DNA of 64,000 nucleotides from Candidatus Latescibacterota bacterium (GCA_965207885.1 OZ242311.1:6112001-6176000); one strand, 5' to 3'. Counted from the stretch's first letter, positions 1 to 64,000 are shown. A program made the numbers and translations. The notes: generated by a model from the sequence alone, not told the origin.

Positions 1-554
1 GTAATTGCCAGTGCCGTGGTGACTGACCAGAAAAGCGGCATTGACCAGGCCCCCCAGGGGACACTTCCGCCAGGTCCCAGACCCTGGTAGAATCCCTCCA
101 GTACTCTGGGGGCGTTGATCGGGTACATCCACCAGGGCAGGTGGTCGAAAATCAGTTCCTCCCAGCGGTTCTCGGGCGACGCCAGATACCTCGGTCCGGC
201 CATCTGTCCCACCCATTGGCTCGCCCAATTGTACCCGACGAATAGCCCGCCGATCCAGAGCACGCAAAGCATTAATCGAAGTTCCGCAGAGGTCAGCGAA
301 AAGCGCGGCATGAACCGCTTCAACAGTGTATTGCCCAGGAGCCAGAACACAAATGGCAGCAGCGCGGTCATCGGCAGGTTGGATACGGCCATTCGCACAG
401 ACCTGGTTCTCATTTCCAGGTACATAGACGCTATGCAGCCCAGTGCCAGGGTGGCTACCGCAATCAGCACTATTCCCCACCGCACCCGCCCGGCTTCGGC
501 CACCGCTTTTGCCGCTTGAACTTCGTGGCTCAACGCTCCAGATGGCTGTGCCAT
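1..554 (-). CDS. DUF6785/DUF6784-type multi-pass membrane protein (putative transporter); 5' part only, runs off the window start
   Basis: Not in the ORF track. ATG at 554 reads MAQPSGALSHEVQ...LGNTLLKRF...YLASPENRWEELIFDHLPWWMY, clearly paralogous to 6597..8582. Confidence 0.8.
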   Translation of the reverse strand, partial: MAQPSGALSHEVQAAKAVAEAGRVRWGIVLIAVATLALGCIASMYLEMRTRSVRMAVSNLPMTALLPFVFWLLGNTLLKRFMPRFSLTSAELRLMLCVLWIGGLFVGYNWASQWVGQMAGPRYLASPENRWEELIFDHLPWWMYPINAPRVLEGFYQGLGPGGSVPWGAWSMPLFWSVTTALAI

Positions 555-602
555 GGCACAATCTCCGGTGATACTTTCCAACACGCTTGCCGTCGAATAA
601 TG

Positions 603-1460
603 CTAATCCCTGGGTACTCCTGCTTCTTTGAAAGCGTTGCTCAGGGCTGTGTAGGAACGGCGCGCGGTATCCACGGTATCGAATCTCTTCTGTGACCAGA
701 TACGGGCGCTGACCTCCAGGGTGATATAATCGTCCCAGCCAGCTTGCGCCATGGCCCGCATATAGGCGGTAGAATCGAGTTCGCCGTCACCCAGAACGCG
801 AAAATCAAACGAACCATCCGCATGGCGTTGCGCATCGGTGATGTGGGTGTGCCCGGTGACGGGAACCAGATCCCTGACGCACGCTTCGATGGAATCCCCG
901 GCAAGGTAAAAGTGAACAATATCAAAATGGAGGCGAAGGTAGGGGCTATTCACTTTTTGAATGACCTCCAGCGCCCGCACCGACCGGTCAACGCCCGCGC
1001 CGCAGTGAGCCTCTCCCGCAATGACAATCCCTTCTTTCTCGCCCAACTCTGCGTAATCCCGAAGTCGGACGACGATTCCATTTTTGTCCCTGTCCCAGGC
1101 TTCGGTCTTCCCGCCAATGCCAATGGAAATGACGATGGGTTCGCGGTATCCGAAGTCTCGCGCCAACTGCACGGTCTCCCGGGTTGTCTCCAGATTTCGA
1201 GCGTGGAGATCCGCATCGGGCTCCCAGGCTTTGGGCCCCACCAGCATCAATGCCGGCACGCCGAGTTGTTGTGCTTCGAGTATTTTCCGAATGTTGCTTC
1301 GTCTGGTAGAATTGTAATCGGCGGGAAGTGCATTCTCGTGCTTATCTCCAATGTAGATCTCAACACCGTCATACCCAATGGACCGAATCAGTGGAATTGC
1401 CTGCTCCAGGGGTATGTCGGGCATGGCGTAGGTGCCGTAGGCAATTTTCATGGCGTTCAT
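603..1460 (-). CDS. Sugar phosphate isomerase/epimerase (xylose isomerase-like TIM barrel)
   Basis: GYDGVE, metal-ligand motifs GEAH, FDIVH, HTHITD, TLEV, and G.G.LD. Confidence 0.85.
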   Translation of the reverse strand: MNAMKIAYGTYAMPDIPLEQAIPLIRSIGYDGVEIYIGDKHENALPADYNSTRRSNIRKILEAQQLGVPALMLVGPKAWEPDADLHARNLETTRETVQLARDFGYREPIVISIGIGGKTEAWDRDKNGIVVRLRDYAELGEKEGIVIAGEAHCGAGVDRSVRALEVIQKVNSPYLRLHFDIVHFYLAGDSIEACVRDLVPVTGHTHITDAQRHADGSFDFRVLGDGELDSTAYMRAMAQAGWDDYITLEVSARIWSQKRFDTVDTARRSYTALSNAFKEAGVPRD

Positions 1461-2542
1461 TCAATCAAAGGCACCTTTTCTACATTTCCGCTCGCTATGG
1501 AAGCTGCGATGGCATGGAGCAGTGCTGTGGTGCGGGCCGCATCTGCAAAATCCGATCGGATTGCAGAGGACAACGAAGGGTTGCGGATGGCGTTTAAAAA
1601 TACTTCTATTTCTTCAAAATGTGGGGGATCGGGTGGATCTTGCGGTCGTCGGTTGGGGTGGATTTCGCCGCTTCGCCCCATGGCTGGTCCCTGTGGAAAT
1701 TGTTCGGTAATGCTTTTGGGTTTTTCATCTGGTGCTCCGACCATACCTTCAATTCTGGGGGGGATGGTGGAAAGCGAGAGCCGAATATCCCTGCCGAAGA
1801 AGGTGATGTCGTCCCGCCTTTGTGCACAGGCCCAGGATAGGAGAACACAGCCGATTGCTCCGGAGGAGAATTGGAGATTGATCGACATGCTGTCTTCGAT
1901 GGTGAAGCTGTCGCTGATGGGGATTGTCAGGTTGCTGCCAAAAGCGTGTACAGCGTCAATATTACCTGCGATATAGCGGATTACATCGAGGGTGTGGATC
2001 GTGTTGTCGAATAGCGACCCACCTTTTTCTTTGAGGTAAAACCAGTCGGCTCCGAGATTGCGGGTCAATCCCGGGCTGGTTATTACCGCGGCATCTACCA
2101 GATTGATCTGTCTGCCTTCCAATAGCTCCATGCATCGATCTACAGAGGGCGCATAGCGCTGGTTAAAGCCGACGCTGTGAATTAGTCTGGTGTTCTGCAG
2201 GAGTGCGACGATTTCACGCGCTTCTCGCAGGGATTGGGCGGGCGGTTTTTCGCAGAGGAAGGGTACATTGTATTGCACGGCGGCCTGTATGACTGGCTTG
2301 CGAAGAACGGGAGGCGTGCAGATGAGTATCGCATCCAGGTCCTCGATTTCATCAAAGATTTTTTCCCAATCTGTGTATGCTTGCGCCCCGTAAGCAGCGG
2401 CTTTGGCGCGCGCCAGGTTTTCGTCCAGGTCGCATATCGCGGCGATGCGATTGCCGCCGAGAAATGCGAGGTTTTCAAGGTGTCGCGTGGCGATGTTTCC
2501 CGCGCCTATTACGGCTATGTTGATAGATCTCTCTCGATCCAT
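1457..2542 (-). CDS. Gfo/Idh/MocA family oxidoreductase
   Basis: IAVIGAGNIA Rossmann motif, CEKP, VGFNQRY, IHTLD. Confidence 0.9.
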   Translation of the reverse strand: MDRERSINIAVIGAGNIATRHLENLAFLGGNRIAAICDLDENLARAKAAAYGAQAYTDWEKIFDEIEDLDAILICTPPVLRKPVIQAAVQYNVPFLCEKPPAQSLREAREIVALLQNTRLIHSVGFNQRYAPSVDRCMELLEGRQINLVDAAVITSPGLTRNLGADWFYLKEKGGSLFDNTIHTLDVIRYIAGNIDAVHAFGSNLTIPISDSFTIEDSMSINLQFSSGAIGCVLLSWACAQRRDDITFFGRDIRLSLSTIPPRIEGMVGAPDEKPKSITEQFPQGPAMGRSGEIHPNRRPQDPPDPPHFEEIEVFLNAIRNPSLSSAIRSDFADAARTTALLHAIAASIASGNVEKVPLIE

Positions 2543-2554
2543 AGTTTCCTCATA

Positions 2555-3325
2555 TCAGAATTCTCGCACGCCTTCAAATTCTCGCCAGATATCTGTCAGC
2601 ACTTCGGTCCCGTTTTTCTGGATATCTACGTGGTTTAGACGGAAGATCACTGCATACCGGATATGCGGCGACAGATTGGGTCCGGCTGCGTGTACCATCT
2701 GGTGATGCACCAGCACTGCGTCTCCTGCTTTTGCGGTGATCTGCACCGGGCGATGGGGCAATTCTTCTCTCAGTCTGGGCAGGTCCTGGAATAACTGGCC
2801 GTGTCCGTTTGTGCGAAAATACGACTCCAGATAATGGTGGGATCCCGGCCATACTGTAAAATTGCCCATATACGGCTCGGGCAAGTCCGACAGCATTACC
2901 ACGCAAATAGCGGTAAAGTTTCGCCAGAATTCTCCTTCGGGCACTTTGGTTTTTTTGCCGCCCATTCCGTCGATGTGTCCCGATAGTATCACAGATGCCC
3001 GGTCTTCCATCTTGGGAAATGGCAACGCGATCTGTCCGCTTCCAATTGGTCGGAGTTTCCCTTTTCCCATCAGGGATTCGGCTATCTTGAAGATCGGCGT
3101 CTCATTTACCAGACTGGCGTAGAATGGGTCTGGATGATTCTTGTGAGAGTAATACCCATTGTACAGTGTAAGCGGATAGTCTCCTCCCGGAATCATCCCT
3201 GTGCTGCCCAATTCATGGTTAATTTTTTTTACTGCTTGTGTCACCATGTGCTCTGGAATCACGCCTTCTATCTTGAGATAGCCCTGTGCTTTGAAAAATG
3301 CTTTTTTTTTGGCGGTCATTTTCAT
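2555..3325 (-). CDS. Phytanoyl-CoA dioxygenase (PhyH) family Fe/2OG enzyme, canonical HxD
   Basis: F..QGYL, HID, VWPGSH, AGDAVLVHHQMVH...R. Confidence 0.85.
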   Translation of the reverse strand: MKMTAKKKAFFKAQGYLKIEGVIPEHMVTQAVKKINHELGSTGMIPGGDYPLTLYNGYYSHKNHPDPFYASLVNETPIFKIAESLMGKGKLRPIGSGQIALPFPKMEDRASVILSGHIDGMGGKKTKVPEGEFWRNFTAICVVMLSDLPEPYMGNFTVWPGSHHYLESYFRTNGHGQLFQDLPRLREELPHRPVQITAKAGDAVLVHHQMVHAAGPNLSPHIRYAVIFRLNHVDIQKNGTEVLTDIWREFEGVREF

Positions 3326-3340
3326 GTTTCAGCCTCCTTG

Positions 3341-5188
3341 TTATGGACATCCCGCGTGAAAATTTCCAATGGCTTCCGATGTGCGCAAGTATCGGTTGTA
3401 TATCCGCAGGGCTTGAAGTCCGGGGCCGATTCGAAGCGTTTCAGTCCCGTTGGCGTGTCTTAGATTTGGACTGAACCGCCCCCAACCAAACTGGCGATTT
3501 TCACCTCCATCGCAGAGTTTGCCATCTACCACAAATGTGATGATCCTGGGACCGCCATCTACAATTGCCGCAATGTGGTGCTGTTCGCCTGTGCGCAGAT
3601 AACCGGAATCGCAGTCCCACCGGTTTTCGGTTCGCCCGTCGTTTAATACAATCTCGACGGTACCCCGCTCTGTGGTCTGCACGCACATTCCCTGTCCGTT
3701 CTCCAGCCTGCTGTCCAGCAGTATCTGTCCAGCATGCAGTGATGGTAGTCTTAGCCACAGATCAATGGTAAATCCCTGTCGAAGATCTCGCGTTGCATAA
3801 GGACTGGCGCTGTCTCGCTCGTTGAATGCTGGCAAATCCGGCATTTTTGCCTCGCTCGAATCTGGCAGGGACAGGTCCAGTAAGAGACCTTCGGTGGCTA
3901 TTTCCCTATTTTCAGCCTGTTCCCACAAGCTCTCCAGCAGGGAGGTGTCCAGCTCGTGTACGCGAGCTATGTCCTTCTGGGTTTCCGTAAGATAATACTT
4001 CCCGCCGTCTTCCACCAGGTCTGGATAGCTCATGCGGATGTACGGGTCGTCGTCGTAGAGCGCGATTTCTGGTTGTGACCACTGGATTATACGGCCTTCT
4101 GGCGCGTCTGCTTCGACTCCGCTGCACAACCACACCGGGTTGCGGTCCTGATAAGATATTGAGCGCCGGTCCGGGTGCTCTCCGATAAACCGCCCTCCGT
4201 GGTTGTGAAACCAGTAGAGAAATTTTCCATTTTCGCATTGCCACGCGAAATTAGCCGCTCTCGGATGTTTCATGCGTCGTCCGTCCGCAAAGCACTGATA
4301 TACCGGCTCTGTCCATGTATGTCCGTTGTCCCGGCTGTACGCGCATACCGGGTACCCATCAATTGAACGGTACACGCTGTAAAACGACCCATCGCTCAAG
4401 CGGCTGTAGCTGTGTTCTTCGGAGACTGGACCTCCCCCCGGTGGCGTCCGCAGCCCTGCATCGCCATCTGGAAGTGTTTCCCAGGCTATTTTCTGCGGGT
4501 CCTGTTCTGTCAGGATATTTTCGCTTTTTAGGAGTACGCCTTCCGAACGGGTGAAAAATCCCATCCCGAATCCTCCCACTTTGTGCAGCGATACGTACGC
4601 GGCCCGATCATCGGCAATCGCTTTGCCCACGTTCCAGAAATACCGCAGTTTGCCCCCGTCCGCATTCTCCCGGTCAATCGCCATTTCTCGCACCGCAATC
4701 GGGTAACGTTGCGCCGACCAGGTCCGCCCGTGATCGTCGCTGTATTTGAACACAAAATGTCCCAGCGAATCTACCCGGGTACAATATCCGTCTCTATAAG
4801 GTGGGTTGTCTCCTTTCACTTTTCGGACATTGTCCGTGTTGTGATTGTAAAATACGTAAATCCGTCCGTATGGGACCTTCAGCACTACTGCATACGATGC
4901 CTCAGGTCCGTGTGCAGGCTCCACATCGACCAGATCCGTCCAGGTCTGTCCGCTATCGGTACTGCGCGTTGTCACTACGTGCTGCCCGTGCGCGCCTTCT
5001 CGACCCGTTCCCGTTGTCATAACACATAGCCAGGCCCCGTCATCCGTTTTTACCACATAGGGCTGATCGCAATATCCTTTGCTGGGAATTTCCCAGCCGT
5101 TTGCAATGTGACGCCAATCCGGAATCTCGGAGATGGTTTCTGCGGTCAGGCTCTGGTCTGCAAGTGCTGCGTTCTGATTTTTAGGCAT
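3341..5188 (-). CDS. BNR/Asp-box beta-propeller (sialidase-like) with C-terminal LamG-like jelly-roll
   Basis: Asp boxes STDSGQTW, SDDHGRTW, SRDNGHTW; C-terminal FTIDLWL, HHIAAIVDG, LRIYNRYL LamG-like motifs. Confidence 0.75.
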   Translation of the reverse strand: MPKNQNAALADQSLTAETISEIPDWRHIANGWEIPSKGYCDQPYVVKTDDGAWLCVMTTGTGREGAHGQHVVTTRSTDSGQTWTDLVDVEPAHGPEASYAVVLKVPYGRIYVFYNHNTDNVRKVKGDNPPYRDGYCTRVDSLGHFVFKYSDDHGRTWSAQRYPIAVREMAIDRENADGGKLRYFWNVGKAIADDRAAYVSLHKVGGFGMGFFTRSEGVLLKSENILTEQDPQKIAWETLPDGDAGLRTPPGGGPVSEEHSYSRLSDGSFYSVYRSIDGYPVCAYSRDNGHTWTEPVYQCFADGRRMKHPRAANFAWQCENGKFLYWFHNHGGRFIGEHPDRRSISYQDRNPVWLCSGVEADAPEGRIIQWSQPEIALYDDDPYIRMSYPDLVEDGGKYYLTETQKDIARVHELDTSLLESLWEQAENREIATEGLLLDLSLPDSSEAKMPDLPAFNERDSASPYATRDLRQGFTIDLWLRLPSLHAGQILLDSRLENGQGMCVQTTERGTVEIVLNDGRTENRWDCDSGYLRTGEQHHIAAIVDGGPRIITFVVDGKLCDGGENRQFGWGRFSPNLRHANGTETLRIGPGLQALRIYNRYLRTSEAIGNFHAGCP

Positions 5189-5193
5189 ATTTT

Positions 5194-6558
5194 TTACTGA
5201 CTCTCTTTCCAGTTCGGGTTGTACAGTTCTCCTGGCATTGTCGAGTGTATCAACTCATACACGCCGTAGCGCCGCCGGTCTTGAAATACGAAGAGATACC
5301 GCTTTGACCGATCGTAAGTCCATTTTTCTATTGCGCCTGCAAAATTCTCTGACGACTGTTCGAAGTCCCGATCGTCGGGCGGGCCGTATTTGATGTACAC
5401 GCGGCCCTTGTCCGTATCTGAACCTCGTTTATGGGCCTCTGACCCAAAGTGTTCATCTGCAAACTGAATCCGGGTCATGTGTTCTCGCAATCGTTCGTTC
5501 AACGGCGTGCCGGGCGTTGGATCCATCTTTTTCCAGAATGCTTTTAAGAAGTCCATGCGTTGCGCTTCAGTGGTCAGCCCTGCATAGCTGTTGAGATCTT
5601 TGCTCGGTGCTATATACCGGATGTCCTTAAAATACCGGAGCTGATCCTGTGCCTCTTCGCTCAACTCATCGGAAAACAGGAAGATCGCCCTGCGCTGTCG
5701 CACATGCTCCCGAGTGCCCCGGTCAAATGCTTCCACTTGAAAAAAATAGACGCCCGCATTTAGTCCGTCTGTCTCGATTGTCTCTGTCTTGACAAAACTC
5801 TCTCCCGATACCCGGATCCGGCGAGAAGGAAATTTTTTTATCTGCATTCCGGAAGAGTCGGTAAAGCTGTATCCCAGAATCAGCGGCTCTGCAGGTTGGT
5901 CTTTTTGGCGTTTCAAATTGTAAATTTCAAAATAAACGCGCACAGGTTCGCCCACCCGGTACCGATGGCTGACATTGGGTACTATATTCCACCCGTTTTT
6001 TACAAATTTTCCAGCTTCCCCTTGTGGCGTGATTTTTGTGGCAAATAACAAATCGCTGATCGACAGGTCTTTTCGATCAAAATTTCGCACTTGAAGCCAC
6101 TCCTCAAAAGTCCCCGTCTTTCCGCTGTAAGTATCCTCGGCCAATAGCTCAAGCCGGTAGGTTTTTGGGGGCAGGTCCAGTCCCACTATCTCCCGAACCA
6201 CGGCACCTTCTTGTCGGGGTGCGTTCATATCTGGAACTGAGATATTCTGCGTCCAGGTTTTGACCTTTGCCTTTTGTCCAGTTGAATCCGATAGGGTTAC
6301 TGCATACTGCAACTGAGCTACAAATGCGTCTTCCTGGGGTACAAATTGGAGCGACTGGGCATCTACTACCGTGCAGATATCTACTCGTGTGAATCCTTTT
6401 GGGCCTCGAAATCCCGTTGTTTCTACAACGATTTGCAACGCTTCAGGGGTCTTTAACGATGGGTCTTGAATATCCTGTGCCCTAACGGACGAGATACCCG
6501 ACAGATGGATGAGTACGGCCGGAACGATTGTAAACCAGACCACATAATAGAGTTTCAT
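5194..6558 (-). CDS. GWxTD domain protein, secreted, GWxTD domain C-terminal
   Basis: Signal peptide; FW..MDPTPGT..NE, GSDTDKGRVYIKYGPPD, EKWTY. Confidence 0.85.
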   Translation of the reverse strand: MKLYYVVWFTIVPAVLIHLSGISSVRAQDIQDPSLKTPEALQIVVETTGFRGPKGFTRVDICTVVDAQSLQFVPQEDAFVAQLQYAVTLSDSTGQKAKVKTWTQNISVPDMNAPRQEGAVVREIVGLDLPPKTYRLELLAEDTYSGKTGTFEEWLQVRNFDRKDLSISDLLFATKITPQGEAGKFVKNGWNIVPNVSHRYRVGEPVRVYFEIYNLKRQKDQPAEPLILGYSFTDSSGMQIKKFPSRRIRVSGESFVKTETIETDGLNAGVYFFQVEAFDRGTREHVRQRRAIFLFSDELSEEAQDQLRYFKDIRYIAPSKDLNSYAGLTTEAQRMDFLKAFWKKMDPTPGTPLNERLREHMTRIQFADEHFGSEAHKRGSDTDKGRVYIKYGPPDDRDFEQSSENFAGAIEKWTYDRSKRYLFVFQDRRRYGVYELIHSTMPGELYNPNWKESQ

Positions 6559-6596
6559 GGTTTACCTCCAGCGCTGGATGCAGATACGGGTCGAAA

Positions 6597-8582
6597 TCAC
6601 CAGCTGTGAATCAAGTGCCCTTGGTCCGGGAACCAGATAAAATCGATTAACGCTCCCACAGCCAGCGATAAAATAAATCCCACAATTAAACCATAGCAGG
6701 CCGGTTTGAGTCGTCGGTAAAGCTGAATTCCCCCGAATCGCAAAACGATAAACTTGGCCAGCCACACGAGGAAGATATTCAGCATGTACACGCGGATCGG
6801 ATATAGCGTAAACAGCATCAGTCCCAGGGGATGGGCGGGCCACCACGGCAGTCGCGCCTGTAAGAGTCCAAATAGTACGGCTACCGCACCCCCTAAAATC
6901 CAGGTCGTGGCTTTGGCCAGGTCAAATACTGGGCGTTGCGTATTGGCCACCTCGCCAGCAATGCGGTTGAGGGTGCTTCGAGGTGCCCGCCGCATTAACC
7001 ACTCGTCCATGTGAATGCCGCCGAACTGATAACACAGCCAGACTGTGTATATAATGGTGACCAGCATGCCCAGGATCACCCCGCCCCAGATCAATCCCGA
7101 TGTGTTCCGGACACCTTCCCGGAGCCTGGCCACGTGGGGGATGGCCTGTGGCACCCGCCAGCCAGCCAGCAGATGGTTGTTCACCAGCCCCTGTCCCACC
7201 AGTGAAGATTCCGAAAACCCCCGCGTGCCCAGCAGGCTCAGGCTGTTCGCGGGAAAGGGGGGATAAATGTAGGGAAATCCACTGGCTGCCAAAAATTTCA
7301 TCGCCGCAAATAGCCCCATCGCAAATAGCCCCACCCACAGAAGTGCCAGATGCGGTTCGTACCCTGCGTGCATTACCCAAAAAAATAAATACAAAAGGCT
7401 TCCCAACAGGATAGCCAATGCCATCCGGGGCGATAGTATCGCTGTCTCGGCCTCTTCTCCCGGTACCGATGTTCGGACCTGCTGGAATACCCGCTTCAAG
7501 TGTCCTCGTGCCACCCACACAGCCCATACTACCAGCCCCACCATCGCTCCGCTGGTAAAAATATTCAGAATTTCTGCGCCATCGGCCGTTTGTCCGGCCA
7601 GTCCGATGGAAAATCCCGTGCGGTTCATCCCGTACAGCGCCGTCATTGCTATCGCATAGACCGACCATATTCCAAAGAGGATGTCTAAGTTGCACAAAAA
7701 CGTAAATCCCATCAAGTTGGGCAGCAGGCGAACCTGAAGCGTATTGGGCGGCAAATGCCGCGATATGTCGATCAATCTCCGCTGGTGAATTACCCATAGC
7801 TCGTTGCGGGGAAAATCCGGCACAAACCACGATACCATATCCAACAGTTCCGGCAGGGCCGCAATAAAAAATCCCACCCAGAACGCCCAGGCGCGCATAA
7901 AAGGCGGCCACCCCCGGCGCCGGTCAAACCCGGCGGTCAGTTCCTGCGCCACTTCTGATAGGGGAAAAGCCAATCGCTCGTGCCGCGCCCACTGTTTTTG
8001 AAAAATCGCGGTCAATCCCAGTCCAATGCCCGTTATCGCCAGCGCGGCTGACATGGCCCAGAAGGCTGGCGCCACCCACGCGGCCCACGGCACGGCTTCT
8101 CCGTATTCCAGGCCTTCGTAAAACCCCCGTAGGACGCCGGGCGAGTCCGCCAAAAACATCCACCAGGGCAGGTTGTCAAAGATCAATTCCTGCCAGCGGT
8201 TCTCCGCGGATGCGAAATACCGCGCCGCCCCTACCCGTCCAGCCCAGGCCGTGGCCCAGTTGGTGCCCGGAAACACGCCACCTACCCACAGGGTGCAAAA
8301 TAACAAGCGGAGTTCGCCCGAAGACAGCGATACTCCGGGCCAGAGCCGTTTGAGCAGGCTGTTGCCCAGCAGCCAAAAGACAAATGGAAATAGCACGGCC
8401 ATTGGCAATGTCGCCATTCCCATTCGCACGGTGCGGGGTTTCATCTCCACATACGTCGCCATTACGCAGGCGAGAATTAGTGTGATACCCGCTACCAGCC
8501 AGACTTGCTTGCGCACGCCCAGAGATTCAGGCGGAGCAATTGCGGCGGTATTGCGTCTCAGCGTTTCAGAAGGTTGAGCCAT
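6597..8582 (-). CDS. DUF6785/DUF6784-type multi-pass membrane protein (putative transporter)
   Basis: Many TM helices; FASAENRW, QKQW...ERLAFP, WP.HPLG, C-terminal WFPDQGHLIHSW. Start moved to MAQPS (8582) by comparison with the paralog at 554. Confidence 0.8.
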   Translation of the reverse strand: MAQPSETLRRNTAAIAPPESLGVRKQVWLVAGITLILACVMATYVEMKPRTVRMGMATLPMAVLFPFVFWLLGNSLLKRLWPGVSLSSGELRLLFCTLWVGGVFPGTNWATAWAGRVGAARYFASAENRWQELIFDNLPWWMFLADSPGVLRGFYEGLEYGEAVPWAAWVAPAFWAMSAALAITGIGLGLTAIFQKQWARHERLAFPLSEVAQELTAGFDRRRGWPPFMRAWAFWVGFFIAALPELLDMVSWFVPDFPRNELWVIHQRRLIDISRHLPPNTLQVRLLPNLMGFTFLCNLDILFGIWSVYAIAMTALYGMNRTGFSIGLAGQTADGAEILNIFTSGAMVGLVVWAVWVARGHLKRVFQQVRTSVPGEEAETAILSPRMALAILLGSLLYLFFWVMHAGYEPHLALLWVGLFAMGLFAAMKFLAASGFPYIYPPFPANSLSLLGTRGFSESSLVGQGLVNNHLLAGWRVPQAIPHVARLREGVRNTSGLIWGGVILGMLVTIIYTVWLCYQFGGIHMDEWLMRRAPRSTLNRIAGEVANTQRPVFDLAKATTWILGGAVAVLFGLLQARLPWWPAHPLGLMLFTLYPIRVYMLNIFLVWLAKFIVLRFGGIQLYRRLKPACYGLIVGFILSLAVGALIDFIWFPDQGHLIHSW

Positions 8583-8689
8583 GTCGTAAAAAAAAGAAGC
8601 GTATCCCCTGCGATAGCGCATACCAGGTATGGCTCAGGATACGCTCTGGCTGTGATTTATGCAAAGGAAATCCAGAGAAATCAGCGCCA

Positions 8690-8894
8690 ATATCCATAAA
8701 TTTTACTGCGATTGCAACTGTTTATTTTCTTATATGAGATATTAATAAAATTCTTGCATCGTGTAATAATGTGAAATATATTATTGGCAGATTATCATTA
8801 TTTAGTCAGTTATATATGTCTTTTTTAAGTATTAAAGAAATATAATTTATATGGCATATATTACTTATTTTTTATTTTTTCAGGAGGAAATCTT
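8690..8894. promoter_or_regulatory. AT-rich divergent promoter region
   Basis: Very AT-rich gap between divergent operons; TATAAT at 8841; RBS AGGAGG just before ATG 8895. Confidence 0.55.
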
Positions 8895-11800
8895 ATGAAA
8901 AAAATTGCAATAGTGTTTCTCGTTATTCTGTGTTCGGCATCGGTGGTATATGCCGGCACAACCGGTAAACTTACCGGGACCGTCAAAGATGCAGCCGGGC
9001 AGGTTTTGCCCGGTGCAAATGTCGTCGTCCAGGTAGAGGGTATTCTGGTGGGTGCTTCTACCGATGCGGACGGACAGTTCTTCATTCTGGCCGTTCCGCC
9101 AGGCCTGCATACCGTCAAGGCATCGATGGTCGGATACCAGGATGTCACGCAGACCGAGGTTCGCGTGAAAATCGATCAGACCTCAACGCTGAATTTTAGC
9201 CTCCGCGAAGAGGTCCTCGCTGCCGAAGAAATGGTTGTTGTGGCCGAACGACCACCCGTCGAAGTCGATTTGACCGGCAGCAAAGCCGTCATGTCATCAG
9301 TCGAACTCGACCGGAGCTTTGTCGCCAATATCAAGCAAGCTGTAGATACGCAGCAGGGCGTCAACTACAATGGCGGCATCCGCGGTGGGTTCGGTCTGGA
9401 TGTTTCCTATTATGTCGATGGTATGGAGTTGCGCGATGGTGCGTCCAACTCCAACTGGACGGGTATCAACACTTCCACAGTGCAGGAACTGGAGGTCCTG
9501 TCGGGAGGGTACAATGCCGAATACGGCCGCGCCAATGGCGCTGTGATCAATATGGTGACCAAATCGTCGAGGACCAGGGTCCACAGTACGCTCGATTACA
9601 AAATGCGCCCCGCTGGCATCTATCACTGGGGCGGGCATATTTACGGCCCTGAGCGCTACGAAAACCGCGTGATGAGCAATCCGGATTGGTGGAATAATCA
9701 CCCACCACCCGGCTGGTTCGGGACGGGCCACGTCACTGCGGCAGACGAGTACAAGAAAGGGCTTCGCGATAATCGCGATGGCGTGAATACGGCCCTGGCG
9801 CAGCACTGGATCATGAACTACCTGACTGCGCCCTGGATACAGGATTTAAAAGAGTACGACAAACGCACGCAGCACGGATATGAAGGCACGCTCTACGGTC
9901 CCCTGACCAAAAGGGCTTCTTTTATGGCTTCGGGCAGGTACTACAAGGGCGTTCCCAAATATCCTTCCGCATTGAATTACAACCCGGAATGGAACTTACA
10001 GAGTTCCCTGACTTTTGATGTCACTCAGAATTCAAGGGTTAAACTTCAGGGGATGCACGGCGGGTTTAACAACACGGACCAGTTCCGCACGCTGTACGGT
10101 TCCAGCGAGGACAATGGCTTGTGGCAGAACCGCAGCGGTGCGCATATTGCGTATCCCTCCAATAGCTGGAAATTTTTCCCCTTTGTGGCTCAGGGCACCC
10201 CGAGCCCGACCCCCCGAGCTCCCGAATACGTGCGGATGTGGAGCGGGCAGGCAAAGCTGACCCATATCTTTGACCCCAGAACATTTCTGGATGTCAATTT
10301 GAGCTACTTCTGGTATTTCCGCGAAGCCAATTACAGGCGGGACAATTTGTGGAAGACCAGCCACGCCGCCTATTCGAAGGGTTTTGACTGGAACGAAGTG
10401 CTGGTTGAGGAGGAAAACAAGCGCCTGACCAGGGGCCTGCCATTTCACGGCGTTGGCAGAATCTCCGGGATTCCCGGTTGGGGCCTCAACTACCCCGGCG
10501 ACCACGCCCAGGATTACGCCAAGGCCTATAACTATACCATCAAGGCCGATTTTACCAAGCAGGTCGATGATGTGCATCAACTGAAGGCCGGGCTATACGG
10601 ATCTTACCAGTTTTTCGACCGGTACTTCCACTTCGGGTATATCAGCACAGCCTGGGTCACAGATCCGATTGCCCGGGATACCAATCCCTATGAAGGTGCG
10701 ATCTATATTCAGGATAAGATCGAGACCATGGGCATGATCGTAAATGCCGGGCTGCGGGTGGATATGTACAATGTCAATGCTTATGTCAGCGATGACGTCT
10801 TCGACCCGCTTCGGATCGATCAGGATACGCCGGGCAATGTCAAACAGAGCGAGATATCCATCGGCGATCCCTATGGGTATAAGAATATTTCCAGTACTGA
10901 CGAGTTTGCAGAACACACGCCCACGCAGTGGGCAATCTCGCCCAGAATCGGTATTTCCCACCCCATTACAGATAGGACCGTGCTGCACTTTATGTACGGG
11001 CATTTCAATCAGCGGCCTTCGTGGCAAAAGATGACCAACACGCCTTTTATGCAATTGAGGCCCTATCCCGAGACTGATCCCATCCTCACACCGCTGCCAG
11101 CGGACTACGGACAGAAGCACGGCTATTCTTATACGCACTGGGCAGGTGCCGGAAATCCCGGTCTGGAGTTCGAAAAAATGATCCAGTATGAGGTCGGCTT
11201 CGATCAGAATATCGCCGATTTGCTCAATCTGGACGTGACCCTGTATTACAAGGATGGCAAGAATCTGACGGCCGCCGGATTCAGGAATGATGAGAGTTTT
11301 CTCGCCTATTACGGGACATATACCGGTACGGGCCACCGCTTGTTCCCCGATTTTAACGGCCTGGGATCCAGGGGACCGGGCAAGAGCGGGAGTCTGGTGG
11401 TTAACGGCAATATGTTTTTCCAGGATGTGCGGGGGTTGGAAATAACGATGGATAGCCGCTTCCAACAGTATGCCCACTTCAAGTTCCACTACAATTTGTC
11501 TTATTCGAATACCGGCATCTATGGACTGCGGAATGTCTATCGCGTTCAGCCGGATGGGCAGAAGGCGCGTCCGGACAGCCGTCACGGTGCGAACAACAGG
11601 GACAAGGGGGTATCTGGCAGAGACAACGCGTACTGGAATCCTCGGAACAGTGCCAAATTGACGGCTACGGTGTTTACACCGGCGAATTTTGGGCCTGTGG
11701 TGGGCGGTTGGAGACCCCTGGGCGATTGGAACGTGAACCTGCATTCCACCTGGAATCAGGGCTTCAAATATACCTACCACTCGCCGGGCGATCCATCTAC

Positions 11801-12104
11801 TGAGCCATTGAACATGCGGTGGAAACCCATGTGGAATACCAACATGATGGTCTCAAAGGGATTTGACAATATCATTCCGGGTGCGCGAACGGAAATCAAT
11901 GTCACGGTGGTCAATCTCTTCAATCAGAAACAACTGCGCCTCCCCTCGGGCAACAATCTGCAGCAATACCACGAGAACGGCAGGCTGCCATTTGTCGTGT
12001 ATGGCACTGGCGAATTCCGAGAGGAAGAGGACGATGTCTGGCGTTGGTACAACCAGCGGCAGATGCCGCGCGAGGTGATATTTGGCGTTCAGGTGAGGTG
12101 GTAG
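8895..12104 (+). CDS. TonB-dependent receptor with N-terminal carboxypeptidase-regulatory-like domain
   Basis: Signal peptide, TTGKLTG.V.D..G..LPGANV, plug motif IRGG...GGYNAEYG.A.GAVINMVTK, YIQDKIE, SPRIGISHPIT, terminal aromatic beta-signal (QVRW). Confidence 0.92.
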   Translation: MKKIAIVFLVILCSASVVYAGTTGKLTGTVKDAAGQVLPGANVVVQVEGILVGASTDADGQFFILAVPPGLHTVKASMVGYQDVTQTEVRVKIDQTSTLNFSLREEVLAAEEMVVVAERPPVEVDLTGSKAVMSSVELDRSFVANIKQAVDTQQGVNYNGGIRGGFGLDVSYYVDGMELRDGASNSNWTGINTSTVQELEVLSGGYNAEYGRANGAVINMVTKSSRTRVHSTLDYKMRPAGIYHWGGHIYGPERYENRVMSNPDWWNNHPPPGWFGTGHVTAADEYKKGLRDNRDGVNTALAQHWIMNYLTAPWIQDLKEYDKRTQHGYEGTLYGPLTKRASFMASGRYYKGVPKYPSALNYNPEWNLQSSLTFDVTQNSRVKLQGMHGGFNNTDQFRTLYGSSEDNGLWQNRSGAHIAYPSNSWKFFPFVAQGTPSPTPRAPEYVRMWSGQAKLTHIFDPRTFLDVNLSYFWYFREANYRRDNLWKTSHAAYSKGFDWNEVLVEEENKRLTRGLPFHGVGRISGIPGWGLNYPGDHAQDYAKAYNYTIKADFTKQVDDVHQLKAGLYGSYQFFDRYFHFGYISTAWVTDPIARDTNPYEGAIYIQDKIETMGMIVNAGLRVDMYNVNAYVSDDVFDPLRIDQDTPGNVKQSEISIGDPYGYKNISSTDEFAEHTPTQWAISPRIGISHPITDRTVLHFMYGHFNQRPSWQKMTNTPFMQLRPYPETDPILTPLPADYGQKHGYSYTHWAGAGNPGLEFEKMIQYEVGFDQNIADLLNLDVTLYYKDGKNLTAAGFRNDESFLAYYGTYTGTGHRLFPDFNGLGSRGPGKSGSLVVNGNMFFQDVRGLEITMDSRFQQYAHFKFHYNLSYSNTGIYGLRNVYRVQPDGQKARPDSRHGANNRDKGVSGRDNAYWNPRNSAKLTATVFTPANFGPVVGGWRPLGDWNVNLHSTWNQGFKYTYHSPGDPSTEPLNMRWKPMWNTNMMVSKGFDNIIPGARTEINVTVVNLFNQKQLRLPSGNNLQQYHENGRLPFVVYGTGEFREEEDDVWRWYNQRQMPREVIFGVQVRW

Positions 12105-12136
12105 AGCCTTTTATAGATGAAAGGAGAGGATGATTT

Positions 12137-14254
12137 ATGCGCTCATATTTCAGGCGGTTTAGATGGGCACTGTTGACCTCACTGCTCGGGTTGGCGGTTG
12201 CCGCGTCCGCAGTGCGGGCACAGAATGTGAACAATGAGGCCCTGACACGGGCGAAAATGTGGATGGAATCCTATGAAGCGGGTATCCCAGTTTCGGGCAG
12301 TATTGCAGGATGCGGACAGATCTCGTATCCCGGTTATCAGGGGAGTCTCAAAAATTCTTTGAATGGTGCGGGTTCCTGGACCACAGGCTCAGTGCGGGCG
12401 GTGCGGAACGACACTGCCTTCGTGCATGGGTTTGATGGCAACCAGTACCAGCCTCCCTGGGTCAGCATCGGCGAACCCACGAGGGTTATTAAGAATTACA
12501 ATTTTGTCGAAAGGGGTATCCATTTTCCGGAAGAGGTTATGGAGGGGGGGCTGATTTCGAACCATACCGGATGGCCCCCTGGAACCGAAGCAGATAACCT
12601 GAAGTATATTCTCAGGTCCAGAAGTATGGTCTGGAGCATTCCCAAATACGACGATTTCGTCATTACGGAATACACGATTATCAATGACGATTTCGCTCCT
12701 TTTCGCAATATGTTCTTCATTCACAGCTTTACGGTGCAGGTCACGCGGCAGGGCCGCGTTGGGGAGTTGAAAACCCAGTATGATACCGAGTATATCTGGG
12801 ATGAAAAACGAGGGGTTTTTGTTTTCTACGATGACAACTCCATTCCGATCAATACCGAGCAGGCAGTCACTTACGACATCGCACCGGGTAATGTCACGGG
12901 AGATGTCGGAGATCCGGGCAATATCAAGAGCCAGGGATCAATCGACTATCAGCTCTATTCTCCCCAGGTCGTCGGACACGGATTTGTGGATGTGCCGCCA
13001 AATGCGTTCGGCGAGTCCAGGGTACACCACTCAATCACCAATTACGACTGGAGCCTTTCCCCCACTGGTGTACATCCGGCGGCTCCGGAGTCGGAAAACG
13101 CAAAATGGGTGTGGGGAGGAGGTCGTCCTAATGTGTTAAACCTCGATAGATTTTCGGATATGCCCAGTCCGTTCGCCTTTTCCCAGTCGAAAATGAGCTA
13201 TCGAGCAGCCGCACAGGATCCAACGACCTCAGATGGTGGCATATACGAACGGTGGCCGGTCTATGCTATGGGCATCGGACCGTACAATCTGGCCCCTGGA
13301 GACTCGATCACATTTACCCGTATCATGTGTGCCGGGGAAATGGACCGCAACCTCGCCATGCTGGGCGGCGAAGCGGCCACGAGACTGATCGACATGGACT
13401 TTGCAAGTGAGGTGGAAGGGGCGAGTAATGAACACGCTTCTATCAAGGAATTTCGCAAGAACTGGGACGCGGCAATAGAATTGATCGAAACCAGGAACGC
13501 GACGGGTTTTTACACGCCAACTGCTGTTCCTCCACCTACCGTGGGCAATCCGCCCAAGATGCTTTTGGGTGATGAACTGGAAGCGGAGATTTTTAAATCC
13601 GAGGAAGGCGGGTCGTTCAAGTCCGGCGTCGAACTCCGGTGGATACCCGTTCCGAGCAATTATGTGGATCCGCTCACGGGCGAAGCCGATTTTGCAGGCT
13701 ACAAGGTGTATTCGTCCCCCGTCGGCATCGAAGGTCCCTGGGAGTTGCGGGCCACCATCAACAAAGGCCAGGAGAACATTCAGGACGGGCGGGTGGTTTT
13801 CCAGCTTGAAACCGATCCCGGCATTCCACTGCGCTATGGCGTGACCAGTTTTGATACGCAGGGATTGGAAAGCGGCATGACGGCTTATACCTACGATTCG
13901 ATCACGTCGAAGCGAGCACCCTCAAATGATTTTGCAGATGTGCGCGTGGTGCCCAATCCCTTCCGCCAGGTCAGTGGACACCCCGATCCCGGGCAGGCAA
14001 AGCGGTTGACATTTGTGAATGTGCCGTCGCAATGTACTATTCGCATCTACAATCTGGCGGGAGATTTGATTCGCACCATCCAGCACGACGATGGATTCGG
14101 CGAAGAAGCCTGGGGATCTACCACGGATAACGATTATATGCTCACGCGGTTTTTCCACAATGTGATGCCAGGGCTTTATATTTATCAGATAACTTCTGAA
14201 GTGCCCGGACATGAAGGCGAATCTGCTATGGGCAAATTCGTCGTCATCAAATAA
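12137..14254 (+). CDS. Secreted protein with T9SS type A-like C-terminal domain
   Basis: Signal peptide; Fn3-like segment DFAGYKVY..VTSFD; CTD VRVVPNPF..IRIYNLAGDLIR..PGLYIY..GKFVVIK. Confidence 0.75.
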   Translation: MRSYFRRFRWALLTSLLGLAVAASAVRAQNVNNEALTRAKMWMESYEAGIPVSGSIAGCGQISYPGYQGSLKNSLNGAGSWTTGSVRAVRNDTAFVHGFDGNQYQPPWVSIGEPTRVIKNYNFVERGIHFPEEVMEGGLISNHTGWPPGTEADNLKYILRSRSMVWSIPKYDDFVITEYTIINDDFAPFRNMFFIHSFTVQVTRQGRVGELKTQYDTEYIWDEKRGVFVFYDDNSIPINTEQAVTYDIAPGNVTGDVGDPGNIKSQGSIDYQLYSPQVVGHGFVDVPPNAFGESRVHHSITNYDWSLSPTGVHPAAPESENAKWVWGGGRPNVLNLDRFSDMPSPFAFSQSKMSYRAAAQDPTTSDGGIYERWPVYAMGIGPYNLAPGDSITFTRIMCAGEMDRNLAMLGGEAATRLIDMDFASEVEGASNEHASIKEFRKNWDAAIELIETRNATGFYTPTAVPPPTVGNPPKMLLGDELEAEIFKSEEGGSFKSGVELRWIPVPSNYVDPLTGEADFAGYKVYSSPVGIEGPWELRATINKGQENIQDGRVVFQLETDPGIPLRYGVTSFDTQGLESGMTAYTYDSITSKRAPSNDFADVRVVPNPFRQVSGHPDPGQAKRLTFVNVPSQCTIRIYNLAGDLIRTIQHDDGFGEEAWGSTTDNDYMLTRFFHNVMPGLYIYQITSEVPGHEGESAMGKFVVIK

Positions 14255-14284
14255 CCCTGTTACGGATAATTGGAGGACAGACTA

Positions 14285-15352
14285 ATGAATCGCCATTTCT
14301 ACATCTTATGCGCAATATTGGCCGTGTTCTTCCTGCCGCACAGGGCCAGCGGGCAGACGACCTACGGCGAACAGGAATTTGGTCTGGGCATTTCGCCAGC
14401 GCCTTTTGAACGCGTTGGCATGTCCGGCTGGCAATTTCTGAAAATTCCGACCAGCGCCCGCATCGCTGCAATGGGTGGTGTTGCTACCGCCATTAGCCAC
14501 GGCGATGCCAGTTTTGCATTCAACAATCCGGCTTCTACAACAGATGTTGAAGACTTAGATGTTTTTGTGGGTAGAATCAACTGGATTGCCGATATCGGAT
14601 ACAATGTGGGCAGTGTTGTCAAAAACCTGGACCAATGGGGCTATGTGGGGATCAACGCGACCGCTCTGGATTACGGCACCATGTACCGCACAGAAAATAT
14701 TGAAGTTCTGGATGCTGCGGGCAGGCGCACTGGCAACGTATCCATCAATCTGGACGAAGGCACATTTAGCGGCGGCAATCTCTCCATTGGCCTGACTTAT
14801 GGCAGGAAAGTGACAGATCGGTTGCAAATTGGTGGTAATCTGCGCTATATGGAAGAACAGTTAGACGATGTGCAGGGGGCCAAAACAGCCAACTGGGCGC
14901 TGGATATCGGCACTGTGTATTACACGGGGATCAAAAGTTTGCGGATTGCAATGGTCGGTCGGAATTTCGGTCCGGATACGCAGTTCTCCGAATACGACGA
15001 ACGCATCCAGACGCCTCCGGTCAATGTCCGCATGCCTATGTCATTTTCACTGGGTGCAGCTATTGATTTGTTCGAGGATGAAGAAGATCCGCATTTCATG
15101 ACCCTCGTGGGCGAGTTTGTACACCCGAACGATGGTCGGGAAAAATTGAATTTTGGTGCGGAGTACACTTATAATAATATGGGGATTTTACGGGCTGGAT
15201 ACAGGTACAACTACGATGAGGAGGGGTTGACGATTGGGGCAGGTGTTCGGCACAGTACCGGACAACTGGGTCTGAGGGTGGACTACGCGCTCGTGGATTT
15301 CGGGCGGTTGAACTATGTGCATCTCGTAACGCTCGGTATTAGCTATAAGTAG
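14285..15352 (+). CDS. PorV/PorQ family (FadL-like) outer-membrane beta-barrel
   Basis: QFLKI..SAR.AAMG, NPA, D.G..Y, N.G, GAEY, LRAGY, DYA motifs; RBS GGAGG before ATG 14285. Confidence 0.85.
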   Translation: MNRHFYILCAILAVFFLPHRASGQTTYGEQEFGLGISPAPFERVGMSGWQFLKIPTSARIAAMGGVATAISHGDASFAFNNPASTTDVEDLDVFVGRINWIADIGYNVGSVVKNLDQWGYVGINATALDYGTMYRTENIEVLDAAGRRTGNVSINLDEGTFSGGNLSIGLTYGRKVTDRLQIGGNLRYMEEQLDDVQGAKTANWALDIGTVYYTGIKSLRIAMVGRNFGPDTQFSEYDERIQTPPVNVRMPMSFSLGAAIDLFEDEEDPHFMTLVGEFVHPNDGREKLNFGAEYTYNNMGILRAGYRYNYDEEGLTIGAGVRHSTGQLGLRVDYALVDFGRLNYVHLVTLGISYK

Positions 15353-15376
15353 AATCGTTCGAGATTTTCAAATATG

Positions 15377-15419
15377 CAAACGCCAGTGCAGGTCTTTGTT
15401 GCACTGGCGTTTGTTTTTG
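15377..15419 (+). terminator. Rho-independent terminator
   Basis: Perfect 14-bp stem CAAACGCCAGTGCA / TGCACTGGCGTTTG followed by a T-tract, just after the PorV-like gene. Confidence 0.85.
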
Positions 15420-15426
15420 TCTGCTG

Positions 15427-15540
15427 TTAGGTATCTGTCAATACCTGACGATCTAAAACGCGCACCTCGGCCTCCAATCGCTCACCGAGGCGATCTTTCT
15501 CCAACTCCAAATTGTAGCGCGTCTGCAGATTGAGCCAGAG
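15427..15540 (-). pseudogene. higA: HigA-family antitoxin, C-terminal remnant
   Basis: Translates LWLNLQTRYNLELEKDRLGERLEAEVRVLDRQVLTDT*, matching the HigA W.NLQ..Y.L tail; in-frame stop 7 codons upstream, HTH absent. Confidence 0.7.
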
Positions 15541-15551
15541 TAGTATTTCTT

Positions 15552-15698
15552 TTACGCCTCAGATTCCCTTGATAGGAGCGTTCCGACTCTTTGTAAAACC
15601 GCATCCACTATCTCTGTGGGCAAAGGACATATCAACGCTGCATTTCTCGCCTGCCAATCCATGTTCTTGACCTGATCTGACAGAATAACACCCGTCAC
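15552..15698 (-). pseudogene. mazF: MazF/PemK toxin, C-terminal remnant
   Basis: Translates VTGVILSDQVKNMDWQARNAALICPLPTEIVDAVLQRVGTLL..., the MazF G.IL.DQVK..DW.AR motif; N-terminal half absent. Confidence 0.75.
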
Positions 15699-15887
15699 AT
15701 GAGTAGTAGATACAATGAAGATACATTGAAAATCGAATTTATCAAGGCCGATTTTGCATATCGCTCACGCAGTGGCAATGCGCGGTATTGCGTGCCATAT
15801 ACCAATGACAGAAAACTGGACATGACCCGTTTTGGTGGGTACCTTATCAGTAGTTCGCGGTTTGTTATTTCAAAAGGAGAAATACCT

Positions 15888-16784
15888 ATGTCTGAGCCAT
15901 GTTATTTTATCTCTGCTGGCGAATTGCGCGCGATTATTGGAGACGATACCGATCACGGCGCCGGGCAGGATCAACACAGCGGGGTCTGGTTTTTGACTTC
16001 GACCAAAGACGGTCATACTGCTGTGTCTCAGGGAAATGGGGTGCTGCTTTTCGGCCACCACCGAGGAAGACGGCCTGCGGTGAGGCGGGTAGATGAGACT
16101 GCGGTGGAGTTGTTTAAGGAGGCGTCAGAGGCCAATAATTTCGTGGAGACGCGGGGGGTCTATCGACTGGTCCCGCCACACTATATCGACTATGAGATGA
16201 CTGCCACGGCCCGAGAGGGGCACAGGCCACAGGAAGACTATTCCTTTGGCTGGTGTTGCTATGTCAATTCTCCGCTGGATGGCGGCATTCATTTTATCGA
16301 GAAGGGGCTGTGGACTTATTATTACAATCCGATTCACGGACAGGGGGCGATGATTTTTCCGACTGATCTGCCGGTGGATGAACGCGAGCCCTGGGGGCGG
16401 GATGCAGCTACGACATTTCTGGATGGGAAGCGGAATTTCAGCCATTCGGATTCGGGACATACTTTTGATCATCCCTTTTATTTTGGCATTATCCGGGGCA
16501 TGATGTTTTTGATTATGGCGGATGATTATCCGGGATTTCGGTTCTATCTTTCTCCTTCGGGTGCTGGCGGATCAATTGTTCCGGGGCAGAGTAGCCCCGC
16601 GTGGGATTTTAACTGGCAGGTGAACGCGCTTCCCGTGGATGAACCACAGGTGCTCCATGTGCGTGTGGCGTACAAGCGGCTGGAAAAGACAGAGGCGGTT
16701 CCAAACGGGTACGCGGCAGACCACGCCTATTGGGAATTCCAGAAGTTTCGGGAGATTCATCCTATTCGGGGAGCACGCGATTAA
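15888..16784 (+). CDS. Hypothetical protein (possibly a beta-sandwich carbohydrate-related fold)
   Basis: RBS AAAGGAG before ATG 15888; aromatic-rich; SPSG.GG...PAWDF segment; function not recognised. Confidence 0.65.
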   Translation: MSEPCYFISAGELRAIIGDDTDHGAGQDQHSGVWFLTSTKDGHTAVSQGNGVLLFGHHRGRRPAVRRVDETAVELFKEASEANNFVETRGVYRLVPPHYIDYEMTATAREGHRPQEDYSFGWCCYVNSPLDGGIHFIEKGLWTYYYNPIHGQGAMIFPTDLPVDEREPWGRDAATTFLDGKRNFSHSDSGHTFDHPFYFGIIRGMMFLIMADDYPGFRFYLSPSGAGGSIVPGQSSPAWDFNWQVNALPVDEPQVLHVRVAYKRLEKTEAVPNGYAADHAYWEFQKFREIHPIRGARD

Positions 16785-16803
16785 GGGTTCACTGCCCAGG
16801 AGG

Positions 16804-17622
16804 TTAGAGATGCGACCGCAGAAAGGTCAGGCTCTGGTCCATCCAGTCGGCGTGTTCGGCGCTGCCGGGCGGCAGCCGCAGTTTGATGCAGGCAGTGGTC
16901 TTTTCCGGATCGGGAAGCCGTTCGGATAGCATCGGCAGAAGTGTCTCAAAATCGACCGAGCCTCGCCCGATCGACGTTCCCCAGATTGTCACGTCGTTCG
17001 AGCGATGGGGATAGATCTGTACGTCTTTGAATGCCACCGCCACCGCGTGGGGCAACACCACCTTCGCGGCAGCTACTGGTTCTTCGCAGACCGGAAAGGG
17101 ATTGGCGGTATCGAACGCCATCATCAGGTTCGGGTGGCACACCTTCTCCATTACCGATACCATTTCGTGGCTCCGATAGTCCAGGTGGGGCAGCAAGGAG
17201 AGTTGGATGTCTCTTTCCGACGCCGCTTCTGCCACCGGTCTCAGGTGATCGGCCGCCAGGCGCAACTGGTCGGCCAGCGGGGGCTGTCGCGTAAACCGGT
17301 TGTGAAGGCTCCCTCTCCCAAAGATTACGACCGTTTTCACCCCGCCGATACTGGCTTGGTCAAATGCCCGCTCCGCCCGCTCTCGCAACCGGATTTCACC
17401 CCCGTCCGGCGTTACGAAATCCTCGCTCCAGTAGCCCACCCACGTCACTCCCAGATCGGCCGCTTTCTCTTTGACTTCCTTCGGATGGTCCGTCCCCGAC
17501 AGGGGCAGCGGCGCCTCCAGAGCCTTCAGGTCGTATTCCGCGCAGCGGTCCAGCAACCACAATAGCGGCGCCTGCTCGGGAAGTATGCCGCTGTAGGTTG
17601 GCGATGCCAGTCCCAGGATCAC
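16804..17622 (-). CDS. Xylose isomerase-like TIM barrel protein with degenerate metal ligands
   Basis: Family pattern FDTANP..EEP, FKD, IG.GSVDF, but several ligand positions are altered. Confidence 0.7.
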   Translation of the reverse strand: MILGLASPTYSGILPEQAPLLWLLDRCAEYDLKALEAPLPLSGTDHPKEVKEKAADLGVTWVGYWSEDFVTPDGGEIRLRERAERAFDQASIGGVKTVVIFGRGSLHNRFTRQPPLADQLRLAADHLRPVAEAASERDIQLSLLPHLDYRSHEMVSVMEKVCHPNLMMAFDTANPFPVCEEPVAAAKVVLPHAVAVAFKDVQIYPHRSNDVTIWGTSIGRGSVDFETLLPMLSERLPDPEKTTACIKLRLPPGSAEHADWMDQSLTFLRSHL

Positions 17623-17801
17623 TGTTTTTTTCCTTTAGATTTCCAAATGTCAGCGTGTCCCGCAAAGTACGGGCGTGACAAATGGGTGTCAACGGAAATC
17701 CTCTCTTGTTTTAGCAGACATGACACACTATCTTGCCCCTGGATTCTTCCATTAGACCTGCCCCCTACGGCGATTTCATCCTATGTGTCAAGGAGCATTC
17801 T

Positions 17802-18830
17802 ATGCGACCTATATCCTTTGAAGACGATCTTTCTCGTTTGATCGATCAGGCGCAGCCATCCCTTCTGTTTGAGGGTGCGACTAAGGAGGATTTTTGCGCC
17901 TGGCAGGAGGGGTTTCGAGATGTGCTGACCGGGCTGATTGGCCCGCGGCCCGAACGGGCTGCGCTTTGTCTTGAGTTTGAGGAGGAGATCGATTGCGGTC
18001 TGTACGTGCGCAGGCGGATTTCCTATCAGACAGAGTCGGGGGTTTTTGTGCCGGCTTATCTTCTGGTGCCGAAGGGGCTGGCGCAGGGGGATAAAGCGCC
18101 GGGTCTCCTCTGTATTCACGGACACGGGCATTTTGGGAAGGATAGTGTGGTCGGGCTAAATGATACGCCCGAGCGGCAGGCTGAGATCGATAAGTGCAAT
18201 TACGATTTTGGGCACGGGTTTGCAGAACAGGGTTATGTGGTTCTCGCTCCGGATCTTCGGGGGTTTGGAGAGCGCAGGCCCGGCTATCCCGGTCCCCGGA
18301 CTGATTTTTGTCCCCGGAATTATATGTGTGCTACTTTGCTGGGTACTACTGTGGTGGCGCTCCATCTCTGCGATTTGGAGGCTGCTCTGGATGTTTTACA
18401 GGCACTTGATTTTGTCGATGAGAACCGGCTGGGGTGCGCGGGGCTGTCGCTGGGGGGGCGGATGACGATGATGATTTCGGCTTTTGATTCCCGGATTAAG
18501 ATCGCGGTTCCGTCCGGGTGTATGAATTTGTACCAGGAACGCTATCAGGCTCTGAGTCAGTGCGGCGCGCAGTTGATTCCCGGTCTGCTCCGCTATGGCG
18601 ATACGCCGGAAATTTTTTCTTTGATCGCGCCCCGGCCTATGGTGATTGAGATTGGGACGCGGGATCGGCTTATTCCCCACGATTGGGCAGCGCGCGGTCT
18701 GGCGCGGATTCGGAAGGCGTATCGGGCTGCAGGTGCTATAGAGGATCTGTTTGTGGATCGGTTCGACGGGGGGCATCAGTTCAATATGACCGTGGCCCAG
18801 AGGGTTCTGGGAAGGTTGCGCAGAGGATGA
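17802..18830 (+). CDS. Alpha/beta hydrolase (dienelactone hydrolase / acetylxylan esterase-like)
   Basis: HGHG, GYVVLAPD.RGFGER, nucleophile GLSLGG, LIAPRP, C-terminal GGH; RBS AGGAG before 17802. Confidence 0.85.
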   Translation: MRPISFEDDLSRLIDQAQPSLLFEGATKEDFCAWQEGFRDVLTGLIGPRPERAALCLEFEEEIDCGLYVRRRISYQTESGVFVPAYLLVPKGLAQGDKAPGLLCIHGHGHFGKDSVVGLNDTPERQAEIDKCNYDFGHGFAEQGYVVLAPDLRGFGERRPGYPGPRTDFCPRNYMCATLLGTTVVALHLCDLEAALDVLQALDFVDENRLGCAGLSLGGRMTMMISAFDSRIKIAVPSGCMNLYQERYQALSQCGAQLIPGLLRYGDTPEIFSLIAPRPMVIEIGTRDRLIPHDWAARGLARIRKAYRAAGAIEDLFVDRFDGGHQFNMTVAQRVLGRLRRG

Positions 18831-18905
18831 TGAGTTGGCATTGCGCTTTGGTGAGGTTTGTCGGATATTGTCTGCGCGTGTGAATTGCAAGATAGGACAA
18901 AAGTG

Positions 18906-19793
18906 ATGACGCGACTTCAACTTCTCTGTACCGGTACTCCTGCCCCGCTCGCGCACCGCGGCGGCTCCAGCTATCTCGTCCAGACGGGTGACGAAACCCT
19001 GATCTTCGATTGCGGTCCGGCGTCGGTGCGGCGCATGCTCGAAGCGGGTCTCGCTCTGCCCTCGATTGACCATTTATTTCTGACCCATTTGCACTACGAC
19101 CACTGCATTGATTTTGCCTATCTGGTGCTGACGCGCTGGGATCAGAGCGTCGGCCAGATACCGGAGTTGCAGGTGTACGGCCCGGCGCCAACAGCGCATA
19201 TGGCACACCGGTTGTTTTCTGCCGATGGCGCCTTTGGTCCGGATCTGGCGGCCCGCACTTTGCACCCGGGCAGCCACTTTGTGTACGAGGCGCGCGGCGG
19301 CACTATGCCGCGGAAGAGGCCCAATCCACAGGTGCGCGAGGTCGGTTCCGGAGATCGGATTGAGACCGATAATTGGCAGGTTGATGTGGCAGAGGTAGTA
19401 CACGTGCAGCCCCAACTCACCTGTCTGGCATATCGTTTGACCACACCTGATGGTACCATCGTATTCGGCGGGGACACAGCGCCAGTGGATCGGCTTACGG
19501 ATCTGGCAAGAGGTGCGGATGTGCTGTTGCACATGTGCCACTTTATCAATGGCGTGGTCGATGACGAACGCCTGACGAGTTGCTGTTCCGGTCACCTCGA
19601 TGCGGCGACTACGGCGCGGGATGCCGGCGTCGAGACGCTGGTTCTCGTTCATTTGACGGAGCAGTTGGAAACGCCCGGCGTGCGGGAGCGGGTGCTGCAC
19701 GAGGTGGGAGAGGTTTTCGACGGTCAGGTGATCTTGGGAGAGGATCTGCTGGAGGTGCCGATGGGTACTATTGATACGGAGCCGGTGCGATGA
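18906..19793 (+). CDS. MBL-fold metallo-hydrolase (RNase Z / AtsA-like)
   Basis: GT..P, FDCG, THLHYDH, GGDT, LVH motifs. Confidence 0.85.
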   Translation: MTRLQLLCTGTPAPLAHRGGSSYLVQTGDETLIFDCGPASVRRMLEAGLALPSIDHLFLTHLHYDHCIDFAYLVLTRWDQSVGQIPELQVYGPAPTAHMAHRLFSADGAFGPDLAARTLHPGSHFVYEARGGTMPRKRPNPQVREVGSGDRIETDNWQVDVAEVVHVQPQLTCLAYRLTTPDGTIVFGGDTAPVDRLTDLARGADVLLHMCHFINGVVDDERLTSCCSGHLDAATTARDAGVETLVLVHLTEQLETPGVRERVLHEVGEVFDGQVILGEDLLEVPMGTIDTEPVR

Positions 19794-21508
19794 ATAATGC
19801 TATGGAGATTCTTACTGATCCCGACGTGTGGGTGCCGATGCGCGATGGGGTGCGGATGGCGGCACATGTGTTCCGTCCCGATGCGGAGGGGCGCTTTCCT
19901 GGAATTTTGCTGCGCACGCCATACGGCCGTCCAAAGTCCGGATTTGAGCGCTATGTGCGCGCCGGTTACGCCGTGGTGAGTATGGATTCGCGCGGGCGCT
20001 ACGGGTCTGAGGGCGATTGGGTTCCGTTTACCGAGGTGCATACGGGGGATGCCGAAGATGGCTACGACTCTGTGGAGTGGTTGGCTGCGCAGCCCTGGTG
20101 CAACGGCAGGGTGGGTACTCTGGGAGCCTCTTATAATGCCTGGATGCAGTGGCAGTTGGCCAAATTACGTCCGCCGCATCTGGTGGCGATGTGTGCGTAC
20201 ACGATTCCCCTGGAATTGACAGAGGTGGATTGGCCGGGCGGGTTTCGCCCGGGACGGCGTATCAAGTGGTGGCTCACTTCCATGGCTCCAGACCTTCGGC
20301 GACGCCAGGGATTGCCGCCGCCGCACACGCCAGCGGAGGCGCTGCAGGAATGGAACGAGGATGTCGAAAAACAATGGCTTGACTACCTTCCGTGGCTCGA
20401 TTTTCCGCGCCACTTGCCGCCGGGGCTGGCGGAGTACGCGAGAGACTGGCTGGCGCATCCAAACCGGCGGGCATGGCGGTTCGACGAGGTACACGGGGAA
20501 GTTGCGGTGCCAAATCTCGATTTCAGTGGCTGGTATGACCACTGCAATGGCTCGATGCGGCATTTGCGACTGATGCAGCGCAACGGCCGCACCGAGCAGG
20601 CGCGGTCGCAGACAAAGCTGATCGCCGGTCCGTGGAATCATCCGAGTCTCGGTCGCCAGCAGGTGGCGGGATTCGACTTTGGTCCGGATGCTGAGCTCGA
20701 TTTGCCTGGCATGATCATCCGTTGGTTCGACTACTGGCTCAAAGAAGACGACAATGGTATTGATCGCGAGCCAGCAGTGCGCTATTTCGCGATGGCGGGG
20801 AAGGGGGGATATTGGCGCGAGGCCGATACCTGGCCGCCGCCGAATACGACATCGCGCGCGTATTTGTTGAGCAGCGACGGAAATGCCGGATTTGGCGGCT
20901 CCGGGCAGCTGTCAGTTGACGGTGGAAATGACGGTGTTGATCGCTTTGACTACGATCCTCACGACCCGGTGCCGACTTTGTGGACGAAGGAGTTGTTTAC
21001 GGGTCCGTCGGATCGGCGTCTGCTGGAAGATCGCGATGATATTCTCTGCTACCGCTCCGCGCCTCTGACTGAAGCCGTGGAGGTTGCCGGCTATCCAGAG
21101 GTTGTTATCTATGTCAGTTCGTCAGCGCCAGATACGGACTTTTTTGCGCGTCTGGTGGATGAGTACCCGCCCACAGACGGGGATCAGGCGCCCGCGCTGG
21201 AGATGTGCTATGGCATGGTGTGTGCGCGTCACCGCAATGGCCTTGATATTGAAGAGCTGTTGGGATTGGGAGAGGTGGTGGAATTGCGCATCCAACTCGG
21301 TCCAACAGCCTGCCGTTTCGAGCCGGGCCATCGCATTCGCCTGGAGATCACATCCAGCGATTTCCCCAACCACGACCGCAATCACAATACGGGAAGGAAC
21401 GATCTGGCAGATACCGAGCTTGTGAGGGCGACGAATGCCGTACATCACTCGGCAGCCCACCCTTCGCGGCTTGTGCTTCCCACTATTTCCCACCCGACTG
21501 CCGACTGA
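19790..21508 (+). CDS. CocE/NonD family hydrolase
   Basis: PMRDGV, RTPY, RGRYGSEG, GASY, GWYD, GPWNH, GHRIRLEITSSDFP. Confidence 0.92.
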   Translation: MNNAMEILTDPDVWVPMRDGVRMAAHVFRPDAEGRFPGILLRTPYGRPKSGFERYVRAGYAVVSMDSRGRYGSEGDWVPFTEVHTGDAEDGYDSVEWLAAQPWCNGRVGTLGASYNAWMQWQLAKLRPPHLVAMCAYTIPLELTEVDWPGGFRPGRRIKWWLTSMAPDLRRRQGLPPPHTPAEALQEWNEDVEKQWLDYLPWLDFPRHLPPGLAEYARDWLAHPNRRAWRFDEVHGEVAVPNLDFSGWYDHCNGSMRHLRLMQRNGRTEQARSQTKLIAGPWNHPSLGRQQVAGFDFGPDAELDLPGMIIRWFDYWLKEDDNGIDREPAVRYFAMAGKGGYWREADTWPPPNTTSRAYLLSSDGNAGFGGSGQLSVDGGNDGVDRFDYDPHDPVPTLWTKELFTGPSDRRLLEDRDDILCYRSAPLTEAVEVAGYPEVVIYVSSSAPDTDFFARLVDEYPPTDGDQAPALEMCYGMVCARHRNGLDIEELLGLGEVVELRIQLGPTACRFEPGHRIRLEITSSDFPNHDRNHNTGRNDLADTELVRATNAVHHSAAHPSRLVLPTISHPTAD

Positions 21509-21516
21509 GCACGTCT

Positions 21517-22899
21517 ATGTCCCAATCCGGACCGGCTTCCCGCACGTCTGCAACTCCCATAGATCAGACGCCTGTTCTGCCCCAGGTCTGGGCTATTGCC
21601 TGGCCCGTGGTGGCCGCTTCGATGCTCGATGCCATGGAGGGCCTCATCGATATTTCCATGGTCGGGCAACTGGGTCCTGAAGCAATTTCAGCGGTGGGCC
21701 TCAGTCGGCAAATTCTGTTTCTGACGATGGTGATGGCGATGTCGATCAGTACCGGGTCGCGTACTCTGGTTGCCCAATTTTACGGGGCCGAGCGCCACGA
21801 GGACCTCAGTCATACGGCACAACAGGCGATTCTAATGGGGGCACTGCTGGCCGTTGTTATGGCCCTGCTCGGGGGCTTGATCGCCCGCCCTACATTGATC
21901 TTGTTGGGAGCACAGCCCGAGGTGCTCGGCCATGCCGTGCCGTTCCTGCGCATCTATTTTGGCGGCGTCATTTTTATGATGCTCAATTATCTCATCAGTG
22001 CGATTTTTGGCGGTGCTGGCGATACCCGAACGCCGTTAAAAATTTCGTGTCTTATTATAATTTTGAAGCTTCCCCTCACCTATGGCTTGATCTTTGGCGC
22101 CTGGGGGCTGCCACAGATGGGGGTTTGTGGTGCTGCAGTTGGTACGCTCGCGTCGCGGGCTGTCGGTTGTGTTGTGGGTTTCTGGTTGCTTACTTCCGGG
22201 CGCTCGCGTGTGCATATGCGCTGGACCTGGCGTCTGTCTTTTAACCGCGATATTATCGGGCGGATGATGCGAATCGGGGTGCCAGCGGGAATTCAGGGTT
22301 TTTTCCGCAATGGTGCTCGCATCCTGTTTTATCGGGTGGCGAGTTGGACCTCGCAGCCCACGACTGCGGTCGCCGCGCTGACGATTGGGCTGCAGATGCG
22401 GATGATCGGCATTATGCCGGCTCTGGCTTTTGGCGTAGCGGCAACTGCTCTGGTTGGCCAGCGGTTGGGCGCAAAGCAAATACCGCAAGCAGAACGCTTT
22501 GGAGCAAGTGCGATCCGGCTCTGTATGGTGTTTATCGTTGTTTGCGCCATTATCATTTGTGCCTTCGCTCGGGAAATCGTCGATTTGTTCACCGATTCGG
22601 TGGCTGTCATTGATATGGGCTATGTCATGCTCTGGTTTTTTACGATTGCACAGGTTTTCTCCGCGTTGTCCATCGTGTCCGCAGGTGTCCTGGCAGGTGG
22701 CGGTGAGACCAAACCTCCGCTCTATTACACGATTTTGGCGCAGTGGATGGTTATGCTGCCGTTGTCCTATGTCCTATCTTTTCTGTTTGGGATGGATACC
22801 CTCGGTATCTGGATTGCCTGGCTGATTGGCGGCATCCTTCAGGGTGTTCTGGTCTGGGCGTCCTATCTAAAGGGTAGATGGAAACAGACAGTGATATGA
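21517..22899 (+). CDS. MATE family efflux transporter
   Basis: About 12 TM; D..MVGQLG, G.GDTRTPL, LVGQ.LGA motifs. Confidence 0.92.
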   Translation: MSQSGPASRTSATPIDQTPVLPQVWAIAWPVVAASMLDAMEGLIDISMVGQLGPEAISAVGLSRQILFLTMVMAMSISTGSRTLVAQFYGAERHEDLSHTAQQAILMGALLAVVMALLGGLIARPTLILLGAQPEVLGHAVPFLRIYFGGVIFMMLNYLISAIFGGAGDTRTPLKISCLIIILKLPLTYGLIFGAWGLPQMGVCGAAVGTLASRAVGCVVGFWLLTSGRSRVHMRWTWRLSFNRDIIGRMMRIGVPAGIQGFFRNGARILFYRVASWTSQPTTAVAALTIGLQMRMIGIMPALAFGVAATALVGQRLGAKQIPQAERFGASAIRLCMVFIVVCAIIICAFAREIVDLFTDSVAVIDMGYVMLWFFTIAQVFSALSIVSAGVLAGGGETKPPLYYTILAQWMVMLPLSYVLSFLFGMDTLGIWIAWLIGGILQGVLVWASYLKGRWKQTVI

Positions 22900-22901
22900 G
22901 G

Positions 22902-23717
22902 CTATACGGTAAGCGCGATGTTGTTCCGTGTTGCGATTTCTTTTTTGTCCTGATAACCCGCGCGTGCTGTGAGTTCAAGCGTTTCTGGAGAGAGGCGTTG
23001 TTGAATGGCCTGGGGCAATTCTGATCTCCCTGAGTATTGGGGGTGATAGCGCAAGACGAGGATCATCCGCATGCGATCTTTTGGCGTCCAGGGCAGGGCG
23101 CCGTGGGTGACGAGTTCGTTCATGACGATGATGTCGCCGGCTCTGGGTGTGATGTTGACCACGCCTTCGGGGATGTGGTCGCGGTTTTCGACCAGGCCGT
23201 TTTGAAAAAGGTGCCGTGGGCGATCAAACATGCTTTTGTGCGAGCCGGGGACGACCAGAAGGCCCCCGTCGCCTGGATGTACGTCGGTGAGGTAGGGAAA
23301 ACAGACGGTGTTGTCGCAAAAGATGCGTCCGTTGCGGACTTCGTAACGGGTGGCGTCCCAGCCGAAATCGTCGCGGGCGCAGTGCAGGCGGAGTGCTTCG
23401 TCGTTTTGATCGGGGATGTTGACCTGAAGCGTGCCGCTGGTGAGGCGAGGCCGGCCATTGGTGAGTTCTGTGACGATGGGCCAGGTCGCGGGATGCACGG
23501 TCAGGCGTTCGAGGGCTTTGTCGAATGCAAAGCCGTGCAGGTGGCGTTTGCCGTTTTTGTCAAAGCCTTCGGGTAGTTCCGATTCGGGGGTTGTGACGTA
23601 GCGTTCGGCGGCTTTTCGCGCGGCGTTCAGTTCGTCGTCAGAGAGGGCATTGCGCAGGTGCAGGTACCCGTTGAGGTCAAAGAGGTAGCGCTGTTCAGGG
23701 GTCATCATGGTGTTCAC
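22902..23717 (-). CDS. PhyH-family Fe/2OG enzyme with HxA in place of HxD
   Basis: FDLNGYL, LHCA, VPGSHK, AGD...NELVTHG..W...R. Confidence 0.8.
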   Translation of the reverse strand: MNTMMTPEQRYLFDLNGYLHLRNALSDDELNAARKAAERYVTTPESELPEGFDKNGKRHLHGFAFDKALERLTVHPATWPIVTELTNGRPRLTSGTLQVNIPDQNDEALRLHCARDDFGWDATRYEVRNGRIFCDNTVCFPYLTDVHPGDGGLLVVPGSHKSMFDRPRHLFQNGLVENRDHIPEGVVNITPRAGDIIVMNELVTHGALPWTPKDRMRMILVLRYHPQYSGRSELPQAIQQRLSPETLELTARAGYQDKKEIATRNNIALTV

Positions 23718-24541
23718 TTTCTTTCCGGGATGTCATCGCCGTTGGGACGGGGGACGTGTTGCCAGTATCCCGAAGGATCAATGCCGCGGCATAAGACCGC
23801 GGGTGAATGGTCGGTTTCTCGGGTGCGGACTTCGGGGGGCATGTAGCGCAGGGTCAGGCCGCAGCGACGCCGTTGCGAGGTGTTGGGTCTGGAGCCGTGT
23901 AGCAACAGGTCGGAGTGGATGGAGATTTGCCCGGCTTTCATGATTAAGGGTACGGGGTCGCCAAATTTTTCGGCGTGTTGAACAGATTGTCCGAGGACAT
24001 TATTTTCTTCTGGTGTGCTGCGTTCAAAGGGTATTTGTCCGTGGAGGTGCGATCCGGGTATGACTTCCATGGGGGCATTTGCGAGGTCAACGTCGTCAAT
24101 GGCGAGCCAGACGGTTACGGTTTTGGAGGGTGTGAGGGGCCAGTAGGATGCGTCTTGATGAAAGGCGACTTTTTTGCCGTCTCCGGGCATTTTGCTGAAG
24201 TAGTGGGTCATGCGCGAGACGAGGTTGGGTCCGAGCAGGTCTTCGACGTAGTCGAGGATGCGGTTATCGACGAGCAGGTCGTAGATGCCTTTGCAACTGC
24301 GGTGCCACCCGTTGATTGAGTAGCTGTTTTTGCCCGCTGCCTGTGTTTTGTCCATGAGTTTGTCAAAGTACGCGCGGTTGGCTTCGACTTCTTTTTTTGA
24401 GAAGACGTCGAGGGGAAAGATGTATCCCTTTTCGTTGAATTGCTGGATTTGCGCGCGCGTCAGTTTTTTGGGCGCGTTATTTTTTGCTGGGTAAAATTTC
24501 AGTTCCCGTTTCATGTCGGGCAGGGCGTCGGTTATGGACAT
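23714..24541 (-). CDS. PhyH-family Fe/2OG dioxygenase, canonical HxD
   Basis: HQDASYW, WLAIDD, IPGSH, LLHGS.PN.S..RR; RBS AGGAG before ATG 24541. Confidence 0.88.
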   Translation of the reverse strand: MSITDALPDMKRELKFYPAKNNAPKKLTRAQIQQFNEKGYIFPLDVFSKKEVEANRAYFDKLMDKTQAAGKNSYSINGWHRSCKGIYDLLVDNRILDYVEDLLGPNLVSRMTHYFSKMPGDGKKVAFHQDASYWPLTPSKTVTVWLAIDDVDLANAPMEVIPGSHLHGQIPFERSTPEENNVLGQSVQHAEKFGDPVPLIMKAGQISIHSDLLLHGSRPNTSQRRRCGLTLRYMPPEVRTRETDHSPAVLCRGIDPSGYWQHVPRPNGDDIPERK

Positions 24542-24554
24542 GGGGTCTCCTTTT

Positions 24555-26975
24555 TCATCCCGATCCGCCGTAAAAAAATACGACTTCTCGCGTTGCTTTT
24601 TCACCGCTTACTTTGTCCTGTACGGTGATTTCCACCACATTTACCCCCGGTTTGGCTTTTTTCAGGTCGAGTTCTACGTATTCGCGTTCTTCTTCGTCGG
24701 TGCCTACCTGTTCATAGGTTACGGATACCTGGGGTTTTTGTTGCCGCAGAAGTGCGCGGATTCCCGAGGTGATGACGCCTGCGAGGCCTACGGTGTTGCG
24801 GGGGTTAAATTGTACGCGGTACTGTACTTTGTAACGGGTTTGCCCGAAGGTGTCGCGTTTCAAATTGTAGATTTCAAAATAGGCGAATACCCGGCTGCCC
24901 AGGGGATAGCTTCGGGAAGCCATTGGCGATACGTAGATGTCTTTTTTTTGGAGGCGGTCGTTGGTGCCCGTGTCGGCGATTGAGGAGGCTAACTGGATAC
25001 CGCTGATTTTTACGCTTTCGGAGTTGAAGTCGGAAACCGCGAGTTCTTGTTTGTACGCACCTGCGCGCCCGGATAATTCGTCTTCCAATTGTACCTGTAG
25101 CTGATATTTTTTTCCGGGAGATGCTTCAATGCGTATGACGTCGGGGATGAATACGCCCCGGGTTTTGGGAAATTCCCGGCTGTTCTGGTAGGAGAGTATT
25201 TCGTGTGCGCGGTAGATATTTTCATGGCTTGCGTCCGCCAGGGCGAGAGTGGCTTTTGTGTGTATGAGATAATCCCGGTCGCCTTTGCCCACAGTGACTT
25301 CTGCTGGGGGTACTCCGTAATACACTTCTACGATGGTTTTGCCATCTGGTCCGCGGAAGTCCGCGACGTCGTAAAAGAAGTGGAGGGCGTCTTTGCCCAC
25401 GCTGGGGCGATAATAGTCGGGTACAGCGCCGATAGATTGCTGATAGATGACCCCCGGGGCGTATTCCATGAGCCGTGCCACGCTGGCGATGCGGTTGTCG
25501 CTTTGGGGCAAGGGCGGTATGGGCGCGAAGTCAAAGTGTCCGTTTCCGACTTCGTCGGTAAAGGTAAATTCCACGCCGCCTTGCAGTTGGGTATATGTCC
25601 AGGTTTCCCAGGGGACGGTTTCGAATTCGCGGTCTGATGTTACGGGACTGTAATTCAAGAAACGCTGCTCTGTTCTGGGAGCGACCGATAGATCAAATGG
25701 ACTGGATGCGACGAGGTCGGGTATTACAAATTGGAATCCCAGGGTTTCTGCCTCTTCTCCGGGGTTCAGGGCGAGGACGGCGTCGTCTTCCCCGGCATCT
25801 GTGCCAAATACGCCGGTGTTCAGGCTTTGGTTTGTGATGTTGCCTTCAAATGGTTTGCGCTGGCTGCGTATGGGAAAGACCGGTCCTGTGAATGTGTGAT
25901 AGGTCGCGGCTGGTCCCCAGATATCGGCTGCCATTCGGTTGCGAACGGCTTCTACTTCTGGCGATATTACAAATTCGCGCTGGTTGGAGCGAGACCGATA
26001 ATCGGGTTCGCCGTACCGGATATAGACTTCGCCCCTCTGGTCCCAGGGGCTGATTTTTTTGGAAAAGAAGGTGCGCGCATACCATACCCGCCGGTAGTGT
26101 TCCACGATGCGTTCGTTGATTTGGGTCAGAAGATCCGAGTCTCGCCGCCGCCAGAATTTTTGCAGATAGTTCTGCTTTTCAGGTTCTTCGGATAGGCTCT
26201 GATATGCGTGCCATTCTTTTTCTGAGGCGACGAGAGATATGTCGGTGTAATAGGCGCGTTCGGTTTTGTCAACGCGTTGTAAATAGCGTTCGTAGTAGTT
26301 CAGGGCGAGGCGGTGTTCTTTCTGGTGAAAATAGCCTGCGGCGGCGAGGGGCAAGAGGCGGAGTTCGGGATCGTGTGCGTTGATATAGGGGATGATGTGC
26401 GCCGCGATCTGGTCGTGTTGATCGGCCTGTACGCAGGCGAGGCCAAAATAGTACAGTCCGTCGGGGTTGTCCGATTCTACCTGGATATATTTTAGATAGT
26501 AATCTACGGCTTTCTGGTGGTCTTCCTGAAATCGTTCGTACAATTCGCCCAGTAGGCGGTACGCAGGCCCATAAGTCGAGTCGAGTTTGGTCGCTCGTTT
26601 GGCTTCGCCTACGGCTTTGCGGAAGTTGCTATACGCCGATAGGCCCGAGGCCGGGCGTTCGGCATAGACGAGTCCCAGACCCACATACGCTTCTGCCAAA
26701 TTTTTATCCAGTCCTTTGGCTGTCTTGAAAGCGGTTTCCGCTTTTTCAAAGTCGCGATTTTTTAAGTACGCATAACCCAGGCGAGATTGGATGTGTGCGT
26801 CTTTGGGGAAGGCTTTGGTTAAGTCCGAGAATGTCGCAACCGCCGTATCTGCCCGCCCTTCCCGAAGGTACTTTTGCCCCAGGGTCAACAAGGAGTCCCG
26901 CTGGTCTGCTGCCGCCTGTTCCAGAGATAGGATGCAGAGAGCCGCACAAAAAAAATAGATTTGAGATCGTCCCAT
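24555..26975 (-). CDS. TPR-repeat plus GWxTD domain protein, secreted
   Basis: Signal peptide from M at 26975 (ORF open to 27029); TPR helices; FW..RD....INER..EHYRR, WDQRGEVYIRYGEPD, WETWTY. Confidence 0.85.
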   Translation of the reverse strand: MGRSQIYFFCAALCILSLEQAAADQRDSLLTLGQKYLREGRADTAVATFSDLTKAFPKDAHIQSRLGYAYLKNRDFEKAETAFKTAKGLDKNLAEAYVGLGLVYAERPASGLSAYSNFRKAVGEAKRATKLDSTYGPAYRLLGELYERFQEDHQKAVDYYLKYIQVESDNPDGLYYFGLACVQADQHDQIAAHIIPYINAHDPELRLLPLAAAGYFHQKEHRLALNYYERYLQRVDKTERAYYTDISLVASEKEWHAYQSLSEEPEKQNYLQKFWRRRDSDLLTQINERIVEHYRRVWYARTFFSKKISPWDQRGEVYIRYGEPDYRSRSNQREFVISPEVEAVRNRMAADIWGPAATYHTFTGPVFPIRSQRKPFEGNITNQSLNTGVFGTDAGEDDAVLALNPGEEAETLGFQFVIPDLVASSPFDLSVAPRTEQRFLNYSPVTSDREFETVPWETWTYTQLQGGVEFTFTDEVGNGHFDFAPIPPLPQSDNRIASVARLMEYAPGVIYQQSIGAVPDYYRPSVGKDALHFFYDVADFRGPDGKTIVEVYYGVPPAEVTVGKGDRDYLIHTKATLALADASHENIYRAHEILSYQNSREFPKTRGVFIPDVIRIEASPGKKYQLQVQLEDELSGRAGAYKQELAVSDFNSESVKISGIQLASSIADTGTNDRLQKKDIYVSPMASRSYPLGSRVFAYFEIYNLKRDTFGQTRYKVQYRVQFNPRNTVGLAGVITSGIRALLRQQKPQVSVTYEQVGTDEEEREYVELDLKKAKPGVNVVEITVQDKVSGEKATREVVFFYGGSG

Positions 26976-27130
26976 TAGAAAAACCCCCGCGGTGTAAAGT
27001 AGGTAAAAGGCGTCTTTGAATGCACTCAAGACGCCTCTTCATAGGATAAGATCAGGTAAATGTATGGTCTTTTCATCATTCAAGGTCTGACCTGTTATTG
27101 TCTCTCATAATCTATAATTGAAAACCGAAG

Positions 27131-35616: not shown

Positions 35617-37959
35617 TTAACGGTTGATTATGAACGCGCCCTTGGTCTTGCGACCGCGACTGGCAGGCACGAGCGACTCCACCACGAAGAAGTACGCGGA
35701 CGAGGTGGCTTCACCGGTGAGGAAGCGATCTTTCAAAAGCCACTGCGCTTCCCCGGCCGTTGGATCGTTGTGGTTGATTTCGGCAACGAGATCTCCCGAA
35801 ACCGTAAAAATGGAGATTTTTGCCTGGTGCGGTACCCCGACAAAGCGCAGTTTGAGCGTGCCCTGATAATTGGATTGGGCTTGCGCCAGGCTAAACGGAT
35901 TGGGCACCACGACTACCGGCCTCTCCATATTGTCGGCGGCGTCATTGGCGGCCAAAATTGGGCTGCCCGGAACGATCATGCGCTGTTCGGCCGCTGACCA
36001 TCCGCTCTCCAATCCGTTTTCCGTGAGGTGCTTGCGCACGGTCTCGGGCAAATCGTCCAGGGTTTTGGAGCCTTCGGACCAGGACGATTTGGGGCTGGCA
36101 ACAGAGCGCACATTGTAGGCAAATTGGAATCCGGCCAGCGAATTTTCATCTATCCAGGTGTACGTGCCGCCCTGGCTACTACCGGCTGGAACCGTGCCCA
36201 CCAGATCCCACGGTCCGGTTTCCTGCCAGGTCGAGCGATAGACCCGATAGGCGACCACATCGGCCTGACCGTATTCGGGGTTGATGGCTTTTTCAGCGGC
36301 ATCTGACCACGTCAGGGTAATTTTGGCCTGTGCATTGCTCCCCTGGAAGAAATCCACATCCGGGGGTGCGTTGGGTATCTGGTACTCGTTGTCGTAGGTA
36401 AATTGCGCGTGGTTCAGATGCCGCAGCATGGCTTCTTCGCCTTTGGCCAAAAGCGATTTGCGGGCGTCTGGACCAATATCGCCCACGTTCCACGACCACT
36501 TGGTAATGTCGTTGGCATAACCCGTCTCGGCGTTGATCTCAAATTCGGCTGATGATCCAAAGCCGTAGGCCAGCACGATTTTGGCTTTTTGTCCGGGTGC
36601 CAGGCTGTAGGGACCAAAGATCAGGTCTTCCCACTGCATTTGTTCAGAGGGCGGGTTGTCCATTGTGGGCGAGGTGAAAAAGTCGTACTGGGCGGCCATG
36701 CTCAACGCGCCCCGCGTGGGGTCGTCGATGTTGCGGCGGCCGAATACTTCGTACCAGTGCGACAGGGGTTCGCCCTGTGGATCGACAAAGCCTTCCGCTG
36801 CGTCTGCGGCGTTGAATGTGTGACTCGCCCCGGCATTGCGAAATGCGAGCGGTGCCATAAACTGATAGGCCGGTGCAATGGGCATGCCCTCGGGCCTGTT
36901 CCTGCTGCCCGGGAAGCCCCGCGCTTCCAGGTCCGAGAAGTAGGGATCGCCCGTGTCTTCTTCAAAGCTGGACGGGGAGTTGCCATCCCACTGGTACATG
37001 ATGTATTTGCCCTGGAAATCCGCAGGTGACAATCCGCTTAAGGGATTGTTTTCGAAGTTGGATGCTTCGCTATAGCGATAGTGGTCGTCCAGCGCCTGAC
37101 TGCGGCGATAGGTGACCAGGCCGCCTTCATGACCCCAGCGGAAAGATGTGCCAGCACTATTGACATACATGGAGTTCATGACGCCAAAGTAGGTGTTGTC
37201 GAGTTGTTGTCCGCCCCGATTTTCAAACTCGAGTTCCAGGATGAAAAAGTCGTCGAAATCCTGATGGCTCCACGCATGGGCTTTGCGCGTTACGACCACG
37301 TTGTGCTTTGTCTGCCATTGCGTGATATGGATTTCTTCGCCTGCATTTTGTACGGGCGGATAAATGCCGTAATCGAAGTTGTGAATTTCGTAGGGTCTCA
37401 AATTGGCCGGGTCAGCGGATTGGGGCGAAGCACCTTGCCACCAGTTGGATTTTACCGTGCCTGGACCCACACCGCGATTGGGCACAATGGACTGGATGCC
37501 CCACGAGGATTCTTTGGAGTTGGCGATGTCGTAATTCATCGGTATCACGTCTTCGGTGGGGGTGCGCGGGCCTGTGACCGATACGTATTTTTCGCCGCCC
37601 ACATTGGTCAATACCAGCACACCTTCACCGGCCGAGTGCATGTTTGTAAAGCCCTTTTGTGCGGACGATCCCCATGCTTTGTCGCCCCAGTATTCCACAA
37701 ATTCTTCGGTGCCCAACAGGGCGTACAATGAGTACAATTCGCCCGGGTAGGACATGCGCATCATTACCCGAGATGGGGTTACCTGATAGTGCATGCTCGA
37801 AGTACCGGAGTTGGTAAACGAGAGCCATACCAGCGACCGGGTCATGTGCCGCGACGCGCTATAGACCACCTGCGCTTGTGAATCTATTGTGCCGATTGAC
37901 ATGAGGCACAATACCATCAGACCCGGCAACCATTGTCTTTTCAAGTTTTTCAGATACAT
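35617..37959 (-). CDS. Secreted protein with T9SS type A-like C-terminal domain
   Basis: Signal peptide; WS...DDF.I.E, GPY.LAPG and YRVYRS shared with 12137..14254; CTD VVVVPNPF..ISIFTVSGDLV..KGAFIINR. Confidence 0.75.
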   Translation of the reverse strand: MYLKNLKRQWLPGLMVLCLMSIGTIDSQAQVVYSASRHMTRSLVWLSFTNSGTSSMHYQVTPSRVMMRMSYPGELYSLYALLGTEEFVEYWGDKAWGSSAQKGFTNMHSAGEGVLVLTNVGGEKYVSVTGPRTPTEDVIPMNYDIANSKESSWGIQSIVPNRGVGPGTVKSNWWQGASPQSADPANLRPYEIHNFDYGIYPPVQNAGEEIHITQWQTKHNVVVTRKAHAWSHQDFDDFFILELEFENRGGQQLDNTYFGVMNSMYVNSAGTSFRWGHEGGLVTYRRSQALDDHYRYSEASNFENNPLSGLSPADFQGKYIMYQWDGNSPSSFEEDTGDPYFSDLEARGFPGSRNRPEGMPIAPAYQFMAPLAFRNAGASHTFNAADAAEGFVDPQGEPLSHWYEVFGRRNIDDPTRGALSMAAQYDFFTSPTMDNPPSEQMQWEDLIFGPYSLAPGQKAKIVLAYGFGSSAEFEINAETGYANDITKWSWNVGDIGPDARKSLLAKGEEAMLRHLNHAQFTYDNEYQIPNAPPDVDFFQGSNAQAKITLTWSDAAEKAINPEYGQADVVAYRVYRSTWQETGPWDLVGTVPAGSSQGGTYTWIDENSLAGFQFAYNVRSVASPKSSWSEGSKTLDDLPETVRKHLTENGLESGWSAAEQRMIVPGSPILAANDAADNMERPVVVVPNPFSLAQAQSNYQGTLKLRFVGVPHQAKISIFTVSGDLVAEINHNDPTAGEAQWLLKDRFLTGEATSSAYFFVVESLVPASRGRKTKGAFIINR

Positions 37960-37980
37960 AGATATGATCCTCCTGTCAGA

Positions 37981-40900
37981 TTAGAACTTAAACCGCGCCC
38001 CGGCCACGATGGTTCGGGGTCTGCCCAGCCCGCCGTTGTAGCGGGTCAGTTCGGAAATATCGCCGAAAGTATCGAATTTGCTGTCTCCGGGCGGCGGTTT
38101 CTGGAGGCCGTACTGGATCCAGCGGAAGCCAGTACTCGTATCGTCGCGCTGCCCAAAGAGATTGCGGACTTCCAGGAAGGTTGTGGCTGTACCCGTCTGC
38201 CCCAGTCCAAAGTCTTTTTCAAAGCTGACATCTGTCAGTGTGGAGGGCGGGCCGTTGCGCCGTTCCCTGGGTCCCGTGGGTGGCGTGTACCAGAATGCGC
38301 CCCTGGTGTGCATCTGCCAGACCATGGTCGCGCGGAATCCGGCCAGAGCAGTAATGTGGAAATCCGGCGGTGCAGAGAAGAGGAATTGCACGCTGGCAAA
38401 GTTGCGCCTGTCCAGACCGCCATCTAAGGTGGGAATGCTGTAGTTGGCGATGTTGAAGGAGTATAGCCCGTCTTCGACGAGGACTGGCTGTTCCCAGAAG
38501 GCATTGCTCTTTGGTTCCATCACATCTGCTTTGGCTTTGTATTTCAGGGCAATTTCATTGGCTTTCTCTGCGAATGCCCTCCGTTCTTCGGCCGTTGGTG
38601 CGCGGGGCACTTCCTGTCCGTCGGCTTGCACGGTGACGCCGGCAAAGAATTTGTCGCTGTTCACATATTGAGCCGTGGGAGCGATGAACCATTCCCAGGA
38701 TGATTTGCCGCCACGGTGCGCTTTGGCCCAGTTGACGTTGTAGGCCACATACAGGGCGGTCATCTGGCTGAATTTTTTCTGGAAGGACAGCTCAAATCCG
38801 CGGGATGTGGCAAAGCGGCGATTGAAGAATGCGTGGGTATATGAAGAGTTGAAGCCAAATACGGGTTCGTCGATGAAGAAGTCCGATCCGCCGCTGGATA
38901 GCGTGCCTTCCTGGTCTTTGTAAAAAGCCGTCAGGCCCAGGACGTAATCGCCGTAGAAGTTGTAGTCGAAGCCGACCTCAAAGTTGGTCGTGCGTTCGGG
39001 TTTCATGTGGACATTGCCAAATTCGCCCGCCAGCGGATAGACCAGGGCGTTGAAAATTTCCATCTGGTCGATTTGTCCGTTGCCATTCAGGTCTTTGTCC
39101 GGTCCCGTCGCCCGCCATGTGCGGTTGTAAAGGCTTTGCAGACCGATGAACTGGTGGAAGCGTCCGGTGAAAAATCGGATGGTGGAACGATCTGTGATGG
39201 GGTGTGAAATACCCAGGCGCGGGCTGATGGCCGTCTGCGTGGGCGAATCTACGATGGGTACGTTTCGCCAGCGCGTCAGCGAGTTGTAGTGGTTCCAGGT
39301 GACGTGGTCCATGGCGCGGCCAAAGGATTCGCCGGGCGCGAGGACTTCGTAGCGCACACCCAGATTGACGATCAGGCCCTCAAATTCCATTTTGTCCTGA
39401 ATATAGGCCGCGTAGGTCGCGGGATTAAAAGGTTCCATGCCCACGATGGGGTCGCCCTTGCCCAGCAAGCGGATGTTGCGTTCGCGGGTTGTGTTATAGA
39501 CCACATCTTGCTGTTCGATGCTGTTGCGGATGATTTCAAAGCCGGCTTTTACAAAGTGTCCCCGCGTCACCTGGCTGGACAAATCGCCTTTTAGCAGGAT
39601 GCGCGTGCGCTGCGCCCAGCTAAAGGCGTGGATATCTCGCGTGCCGTAAAATCCGTTTGCACCGCGGACGATATCGGTTGTCTGTGACGGTACGTCGCTG
39701 GTATCGAGGGATGTGCTCTGGAAAGATACGCGGACTTCGTAAAATGTTTTGGGCGATATGGTGTGTGTCAAGACGCCGTAAAATACCTGATCGGTGCGCG
39801 GCGACTTGCCCGAGGAGCTATACCCTGCGGGCAGGTAGAGGTTGCGCCCGCTTTCCGAGATGCCCCGCACGCCGCCCGGCGGCACGCCCGTGGTTGCACC
39901 ACCCGGACCGCGTACCACACTGGTCGAGCCGTTGTTGAACCCGTCTTTGTACACCCATGTGGTGCCGAGCTTAACTTTGTACTTGTCGCCCGGCCGATAG
40001 GTCGCATTGGCCGATGTGTTCAGGTTAAAGGGCGCGTGATTGGAGGGTCCTGGAAAAACGGATGCCTGCCGATCTGTATAGGTGCTGAGGAAGAATCCGA
40101 GTTGTGGGTTAATCGGTCCGGAGACGTTGCCTTCCAAAAAATGTCCCAATGCTTTGTCGTAATCCGAAGGCGTTGAATCTATATTGGGATTGCCGGTGTC
40201 CGGAGTTTTGCCCTCTAACAGCGGGCTGTTATAGACATTCGCACCCCAGTGCTTTAGCCCCGGCAGGGTCAGGCGGTATTCGCCCAGGCCACCGTATCGC
40301 TCTTTGGCTTCGCGGCTCACCAGGCTGATTACGCCGCCCTGTGCATTGCCGTATTCGGCGTTCATGCCGCCAGTGACGACGGCGACTTCTTGCAATGCGC
40401 CGCGCGCCAGGCTGTTGACCTGTGAGGCTGTGTTGTTTTCGGCTACGCCATCGTCGTTGGACAGGCGAATGCCGTCGATTTCCACAAAGACTTCATTGGT
40501 GCCATTGGTTACCGAGGCGGTGTGGCTTGCGCGGATGCGCATGGCGCCGTCCAGGGATACACCCGGTTGCAATTCGATGACCTCTGCCGCGTTTCGCGCA
40601 AGGGGAACCTGTTCGACCTGTTCGACGCCGACAATATAGCGACTCACGGTTTTATCGGGTTCCACGGCAGGTCGCTCGGCAATGACGACCAGTTCGCCGA
40701 GTTCTACGGCTGCTTCCTGGAGTACGATATTTACTGTGGTGGTCAATTCGACCTGTACCAGCACGTTTTGTATGGTTTCGGTGCGGTAGCCGACCAGGGA
40801 TGCTTCCACTTCATGTACGCCCGGATCGACAGCTAATATTAAAAAATAGCCGTCTGTATCGGTTACAGCGCCGCGCCGCGTGCCTTTTACTACGACGTTG

Positions 40901-41043
40901 ACGCCGGGTAGTGCCTCACCCTGGGCATCTTTCACCACACCGGTGACTTTTCCTGTTGTAGCTGCCATCCCATCGCTTGGATAGAAGACGCATAGCGCGC
41001 CGACCAGGATCAGGAGACAGCCCAAACGAATGTTAAAACGCAT
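37981..41043 (-). CDS. TonB-dependent receptor
   Basis: TTGKVTG.V.D..GE.LPGVNV, TGGMNAEYGNAQGGVI, YIQDKMEF, SPRLGISHPIT, terminal Phe. Confidence 0.92.
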   Translation of the reverse strand: MRFNIRLGCLLILVGALCVFYPSDGMAATTGKVTGVVKDAQGEALPGVNVVVKGTRRGAVTDTDGYFLILAVDPGVHEVEASLVGYRTETIQNVLVQVELTTTVNIVLQEAAVELGELVVIAERPAVEPDKTVSRYIVGVEQVEQVPLARNAAEVIELQPGVSLDGAMRIRASHTASVTNGTNEVFVEIDGIRLSNDDGVAENNTASQVNSLARGALQEVAVVTGGMNAEYGNAQGGVISLVSREAKERYGGLGEYRLTLPGLKHWGANVYNSPLLEGKTPDTGNPNIDSTPSDYDKALGHFLEGNVSGPINPQLGFFLSTYTDRQASVFPGPSNHAPFNLNTSANATYRPGDKYKVKLGTTWVYKDGFNNGSTSVVRGPGGATTGVPPGGVRGISESGRNLYLPAGYSSSGKSPRTDQVFYGVLTHTISPKTFYEVRVSFQSTSLDTSDVPSQTTDIVRGANGFYGTRDIHAFSWAQRTRILLKGDLSSQVTRGHFVKAGFEIIRNSIEQQDVVYNTTRERNIRLLGKGDPIVGMEPFNPATYAAYIQDKMEFEGLIVNLGVRYEVLAPGESFGRAMDHVTWNHYNSLTRWRNVPIVDSPTQTAISPRLGISHPITDRSTIRFFTGRFHQFIGLQSLYNRTWRATGPDKDLNGNGQIDQMEIFNALVYPLAGEFGNVHMKPERTTNFEVGFDYNFYGDYVLGLTAFYKDQEGTLSSGGSDFFIDEPVFGFNSSYTHAFFNRRFATSRGFELSFQKKFSQMTALYVAYNVNWAKAHRGGKSSWEWFIAPTAQYVNSDKFFAGVTVQADGQEVPRAPTAEERRAFAEKANEIALKYKAKADVMEPKSNAFWEQPVLVEDGLYSFNIANYSIPTLDGGLDRRNFASVQFLFSAPPDFHITALAGFRATMVWQMHTRGAFWYTPPTGPRERRNGPPSTLTDVSFEKDFGLGQTGTATTFLEVRNLFGQRDDTSTGFRWIQYGLQKPPPGDSKFDTFGDISELTRYNGGLGRPRTIVAGARFKF

Positions 41044-41058
41044 GCTGAACCTCCGTTA

Positions 41059-41757
41059 TTATTTGGGGAAATACAACTTGAGCCGAACACCTATGTTGAG
41101 TTTGTGAAATGGGAATGCCTCTTGTAAGCCCCAGGCTTCGAGGGGGCGCACGTGGCCCCAGATGACGTGGTATTGTGCCCGAAGGTCAAACGCAAAATTC
41201 TGAGAGGCGAAGTATTCGACGCCCACACCGGCGTTTATGCCCAGAGCCGTGCGAACATCTGATTCGGGACGCTGTGTCAAATTGGTGTCCAGCGTGCCGC
41301 TCTGACCGGGATAAATTAATCCGCTGATTTCGTTGTTGTAGTGGTAAAAGCCCGATCCGATGACGAAGTAGGGCGCGCCACCCCCGGTGTTCAGTTTTTC
41401 ACCTCCGCCGTTGAAGTGGTAAAGATAGTTGGCGGTTACTGTAAACCAGGTCATTTCCGAACTGGCGTTGGAGCTTTCGTATTCCTGCAGGTCAACGGAC
41501 CAGAGAAATCTGCGGTTTTCCAGTTCTCCCGATCCGTATTTGGCATACCGCGCGTCCAGTTCAAATGTCCAGGTCGGGTTGTTGATGCGTGAGATTGTTC
41601 CCCCGATGTCAATGCCTCCCGAGGGAAACCACTGGTTCAATTTGAACAGCGGCATGTCGTATTGCCCGGTCACCCCAACAGACCAGGTGCCGTTCACTTC
41701 TGCCACTCCCGGCCCAACAAGGGCCAGACTTAATAACGCTGTTACTATGAATCTCAT
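41059..41757 (-). CDS. Small outer-membrane beta-barrel protein (OmpA/PorT-like)
   Basis: Signal peptide, PYF..G.G, G.N.G.GVEY, alternating beta pattern; RBS AAGGAGG. Confidence 0.75.
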   Translation of the reverse strand: MRFIVTALLSLALVGPGVAEVNGTWSVGVTGQYDMPLFKLNQWFPSGGIDIGGTISRINNPTWTFELDARYAKYGSGELENRRFLWSVDLQEYESSNASSEMTWFTVTANYLYHFNGGGEKLNTGGGAPYFVIGSGFYHYNNEISGLIYPGQSGTLDTNLTQRPESDVRTALGINAGVGVEYFASQNFAFDLRAQYHVIWGHVRPLEAWGLQEAFPFHKLNIGVRLKLYFPK

Positions 41758-42065
41758 ACAACGACCTCCTTTGTTGCGGTTTGCGACGATTTGCGTGCTG
41801 CGGGTAAAACACTTCTATTCGTAAATTATAGGCATAACCTCCTTTCGAATTTCGGATGAAAGGATTACGTGTATTAAAGCTGATGAGCGATAACGACCAG
41901 CGGTCAGTTAAGACCGTCATCGCGGCAGGGTTTTAGCCGCGATCCAGTTCGCTGTTTTCTGTTTGTTAAAGATGATTCATTTTACCTAAAACGCATGTTA
42001 ATATTCAAATTGAGACGGGTCAATCGAAAACGACTATTTTTCCAAATTTATTTTTACATTTTTTT

Positions 42066-43263
42066 CATAGTACACGACAAAAAATAAAAGACCTGTGAAA
42101 AAAGCTAAAAAGAGTTAGGTTTGAATGTCCCAAGACAAACCTTTCTCATCTTAACAAGGCACAGGTCTATGTCTCCTGAAACTATTGAACTTCAAACGAT
42201 TATGCAAGGATATTTTCACTGGCATAAAGCCCGAATAACGTTTACCGCTGCGTTCATATTGTCGCTGATAAAATTGCGTAGCGTCAATTTTATGAAACTG
42301 GCAAACGCACTCAATGGAACCGTCAAGCAGAAATCTAATTATCGTCGTATCCAACGCTTCTTTGCCCACTTTGCCTTACCCTATGCGTGTGTGAGACAAT
42401 TGATCTTGCACTTATTACCTATAAAGTCGGATTTTATAGTCTCAATAGATCGCACCAATTGGAAGTTGGGAAAATTCAATATCAACATCCTAACCGCAGG
42501 CATTATCTATGAAGGGGTCGCCTTTCCTATCTGTTGGCACTTGTTAAAAAAACGGGGCAATTCCAATAGTGATGAGCGTATCCATTTGATGCAAGAAATG
42601 CTCAACTGCATCTGCAAATCGCATATCCGCGTTGTCGTCGCAGACAGAGAATTTATTGGAAGAGAATGGTTTAGGTGGTTAGACACACAAAATATACCCT
42701 TTGTTATTCGCATCAAGGAAAACGCTCTTGTCTCATCAGGCGGTAGAGAGATCCCCATAAGAAAACGGTTTGAAAATCTTAATATCCATCAGCAGGTCAA
42801 CTTGTGCAAACGCCACCGCGTTTATGACCTGCCTGTATATCTGTCTGCACTAAGATTGAAGGACCAATACCTCATTCTTGCCAGCAACCAAAAAGGTCAA
42901 GCCGCATTGGATACCTATAAAAAACGATGGGGCATTGAAGTCCTTTTTGCCAATCTTAAAAGTCGAGGATTTAATCTGGAAGAGACCCATCTTATACATC
43001 AAGACCGCATTGAGAAACTCATCGCGCTTTTGGCCATTGCCTGCATCTGGGCGCATATCATCGGCGAATGGATAGCAAAAACAAATCCTTTGACGATCAA
43101 AAATCACGGGCGGATGGAGAAAAGTCTCTTCCGATATGGGTTGGACTATTTGCAGTATGTCCTGCTCAATATAAACCAACAAACCCAACAGTTCCTCATA
43201 TGCATTCGTTTACTGAGTAATCCGCCACTGTTTAAAACAATTTAAGTTTTGTCGTGTACCATG
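42066..43263 (+). mobile_element. IS4-family (IS10/ISAba1-like) insertion sequence
   Basis: 17-bp IRs CATAGTACACGACAAAA (42066) and TTTTGTCGTGTACCATG (43247-43263), one mismatch; flanking direct repeat ATTTTTTT (42058-42065, 43264-43271); lower GC. Confidence 0.9.
42169..43245 (+). CDS. IS4-family DDE transposase
   Basis: IDRTNW, ADREF and YREK signature YKKRWGIEVLFANLK. Confidence 0.92.
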   Translation: MSPETIELQTIMQGYFHWHKARITFTAAFILSLIKLRSVNFMKLANALNGTVKQKSNYRRIQRFFAHFALPYACVRQLILHLLPIKSDFIVSIDRTNWKLGKFNINILTAGIIYEGVAFPICWHLLKKRGNSNSDERIHLMQEMLNCICKSHIRVVVADREFIGREWFRWLDTQNIPFVIRIKENALVSSGGREIPIRKRFENLNIHQQVNLCKRHRVYDLPVYLSALRLKDQYLILASNQKGQAALDTYKKRWGIEVLFANLKSRGFNLEETHLIHQDRIEKLIALLAIACIWAHIIGEWIAKTNPLTIKNHGRMEKSLFRYGLDYLQYVLLNINQQTQQFLICIRLLSNPPLFKTI

Positions 43264-43351
43264 ATTTTTTTCTTTAAAACTGAAATTTTAAGACAGCACC
43301 TTATTTTCAACGTGGATTTCTGCTGTATTTCGAATATCTTAAACATGGCCG

Positions 43352-43381
43352 TTGACAACCGCGCTTCTTTATCAATACCAT
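43352..43381 (+). promoter_or_regulatory. Putative sigma70 promoter of the 43.4-53.3 kb gene run
   Basis: TTGACA-18 bp-TACCAT, followed by GAGG RBS and ATG 43400. Confidence 0.45.
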
Positions 43382-43399
43382 TAAATCAATGAGGTTTGC

Positions 43400-43807
43400 A
43401 TGACAATCCCAGAACGAATCGATGAATTTCTCAAAGGAAAAGCATTCGGCGTTGTCGGCGCATCGCGAGATCGGGCAAAATACGGCAACAAGATCCTGCG
43501 GTGTTATCTACAGAACGGATTGAACGCTTATCCCATCAACCCCAAAGAGGCAGAAATTGAAGGACAACCCTGTTTCCCCGATATAGATTCACTCCCTGAA
43601 CCCGTTCACGGCATCTCAATCATCACACCACCTCCCGTGACAGAAACCATAATCCCTCAAGCTCACGAAGCCGGCATTCAACACGTATGGATGCAACCCG
43701 GCGCCGAGAGCGCAAAGGCGATATCAACGGGAGAAGAACTGGGACTTTCGGTCATCGGCGACGGCTCGTGTCTGCTCGTCGTATTGGGTTATCGAGAAGA
43801 TGGATAA
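43400..43807 (+). CDS. CoA-binding protein (YccU-like)
   Basis: VVGAS....KYG, YPINP, VWMQPG, terminal C-L pattern. Confidence 0.88.
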   Translation: MTIPERIDEFLKGKAFGVVGASRDRAKYGNKILRCYLQNGLNAYPINPKEAEIEGQPCFPDIDSLPEPVHGISIITPPPVTETIIPQAHEAGIQHVWMQPGAESAKAISTGEELGLSVIGDGSCLLVVLGYREDG

Positions 43808-43812
43808 AAAAG

Positions 43813-44952
43813 ATGAAACCTTGCGTACTCTTAATCTCTTGTTTGCTCGCTATTGGGCTTTGTCAAGCCAACGACAGTATTGAAACAGCCAAAGCGCAAA
43901 CCTATGAAGCCATTGACCTGCACCCATTGAGAGACGGGATGAGTCACTGGCGCAAGCGATATGGACGCGACCGCAATGACCCGATGTACAATCCCTCGCA
44001 AATTGTCCATATTGCCGAAAACATGCTCGCTTACCAGAACGCAGATGGTGGCTGGCCCAACAATGTAGATTGGCAGGCGCAGATTGACCCCGACACAGTC
44101 AGAGCGATCAAAGGCGAACGGAGGATGGTCAGCACATTTGACAATCACAACACGTTTTCACAGATCGATTATCTGGCAAAGGTGTACATCGCGACTAACC
44201 TGGCGCGGTATCGAAATGCAGTCGAACGGGGTCTGGACTATATATTCCGCGAGCAACAACCCACAGGTGGATGGCGCGGTTGGGATGTAGATGCCATTAC
44301 TTATAATGACGGCGTAATGATTGGCATAATGACCCTGTTGAAAGATATCGCAGACCGCAAGCCTCAATTTGCATGGACAAGCCATGAACTACACGCCAAA
44401 GCCAAAGCCGCACTGCACCGGGCGATTGCTGTAACCCTGAAATGCCAGATCGTCGTCAAAGGCAAAAAAACGGGATGGAGTCAGCAACACGACCATATAA
44501 CTTATAAACCCGTAAAAGCGCGCACTTATGAACTGCCGTCCATTACAGCGGGACAAACGGCGAAGATCGTGCATTTTTTAATGGCTATTGAAAATCCGCG
44601 CGCCGAAATAATAGATGCAATCGAAACTGCGGTACAATGGTTTCAAGAGGCAAAAATAGAAGGCATTCGACTAAAACGCATCGAAATAGACCCCACGCGC
44701 TTTAGAAATCACACAGCGACCACAGACCTGATCGTCGTCAAAGACCCGGACGCCCCGCCTTTGTGGGCGCGCTTTCACGAAATAGGTACAAACCGCCCCT
44801 TTATGGCCAACCGGGACGGCAACAAAGTCTATTCTCTATCACAGGTCGCCCTGGAAAGACGAACCGGATATGCGTGGTATGGCTACTGGCCCGCGCGAAT
44901 TCTGGAAAAAGATTATCCCATGTGGAAAAACAAAAACAGGAGACAGGAATGA
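43813..44952 (+). CDS. Pectate lyase, PL10 family, secreted
   Basis: YQNADGGW, STFDN, ITYND, W.QQHD...P..ARTYELPS, LWARF.E, ERRTGYAWY; signal peptide from 43813. Confidence 0.88.
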   Translation: MKPCVLLISCLLAIGLCQANDSIETAKAQTYEAIDLHPLRDGMSHWRKRYGRDRNDPMYNPSQIVHIAENMLAYQNADGGWPNNVDWQAQIDPDTVRAIKGERRMVSTFDNHNTFSQIDYLAKVYIATNLARYRNAVERGLDYIFREQQPTGGWRGWDVDAITYNDGVMIGIMTLLKDIADRKPQFAWTSHELHAKAKAALHRAIAVTLKCQIVVKGKKTGWSQQHDHITYKPVKARTYELPSITAGQTAKIVHFLMAIENPRAEIIDAIETAVQWFQEAKIEGIRLKRIEIDPTRFRNHTATTDLIVVKDPDAPPLWARFHEIGTNRPFMANRDGNKVYSLSQVALERRTGYAWYGYWPARILEKDYPMWKNKNRRQE

Positions 44953-45884
44953 TATATCGAACATTTGGCAAAACGGGATGGCGCGTTTCCGTCGTAGGAT
45001 TGGGAACGTGGAACCTGGGCAACCAGTGGGGCGAGTTGAGCGACCAGGAGGCAACCGATATTATATTAGCCGCGATTGACAATGGCATGAACCTGCTGGA
45101 CGCCGCCGAATCCTATGGCATCCCCAACGGCATGAGCGAATTGCGCATTGGCAAAACCCTGACCCCATCCATGCGCGACAAGTTGATTATCGTGAGCAAA
45201 ATCGGCAACTGGGGAAGTCGCACCGGGGCACCTGTGCCAAAAACAGGCGTTGATGCCATTCGCCTGTGCGGACACGCCTGCCTGGGCCGCATGCAAACCG
45301 ACCGAATTGACGTCATGTTATGCCATGAAGGTAGCATTGAAGACCCAACCGTGTACATCGAAGGTTTTGATACCCTGTGCGAAGAGGGCTTTGTCCGCAC
45401 CTATGGCATCTCGACCAACAGCCTCAGTGTCCTGAAAAACTTCTACGAAATATCGAACGGCGTCTGCGCCGTAGTAGAAGTGGATTACTCCCTGATCAAT
45501 CGCGAACCAGAAGCGGGATTTCTCGATTACTGCACAGAAAAAAATTTAGGCATCCTCGTGCGAGGCCCATTGGCCAAAGGCGTCTTATCCGGCAAATACA
45601 ACCGCGAAAGCGTATTTGGCGACACCGTGCGCGACGACTGGAACCCGGGACAATCCGATCGCGAAGAATACGAAGACATGCTGGACAAGCTGGAAGCGAT
45701 CAGACAAACCATTGGAGACGATTCTAAACTCGTGGAGACCGCTCTCCGATATGTCATCTCGCACAAATCCAATCCCGTCGTCATCCCCGGCGCAACAAAA
45801 GTCGAACAAGTCATAGACAATGCGCGAGCAGGTGCCGCCTTACTGGATGAAGATCTGTATCGGAAATTGGGAGGAAACATCTAA
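44949..45884 (+). CDS. Aldo/keto reductase
   Basis: YR.FGKTG..VS.VGLGTW, D.A.SYG, SK.G, GIS, PLAKG.L, VIPGA. Confidence 0.9.
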   Translation: MIYRTFGKTGWRVSVVGLGTWNLGNQWGELSDQEATDIILAAIDNGMNLLDAAESYGIPNGMSELRIGKTLTPSMRDKLIIVSKIGNWGSRTGAPVPKTGVDAIRLCGHACLGRMQTDRIDVMLCHEGSIEDPTVYIEGFDTLCEEGFVRTYGISTNSLSVLKNFYEISNGVCAVVEVDYSLINREPEAGFLDYCTEKNLGILVRGPLAKGVLSGKYNRESVFGDTVRDDWNPGQSDREEYEDMLDKLEAIRQTIGDDSKLVETALRYVISHKSNPVVIPGATKVEQVIDNARAGAALLDEDLYRKLGGNI

Positions 45885-46873
45885 TGCAAACACGGGTTCC
45901 TTTTGAAAAATTAAAAGACGCATTTGTCGCGGCGCTCCTGAAGGCAGAATTATCACAGGACCGCGCGGAATTGTGCGGGCGATTATTCGCAGAGAATCAG
46001 CGAGACGGCGTCTATTCTCACGGCCTGAACCGATTTCCCGGACTACTGGCCAAACTGCGCGAAGGGCGATTAGACGGCACAGCCGAACCCGAATGCGTAA
46101 AAGCGCTCGGCGTCTTAGAACAATGGGATGGCAAAATGGGGATCGGACTAATCAATGCCCATCTCGCAATGGGACGCGCAATAGAACTCGCAAAAGCAAA
46201 CGGCATGGGATGTATAGGCTTACGCAACACAAACCACTGGATGCGTGCTGGAGCTTATGGCCTGCAAGCCGCCGACGCGGGATGCATCGGCATGTGCTGG
46301 ACCAACACAACCCCACTCATGCCGCCCTGGGGCGCAACGGAAAAACGCATTGGAAACAACCCCATGACAATGGCCATTCCGAGAAAAGAGGGACACATCC
46401 TCCTGGACATGGCGATGAGCCAGTATTCCAACGGCAAACTGGAAGTCTTGCAAGCGCGAGGAGAGACCCTGCCTATCGCCGGAGGATTTGATACAGAGGG
46501 CAATCTGACATGCGACCCCGGTGCCATACTCGATTCAAAACGCGCACTCCCAATCGGCTACTGGAAAGGATCGGCACTCGCGATCGTACTCGACACCCTC
46601 GCCGCGCTATTATCAGCCGGTCAAACAACGCACGACATCGGCGCGCAGGGCGATGAACACGCCGTATCCCAAACCTATATTGCAATTGACGTCACATCAT
46701 TAAACGGACGTGAACTATGTGAACGCATTGTAAACGGCATCATTGACGACCTGCATGAAGTTCACGAATCCGCGCGCTATCCCGGCGAAGGCATGTTGCG
46801 AACGCGACGCGAGAGTCTGGAGAAAGGGGTAGTGGTAGAGGAGGATCAGTGGGAAGAACTGTTGAAGATATAA
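45884..46873 (+). CDS. yiaK: 2,3-diketo-L-gulonate reductase (3-dehydro-L-gulonate 2-dehydrogenase), Ldh_2 family
   Basis: DGVYSHGLNRF, RNTNHWMR, CWTNT...MP.WG, IGNNP, DMAMSQYS.GKL, LPIGYWKGS. Confidence 0.85.
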   Translation: MQTRVPFEKLKDAFVAALLKAELSQDRAELCGRLFAENQRDGVYSHGLNRFPGLLAKLREGRLDGTAEPECVKALGVLEQWDGKMGIGLINAHLAMGRAIELAKANGMGCIGLRNTNHWMRAGAYGLQAADAGCIGMCWTNTTPLMPPWGATEKRIGNNPMTMAIPRKEGHILLDMAMSQYSNGKLEVLQARGETLPIAGGFDTEGNLTCDPGAILDSKRALPIGYWKGSALAIVLDTLAALLSAGQTTHDIGAQGDEHAVSQTYIAIDVTSLNGRELCERIVNGIIDDLHEVHESARYPGEGMLRTRRESLEKGVVVEEDQWEELLKI

Positions 46874-46894
46874 CCATTTTTCAGGAGCGTTTTT

Positions 46895-47743
46895 ATGTCT
46901 AACCCATTATTACCCACGACCAATGCCGACGGCTTGCCCGTCGCGCCCATGAGTGAAGAGCAGAAATACACATTTGACCTCAAGGGATGGATCTGCTTAC
47001 CCGGCTTGCTCAGTGAAGAAGAACTCATCCCCATACGCGAACACCAGATGAAACTTCTGAACGAAAGCGAATCACTGCCCCCTGATGAACGCGACAATCA
47101 CGGCGGCGCATCGCAAATACTACTCGACCACCCGGCTGTGGTCGGTGTATTAAACGAAATCATCTCACATCAGGCACTGGCAACCGAAGACTGCTACGGA
47201 TTTCGGTTTGACCATACGTACACCAGCCATCGACGAGCCGGTCACGACAACTTCCGACCCCATGGCGGAGGTGGGTACTTCAACTTCTGCGGCAACTCAC
47301 ACATCTATCAAATGCAACCCGGGAAAATTCACGCGGGATTGATCCGCGTTGTCTGGGAATTAAATGAAGTGCGAAAAGGCGACGGCACCATGTTCTTATC
47401 GGGCAGTCACAAAGCCGCATTCCCGCGCCCCGAAACCCTGAGTGGACGCGAAAGCGACCTGTGGGACACGTATTCATGCGTTGCGGGATCCGCAGTAATC
47501 TTCACCGAAGCCCTGTGCCATACAGGCACAACATGGGGCAACGAAGAATGGGACCGATTGAGCCTATTCACCTGTTACAACACCGTAAATGCAAAATGGG
47601 GCAAAAAATGCCCACCGCCTGAAGTCATTGCCGCCATGCCCCCAAAGCGACAAACCCTGTTCCGCGGCGTCTGGCACGGCATGCGCGAAATACCGAATGT
47701 GAATAAATACTACGACGAAGCTAATATCGGGCGCTACGTATAA
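46895..47743 (+). CDS. PhyH-family Fe/2OG enzyme with HxG in place of HxD
   Basis: QKYTFDLKGW, PHGGG, LSGSHK, AGS...FTEALCH...W.....R. Confidence 0.8.
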   Translation: MSNPLLPTTNADGLPVAPMSEEQKYTFDLKGWICLPGLLSEEELIPIREHQMKLLNESESLPPDERDNHGGASQILLDHPAVVGVLNEIISHQALATEDCYGFRFDHTYTSHRRAGHDNFRPHGGGGYFNFCGNSHIYQMQPGKIHAGLIRVVWELNEVRKGDGTMFLSGSHKAAFPRPETLSGRESDLWDTYSCVAGSAVIFTEALCHTGTTWGNEEWDRLSLFTCYNTVNAKWGKKCPPPEVIAAMPPKRQTLFRGVWHGMREIPNVNKYYDEANIGRYV

Positions 47744-47761
47744 TAAAAACAGGAGTAACCC

Positions 47762-48406
47762 ATGAACGTATTGATCACCTCGGGCAAAACAGCACTATCC
47801 CGGGCACTATCAGCGGATCTGTCGAAAGAACACAACGTCGTACTGACAGATCTCGTAGAAGTAGAAACAGATTGCGACTTTGTTAAATGCGAACTGGGGC
47901 ACGAAGGAGAAACAGAAACCCTCGTACAGGGAATGGACGCCATAGTACACCTCGCGAAACTGCCCGAAGAACTGAAAAGCGATGAACGGGAAATAGACTT
48001 TCAAACCCGATGTACTTATAACATCATGCACGCAGCACGGGAGAAAAACGTCCCCCACGTCATCTATATCAGTTCCCTCAGCCTATTCGCGTCATGCGAC
48101 CCCAACTGGAACGTCACAGAAGTCTGGGCACCGAGACCCACAACAGAATCGGGTCCCATGGCGCGGTACCTGGGTGAATTTACCTGCCGGGAATTTGCGC
48201 GCGAGCACTCCGTCCGCGTAACCTGCCTGCGATTCGGAGACATAGACGGCGATGGCGACACAGCATTGACAACAGAAGACGCGGTAAAAGCCATCGGCAA
48301 GGCACTGGTAAAAAACGGACCCATGTGGCAGGTCTTGCACGTACAATCAGACGTTGCAAATGCCCAGTTCCCCACAAACCAGGCAAAGCAAGCACTGGGA
48401 CTTTAA
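47762..48406 (+). CDS. NAD-dependent epimerase/dehydratase-like protein with degenerate motifs
   Basis: GMDAIVHLA, TYN...AA, YISS, CLRFG retained; glycine loop and YxxxK altered. Confidence 0.75.
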   Translation: MNVLITSGKTALSRALSADLSKEHNVVLTDLVEVETDCDFVKCELGHEGETETLVQGMDAIVHLAKLPEELKSDEREIDFQTRCTYNIMHAAREKNVPHVIYISSLSLFASCDPNWNVTEVWAPRPTTESGPMARYLGEFTCREFAREHSVRVTCLRFGDIDGDGDTALTTEDAVKAIGKALVKNGPMWQVLHVQSDVANAQFPTNQAKQALGL

Positions 48407-48419
48407 CAATGAGGTAAAC

Positions 48420-49151
48420 ATGAAAGTTGTAATCTACGGAAGCAATGGCCAATTGGGACCGCATGTGGTCAAAGCACTGGAAGGACATGTAGAACTGCGC
48501 TTAACCGACCTGGAGCCTTATGACACCCCACACGAAATGATGATCGTCGATGTATCGGACCCCGATGCGGTCGCGCGCGCGGCAGAGGGAATGGACGCAA
48601 TCATCAACCTATCCGTCTTGCGCCCCCACCGACAGATCGCCTTTGATGTCAACACCCTGGGATGCTACAACATCATGCGCGCAGCAGTTGAACAGGGGAT
48701 CCCGCGGGTCATCAACACAGGACCCCACTTCACCGTACAAGGCGCACCCTACGAGGCACTGGATTACAACATCGGTCCCGATGTCCCCCCCAAACCCAGC
48801 ACAAACCTATACGCCCTATCCAAGGGCCTGGGCCAAGAAATCTGCCGAATCTTCACCACACAGAGCGACGTCTATGTACTGTGTTACTTATTCTACATCT
48901 TCTGCTATCACGACGACCTGTCAAGACCCGGTCTGAACCGCCCGTTCCTCGTAACCTGGCGAGATGCATCAGCCGCGTTCTTACCGGGCCTGACCATCGA
49001 CCTCAAAACCCTCCCATCGCAATGCGAAGTCTTCAACATCTTTGCAAATCGACCGCACCAGAAATTCTCAAACGAAAAAGCAAAACGCATATTGGGATGG
49101 CAGCCGAAGGATGATCTGTCCCATACTTATACAAAGGAAAACACAAAATGA
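48420..49151 (+). CDS. NAD(P)-dependent oxidoreductase (extended SDR, uronate dehydrogenase-like)
   Basis: GSNGQLG, LRLTD, GMDAIINL, YALSK, KAKRILGW.P; RBS GAGG before 48420. Confidence 0.82.
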   Translation: MKVVIYGSNGQLGPHVVKALEGHVELRLTDLEPYDTPHEMMIVDVSDPDAVARAAEGMDAIINLSVLRPHRQIAFDVNTLGCYNIMRAAVEQGIPRVINTGPHFTVQGAPYEALDYNIGPDVPPKPSTNLYALSKGLGQEICRIFTTQSDVYVLCYLFYIFCYHDDLSRPGLNRPFLVTWRDASAAFLPGLTIDLKTLPSQCEVFNIFANRPHQKFSNEKAKRILGWQPKDDLSHTYTKENTK

Positions 49152-50377
49152 AAATCCGACCCGACCTCGTTCCTGAGACCGAGCGGAACAACCTCGAAGT
49201 CATCCAGCTCACGGATGAAACGGTCCCCTCATCCCACATCTACATGGAAGCGCAGATCTTCACGCCCGACTCCCAGCGGCTAATCATTCACCGGTCTGCA
49301 CATCCCCATGGCTCTGACCCAAAGGATCCCGAGCACCAGTTCCTCATCTGCGACCTCGAAGACCATTGCAGCTTAACGCCCATCACCACCGAACTCGGAA
49401 CCACGGGACCATCCATCTCGCCCGATGGCGAATGGCTATACTACTTCGTCAACGAAACAGAACCCGGAGGCGGACGCCTGACGCTCAAACGCGTCAAGAT
49501 GGACGGAACAGAACGCGACACCATCTATGTCCTGGACCACGCCATACCCGACACCGACTTCAGATTGAGCCGACCGTATCCCCTCTCGACCATCTCATCC
49601 GACGGCAAGCGCATCGCAATCTCGGGATTCCTCGGCGACGGCAAAACCGCAGGCGCACCCTGGGGTCTCCTCGTCTTTGAAATTGAAAAGCCATCTGTAC
49701 GCCTGATCTTTCACGGACCCTCCTGGTGCAATATCCACCCACAATACACGCGCCAAACAGACCCTGAAGCCTCCCACGACATCATGATCCAGGAAAACCA
49801 CGGCAACACCGCATCGCCCGACGGCAGCGTAGAAACGCTCGTCAGTGGACAGGGCGCAGACATCCACCTGATCCGGGACGACGGATCCGCACTGCGCGAC
49901 TTCCCCTGGGGACGGGACGGAAACGAATTCTGCCAGGGGCATCAATGCTGGCAGGGACAAAGCGACATCGCCATCACCAGCACGAGCACACGCGAACCCG
50001 CTGAAAGACAACTCATCTCCGGACGCGCCGCGCCTCACATCGGCGACGAAGGCATCAACACCCCGGGTGGTTGGCGAAACGACCTCTCCCGATCCTTCGA
50101 CACGCCCGACTTCTGCCACTTCGCAACAGACATCGACGGAACGCGGTTAATCACAGACGCAGGTCCAATAGACGCGGGCGGATCAGTCTGGCTATTCGAC
50201 CTCCCCGAAGAAGAGGAAGGCGCCCTCGCAAACGCGCGGAAAGTCGCGGACCCCGGATCGTCCTGGCAAAAAAACACACACATCCACCCCTTCCTCTCCC
50301 CGGATGGACAGTCGGGCTTCTTCAACTCCGATGAAAGCGGCATATTACAGGCGTATATGGTACGCGGTTGGTCTTAA
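49148..50377 (+). CDS. Oligogalacturonate lyase (PL22)-like beta-propeller
   Basis: D..PET....IQLT......HIY.....FTPD, HPQY, GHQCW, HF, HIHPFLSPDG...FNSD pattern typical of Ogl. Confidence 0.7.
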   Translation: MKIRPDLVPETERNNLEVIQLTDETVPSSHIYMEAQIFTPDSQRLIIHRSAHPHGSDPKDPEHQFLICDLEDHCSLTPITTELGTTGPSISPDGEWLYYFVNETEPGGGRLTLKRVKMDGTERDTIYVLDHAIPDTDFRLSRPYPLSTISSDGKRIAISGFLGDGKTAGAPWGLLVFEIEKPSVRLIFHGPSWCNIHPQYTRQTDPEASHDIMIQENHGNTASPDGSVETLVSGQGADIHLIRDDGSALRDFPWGRDGNEFCQGHQCWQGQSDIAITSTSTREPAERQLISGRAAPHIGDEGINTPGGWRNDLSRSFDTPDFCHFATDIDGTRLITDAGPIDAGGSVWLFDLPEEEEGALANARKVADPGSSWQKNTHIHPFLSPDGQSGFFNSDESGILQAYMVRGWS

Positions 50378-50387
50378 GCAAAACTAA
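50332..50387 (+). repeat. Copy 1 of a 56-bp diverged direct repeat (3' end of the ogl-like gene)
   Basis: TGAAAGCGGCATATTACAGGCGTATATGGTACGCGGTTGG..., second copy at 55609. Confidence 0.85.
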
Positions 50388-50401
50388 AAGGAGATACCAA
50401 A

Positions 50402-52333
50402 TTGATTCCCCGACAAGTGCTGTTTGGCAACCCAGAAAAATCCATGGCCCGAATCAGTCCCGACGGCGAGTACCTGAGCTACCTCGCGCCAGTGGCGGGC
50501 GTTTTGAACGTCTGGATCGCCGCAATAGAAGATCCCGACTCAGCCAGGCCGATCACCAAAGACAAGGAACGCGGCATCCGCTACTACGACTGGACCTATG
50601 ATGGGCAGCACATTCTGTACTACCAGGATGCCAAAGGCGACGAAGACTGGCACGTGTACGCGACGAATATCACCACAGGCGAGACCCGAGACCTGACGCC
50701 CTTTGAAAAAGTCAACGCGCAGATTCTCTCAGTCAATGAAAAGACGCCCAACGAAATCCTGATCGGCATCAACAACCGCAATCCGCAGTTGCACGACGTC
50801 TATCGAATCGCGCTTTCCACCGGCGAGCGGACCTTGATCGAAGAGAATCCGGGCTTTGTCTCTTACCTGTTCGACAACGACGACCGCACGCGTTTTGCCA
50901 TGACATTTTCGCCGACCGGGGGACAGGAGATCCTCCAACGGGACGAGAACAACCAGTGGCAACCCTTCATAGAGATTCCCAACACCGACGCCCTGACGAC
51001 CTATCTGACCGGCTTCGACAAATCAAACCAGATCCTCTATATGATCGACAGCCGCAAGCGAAACACGGCCGCCTTATTCACCCTCGACCTGGCGTCCAGC
51101 AAACGAGAACTGGTAGCCGAGAACGATCGCGCGGATGTGGGCGGGATGTTGGTTCATCCAACAGAGAAACACGTACAAGCCGTATCGTTCATTTACGACC
51201 GCAACCGCTGGCATGTGCTGGACCCAGCGATTCAAGAGGACATGGATTACTTGCACTCGGTGGAAGACGGCGAATTGTCCATCACCAGCCGCACGCTCGA
51301 CGACCGCTTGTGGACAGCGGCCTACGTCCTGGACAACGGGCCGGTCAAATACTACCTGTACGACCGCACCAGAAAGCAGGCGAATTACCTGTTCAGCAAC
51401 CGCACGGACCTGGACGAGTACCAACTGGCCAGGATGCATTCGCTGACCATCAAATCCCGCGACGGGTGGAATCTGATCAGCTATCTGACGCTCCCCCCCA
51501 ACAGCGCCCCCGACGGCGACGCTCGGCCGAGCAATCCTGTACCGCTGGTTTTACTGGTGCACGGGGGTCCCTGGGGACGCGACATCTGGGGCTACAATTC
51601 GGAGCATCAATGGCTGGCGAACCGCGGTTACGCCGTACTGAGCGTCAACTTCCGCGGCTCGACCGGCTTCGGCAAAGAGTTCACCAACGCCGGCAATGGC
51701 GAGTGGGCTGGCAAAATGCACGACGACCTGATTGACGCTGTCAACTGGGCAGTCCGTGAAAAGATCACGCAGCGCGACCAGGTGGCGATAATGGGCGGCA
51801 GCTACGGCGGATACGCGACCCTGGTCGGATTGACCTTCACCCCCGAGACATTCGTCTGCGGCGTCGATATTGTCGGCCCGAGCAACCTCGTCACGTTGCT
51901 ACAAAACGTGCCGCCTTATTGGGTCCCGATCCTCCCAATGATGAAAGACCGCGTAGGTGACTGGACGACACAGGAGGGCCAGAAATCCTTGCTCGCCAAA
52001 TCGCCGCTTGCGCGCGTAGATCAGATCCAGCGGTCTCTGCTGATCGGCCAGGGAGCCAACGACCCGCGCGTCAAACAAGTCGAATCCGATCAAATCGTAG
52101 AGGCGATGAAACAAAAAAACATCCCCGTGACCTACGTGCTTTATCCAGACGAAGGGCACGGATTCGCACGACCGGAAAACCGCTTATCGTTTTACGCCGT
52201 CGCTGAGGCGTTCTTATCCGAGCACCTGGGCGGACAGTTTGAACCGGTCGGAAAGGACTTTCAAGGAGCGAAAATTCAGGTGACAGAAGGAGCGGACCAG
52301 GTCCCCGGGCTCCAGACGGCCCTGGGTCAATGA
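50402..52333 (+). CDS. S9 family peptidase (dipeptidyl aminopeptidase / acylaminoacyl peptidase)
   Basis: HGGPW, NFRGSTGFG, GGSYGG, GANDPRV, DEGHG; TTG start with AGGAG RBS. Confidence 0.93.
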   Translation: MIPRQVLFGNPEKSMARISPDGEYLSYLAPVAGVLNVWIAAIEDPDSARPITKDKERGIRYYDWTYDGQHILYYQDAKGDEDWHVYATNITTGETRDLTPFEKVNAQILSVNEKTPNEILIGINNRNPQLHDVYRIALSTGERTLIEENPGFVSYLFDNDDRTRFAMTFSPTGGQEILQRDENNQWQPFIEIPNTDALTTYLTGFDKSNQILYMIDSRKRNTAALFTLDLASSKRELVAENDRADVGGMLVHPTEKHVQAVSFIYDRNRWHVLDPAIQEDMDYLHSVEDGELSITSRTLDDRLWTAAYVLDNGPVKYYLYDRTRKQANYLFSNRTDLDEYQLARMHSLTIKSRDGWNLISYLTLPPNSAPDGDARPSNPVPLVLLVHGGPWGRDIWGYNSEHQWLANRGYAVLSVNFRGSTGFGKEFTNAGNGEWAGKMHDDLIDAVNWAVREKITQRDQVAIMGGSYGGYATLVGLTFTPETFVCGVDIVGPSNLVTLLQNVPPYWVPILPMMKDRVGDWTTQEGQKSLLAKSPLARVDQIQRSLLIGQGANDPRVKQVESDQIVEAMKQKNIPVTYVLYPDEGHGFARPENRLSFYAVAEAFLSEHLGGQFEPVGKDFQGAKIQVTEGADQVPGLQTALGQ

Positions 52334-52340
52334 GAACCAC

Positions 52341-53309
52341 ATGACAATCTCCCTCGACCCCATCCGCGACGATTTGATCGCCTGGGCGGAATCCCTCTAC
52401 CTCCCGGACACTGGAGCCTTCCGCAACGGCGACATACCTGCGCCCAGCCTTCCGAGTACCCTCTTCATCACCTATATCCTGTACAGCATGGACGCGCTCG
52501 ACGCAGTCGCGCTTGACCGCGCAAAATGGATCGCCTGGATCCAGTCACAACAGAGCGAACAGGACGGATCCTTTGCCTTCCCACCCTCAAACAGGCGGGG
52601 AATCGCATTTTGGAACGCAGTTCGCGCACTCAATATGCTGGGTGCTCAGGTCCTGAAATTCCCCGACGACCAGCGCGGCGCAACAACCGTCACCGGACTC
52701 CACCAGTGGTTCAAAACGTGGAAAACATCCGGCGACACCCATCACGAAGTCCTCGCGCGCGTACCCATGCTCGTCAGCCATCCAGACCCCGCCTGGGTCA
52801 ACACATTCTTCGACGAACTCGCCGCACAACAGCACCCCACGCTCGGAACATGGCCCGCTGAAGGACCCACCAACATCAGCCGCACCTTCGCCTACAGCCT
52901 GATCTACACCGGAATGGACAAACTCCCACCGCAAGCTGAGAAAATCATAGATGCCATGCTAAATCTCCAGGAAGAGAACGGCTTCTGGCACGGACGCCCC
53001 AACTTTTCAACCATGGACGCGGTCTATCTCCTATCGCGACTGCCAAAAGCCACCAGGTGGTGGCGCGAGACAGAAGCAAACGCCGCGCTACACCGCACAG
53101 CAGATGCGCTCATCCCCTATTACAAAGCACACGCAGAACGCGACAAGCAGGACACCCATCAATTCGCGGCCACCGTACAAACATTTGCCCTGCTATACGA
53201 AGCATTGTCCCAGCGATTTGCAACATCGCACCCGTGGCAATTCGGATGGAGCAACAGGGCATTCTGGCAGTGCCGCGTAATCAAAGAGAAACTAACCGTC
53301 CATTATTAA
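52341..53309 (+). CDS. Hypothetical protein with prenyltransferase-like (QxxxGxW/F) repeats
   Basis: SQQSEQDGSF, QQHPTLGTW, LQEENGFW repeats of alpha/alpha toroids. Confidence 0.6.
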   Translation: MTISLDPIRDDLIAWAESLYLPDTGAFRNGDIPAPSLPSTLFITYILYSMDALDAVALDRAKWIAWIQSQQSEQDGSFAFPPSNRRGIAFWNAVRALNMLGAQVLKFPDDQRGATTVTGLHQWFKTWKTSGDTHHEVLARVPMLVSHPDPAWVNTFFDELAAQQHPTLGTWPAEGPTNISRTFAYSLIYTGMDKLPPQAEKIIDAMLNLQEENGFWHGRPNFSTMDAVYLLSRLPKATRWWRETEANAALHRTADALIPYYKAHAERDKQDTHQFAATVQTFALLYEALSQRFATSHPWQFGWSNRAFWQCRVIKEKLTVHY

Positions 53310-53310
53310 C

Positions 53311-53584
53311 ACACGAAAACGGGTCAAGTCCAAGATACGAACACTGGATGAGGCCCAGTTCCCAACGGCATTCGGCTTGGCGATGGAAGCAGAGGAATAC
53401 ACACAGGTAAGGGAGAAGCAGGTCAAAGAGGCACTATCGGACATGGAGCATCTGGGGCTGGACGATCGATCTACTGATGAACCTGATGACCCCAGCATGG
53501 ACATTATAGATCAAGAACAGAACGCAGACAGGACCTGGTCTGGGGATCGAACTCGACGAAAGCGGTCGTCAATAAACATCGTGC
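53311..53584 (+). pseudogene. Stacked gene fragments: an unknown acidic C-terminal piece plus an enolase/mandelate-racemase-like tail
   Basis: Start-less frame TRKRVKSKIRTLDEAQ...DEPDDPSMD; then 53531-53584 reads GPGLGIELDE/AVVNKHRA with a 1-nt frameshift. Confidence 0.4.
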
Positions 53585-53800
53585 GTGACTACTCCCAACG
53601 CTAAAGCAGTTGGGCTTCTTGGCGGTCAATCCGCCTGACGTTGTAGCCCCAACGTCAATATGTTTATCGCAGCATTGTGGTCTCTGTCCGTCTTATAGCC
53701 ACACGCCTTGCAATGATGCACACGCTCAGAAAGTGCTTTCTTCTCTCTATGTCCGCATGCAGAGCAATCTTGTGACGTATATTCAGGATCAACGGCCTTG
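53565..53800 (-). ncRNA. Predicted omega/reRNA of TnpB (5' boundary unknown)
   Basis: Inferred from established TnpB biology: the RNA overlaps the tnpB 3' end and right-end hairpin and extends into the flank as guide. Confidence 0.5.
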
Positions 53801-54866
53801 AATCCAATACCAGCCTCTTCCGCTTTGTATTTGAGACAGTGCCGAAACAGGGACCATGCTACGTCTGCTATTGATTTAGCCAATCGTCTGTTCTTTTGCA
53901 TCTCTTTCACGTCCAATTTCTCTACGGCTATGAATCCGTGACGATTGACCATTTTTCTTGATTCTTGATGAGCAAAGTTATGTCGTTTATTACGGATACG
54001 CTCATGCACTCTACCAATGACTTTACGACGCTTTTCTCTTACAGCGTCGGTCTTGGGTCTTTTTTTCACCGCGTCCCATTTGCGCTGTGTTTTGGCAAGA
54101 GATTTCTCTTCTTTCCTAAAGAATCTCTGATTCTCTATTTTCTGTCCGTCACTGGTCACAGCAAAGGAATTGAGACCCACGTCAATGCCAACAGCAGAGC
54201 CAGCGGTTGGTTTCTTCTCTTTTTCGCCAATATCGCAAGAGATAGACACAAACCACTTGCCTGTTGCTGTGCGTGTGATTGTGCAAGACTTAGGGATACC
54301 CTCAAGTGACCTGTGCTGGACAATGCGAATGCAACCAATACTGCCCAATCGCAAGCCCTTGTCGTCCAATCGACATCCATTGGCAAACTGAGGATAGGTG
54401 ATAGAATCATAGCGATGCTCATTCTTGTATCTGGGAAAGCCAGCTTTCTCGCCTGTCTCTGACTTCTCTTTGAGACGCCGAAAGAATCCTTTGAATGCCA
54501 AATCTACTCTTGCTGACACTTGTTGCAACACTTGACTATATACTTGCTTGAAAGCGGCGTGTTGTTGTTTTAACAATGGTATTGTTTTGGTCTGGTCATA
54601 TTGCGAGAGAGACTTATTCTCATTTTTCCATGCTTGTATTCTGGCACAGAGTAGTTGATTATAGAGAATACGACATTCGTCAATATGCGCCAGCAAGATT
54701 TGTTCTTGCTTTTTGGTCGGACGCAATCTGTATTTGAATGATTTAACCATAATAAAAATATATACTTATATGCATTTTTTGTCAAGATTTTTATCGCTAA
54801 AGCAATACCAAAATCACAAGCCCTCATATCCCAACGCTAAAGCTGTTGGGTTTTACGGGCTGTTTG
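53585..54866 (-). mobile_element. IS200/IS605-family (IS1341-type) element carrying tnpB only
   Basis: Subterminal hairpins CCCAACGCTAAAGC(A/T)GTTGGG at 53594 and 54830; right end ...GGGAGTAGTCAC; left end CAAACAGCCC preceded by TTAT; no tnpA. Confidence 0.85.
53626..54750 (-). CDS. tnpB: RNA-guided endonuclease TnpB
   Basis: HTH YRLRPT, RuvC GIDVG, IAVEKL, DRDHNAA; zinc finger CSAC..CKAC; TSQ.C motif. Confidence 0.95.
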   Translation of the reverse strand: MVKSFKYRLRPTKKQEQILLAHIDECRILYNQLLCARIQAWKNENKSLSQYDQTKTIPLLKQQHAAFKQVYSQVLQQVSARVDLAFKGFFRRLKEKSETGEKAGFPRYKNEHRYDSITYPQFANGCRLDDKGLRLGSIGCIRIVQHRSLEGIPKSCTITRTATGKWFVSISCDIGEKEKKPTAGSAVGIDVGLNSFAVTSDGQKIENQRFFRKEEKSLAKTQRKWDAVKKRPKTDAVREKRRKVIGRVHERIRNKRHNFAHQESRKMVNRHGFIAVEKLDVKEMQKNRRLAKSIADVAWSLFRHCLKYKAEEAGIGFKAVDPEYTSQDCSACGHREKKALSERVHHCKACGYKTDRDHNAAINILTLGLQRQAD

Positions 54867-54872
54867 ATAAGG

Positions 54873-54901
54873 TTGCGTAAAATTGCAACATTTGCTATAA
54901 T
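54873..54901 (+). promoter_or_regulatory. Putative sigma70 promoter of vapBC
   Basis: TTGCGT-17 bp-TATAAT with extended -10 TG. Confidence 0.6.
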
Positions 54902-54937
54902 TTATTGCTTCCATGACATCATTAAAGGATTTTAGCC

Positions 54938-55192
54938 ATGAGTAAAATGATAAAAACAAAAGTAACAGCGCAAGGGGTTTTGATCCCTCGGCAGTTGTTA
55001 GAAGGAATAGAGGAAGTAGAAATAAAAAAAGAAAATGATGTGATTACAATTATGCCGACGGGACAGATGAACGCCTGCGGTAGTAGTACACAGCTTGATC
55101 CCATTTGGAATCTGGGTGAAAATCCAGTCGAATGTGGTATTTCAGATGCTTCCGAACAGCATGACAAATATTTGTATGACACATCTTCATGA
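54938..55192 (+). CDS. Putative antitoxin (AbrB/MazE-like)
   Basis: 84 aa, KV..QGV.IP..LL swapped-hairpin pattern; 4-nt overlap with the PIN gene. Confidence 0.7.
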   Translation: MSKMIKTKVTAQGVLIPRQLLEGIEEVEIKKENDVITIMPTGQMNACGSSTQLDPIWNLGENPVECGISDASEQHDKYLYDTSS

Positions 55193-55602
55193 ACACAAAT
55201 ATATTCTTTCTTGATACAGGTTATCTCATTGCCCTTGAAGCTTCTAACGACAAAAATCATACACGCGCAAAAAATCATTGGCGAACTTTTATTCGCACAC
55301 GCCCGTCATTAGTGACCACTTCCTTTGTGTTTGATGAAGTGGTCACTTTTTTTAACAGTCGAAATCGGCATGATAAAGCAATTGAAGTTGGCACACGCCT
55401 CTTGAATAGCCCTTCTGTTCAGCTAATCCAAGTAGATGACTCTCTTTTTCGCAAAGGTTGGGAATATTTCGAGCAACATTCAGATAAGCTCTACTCTTTG
55501 ACAGATTGCATTTCATTTGTTGTTATGCAGCAACGGAAAATTCAGACTGCCCTAACTTTTGATAGGCATTTTACTCAAGCCAATTTTTTGACCATTCCCT
55601 GA
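55189..55602 (+). CDS. vapC: PIN domain toxin
   Basis: FLDTG, V.DE, SLTDC.SF..M, TFD.HF. Confidence 0.9.
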   Translation: MNTNIFFLDTGYLIALEASNDKNHTRAKNHWRTFIRTRPSLVTTSFVFDEVVTFFNSRNRHDKAIEVGTRLLNSPSVQLIQVDDSLFRKGWEYFEQHSDKLYSLTDCISFVVMQQRKIQTALTFDRHFTQANFLTIP

Positions 55603-55608
55603 ATCTCC

Positions 55609-55664
55609 TGAAAGTGGCATACTACAGGCGTATATGGTGCGTGGTTGGCTTTGAGTAGGACTAA
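55609..55664 (+). repeat. Copy 2 of the 56-bp repeat: orphan 3' end of an ogl-like allele
   Basis: Encodes ESGILQAYMVRGWL* versus ESGILQAYMVRGWS* at 50333-50377. Confidence 0.85.
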
Positions 55665-55695
55665 GCGGCCATCGCACAAACATCTCTGCCTTGTA

Positions 55696-55713
55696 ATATA
55701 ACATATGTTATAT
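55696..55713. promoter_or_regulatory. Perfect 18-bp palindrome, candidate operator
   Basis: ATATAACATATGTTATAT, about 80 bp upstream of the XRE-HTH helicase gene. Confidence 0.55.
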
Positions 55714-55795
55714 GATTCTTGATATTCACCCGACCATATTATATATTCCGGTTGTCCAAAAATTGAGACATGACAGGTAGAAGGATATATCACCC

Positions 55796-58700
55796 ATGAT
55801 TTTAACTGACCTACCAGGCGATTACGCCCGAAGAATCAAAAACATCCGGGGCGTCAAAGAACTGACCCAAACGCAGTTCGCGGAGTGCATTGGTGTGTCC
55901 TATGCCTCAGTCAACCGCTGGGAGAACGGACAGTCGCGTCCCAACAATCTGGCCTGGCAACGCATCTTAGAGCTGGAAGCGTACCCCCATGATGGCATTG
56001 ATGAGGTACCGGCGATACCAGAAGTGAGATCAACATCTCCACTGAGCATGGACTTCTCCGCGAACCCGGACGCTATTTCAGCAGTCGCCGAAGCGCATCG
56101 CCTCACCTACGGACATCTTTTTAACTCTGCGTTTGCCGCTGAAACATCGTTGATCGACCCGCTACCTCATCAGCGCATCGCCGTGTACGAGCAAATGCTG
56201 CAACAGGCCCCCCTGCGATTCTTGCTCGCCGACGACGCGGGCGCCGGTAAAACGATCATGACGGGCCTGTACGTGCGCGAGATGTTGTCCCGCAGACTCA
56301 TCCGCCGCGTGCTCATCGTCCCACCTGCTGGCCTGGTTGGCAACTGGGAGCGAGAATTGCGCACCCTGTTTCACCTGCCATTCCGCATCATCAGCGGCGC
56401 AGACGCGCGAACCGGCAATCCCTTCCTTGGAGCAGAGAGTGACCGGGCAATCGTCAGCATCGACACTCTGGCCGGGGAACGCATGTTCAACTACCTCAAA
56501 GACCCGCAGACTGACGCTTATGACCTCGTCGTCTTCGACGAAGCGCACAAGCTATCCGCGAATCGCCAGCCGGACTTCAGGGTACGCAAAACGGATCGCT
56601 ACAGGCTGGCAGAAGCCCTATCTGGCGCTGAGGTAGATAGTGAAGACTGGAGACTCCCCTGGTCGGCTCAACATCTGCTATTGCTCACCGCAACGCCGCA
56701 TATGGGAAAGGATCACCCCTACTACTATCTATGGCGTCTGCTACTTCCCGACGCACTCTCTACCTATGATGCTTTCGAAGAGTTTCCCCAAGAATCTCGG
56801 CAGAAGCACTATATCCGCCGGACCAAAGAAGAGATGGTCCACTTTGATGGTTCCCCGCTATATCCACAGCGAAACTGCGACACATTGGGCTACGCACTCT
56901 CACAAGGACAAGAAAGCGAACAGGAACTCTACGACGAAACCACAGAATACATCCGGTATTATTACAACCGCGCTGGCATTTTGAACCGCTCCGCCGCCCG
57001 CCTGGCAATGAGCGTCTTCCAGCGCCGTCTCGCCAGTTCCACGTACGCCCTCCTGCGCTCCTTTGAGCGTCGCCATGAGAAACTCGAAGGACTGATTGAC
57101 GACATACAGAACGGGCGTCTCTCCGAGGAACAACTCTTACGCCAACAACGACGCCTCGACACTCTCGACGATCTCTATGAAACCCGCACTGCCGATGAGG
57201 ATGGAGAACAACAGGAGGGATTCGAGAGCGATGCTCTGGGCGGCACCATCGCGGTCAATCTCAGCGAACTGGAGACAGAACGTCTCAGGGTCGAAGAACT
57301 GTTCAACAAGGCCCAGAACCTGTACGACACTGGCGAGGAATCCAAATTCGAGAAACTGCGCGAGGTGCTCAGTAATCCGAAATACACCGACGAAAAATTC
57401 ATCATATTCACCGAGCACCGCGACACAGCGGAGTTCCTTGTGCGCCGTCTCGAAGGTCTCGGCTACACCGGTCAAGTCGCCCTGATCCACGGTGGCCTGC
57501 CGTACCAGGAAAGAGAGCGACAGGTCGAGTTTTTCCGCCGACCAGCGACGGAAGGCGGGGCCAACTATCTGGTAGCTACCGACGCCGCTGGCGAAGGTAT
57601 CAATCTGCAGTTCTGCTGGCTGATGGTCAACTACGACATCCCCTGGAATCCGGCGCGGCTCGAACAGCGGATGGGTCGTATCCATCGCTACGGACAAACG
57701 CACGATCCCGTAGTCATAATCAACTTGGTGTCCAGCGGCACGCGCGAGGGGCGGGTCTTGAAAACCCTTCTCGACAAGCTGGAGGCGATCCGACGACAAC
57801 TCCAATCTGACAAGGTCTTCGACGTCGTAGGCCGTCTGTTTGAAGAATACTCCATGAAGGACTATCTCGAACAAGCGATCACCGAAGACGCCGATACCCT
57901 TGCCGAACAACTGGAAGGCGATCTCACTGAAGAGCAAGTCCGTGCTCTCGAACAAAAGGAGCGCATGATCTATGGGGAAGGTGGCGAAGTGCGTAGCCGA
58001 TTACCCCATCTCAAAAAGGAAGCAGAGCAGGAAAACTACCGCCGGCTGCTGCCCGGATACGTGCGACGCCTCGTGGAAAAAGCCGCACCGCTACTCGACC
58101 TGCACATTGAAGGGGACCCCGAAGAAACCTTCACCCTGGTACCTGCTCGACCTCGTGCAGCTGATCCCCTGCTATCCGCACTTGAGTTGTATCCCGAAAG
58201 CGCGTGGAATCGACTGACAGTGTACAAGCCATTCACTCGCGAAAACGCGATCTGGCTACACCCCGGCGAGCCGGTATTCGACAGCATCTCTGCAACGATC
58301 CTGAATCGATTCAAACACGAGGGACTAAAAGGAGCCATATTCATCGATCCTTACGCAACCGAGCCGTATCTGTTCCACATCGCACTCATTTCCGTCGAAC
58401 AACACAGCCAGGTCAACACACAGGAGACCAATCTGCTATCTGCCCTCAATAATGACGAAACAGCCCCGAAACTGCTCGAATCGCGACTGGTCGGACTGCG
58501 CCAACTAAGCGATGGTACCGTAGAGGAGTGTGCGGTCGAGCATCTTCTTCTCCTCAGAGGTGCCCATGGCATTGCCCCGAGCCGGGTGCCACTTGCCACT
58601 TTTGCTCGCACCATGGCTCAGGATGCCGCCAATTTTATCCGCGATGAAGTGACCCAACGACTCGCACAAACACATCGACAGCGCATCCTCAACGATCTAC

Positions 58701-59392
58701 CCTCACGCATGGACTTTGTCAACCGCGGCTTCGACTTCCAGGCAGCCGAACTCGCAGCAGCCCGATCCCATCTCACCCAAAGGGCACGCACTGGTGATAG
58801 GCATGCCAATACAGAACTCACCAGAGTCAAAGAACAACAACGAAGCCTGACGGATCTCCGCAACCGTCGCCTCGCCGAACTACAAACCGAACCGGACCTC
58901 ATCCAGGCTGGTGAAATGGAATTCCTCGTCCATGCCCTCGTGGTACCCGTCCAGGATACCGGGGAAACCGAGCGTTACGATGCCGATGTCGAAGCCATTG
59001 CCGTAAAAGTCGCCACCGCCTACGAGGAAAGTTTTGGCGCTGAGGTCCAGGATGTCTCACGCCCCGAACTCGCACGGCGCGCGGGACTAACCGACTGGCC
59101 GGGCTTTGACCTCAGATCCCGCCATCCCGCAAATGACCAAAGCAACGCAGAAGAACGCGCCATCGAAGTCAAAGGCCGCGCTGGCTCCGGTAATATTCAA
59201 ATGAGCGAAAACGAATGGGCCAGAGCCTGCAACCTGCGCGATGATTACTGGCTCTATGTCGTCTTCGACTGCGCCACGCCACGCCCACGCCTCGTGAGAG
59301 TGCGCGACCCATTTGGCAAACTACTCGTCAGAACCCACGAATCTATTGCATTCACTATCACCTCAGGGGAACTGTTGGAAGCCGCCGAGTAA
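55796..59392 (+). CDS. XRE-HTH plus SNF2-like helicase plus DUF3883 (PD-(D/E)xK) fusion
   Basis: LTQ.QFA..IGVS..SVNRWENG...P; LADDAGAGKT, DEAH, TATPH, GEGINLQ, QRMGRIHR; C-terminal GFDL..AIEVKG...SENEW. Confidence 0.9.
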   Translation: MILTDLPGDYARRIKNIRGVKELTQTQFAECIGVSYASVNRWENGQSRPNNLAWQRILELEAYPHDGIDEVPAIPEVRSTSPLSMDFSANPDAISAVAEAHRLTYGHLFNSAFAAETSLIDPLPHQRIAVYEQMLQQAPLRFLLADDAGAGKTIMTGLYVREMLSRRLIRRVLIVPPAGLVGNWERELRTLFHLPFRIISGADARTGNPFLGAESDRAIVSIDTLAGERMFNYLKDPQTDAYDLVVFDEAHKLSANRQPDFRVRKTDRYRLAEALSGAEVDSEDWRLPWSAQHLLLLTATPHMGKDHPYYYLWRLLLPDALSTYDAFEEFPQESRQKHYIRRTKEEMVHFDGSPLYPQRNCDTLGYALSQGQESEQELYDETTEYIRYYYNRAGILNRSAARLAMSVFQRRLASSTYALLRSFERRHEKLEGLIDDIQNGRLSEEQLLRQQRRLDTLDDLYETRTADEDGEQQEGFESDALGGTIAVNLSELETERLRVEELFNKAQNLYDTGEESKFEKLREVLSNPKYTDEKFIIFTEHRDTAEFLVRRLEGLGYTGQVALIHGGLPYQERERQVEFFRRPATEGGANYLVATDAAGEGINLQFCWLMVNYDIPWNPARLEQRMGRIHRYGQTHDPVVIINLVSSGTREGRVLKTLLDKLEAIRRQLQSDKVFDVVGRLFEEYSMKDYLEQAITEDADTLAEQLEGDLTEEQVRALEQKERMIYGEGGEVRSRLPHLKKEAEQENYRRLLPGYVRRLVEKAAPLLDLHIEGDPEETFTLVPARPRAADPLLSALELYPESAWNRLTVYKPFTRENAIWLHPGEPVFDSISATILNRFKHEGLKGAIFIDPYATEPYLFHIALISVEQHSQVNTQETNLLSALNNDETAPKLLESRLVGLRQLSDGTVEECAVEHLLLLRGAHGIAPSRVPLATFARTMAQDAANFIRDEVTQRLAQTHRQRILNDLPSRMDFVNRGFDFQAAELAAARSHLTQRARTGDRHANTELTRVKEQQRSLTDLRNRRLAELQTEPDLIQAGEMEFLVHALVVPVQDTGETERYDADVEAIAVKVATAYEESFGAEVQDVSRPELARRAGLTDWPGFDLRSRHPANDQSNAEERAIEVKGRAGSGNIQMSENEWARACNLRDDYWLYVVFDCATPRPRLVRVRDPFGKLLVRTHESIAFTITSGELLEAAE

Positions 59393-59410
59393 CTCAGAAA
59401 GAAAAACGGC

Positions 59411-59710
59411 ATGAAATTACGACAGCCGCGCCATAGCAAAGAGGAATTCGCCCGACGTGGTCAGGCGATCTACGAACAACAAGTGAGGGCGCAAGTGGAA
59501 GAAGACAACTACGGCAGGATCGTAGCGATTGATATTGAAACAGGCGAATTCGAGGTAGCGGACGACCCACTTGCCGCCGCTGACCAACTTTTTGCGCGTT
59601 GTCCAGATGCACAGCCGTGGTTGATCCGCATCGGCCATCGTGCGCTATATCGGTTCGGGCAGCACAATCATGGGGTGGTGCCCAAGCCCGAACAGAGAGC
59701 CATTCTGTAG
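59411..59710 (+). CDS. Small conserved hypothetical protein
   Basis: 99 aa with EEFARRG..IYE, G.IVAIDIETG.FEV, PDAQ.W..RIG pattern. Confidence 0.7.
   Translation: MKLRQPRHSKEEFARRGQAIYEQQVRAQVEEDNYGRIVAIDIETGEFEVADDPLAAADQLFARCPDAQPWLIRIGHRALYRFGQHNHGVVPKPEQRAIL
59608..59710 (+). repeat. Copy 1 of a 103-bp diverged direct repeat
   Basis: TGCACAGCCGTGGTT...CGGTTCGGGCAGCACAATCATGG...GTAG, ungapped match to 61382-61484. Confidence 0.9.
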
Positions 59711-59763
59711 AAGACCCTATTTCGCCAAAGCAATATCCCAATTCAACTAACGGAGATGACGAT

Positions 59764-61359
59764 ATGACGACTAACAGCAAATCTTCCAACGCAGCATCCC
59801 ACAACGGCCAATCCCAGAACGGTACGGGCATGCCGATGGAATTACGTCTGCACATAACAGATCCAGATTTATGCGACGAACTGAGCGGGTACCAGGAGGG
59901 AATGGAGCGCGATAATTTTGCCCTCTCTGCGCTGAAGATAGGCGTCATCGCTCTGCGTCAGGCACAAGGCCGCATTGACGCTGAACAGATTCGGCAGGCG
60001 GGGGATACCATTATCCAGAATATGGCTCAGGCTCTCAACCAGCATCAGCGTGACGTAACCGATAAAATCGGCGATTTCCTCAAAGATTACTTTGATCCGG
60101 AAAGCGGGCGGTTCAACGAAAGAGTGCAGCAGTTAGTGGGAAATGACGGAGAACTGGAGCGGATCATTCGCCCCCTAATCGAAGGTGACGGCTCCCAGTT
60201 AGCCCAGACTCTCATCGCCCATGTGGGCAAGGATAGCCCACTAATGCAAACCCTTAACCCCGACTCCGCCAGCGGCCTAATTGCCCAGCTTACACAATCC
60301 ACTGAGACCACGCTGAGTGCGCAGAGCGAGCGGATACTCAGCGAGTTCTCGCAGGATAATAAAGACAGTGCCATTAACCGCCTGATTGTACAGTTGAAGG
60401 ATAATCACGGAGAAGTTGGCAAGGCACTGGAAGAGCGCATCAGCGAGGTAGTCAGTGAGTTCTCGCTGGACAAGGAAGATTCAGCTCTTACCCGCCTGAT
60501 GAACGGAGTTGAACAGGCGCAGCGTCAAATCAGCAGCGAGTTTGACCTGAACCAGGAAGATTCCGCGCTGGCCCGGATGCGCAAAGAATTGCTGGACAGC
60601 ATCGAGACCCAACGTCAGACCAACGAGAAGTTCCAACGCGATGTAATCGAGAAGTTGGCTGAAATGACTGCCCGCAAACAGGAAGCCCAAAAAAGCACTC
60701 GCCACGGCCTGGAGTTCGAATCTGCCGTTTTCGATTTTATCAACCAACAGAGCCAAAACGCTGGCGACATCGCCACCCACACTGGCAATACGACGGGGCA
60801 AATCAAGAACAATAAGAAGGGCGATATAGTCATTGAGCTCGGCCCCGAATCTGCCGCTGCCGGAGCCAAGATAGTGGTTGAAGCCAAAGAGGACGGTTCC
60901 TTTAACCTGACGAAAGCCCTAGAAGAACTGGAGGTTGCCCGAAAGAACCGAGACGCCGACATTGGCCTCTTTGTCTTCTCCAAGACCACCGCGCCGGAAG
61001 GACTGGATGCGTTCAACCGCTACGGAAACAATATAGTGACCATCTGGGACAAAGATGACACTGCCAGTGACATCTTCCTTAATGTCGGGCTGTCAGTCTC
61101 CAAAGCCCTCTCCCTGCGCCCCAAGTCCCATAGCCAAGAAACAGGGGCTGATTTTGAGGCGATTGAAAAGGCGATCATAGAAATTGAACGGCAAACGGAT
61201 GGACTTAACGAGATTAGGACTTCTGCCGAAACCATTCGCAATAGCAGCGACAAGATTCTTAACCGCGCCCGCATAATGCGCGAAGGGTTGGACAAGCAAA
61301 CCGGCATCCTGAACGATAAGGTAGATAACTTACGCGAGGCGGTCGGCAGCGCGGTCTGA
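59764..61359 (+). CDS. Coiled-coil protein with C-terminal PD-(D/E)xK nuclease-like domain (RmuC/DUF2130-like architecture)
   Basis: Long helical region with repeated SEFS.D..DSA..R units; G.EFE...KGDIVI...IVVEAK motif; RBS GGAG before ATG 59764. Confidence 0.7.
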   Translation: MTTNSKSSNAASHNGQSQNGTGMPMELRLHITDPDLCDELSGYQEGMERDNFALSALKIGVIALRQAQGRIDAEQIRQAGDTIIQNMAQALNQHQRDVTDKIGDFLKDYFDPESGRFNERVQQLVGNDGELERIIRPLIEGDGSQLAQTLIAHVGKDSPLMQTLNPDSASGLIAQLTQSTETTLSAQSERILSEFSQDNKDSAINRLIVQLKDNHGEVGKALEERISEVVSEFSLDKEDSALTRLMNGVEQAQRQISSEFDLNQEDSALARMRKELLDSIETQRQTNEKFQRDVIEKLAEMTARKQEAQKSTRHGLEFESAVFDFINQQSQNAGDIATHTGNTTGQIKNNKKGDIVIELGPESAAAGAKIVVEAKEDGSFNLTKALEELEVARKNRDADIGLFVFSKTTAPEGLDAFNRYGNNIVTIWDKDDTASDIFLNVGLSVSKALSLRPKSHSQETGADFEAIEKAIIEIERQTDGLNEIRTSAETIRNSSDKILNRARIMREGLDKQTGILNDKVDNLREAVGSAV

Positions 61360-61381
61360 TTTGGGTGAGACGGGAGTTCCC

Positions 61382-61484
61382 TGCACAGCCGTGGTTAGTG
61401 TGCATCGGGCACCGTGCGCTACATCGGTTCGGGCAGCACAATCATGGCGTGGTGCCTAACCCCAAACAGAGGCCCTTTCCGTAG
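61382..61484 (+). repeat. Copy 2 of the 103-bp repeat (orphan 3' end of the 59411 gene)
   Basis: Encodes AQPWLVCIGHRALHRFGQHNHGVVPNPKQRPFP* versus AQPWLIRIGHRALYRFGQHNHGVVPKPEQRAIL*. Confidence 0.9.
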
Positions 61485-61496
61485 AGGATACTGATA

Positions 61497-62531
61497 ATGC
61501 TTGATTTGAACGTCCCAGCTATCGAAAAACTTGTAGATTATACCGCCAGCGGAATAGGAGCAATTGCCGGGCCGATGTTGGCTCTCTGGAAGGCTTCCAG
61601 AGAAGGAAAGGCAAGAGCCATTGCCGCTAAGGCAGACGCAGAAGTGCGTAACATTGAAGCGGAATCAGACGCTCGATCATTGCAGATCATTGCCGACGCG
61701 CAGGCCCAGGCCCGGCGGGCCATTACTAAACCGATTGAATCAGGGCAAAGCAGGGTGGAAATCACTCGGGGCGACATTACTCAGCGAATCGAATTCCAAG
61801 AACGCAAACGTCTCGCAAATGTCAAATCGGTTATAGAGGATGCCGCTGCTGAGCTTGGCGACAAGGAGGTTCCCGACCAGGAACCCGACCCAGATTGGAC
61901 GGCGCGTTTTTTCGATTCCGTTCAGGACGTATCCGCCGAAGAAATGCAAAAAATCTGGTCGAAAATCCTTGCAGGGGAAGTGGAGACACCCGGCAGAACT
62001 TCGTTGCGCACCCTCTCTGTTCTCAGAGATATGTCGCAGAAGGACGCAAAGATGTTTTCTGAAACAATGCGATACAAAATTGGTAATTTCATTCACTATG
62101 AAAGTTACATATTCTCATCCAACTTGGCACGCGGAATGCATAAGTATGATTCGTTCGGCTTTTTGCCGGAATTTTTCGTCGTTATTCAAGACTGGGGATT
62201 ATTGCGCGGCACATATGACCCATCTCCCCAATTGATATTAGATGATAAAGGAATAAAAATAACAACAAATTGTAATCAAATTTTGGTTATTGAAGGAAGT
62301 TCGGGGAGAAAGATTGAACTCCAAGATACCCTTACCATGGCTGTAACTCCTCCGGCAATAGAATTATCAACGTTCTGCGAAATGAAACCAGATTTCAAGT
62401 ATCTGGGTTGTTTTGCAGAACTTCTTAAATGCCAAAACTGCACGCTCAAGATAGCCCCCAGGAAGATAACTCCTGCTGGAGATATTGCTTTTGACCCAGA
62501 TGACCTTCACATAGTCGAGCCAGCATCGTGA
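61497..62531 (+). CDS. DUF2806-type protein
   Basis: R..N...V...A..EL, DPDW..RFF..VQDVS.EEMQ.IWSKILAGE...PG..SLRTL..L. Confidence 0.78.
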   Translation: MLDLNVPAIEKLVDYTASGIGAIAGPMLALWKASREGKARAIAAKADAEVRNIEAESDARSLQIIADAQAQARRAITKPIESGQSRVEITRGDITQRIEFQERKRLANVKSVIEDAAAELGDKEVPDQEPDPDWTARFFDSVQDVSAEEMQKIWSKILAGEVETPGRTSLRTLSVLRDMSQKDAKMFSETMRYKIGNFIHYESYIFSSNLARGMHKYDSFGFLPEFFVVIQDWGLLRGTYDPSPQLILDDKGIKITTNCNQILVIEGSSGRKIELQDTLTMAVTPPAIELSTFCEMKPDFKYLGCFAELLKCQNCTLKIAPRKITPAGDIAFDPDDLHIVEPAS

Positions 62532-62582
62532 ACTAAGTTCTTTGCCACAATTCTCTCTAACACACATACGGAATAGCTAAAG

Positions 62583-64000
62583 ATGATCAATGCTAACCTG
62601 TCATTACATCTTCCTTCTCCCTGGGAGAATCAATCCTTCAAAATCAACCAGATAGGGCCCATCAACTTCCTCGTCGGGCCGAACGGGAGCGGTAAATCGC
62701 GGTTCGCCGGTGTCTTGTTAGACCAAATGAAGTCTATACCTGGAGGTGCACGCTTACTTGGCACAGATCGGCTTAAAGAGATGGCAGATCCCGTAGCGAC
62801 TCAGAGCTTTGTCGGCGACCCTTTTGCTGGCGGCTTTGCTAAGAATTGGTTCCATCATCTAAAGACGGCAGGCGAAGAAGGATCTGGAATCGATACGATA
62901 GTGCTTCTGGAAGAACGAATGGATCTTCGTATTCAGGTTGAAGCAACGCTAAGCCATCTTTTTGATCGCGAGATCATTCTCGAATGGGACTCTGGAAATC
63001 TGGTAGGTAAGATACGACGCAGAGGTAGTAGCGAGTCTTACAGGCTGGATCGTGAAGAATGTCACGGAATCAAAGAACTCTTGGTTCTGTTGACACATCT
63101 TTACGATGACAAGCATCAATACCTGATCATTGACGAACCCGAACTCAATCTACATCCACAGTATCAAGCCTTCTTCATGCAGGAGGTTCGTAAGCTCGCA
63201 GGGGATCCTTCAACCGATAGTAAAAAGAAGATTATTTTTTTGATAACGCACTCTCCATTTATTCTTGATTTTCGGTCTGAGGAAGATTTGAAATCCGTCA
63301 TATCCTTCAGTCTGGATTACTCGGTGCCAAAGCAGATTGCCAACCTGGAGCTGGATACGCCTCAGCAGCCGTTTTCCTTAACGCAAAGATTGAATGCACA
63401 TCATAAGCAACTCTTTTTTTCTGACAATCCAATCTTCGTTGAAGGCATTCTCGATGCGCGGCTCGTCGAGGCTATTCAGGAGGCTCGTGGTGTTTCGGTC
63501 GCTGGAGTAGGAAGCTGTATAATTGACGCTGGCGGAGCCGAAGAAGTGAACCAATATTTCAAGCTGTGTAAAGGTCTTGGAAAGAATGCCCACTTCCTTT
63601 ACGACCTTGACAGTCTTTTTTCTGGAAACCTCCGTGCTTGTATAAGAGACGACGAATCCATACAGAGCTTTTTGGCCTCCGCAGGACTTGGAAGCGACTT
63701 TGGAAGATATTGTGGGGAGTTGGATCGAAAACTGACATATCTGATTGATCAAATATTACAGATCGGAGTATCTCTCCCGATAGAACTCACTCAATTGGGT
63801 GAGTTTCTTAAAGGTCTCGGTAATAGGCAACAGTGGAAAAAAGAACAGTGGGCCAGGGCCCGCACGGCGGTGATGACAGCAATTAGTCTATATGAGAAGG
63901 ACATATCATCGGTATCGAAGCAAGATGTTGCAGATATTAAAGGACGACTAACACAGATCGTTACAGCCCTAAAGGAGAAGAACATACATCTTCTCCCCGG
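62583..64000 (+). CDS. OLD-family ATP-dependent nuclease (ABC ATPase plus TOPRIM), runs off the window end
   Basis: Not in the ORF track. Translated by hand: VGPNGSGKS, LIIDEPELNLHP, ITHSP, FVEG..D, YDLD. Confidence 0.85.
   Translation, partial: MINANLSLHLPSPWENQSFKINQIGPINFLVGPNGSGKSRFAGVLLDQMKSIPGGARLLGTDRLKEMADPVATQSFVGDPFAGGFAKNWFHHLKTAGEEGSGIDTIVLLEERMDLRIQVEATLSHLFDREIILEWDSGNLVGKIRRRGSSESYRLDREECHGIKELLVLLTHLYDDKHQYLIIDEPELNLHPQYQAFFMQEVRKLAGDPSTDSKKKIIFLITHSPFILDFRSEEDLKSVISFSLDYSVPKQIANLELDTPQQPFSLTQRLNAHHKQLFFSDNPIFVEGILDARLVEAIQEARGVSVAGVGSCIIDAGGAEEVNQYFKLCKGLGKNAHFLYDLDSLFSGNLRACIRDDESIQSFLASAGLGSDFGRYCGELDRKLTYLIDQILQIGVSLPIELTQLGEFLKGLGNRQQWKKEQWARARTAVMTAISLYEKDISSVSKQDVADIKGRLTQIVTALKEKNIHLLP

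Follow-up and report, generated by a model that had tools for sequence, protein, structure and literature searches.

A recurrent trio of receptor, secreted CTD protein and PorV/PorQ-family barrel in Latescibacterota and other phyla as a putative SusC/SusD-like uptake cassette

The window, a stretch of 64,000 nucleotides from a Candidatus Latescibacterota bacterium, contains within positions 1–41757 two loci, A and B, each with a TonB-dependent receptor (TBDR), a secreted CTD protein and a PorV/PorQ-family barrel. A reading made from the sequence alone had described them as two copies of one five-family uptake module; each gene that it named was recovered in Pfam and NCBIfam searches, and the same order of TBDR, CTD protein and barrel in A and B was borne out. 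The features are as follows.

1–584, minus: DUF6785 protein, 5' part, accessory A (Pfam); the window edge cuts the gene, which is whole at L037:10555–12585 (676 aa)
2555–3325, minus: PhyH gene, locus A (Pfam/NCBIfam)
3341–5188, minus: BNR-repeat (sialidase-like) and LamG protein, a candidate catabolic enzyme of locus A (Pfam BNR_2, Laminin_G_3)
5194–6558, minus: exported GWxTD protein, 454 aa, locus A (TIGR04514, 87.5 bits, cut-off 28)
6597–8621, minus, divergent from the core: DUF6785+DUF6784 membrane protein, 674 aa, accessory A (Pfam)
8895–12104, plus: TBDR of core A, 1069 aa, with CarboxypepD_reg N-terminal extension, plug and barrel
12137–14254, plus: secreted CTD protein of core A, 705 aa (AF2 model; without a Pfam or NCBIfam family)
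14270–15352, plus: PorV/PorQ-family barrel of core A (NF033709, 169.5 bits, cut-off 90)
15376–15414, plus: intrinsic-terminator-like hairpin ending core A (16-pair stem, T tail)
21517–22899: MATE transporter, between loci A and B (Pfam, NCBIfam)
22902–24604, minus: two PhyH genes, locus B (Pfam/NCBIfam)
24555–27029, minus: TPR-GWxTD protein, 824 aa, locus B (TIGR04514, 56.5 bits, cut-off 28)
27131–29557, minus: M60-like peptidase, a candidate glycoprotein-degrading enzyme of locus B (Pfam Peptidase_M60, M60-like_N)
30513–32498, minus: DUF6785+DUF6784 protein 2, 661 aa, accessory B (AF2 model, OPT/YSL fold)
32509–34488, minus: DUF6785+DUF6784 protein 1, 659 aa, accessory B (Pfam)
34489–34614, minus: structured spacer, no U tail, separating core B from the DUF6785 pair (−47.7 kcal/mol, z −4.5, 0/200 shuffles)
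34615–35598, minus: PorV/PorQ-family barrel of core B (NF033709, 164.7 bits, cut-off 90)
35617–37959, minus: secreted CTD protein of core B, 780 aa (family HMM, tail alignment)
37981–41043, minus: TBDR of core B, 1020 aa (Pfam Plug, CarboxypepD_reg)
41059–41757, minus: small outer-membrane barrel (OMP_b-brl), core B (PF13505)

The claim that both loci encode the same set holds for the gene families, but the accessories differ in arrangement: those of locus A are divergent and upstream of the core, those of locus B lie on the same strand and downstream, and the GWxTD proteins differ in architecture, the domain being C-terminal in the shorter one and combined with TPR in the longer. Identity between A and B is 28% for the TBDR, 28% for the barrel, 22% for the N-part and 31% for the tail of the CTD protein, and 27% for DUF6785; the two DUF6785 proteins of accessory B are 70% identical to each other. 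Judged by sequence, the loci are distant paralogues rather than the product of a recent duplication. As had been noted, no SusD, ABC or MFS family occurs among the 28 proteins scanned in 1–41757 (Pfam, E ≤ 0.01). A 7696-nt RNA-library contig spans all four core B genes, a single transcript being unproven and DNA carry-over uncontrolled, and two RNA-library contigs, also with DNA carry-over uncontrolled, join the core B barrel to DUF6785.

The trio is not confined to two copies, as had been supposed, and occurs approximately 17 times in the Latescibacterota-like host genome. This genome encodes 18 CTD proteins, with a barrel directly behind 17 and a receptor ahead of 17; one cassette receptor is interrupted by an IS. 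The gap from CTD protein to barrel is −11 to 58 nt in 17/18 cassettes, the small barrel is the first gene of 12/18 (all 12 genome copies of OMP_b-brl are at cassettes), and behind 15 of the 17 cassette barrels there is a hairpin with z ≤ −2.3. Divergence among the paralogues is matched between receptor and CTD protein (Mantel r 0.79, n=16), barrel and CTD protein (r 0.85, n=17) and barrel and receptor (r 0.81, n=16; p=0.001 in each case), a pattern that joint duplication alone would also produce. Co-divergence of DUF6785 with the core is not significant (r 0.11–0.26). The module is a conserved core of TBDR, secreted CTD protein and PorV/PorQ-family barrel, often with the small barrel, together with loose accessories.

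Outside the host, 80 GTDB loci contain the barrel in 76 cases and the receptor in 70, under labels including Ignavibacteria, Rhodothermales, Marinimicrobia/Fidelibacterota, KSB1, Calditrichota, Delongbacteria, Kryptoniota and WOR-3. Genes downstream in these loci, surveyed by scanning 83 of 140 selected genes, encode GH3, GH20, GH38, GH92, GH94, GH109, GHL10, CBM9, sulfatases and an SSF symporter, and a surface lipoprotein is also found among the exchangeable neighbours in other phyla. Elsewhere in the host genome, cassettes are accompanied by heparinase-like, rhamnogalacturonan-lyase-like, sulfatase and sugar-catabolic genes. Co-located carbohydrate-active enzymes and sulfatases, a trait of polysaccharide utilisation loci (PULs), are clear in other phyla and at several host cassettes, and weaker within the window (the BNR-repeat protein and M60 peptidase), where PhyH, M60 peptidase, hydrolases and oxidoreductases flank the two copies and indicate no particular glycan. 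Of 22 carrier genomes, only 8 gave a SusD match, and no description of the trio was found in the literature searched.

These findings suggest, with moderate confidence, that the trio is an outer-membrane uptake cassette resembling SusC/SusD, in which a barrel-anchored CTD protein would hand substrate to its cognate TBDR and the neighbouring genes are exchangeable. SusC/SusD (RagA/RagB) is the core of Bacteroidota PULs. Like it, the trio has a TBDR that bears a CarboxypepD_reg extension and precedes its cognate surface protein, exists as many paralogues, and lies near carbohydrate-active enzymes, sulfatases and inner-membrane transporters. Unlike it, the trio has a partner protein without a lipobox and with supersandwich, FN3-like and CTD parts, nearly always has a third gene, the barrel, and has receptors below the SusC cut-off: TIGR04056 gives 65.2 (A) and 71.1 bits (B) against 368.25, in the N-terminal part only, and membership of the SusC/RagA family was rejected on these scores. 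The core A receptor passes Pfam Plug (30.8 bits, cut-off 23.9). The one SusD match of the host genome lies apart from the cassettes, at 5.49 Mb. Of the proposed SusD-independent locus spanning both membranes, SusD-independent, PUL-like uptake survives, whereas a single system of five families does not.

In the AF2 model of the core A CTD protein (pLDDT 90.4), a signal peptide is followed by a beta-supersandwich of carbohydrate-enzyme type (residues ∼28–474), an FN3-like domain assigned from the strand pattern (∼480–590) and a T9SS-type tail (597–705). The tail matches the CTD of PorZ (5m11; Z 12.6, rmsd 2.0, 90 aligned), and this match and the hydrophobic N-termini agree with the signal peptide and Ig-like CTD fold of T9SS cargo. 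Neither window CTD protein passes the type A/B CTD sequence models; none of the 18 cassette proteins is among the 12 genome matches to the type A model TIGR04183, and CHU_C matches weakly in only 2/39 family members. The weakest TIGR04183 match, under the cut-off, is a longer relative within a similar trio. A lipobox scan was negative for 18/18 CTD proteins.

The model also matches 5nz7 (Z 17.5, rmsd 3.9, 273 aligned), and the resemblance of the supersandwich to aldose 1-epimerases (Z ∼12) and a GH174 fucanase (Z 13.4) raises the alternative that the CTD protein is a barrel-anchored surface enzyme (epimerase, lyase or hydrolase) that processes substrate near the receptor and is not a lid. Five aspartates of the N-domain (D172, D173, D216, D232, D256) are conserved at 68–81% among 129 sequences and could, from the alignment, be catalytic. 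However, the best matches are to GH94/GH15/GH65-type enzymes and are restricted to their N-terminal part, a domain that is not known to be catalytic in these enzymes; the model lacks a helical catalytic barrel, and conservation stays below 90% for every acidic and His residue; moreover, one CTD protein per receptor with matched divergence fits a cognate binding partner. A surface enzyme is unlikely, albeit the strongest of the alternatives to uptake by a receptor and its binding partner.

Both window barrels pass the PorV/PorQ family model NF033709, and a barrel profile matches the PorV structure 6h3i (E 9.6e-29). They are not PorV proper: assignment as PorV or PorQ orthologues was rejected by the equivalog models NF033710 (45 and 70 bits, cut-off 250) and NF033711 (106 and 75 bits, cut-off 220). 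Passing the family model and missing the PorV equivalog argues for a dedicated anchor rather than a general PorV shuttle. The core A CTD protein is predicted to form a complex with its own barrel, with a score of 0.86 in three runs against 0.00 for the best of three controls, contact agreement of at least 83% and partner pLDDT of at least 82; the mark applied to this score is met by 116/157 solved pairs and 2/215 mismatched pairs, and the score may reflect likeness or memory because PorV complexes have already been solved. The predicted interface chiefly comprises tail residues 603–705. In these models the barrel binds the tail of its own CTD protein, which it probably holds on the cell surface.

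Known systems, as far as the available parts of their descriptions go, offer partial precedents. In PorQ-PorZ a PorV-family barrel anchors T9SS cargo with an uncleaved tail, and the trio tail resembles the PorZ CTD; PorQ-PorZ, in contrast, belongs to the attachment complex and is linked to no importer in the text available, whereas the trio forms 17 cognate pairs, in every case preceded by a receptor. In PorP-PG1035 and SprF-SprB, each member of a set of paralogous FadL-family barrels anchors a surface cargo of its own; unlike the trio, these have type B tails and PorP-like barrels and are tied to PorE or gliding (PMC9143113, in the text available, the main text of which does not contain the word TonB). 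BamG-BamH of the Bacteroidota BAM complex provides a geometric precedent, a FadL-like barrel beside a larger barrel with a surface protein held above, but with BamA as the large barrel, a lipoprotein as partner and protein assembly as the task (PMC12578637, in the text available).

Export through the T9SS is consistent with the presence of SprA in the host genome (TIGR04189, 623.5 bits, cut-off 200) and in 21/22 other carrier genomes. Models of GldM and GldN have no match in the host genome, and no control genome reached either cut-off. A PorU-like C25 protein is encoded in the host genome and could, from its sequence, cleave the tail. With SprA present and GldM/GldN unmatched, a TonB-powered partner could aid export, and the trio might then be a secretion or surface-display unit whose receptor-like barrel exports or displays the CTD protein as an adhesin or surface coat. 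PorF is a receptor-like protein. It is listed as a T9SS component in the available text of PMC10947112. Nevertheless, this alternative is improbable: many diverged paralogues with differing catabolic enzymes and transporters fit substrate-specific uptake better, and the receptors retain the plug domain (Pfam).

The DUF6785 proteins had been proposed as the inner-membrane step. The model of accessory B protein 2 (pLDDT 91.8) matches barley YS1 (7wsr) over its length (Z 22.5, rmsd 4.0, 541 aligned; next match Z 4.7), and Foldseek relates DUF6785 to OPT/YSL (E 1e-7, TM ∼0.6). As modelled, DUF6785+DUF6784 has the OPT/YSL transporter fold at full length, a whole-length likeness to barley YS1 (7wsr, 7wst); the accessory A protein is assigned this fold via the locus B family copy. 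In sequence, identity is 10–13%, the window proteins have no match to OPT (PF03169) at E ≤ 0.01, and a 110-sequence DUF6785 profile has no PDB sequence match at E ≤ 10. One related Atlas cluster carries PF03169 at 11%. Latescibacterota genomes carry 23–62 copies each. DUF6785 lies within 12 kb of 12/18 host cassettes (3.0 expected), with 33/50 host copies situated away from cassettes, and near 14/20, 4/6 and 4/6 cassettes in relatives G072, G058 and G057, the last not significant under a local null (p=0.16). None of the 22 non-Latescibacterota genomes carrying the trio yielded a DUF6785 match, and the family receives no mention in the literature searched. Given the fold, the enrichment at host cassettes and a like trend in the three Latescibacterota relatives, the proposed inner-membrane step is plausible.

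The substrates known for OPT transporters, in the source text available, include no sugars; they comprise peptides, glutathione, metal chelates and folates. The same uptake system could carry peptides, glycopeptides or metal chelates in the Latescibacterota lineage, in keeping with the OPT/YSL-fold transporters, the M60, S15 peptidase-like (Pfam) and PhyH genes in the window and an M20 peptidase at another host cassette. The glycan-directed genes at other host cassettes and the carbohydrate-active enzymes elsewhere speak against this, and such cargo is very unlikely. The cassette paralogues may also just differ in substrate.

Both window GWxTD proteins pass TIGR04514, and GWxTD genes lie within 12 kb of 11/18 host cassettes (2.0 expected). 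A place as periplasmic partner is not upheld, the linkage being confined to the host genome: the relatives have 2/20, 0/6 and 0/6, and 0/80 GTDB loci have GWxTD, while the same HMM yields 33 proteins in the host. GWxTD is a neighbour in the host genome and no conserved module member. PhyH does not belong to the module either; it is near 7/18 cassettes against 7.55 expected from 205 copies, which indicates chance. Across genomes, then, the co-occurrence predicted for the five families extends to the recurrent core trio and, in Latescibacterota, to DUF6785, and not to GWxTD or PhyH. Least probable of all, and largely refuted as a general rule, is a single trans-envelope machine with GWxTD bridging the outer-membrane core to the DUF6785 pair: the host linkages, signal-peptide-like GWxTD N-termini and GWxTD–receptor co-divergence (r 0.45, p=0.044, n=7) favour it, yet both families meet at only 7/18 cassettes, the full set of two DUF6785 and GWxTD at only 4/18, none of the 22 other carrier genomes yields DUF6785, and genome G120 has 49 DUF6785 matches with no full-length CTD protein or GWxTD match.

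In the uptake cassette proposed here, the CTD protein, of 700–900 aa, would be exported by Sec and then by the SprA/Sov translocon via its C-terminal tail, which would be retained. The co-encoded barrel is predicted to grip the tail and keep the protein surface-bound, as PorQ does with PorZ. The N-terminal supersandwich would bind an oligosaccharide-type substrate and deliver it to the cognate TBDR for import. The neighbours are exchangeable: other phyla have carbohydrate-active enzymes and a surface lipoprotein there, Latescibacterota have DUF6785 proteins, whose modelled fold suggests that they most likely move products over the inner membrane as secondary transporters; GWxTD and PhyH genes would be dispensable. 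More tentatively, and with somewhat less than even confidence, the lid of a TonB importer would here be T9SS cargo clamped permanently by its own PorV-family barrel, a receptor-lid-anchor complex constituting a second widespread FCB-related capture architecture, with SprA export maybe without the PorLM motor, and feeding a 20–60-copy OPT/YSL-fold branch in Latescibacterota.

If the uptake reading is true, the trio is a marker of glycan-uptake loci in the carrier phyla, PorV-family barrels and T9SS cargo gain a new job, and DUF6785 gains a fold-level function. PUL finders rely on SusC/SusD pairs, so trio loci would escape them in Ignavibacteria, Calditrichota, KSB1, Marinimicrobia, Rhodothermales and Latescibacterota. 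Several carrier phyla have cultured members, which makes the reading directly testable.

Every gene that the sequence-only reading had named in loci A and B (window 1–15352 and 22902–41757) was recovered in ORF calls and in Pfam and NCBIfam searches of this genome (G000, a single contig of 6.23 Mb, with the window at 6112001–6176000), and the order TonB-dependent receptor, CTD protein, PorV-like barrel is identical in the two loci. The DUF6785, GWxTD and PhyH genes lie 5′ of the core on the opposite strand in locus A, and 3′ of the core on the same strand in locus B, where an M60 peptidase gene and two genes resembling a toxin-antitoxin system interrupt them.

window 29671–30415: MNT-HEPN-type toxin-antitoxin, nucleotidyltransferase and HEPN, inserted between the two DUF6785 genes on one side and the M60 peptidase gene on the other (Pfam)
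window 30513–34488, minus: DUF6785 pair, locus B
window 34615–35598, minus: barrel, locus B
window 35617–37959, minus: CTD protein, locus B
window 37981–41043, minus: receptor, locus B

The reported lack of SusD, ABC and MFS families holds, as Pfam leaves all three unmatched in 1–41757, but a MATE transporter is encoded at 21517–22899; the one SusD match in the genome lies away from both loci. Paralogues of the two loci are just 22–31% identical, which rules out a recent duplication of locus A into locus B, and judged by their sequences the loci are old paralogues. Close homologues of the window proteins that carry a name are mostly from Latescibacterota and Handelsmanbacteria records, and locus B is present in sponge metatranscriptomes; the host is therefore treated as Latescibacterota-like and is probably sponge-associated.

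Genome-wide counts using our own ORF calls and HMMs give 18 CTD proteins, 25 PorV-like barrels, 20 ORFs for receptors of this subfamily and 12 small barrels, together with 50 DUF6785, 35 GWxTD and about 205 PhyH-like ORFs. A barrel directly follows 17 of the 18 CTD proteins at a gap of −11 to 58 nt, an intact receptor precedes 16/18 (plus one receptor split by an insertion sequence), and a small barrel is found at 12/18. The three core families diverge in step with one another (Mantel r 0.79–0.85, p=0.001), a pattern that joint duplication alone yields and that thus marks an inherited unit, not physical contact; the small barrel follows the core weakly (r 0.10–0.34). Across the phylum, the locus B CTD protein has matches in 67/121 genomes, strong within its own family and order. 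The GTDB set, the best 80 of at least 594 loci, was drawn from a narrow 18-sequence alignment and so leans to one subfamily; with our own HMMs, 78 of these loci carry the CTD protein, 76 the barrel, 70 the receptor and 19 the small barrel. The core cassette is real and widespread, and it is undescribed in the searched literature: the titles and abstract openings covered hold no description of the trio, and full-text searches returned 0 for PorV, TonB-dependent and Latescibacter together, 0 for DUF6785 and two irrelevant papers for GWxTD. The TonB passages of the Caldithrix genome paper cover B12 and thiamine only, and the trio is absent from them (PMC5317091).

The model of the locus A CTD protein (pLDDT 90.4) resembles over residues 28–474 the beta-supersandwich found in enzymes of the GH94 and GH15 type and their relatives (Z up to 17.5, with rmsd 3.9 and 273 aligned), with aldose epimerases at Z about 12, and over residues 597–705 the CTD of PorZ (Z 12.6, rmsd 2.0, 90 aligned); the Foldseek list is headed by fibronectin type III chains, and the protein has no named family in Atlas. 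With an enzyme-like fold in its N-terminal part, the CTD protein might itself be a surface enzyme, a reading we regard as unlikely; acidic residues are never invariant, and five aspartates are 68–81% conserved. A PDB sequence search with the locus B receptor matched the N-terminal domain only.

A complex of the CTD protein tail with the barrel is predicted. Co-folding of the locus A CTD protein with its own barrel scored 0.86 in three runs, whereas none of three controls scored above 0.00; the 0.86 is a score that shows likeness, not binding, because PorV structures already exist. Contact agreement was at least 83% and partner pLDDT at least 82, and the predicted interface consists mainly of tail residues, to which the N-domain and FN3 add a few contacts; the mark for the complex score is reached by 116/157 solved pairs and 2/215 mismatched pairs. 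Among known systems, PorQ anchors PorZ, whose CTD is uncleaved (PMC10947112), type B cargo is anchored by PorP-like barrels (PMC9143113), and BamH is held next to BamA by BamG, which is homologous to FadL (PMC12578637).

G000:3598753 region (extracted locus L039:6972–13253): SprA and a 1896-codon PorU-like frame

Genome G000 encodes SprA and one PorU-like C25 protein, and it has nine TonB C-terminal matches. Models of GldM and GldN found 0 matches, with uninformative controls, and the genome possibly has a T9SS that lacks the canonical motor. SprA is above cut-off in 21 of 22 non-Latescibacterota carrier genomes, which were picked from the GTDB loci and whose completeness is not stated; SusD occurs in 8 of the 22. 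The trio might instead act as a secretion or display unit, a reading we consider improbable.

Beyond what is shown directly (gene content, linkage statistics, the families assigned and the folds matched by models), we favor with moderate confidence a SusCD-like capture model, in which the CTD protein would be exported via SprA, keep its tail, capture substrate and deliver it to the receptor, and DUF6785 would perform uptake across the inner membrane. The core cassette would work like SusC/SusD yet lies outside that family. In the GTDB loci the genes behind the barrel often encode sulfatases, carbohydrate-active enzymes, an SSF symporter or ROK proteins (E≤1e-12, from a scan of 83 out of 140 selected genes), and uptake of a non-glycan cargo is given little credence. 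A lipoprotein-like family of ~410 aa, present in 29 of the best 80 loci (e.g., L061:17356–18582) and IPT/TIG-positive in two scanned members, is likened to the surface glycan-binding accessory of PULs; many cassettes from outside Latescibacterota have it behind the barrel. A second barrel-like protein of ~240 aa occurs in 19 of the 80 (e.g., L048:6055–6786), behind the PorV-family gene and usually with the small barrel next in many non-Latescibacterota loci, unlike G000, where the small barrel is 5′ of the receptor.

Accessory linkage was scored within 12 kb of each cassette against global and local nulls. DUF6785 is near 12/18 cassettes (2.96 and 3.16 expected, respectively), GWxTD near 11/18 (2.02 and 2.51) and PhyH near 7/18 (7.55 and 7.45). 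PhyH is therefore ruled out as a cassette member; RNA-library contigs from related strains also skip parts of the PhyH region. Only 17/50 DUF6785 and 14/35 GWxTD copies are cassette-proximal, the two families occur jointly at 7/18 cassettes, and away from cassettes they are linked in 3/26 cases versus 2.1 expected. DUF6785 does not co-diverge with the core (Mantel r 0.11–0.26), and GWxTD values are mixed (0.45 versus receptor, n=7; 0.11 and 0.23 versus the other core genes).

In three other Latescibacterota genomes, G072, G058 and G057, DUF6785 is near 14/20, 4/6 and 4/6 cassettes (local null p=0.16 in G057) and GWxTD near 2/20, 0/6 and 0/6; this scoring rests on the listed DUF6785 matches, 43/47, 22/23 and 11/23 respectively, and leaves out as partial two CTD-protein matches of G072 and a single one of G058. 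Five other Latescibacterota genomes have 23–62 DUF6785 matches each: G063 has 62, with two strong CTD-protein matches, and G120 has 49, with only partial CTD-protein matches and 0 for GWxTD. Among the best 80 GTDB loci, several of which end near the gene, DUF6785 was found in 4, PhyH in 3 and GWxTD in 0, and a broader GWxTD HMM also found 0, versus 33 in G000. All four DUF6785-bearing loci are among the five labeled Latescibacterota, with 0 among the other 75; DUF6785 is likewise found in 0 of the 22 non-Latescibacterota carriers (completeness not stated), the same model being positive in 5/5 Latescibacterota genomes.

Of the five families proposed to co-occur, the core stands in the GTDB loci and DUF6785 is linked to it within Latescibacterota, but GWxTD is ruled out as a conserved member beyond G000. 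A single five-family machine, for which two DUF6785 genes and GWxTD coincide at only 4/18 cassettes, is hardly credible, and the cassette is better defined without GWxTD and PhyH. DUF6785 is a putative lineage-specific accessory transporter of OPT fold: from end to end, the DUF6785 protein model (pLDDT 91.8) aligns with barley YS1 (Z 22.5, against 4.7 for the next match; rmsd 4.0, 541 aligned), and DUF6785+DUF6784 thus has, on the model, the OPT/YSL fold. For GWxTD, searching the PDB with a profile of 69 sequences turned up nothing useful (a PKD-type region came first, at E 0.0013), and Pfam gave nothing beyond weak Ig-like matches; the idea of a BamE-like fold is unsupported by either search.

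Hairpins with z≤−2.3 lie behind 15/17 cassette barrels. Promoter and terminator scans were overall at chance level, and only the terminator-like stem at 15376–15414, in locus A, was retained; the structured spacer in locus B lacks a U tail. In RNA libraries of related strains (four runs, three studies; DNA carry-over uncontrolled), one contig of 7696 nt spans 34364–41887 and two others bridge the locus B barrel and the first DUF6785 gene. Contig depth is higher for the core than for the DUF6785 pair in 4/4 runs; depth of contigs is no basis for ranking genes, however, and is therefore not usable as evidence. A second strong Shine-Dalgarno motif lies 60–125 nt 5′ of the true one in 7/17 cassette leaders, in some cases preceding an ORF of 2–13 codons; genome-wide, 9/872 operon-leading genes have such a motif, and 5 of the 9 are cassette leaders. 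These sites are reminiscent of STAB-SD mRNA-stabilising elements; an RNase J account of them is unsupported, RNase J having no match above cut-off. Insertion sequences with the same termini lie just 5′ of several cassettes, and one receptor gene is split by such an element. The defence-island-like stretch includes an HTH-SNF2 helicase with NOV_C, a weak Mrr-like match, DUF2806 and an OLD-type ATPase/TOPRIM protein.

window about 41835–41850, minus: extra Shine-Dalgarno site, locus B leader
window 15699–16784: 361 aa protein directly behind the locus A terminator, without a Pfam or NCBIfam family or a genome paralogue
window 42121–43245, and in extracted loci L026:1094–2218 and 5765–6889 and L035:13849–14973: DDE_Tnp_1 transposase insertion sequence (Pfam)
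window 53626–54750: IS605-family TnpB (OrfB, Cas12f1-like TNB domain; Pfam)
window 55796–64000: defence-island-like stretch (Pfam)
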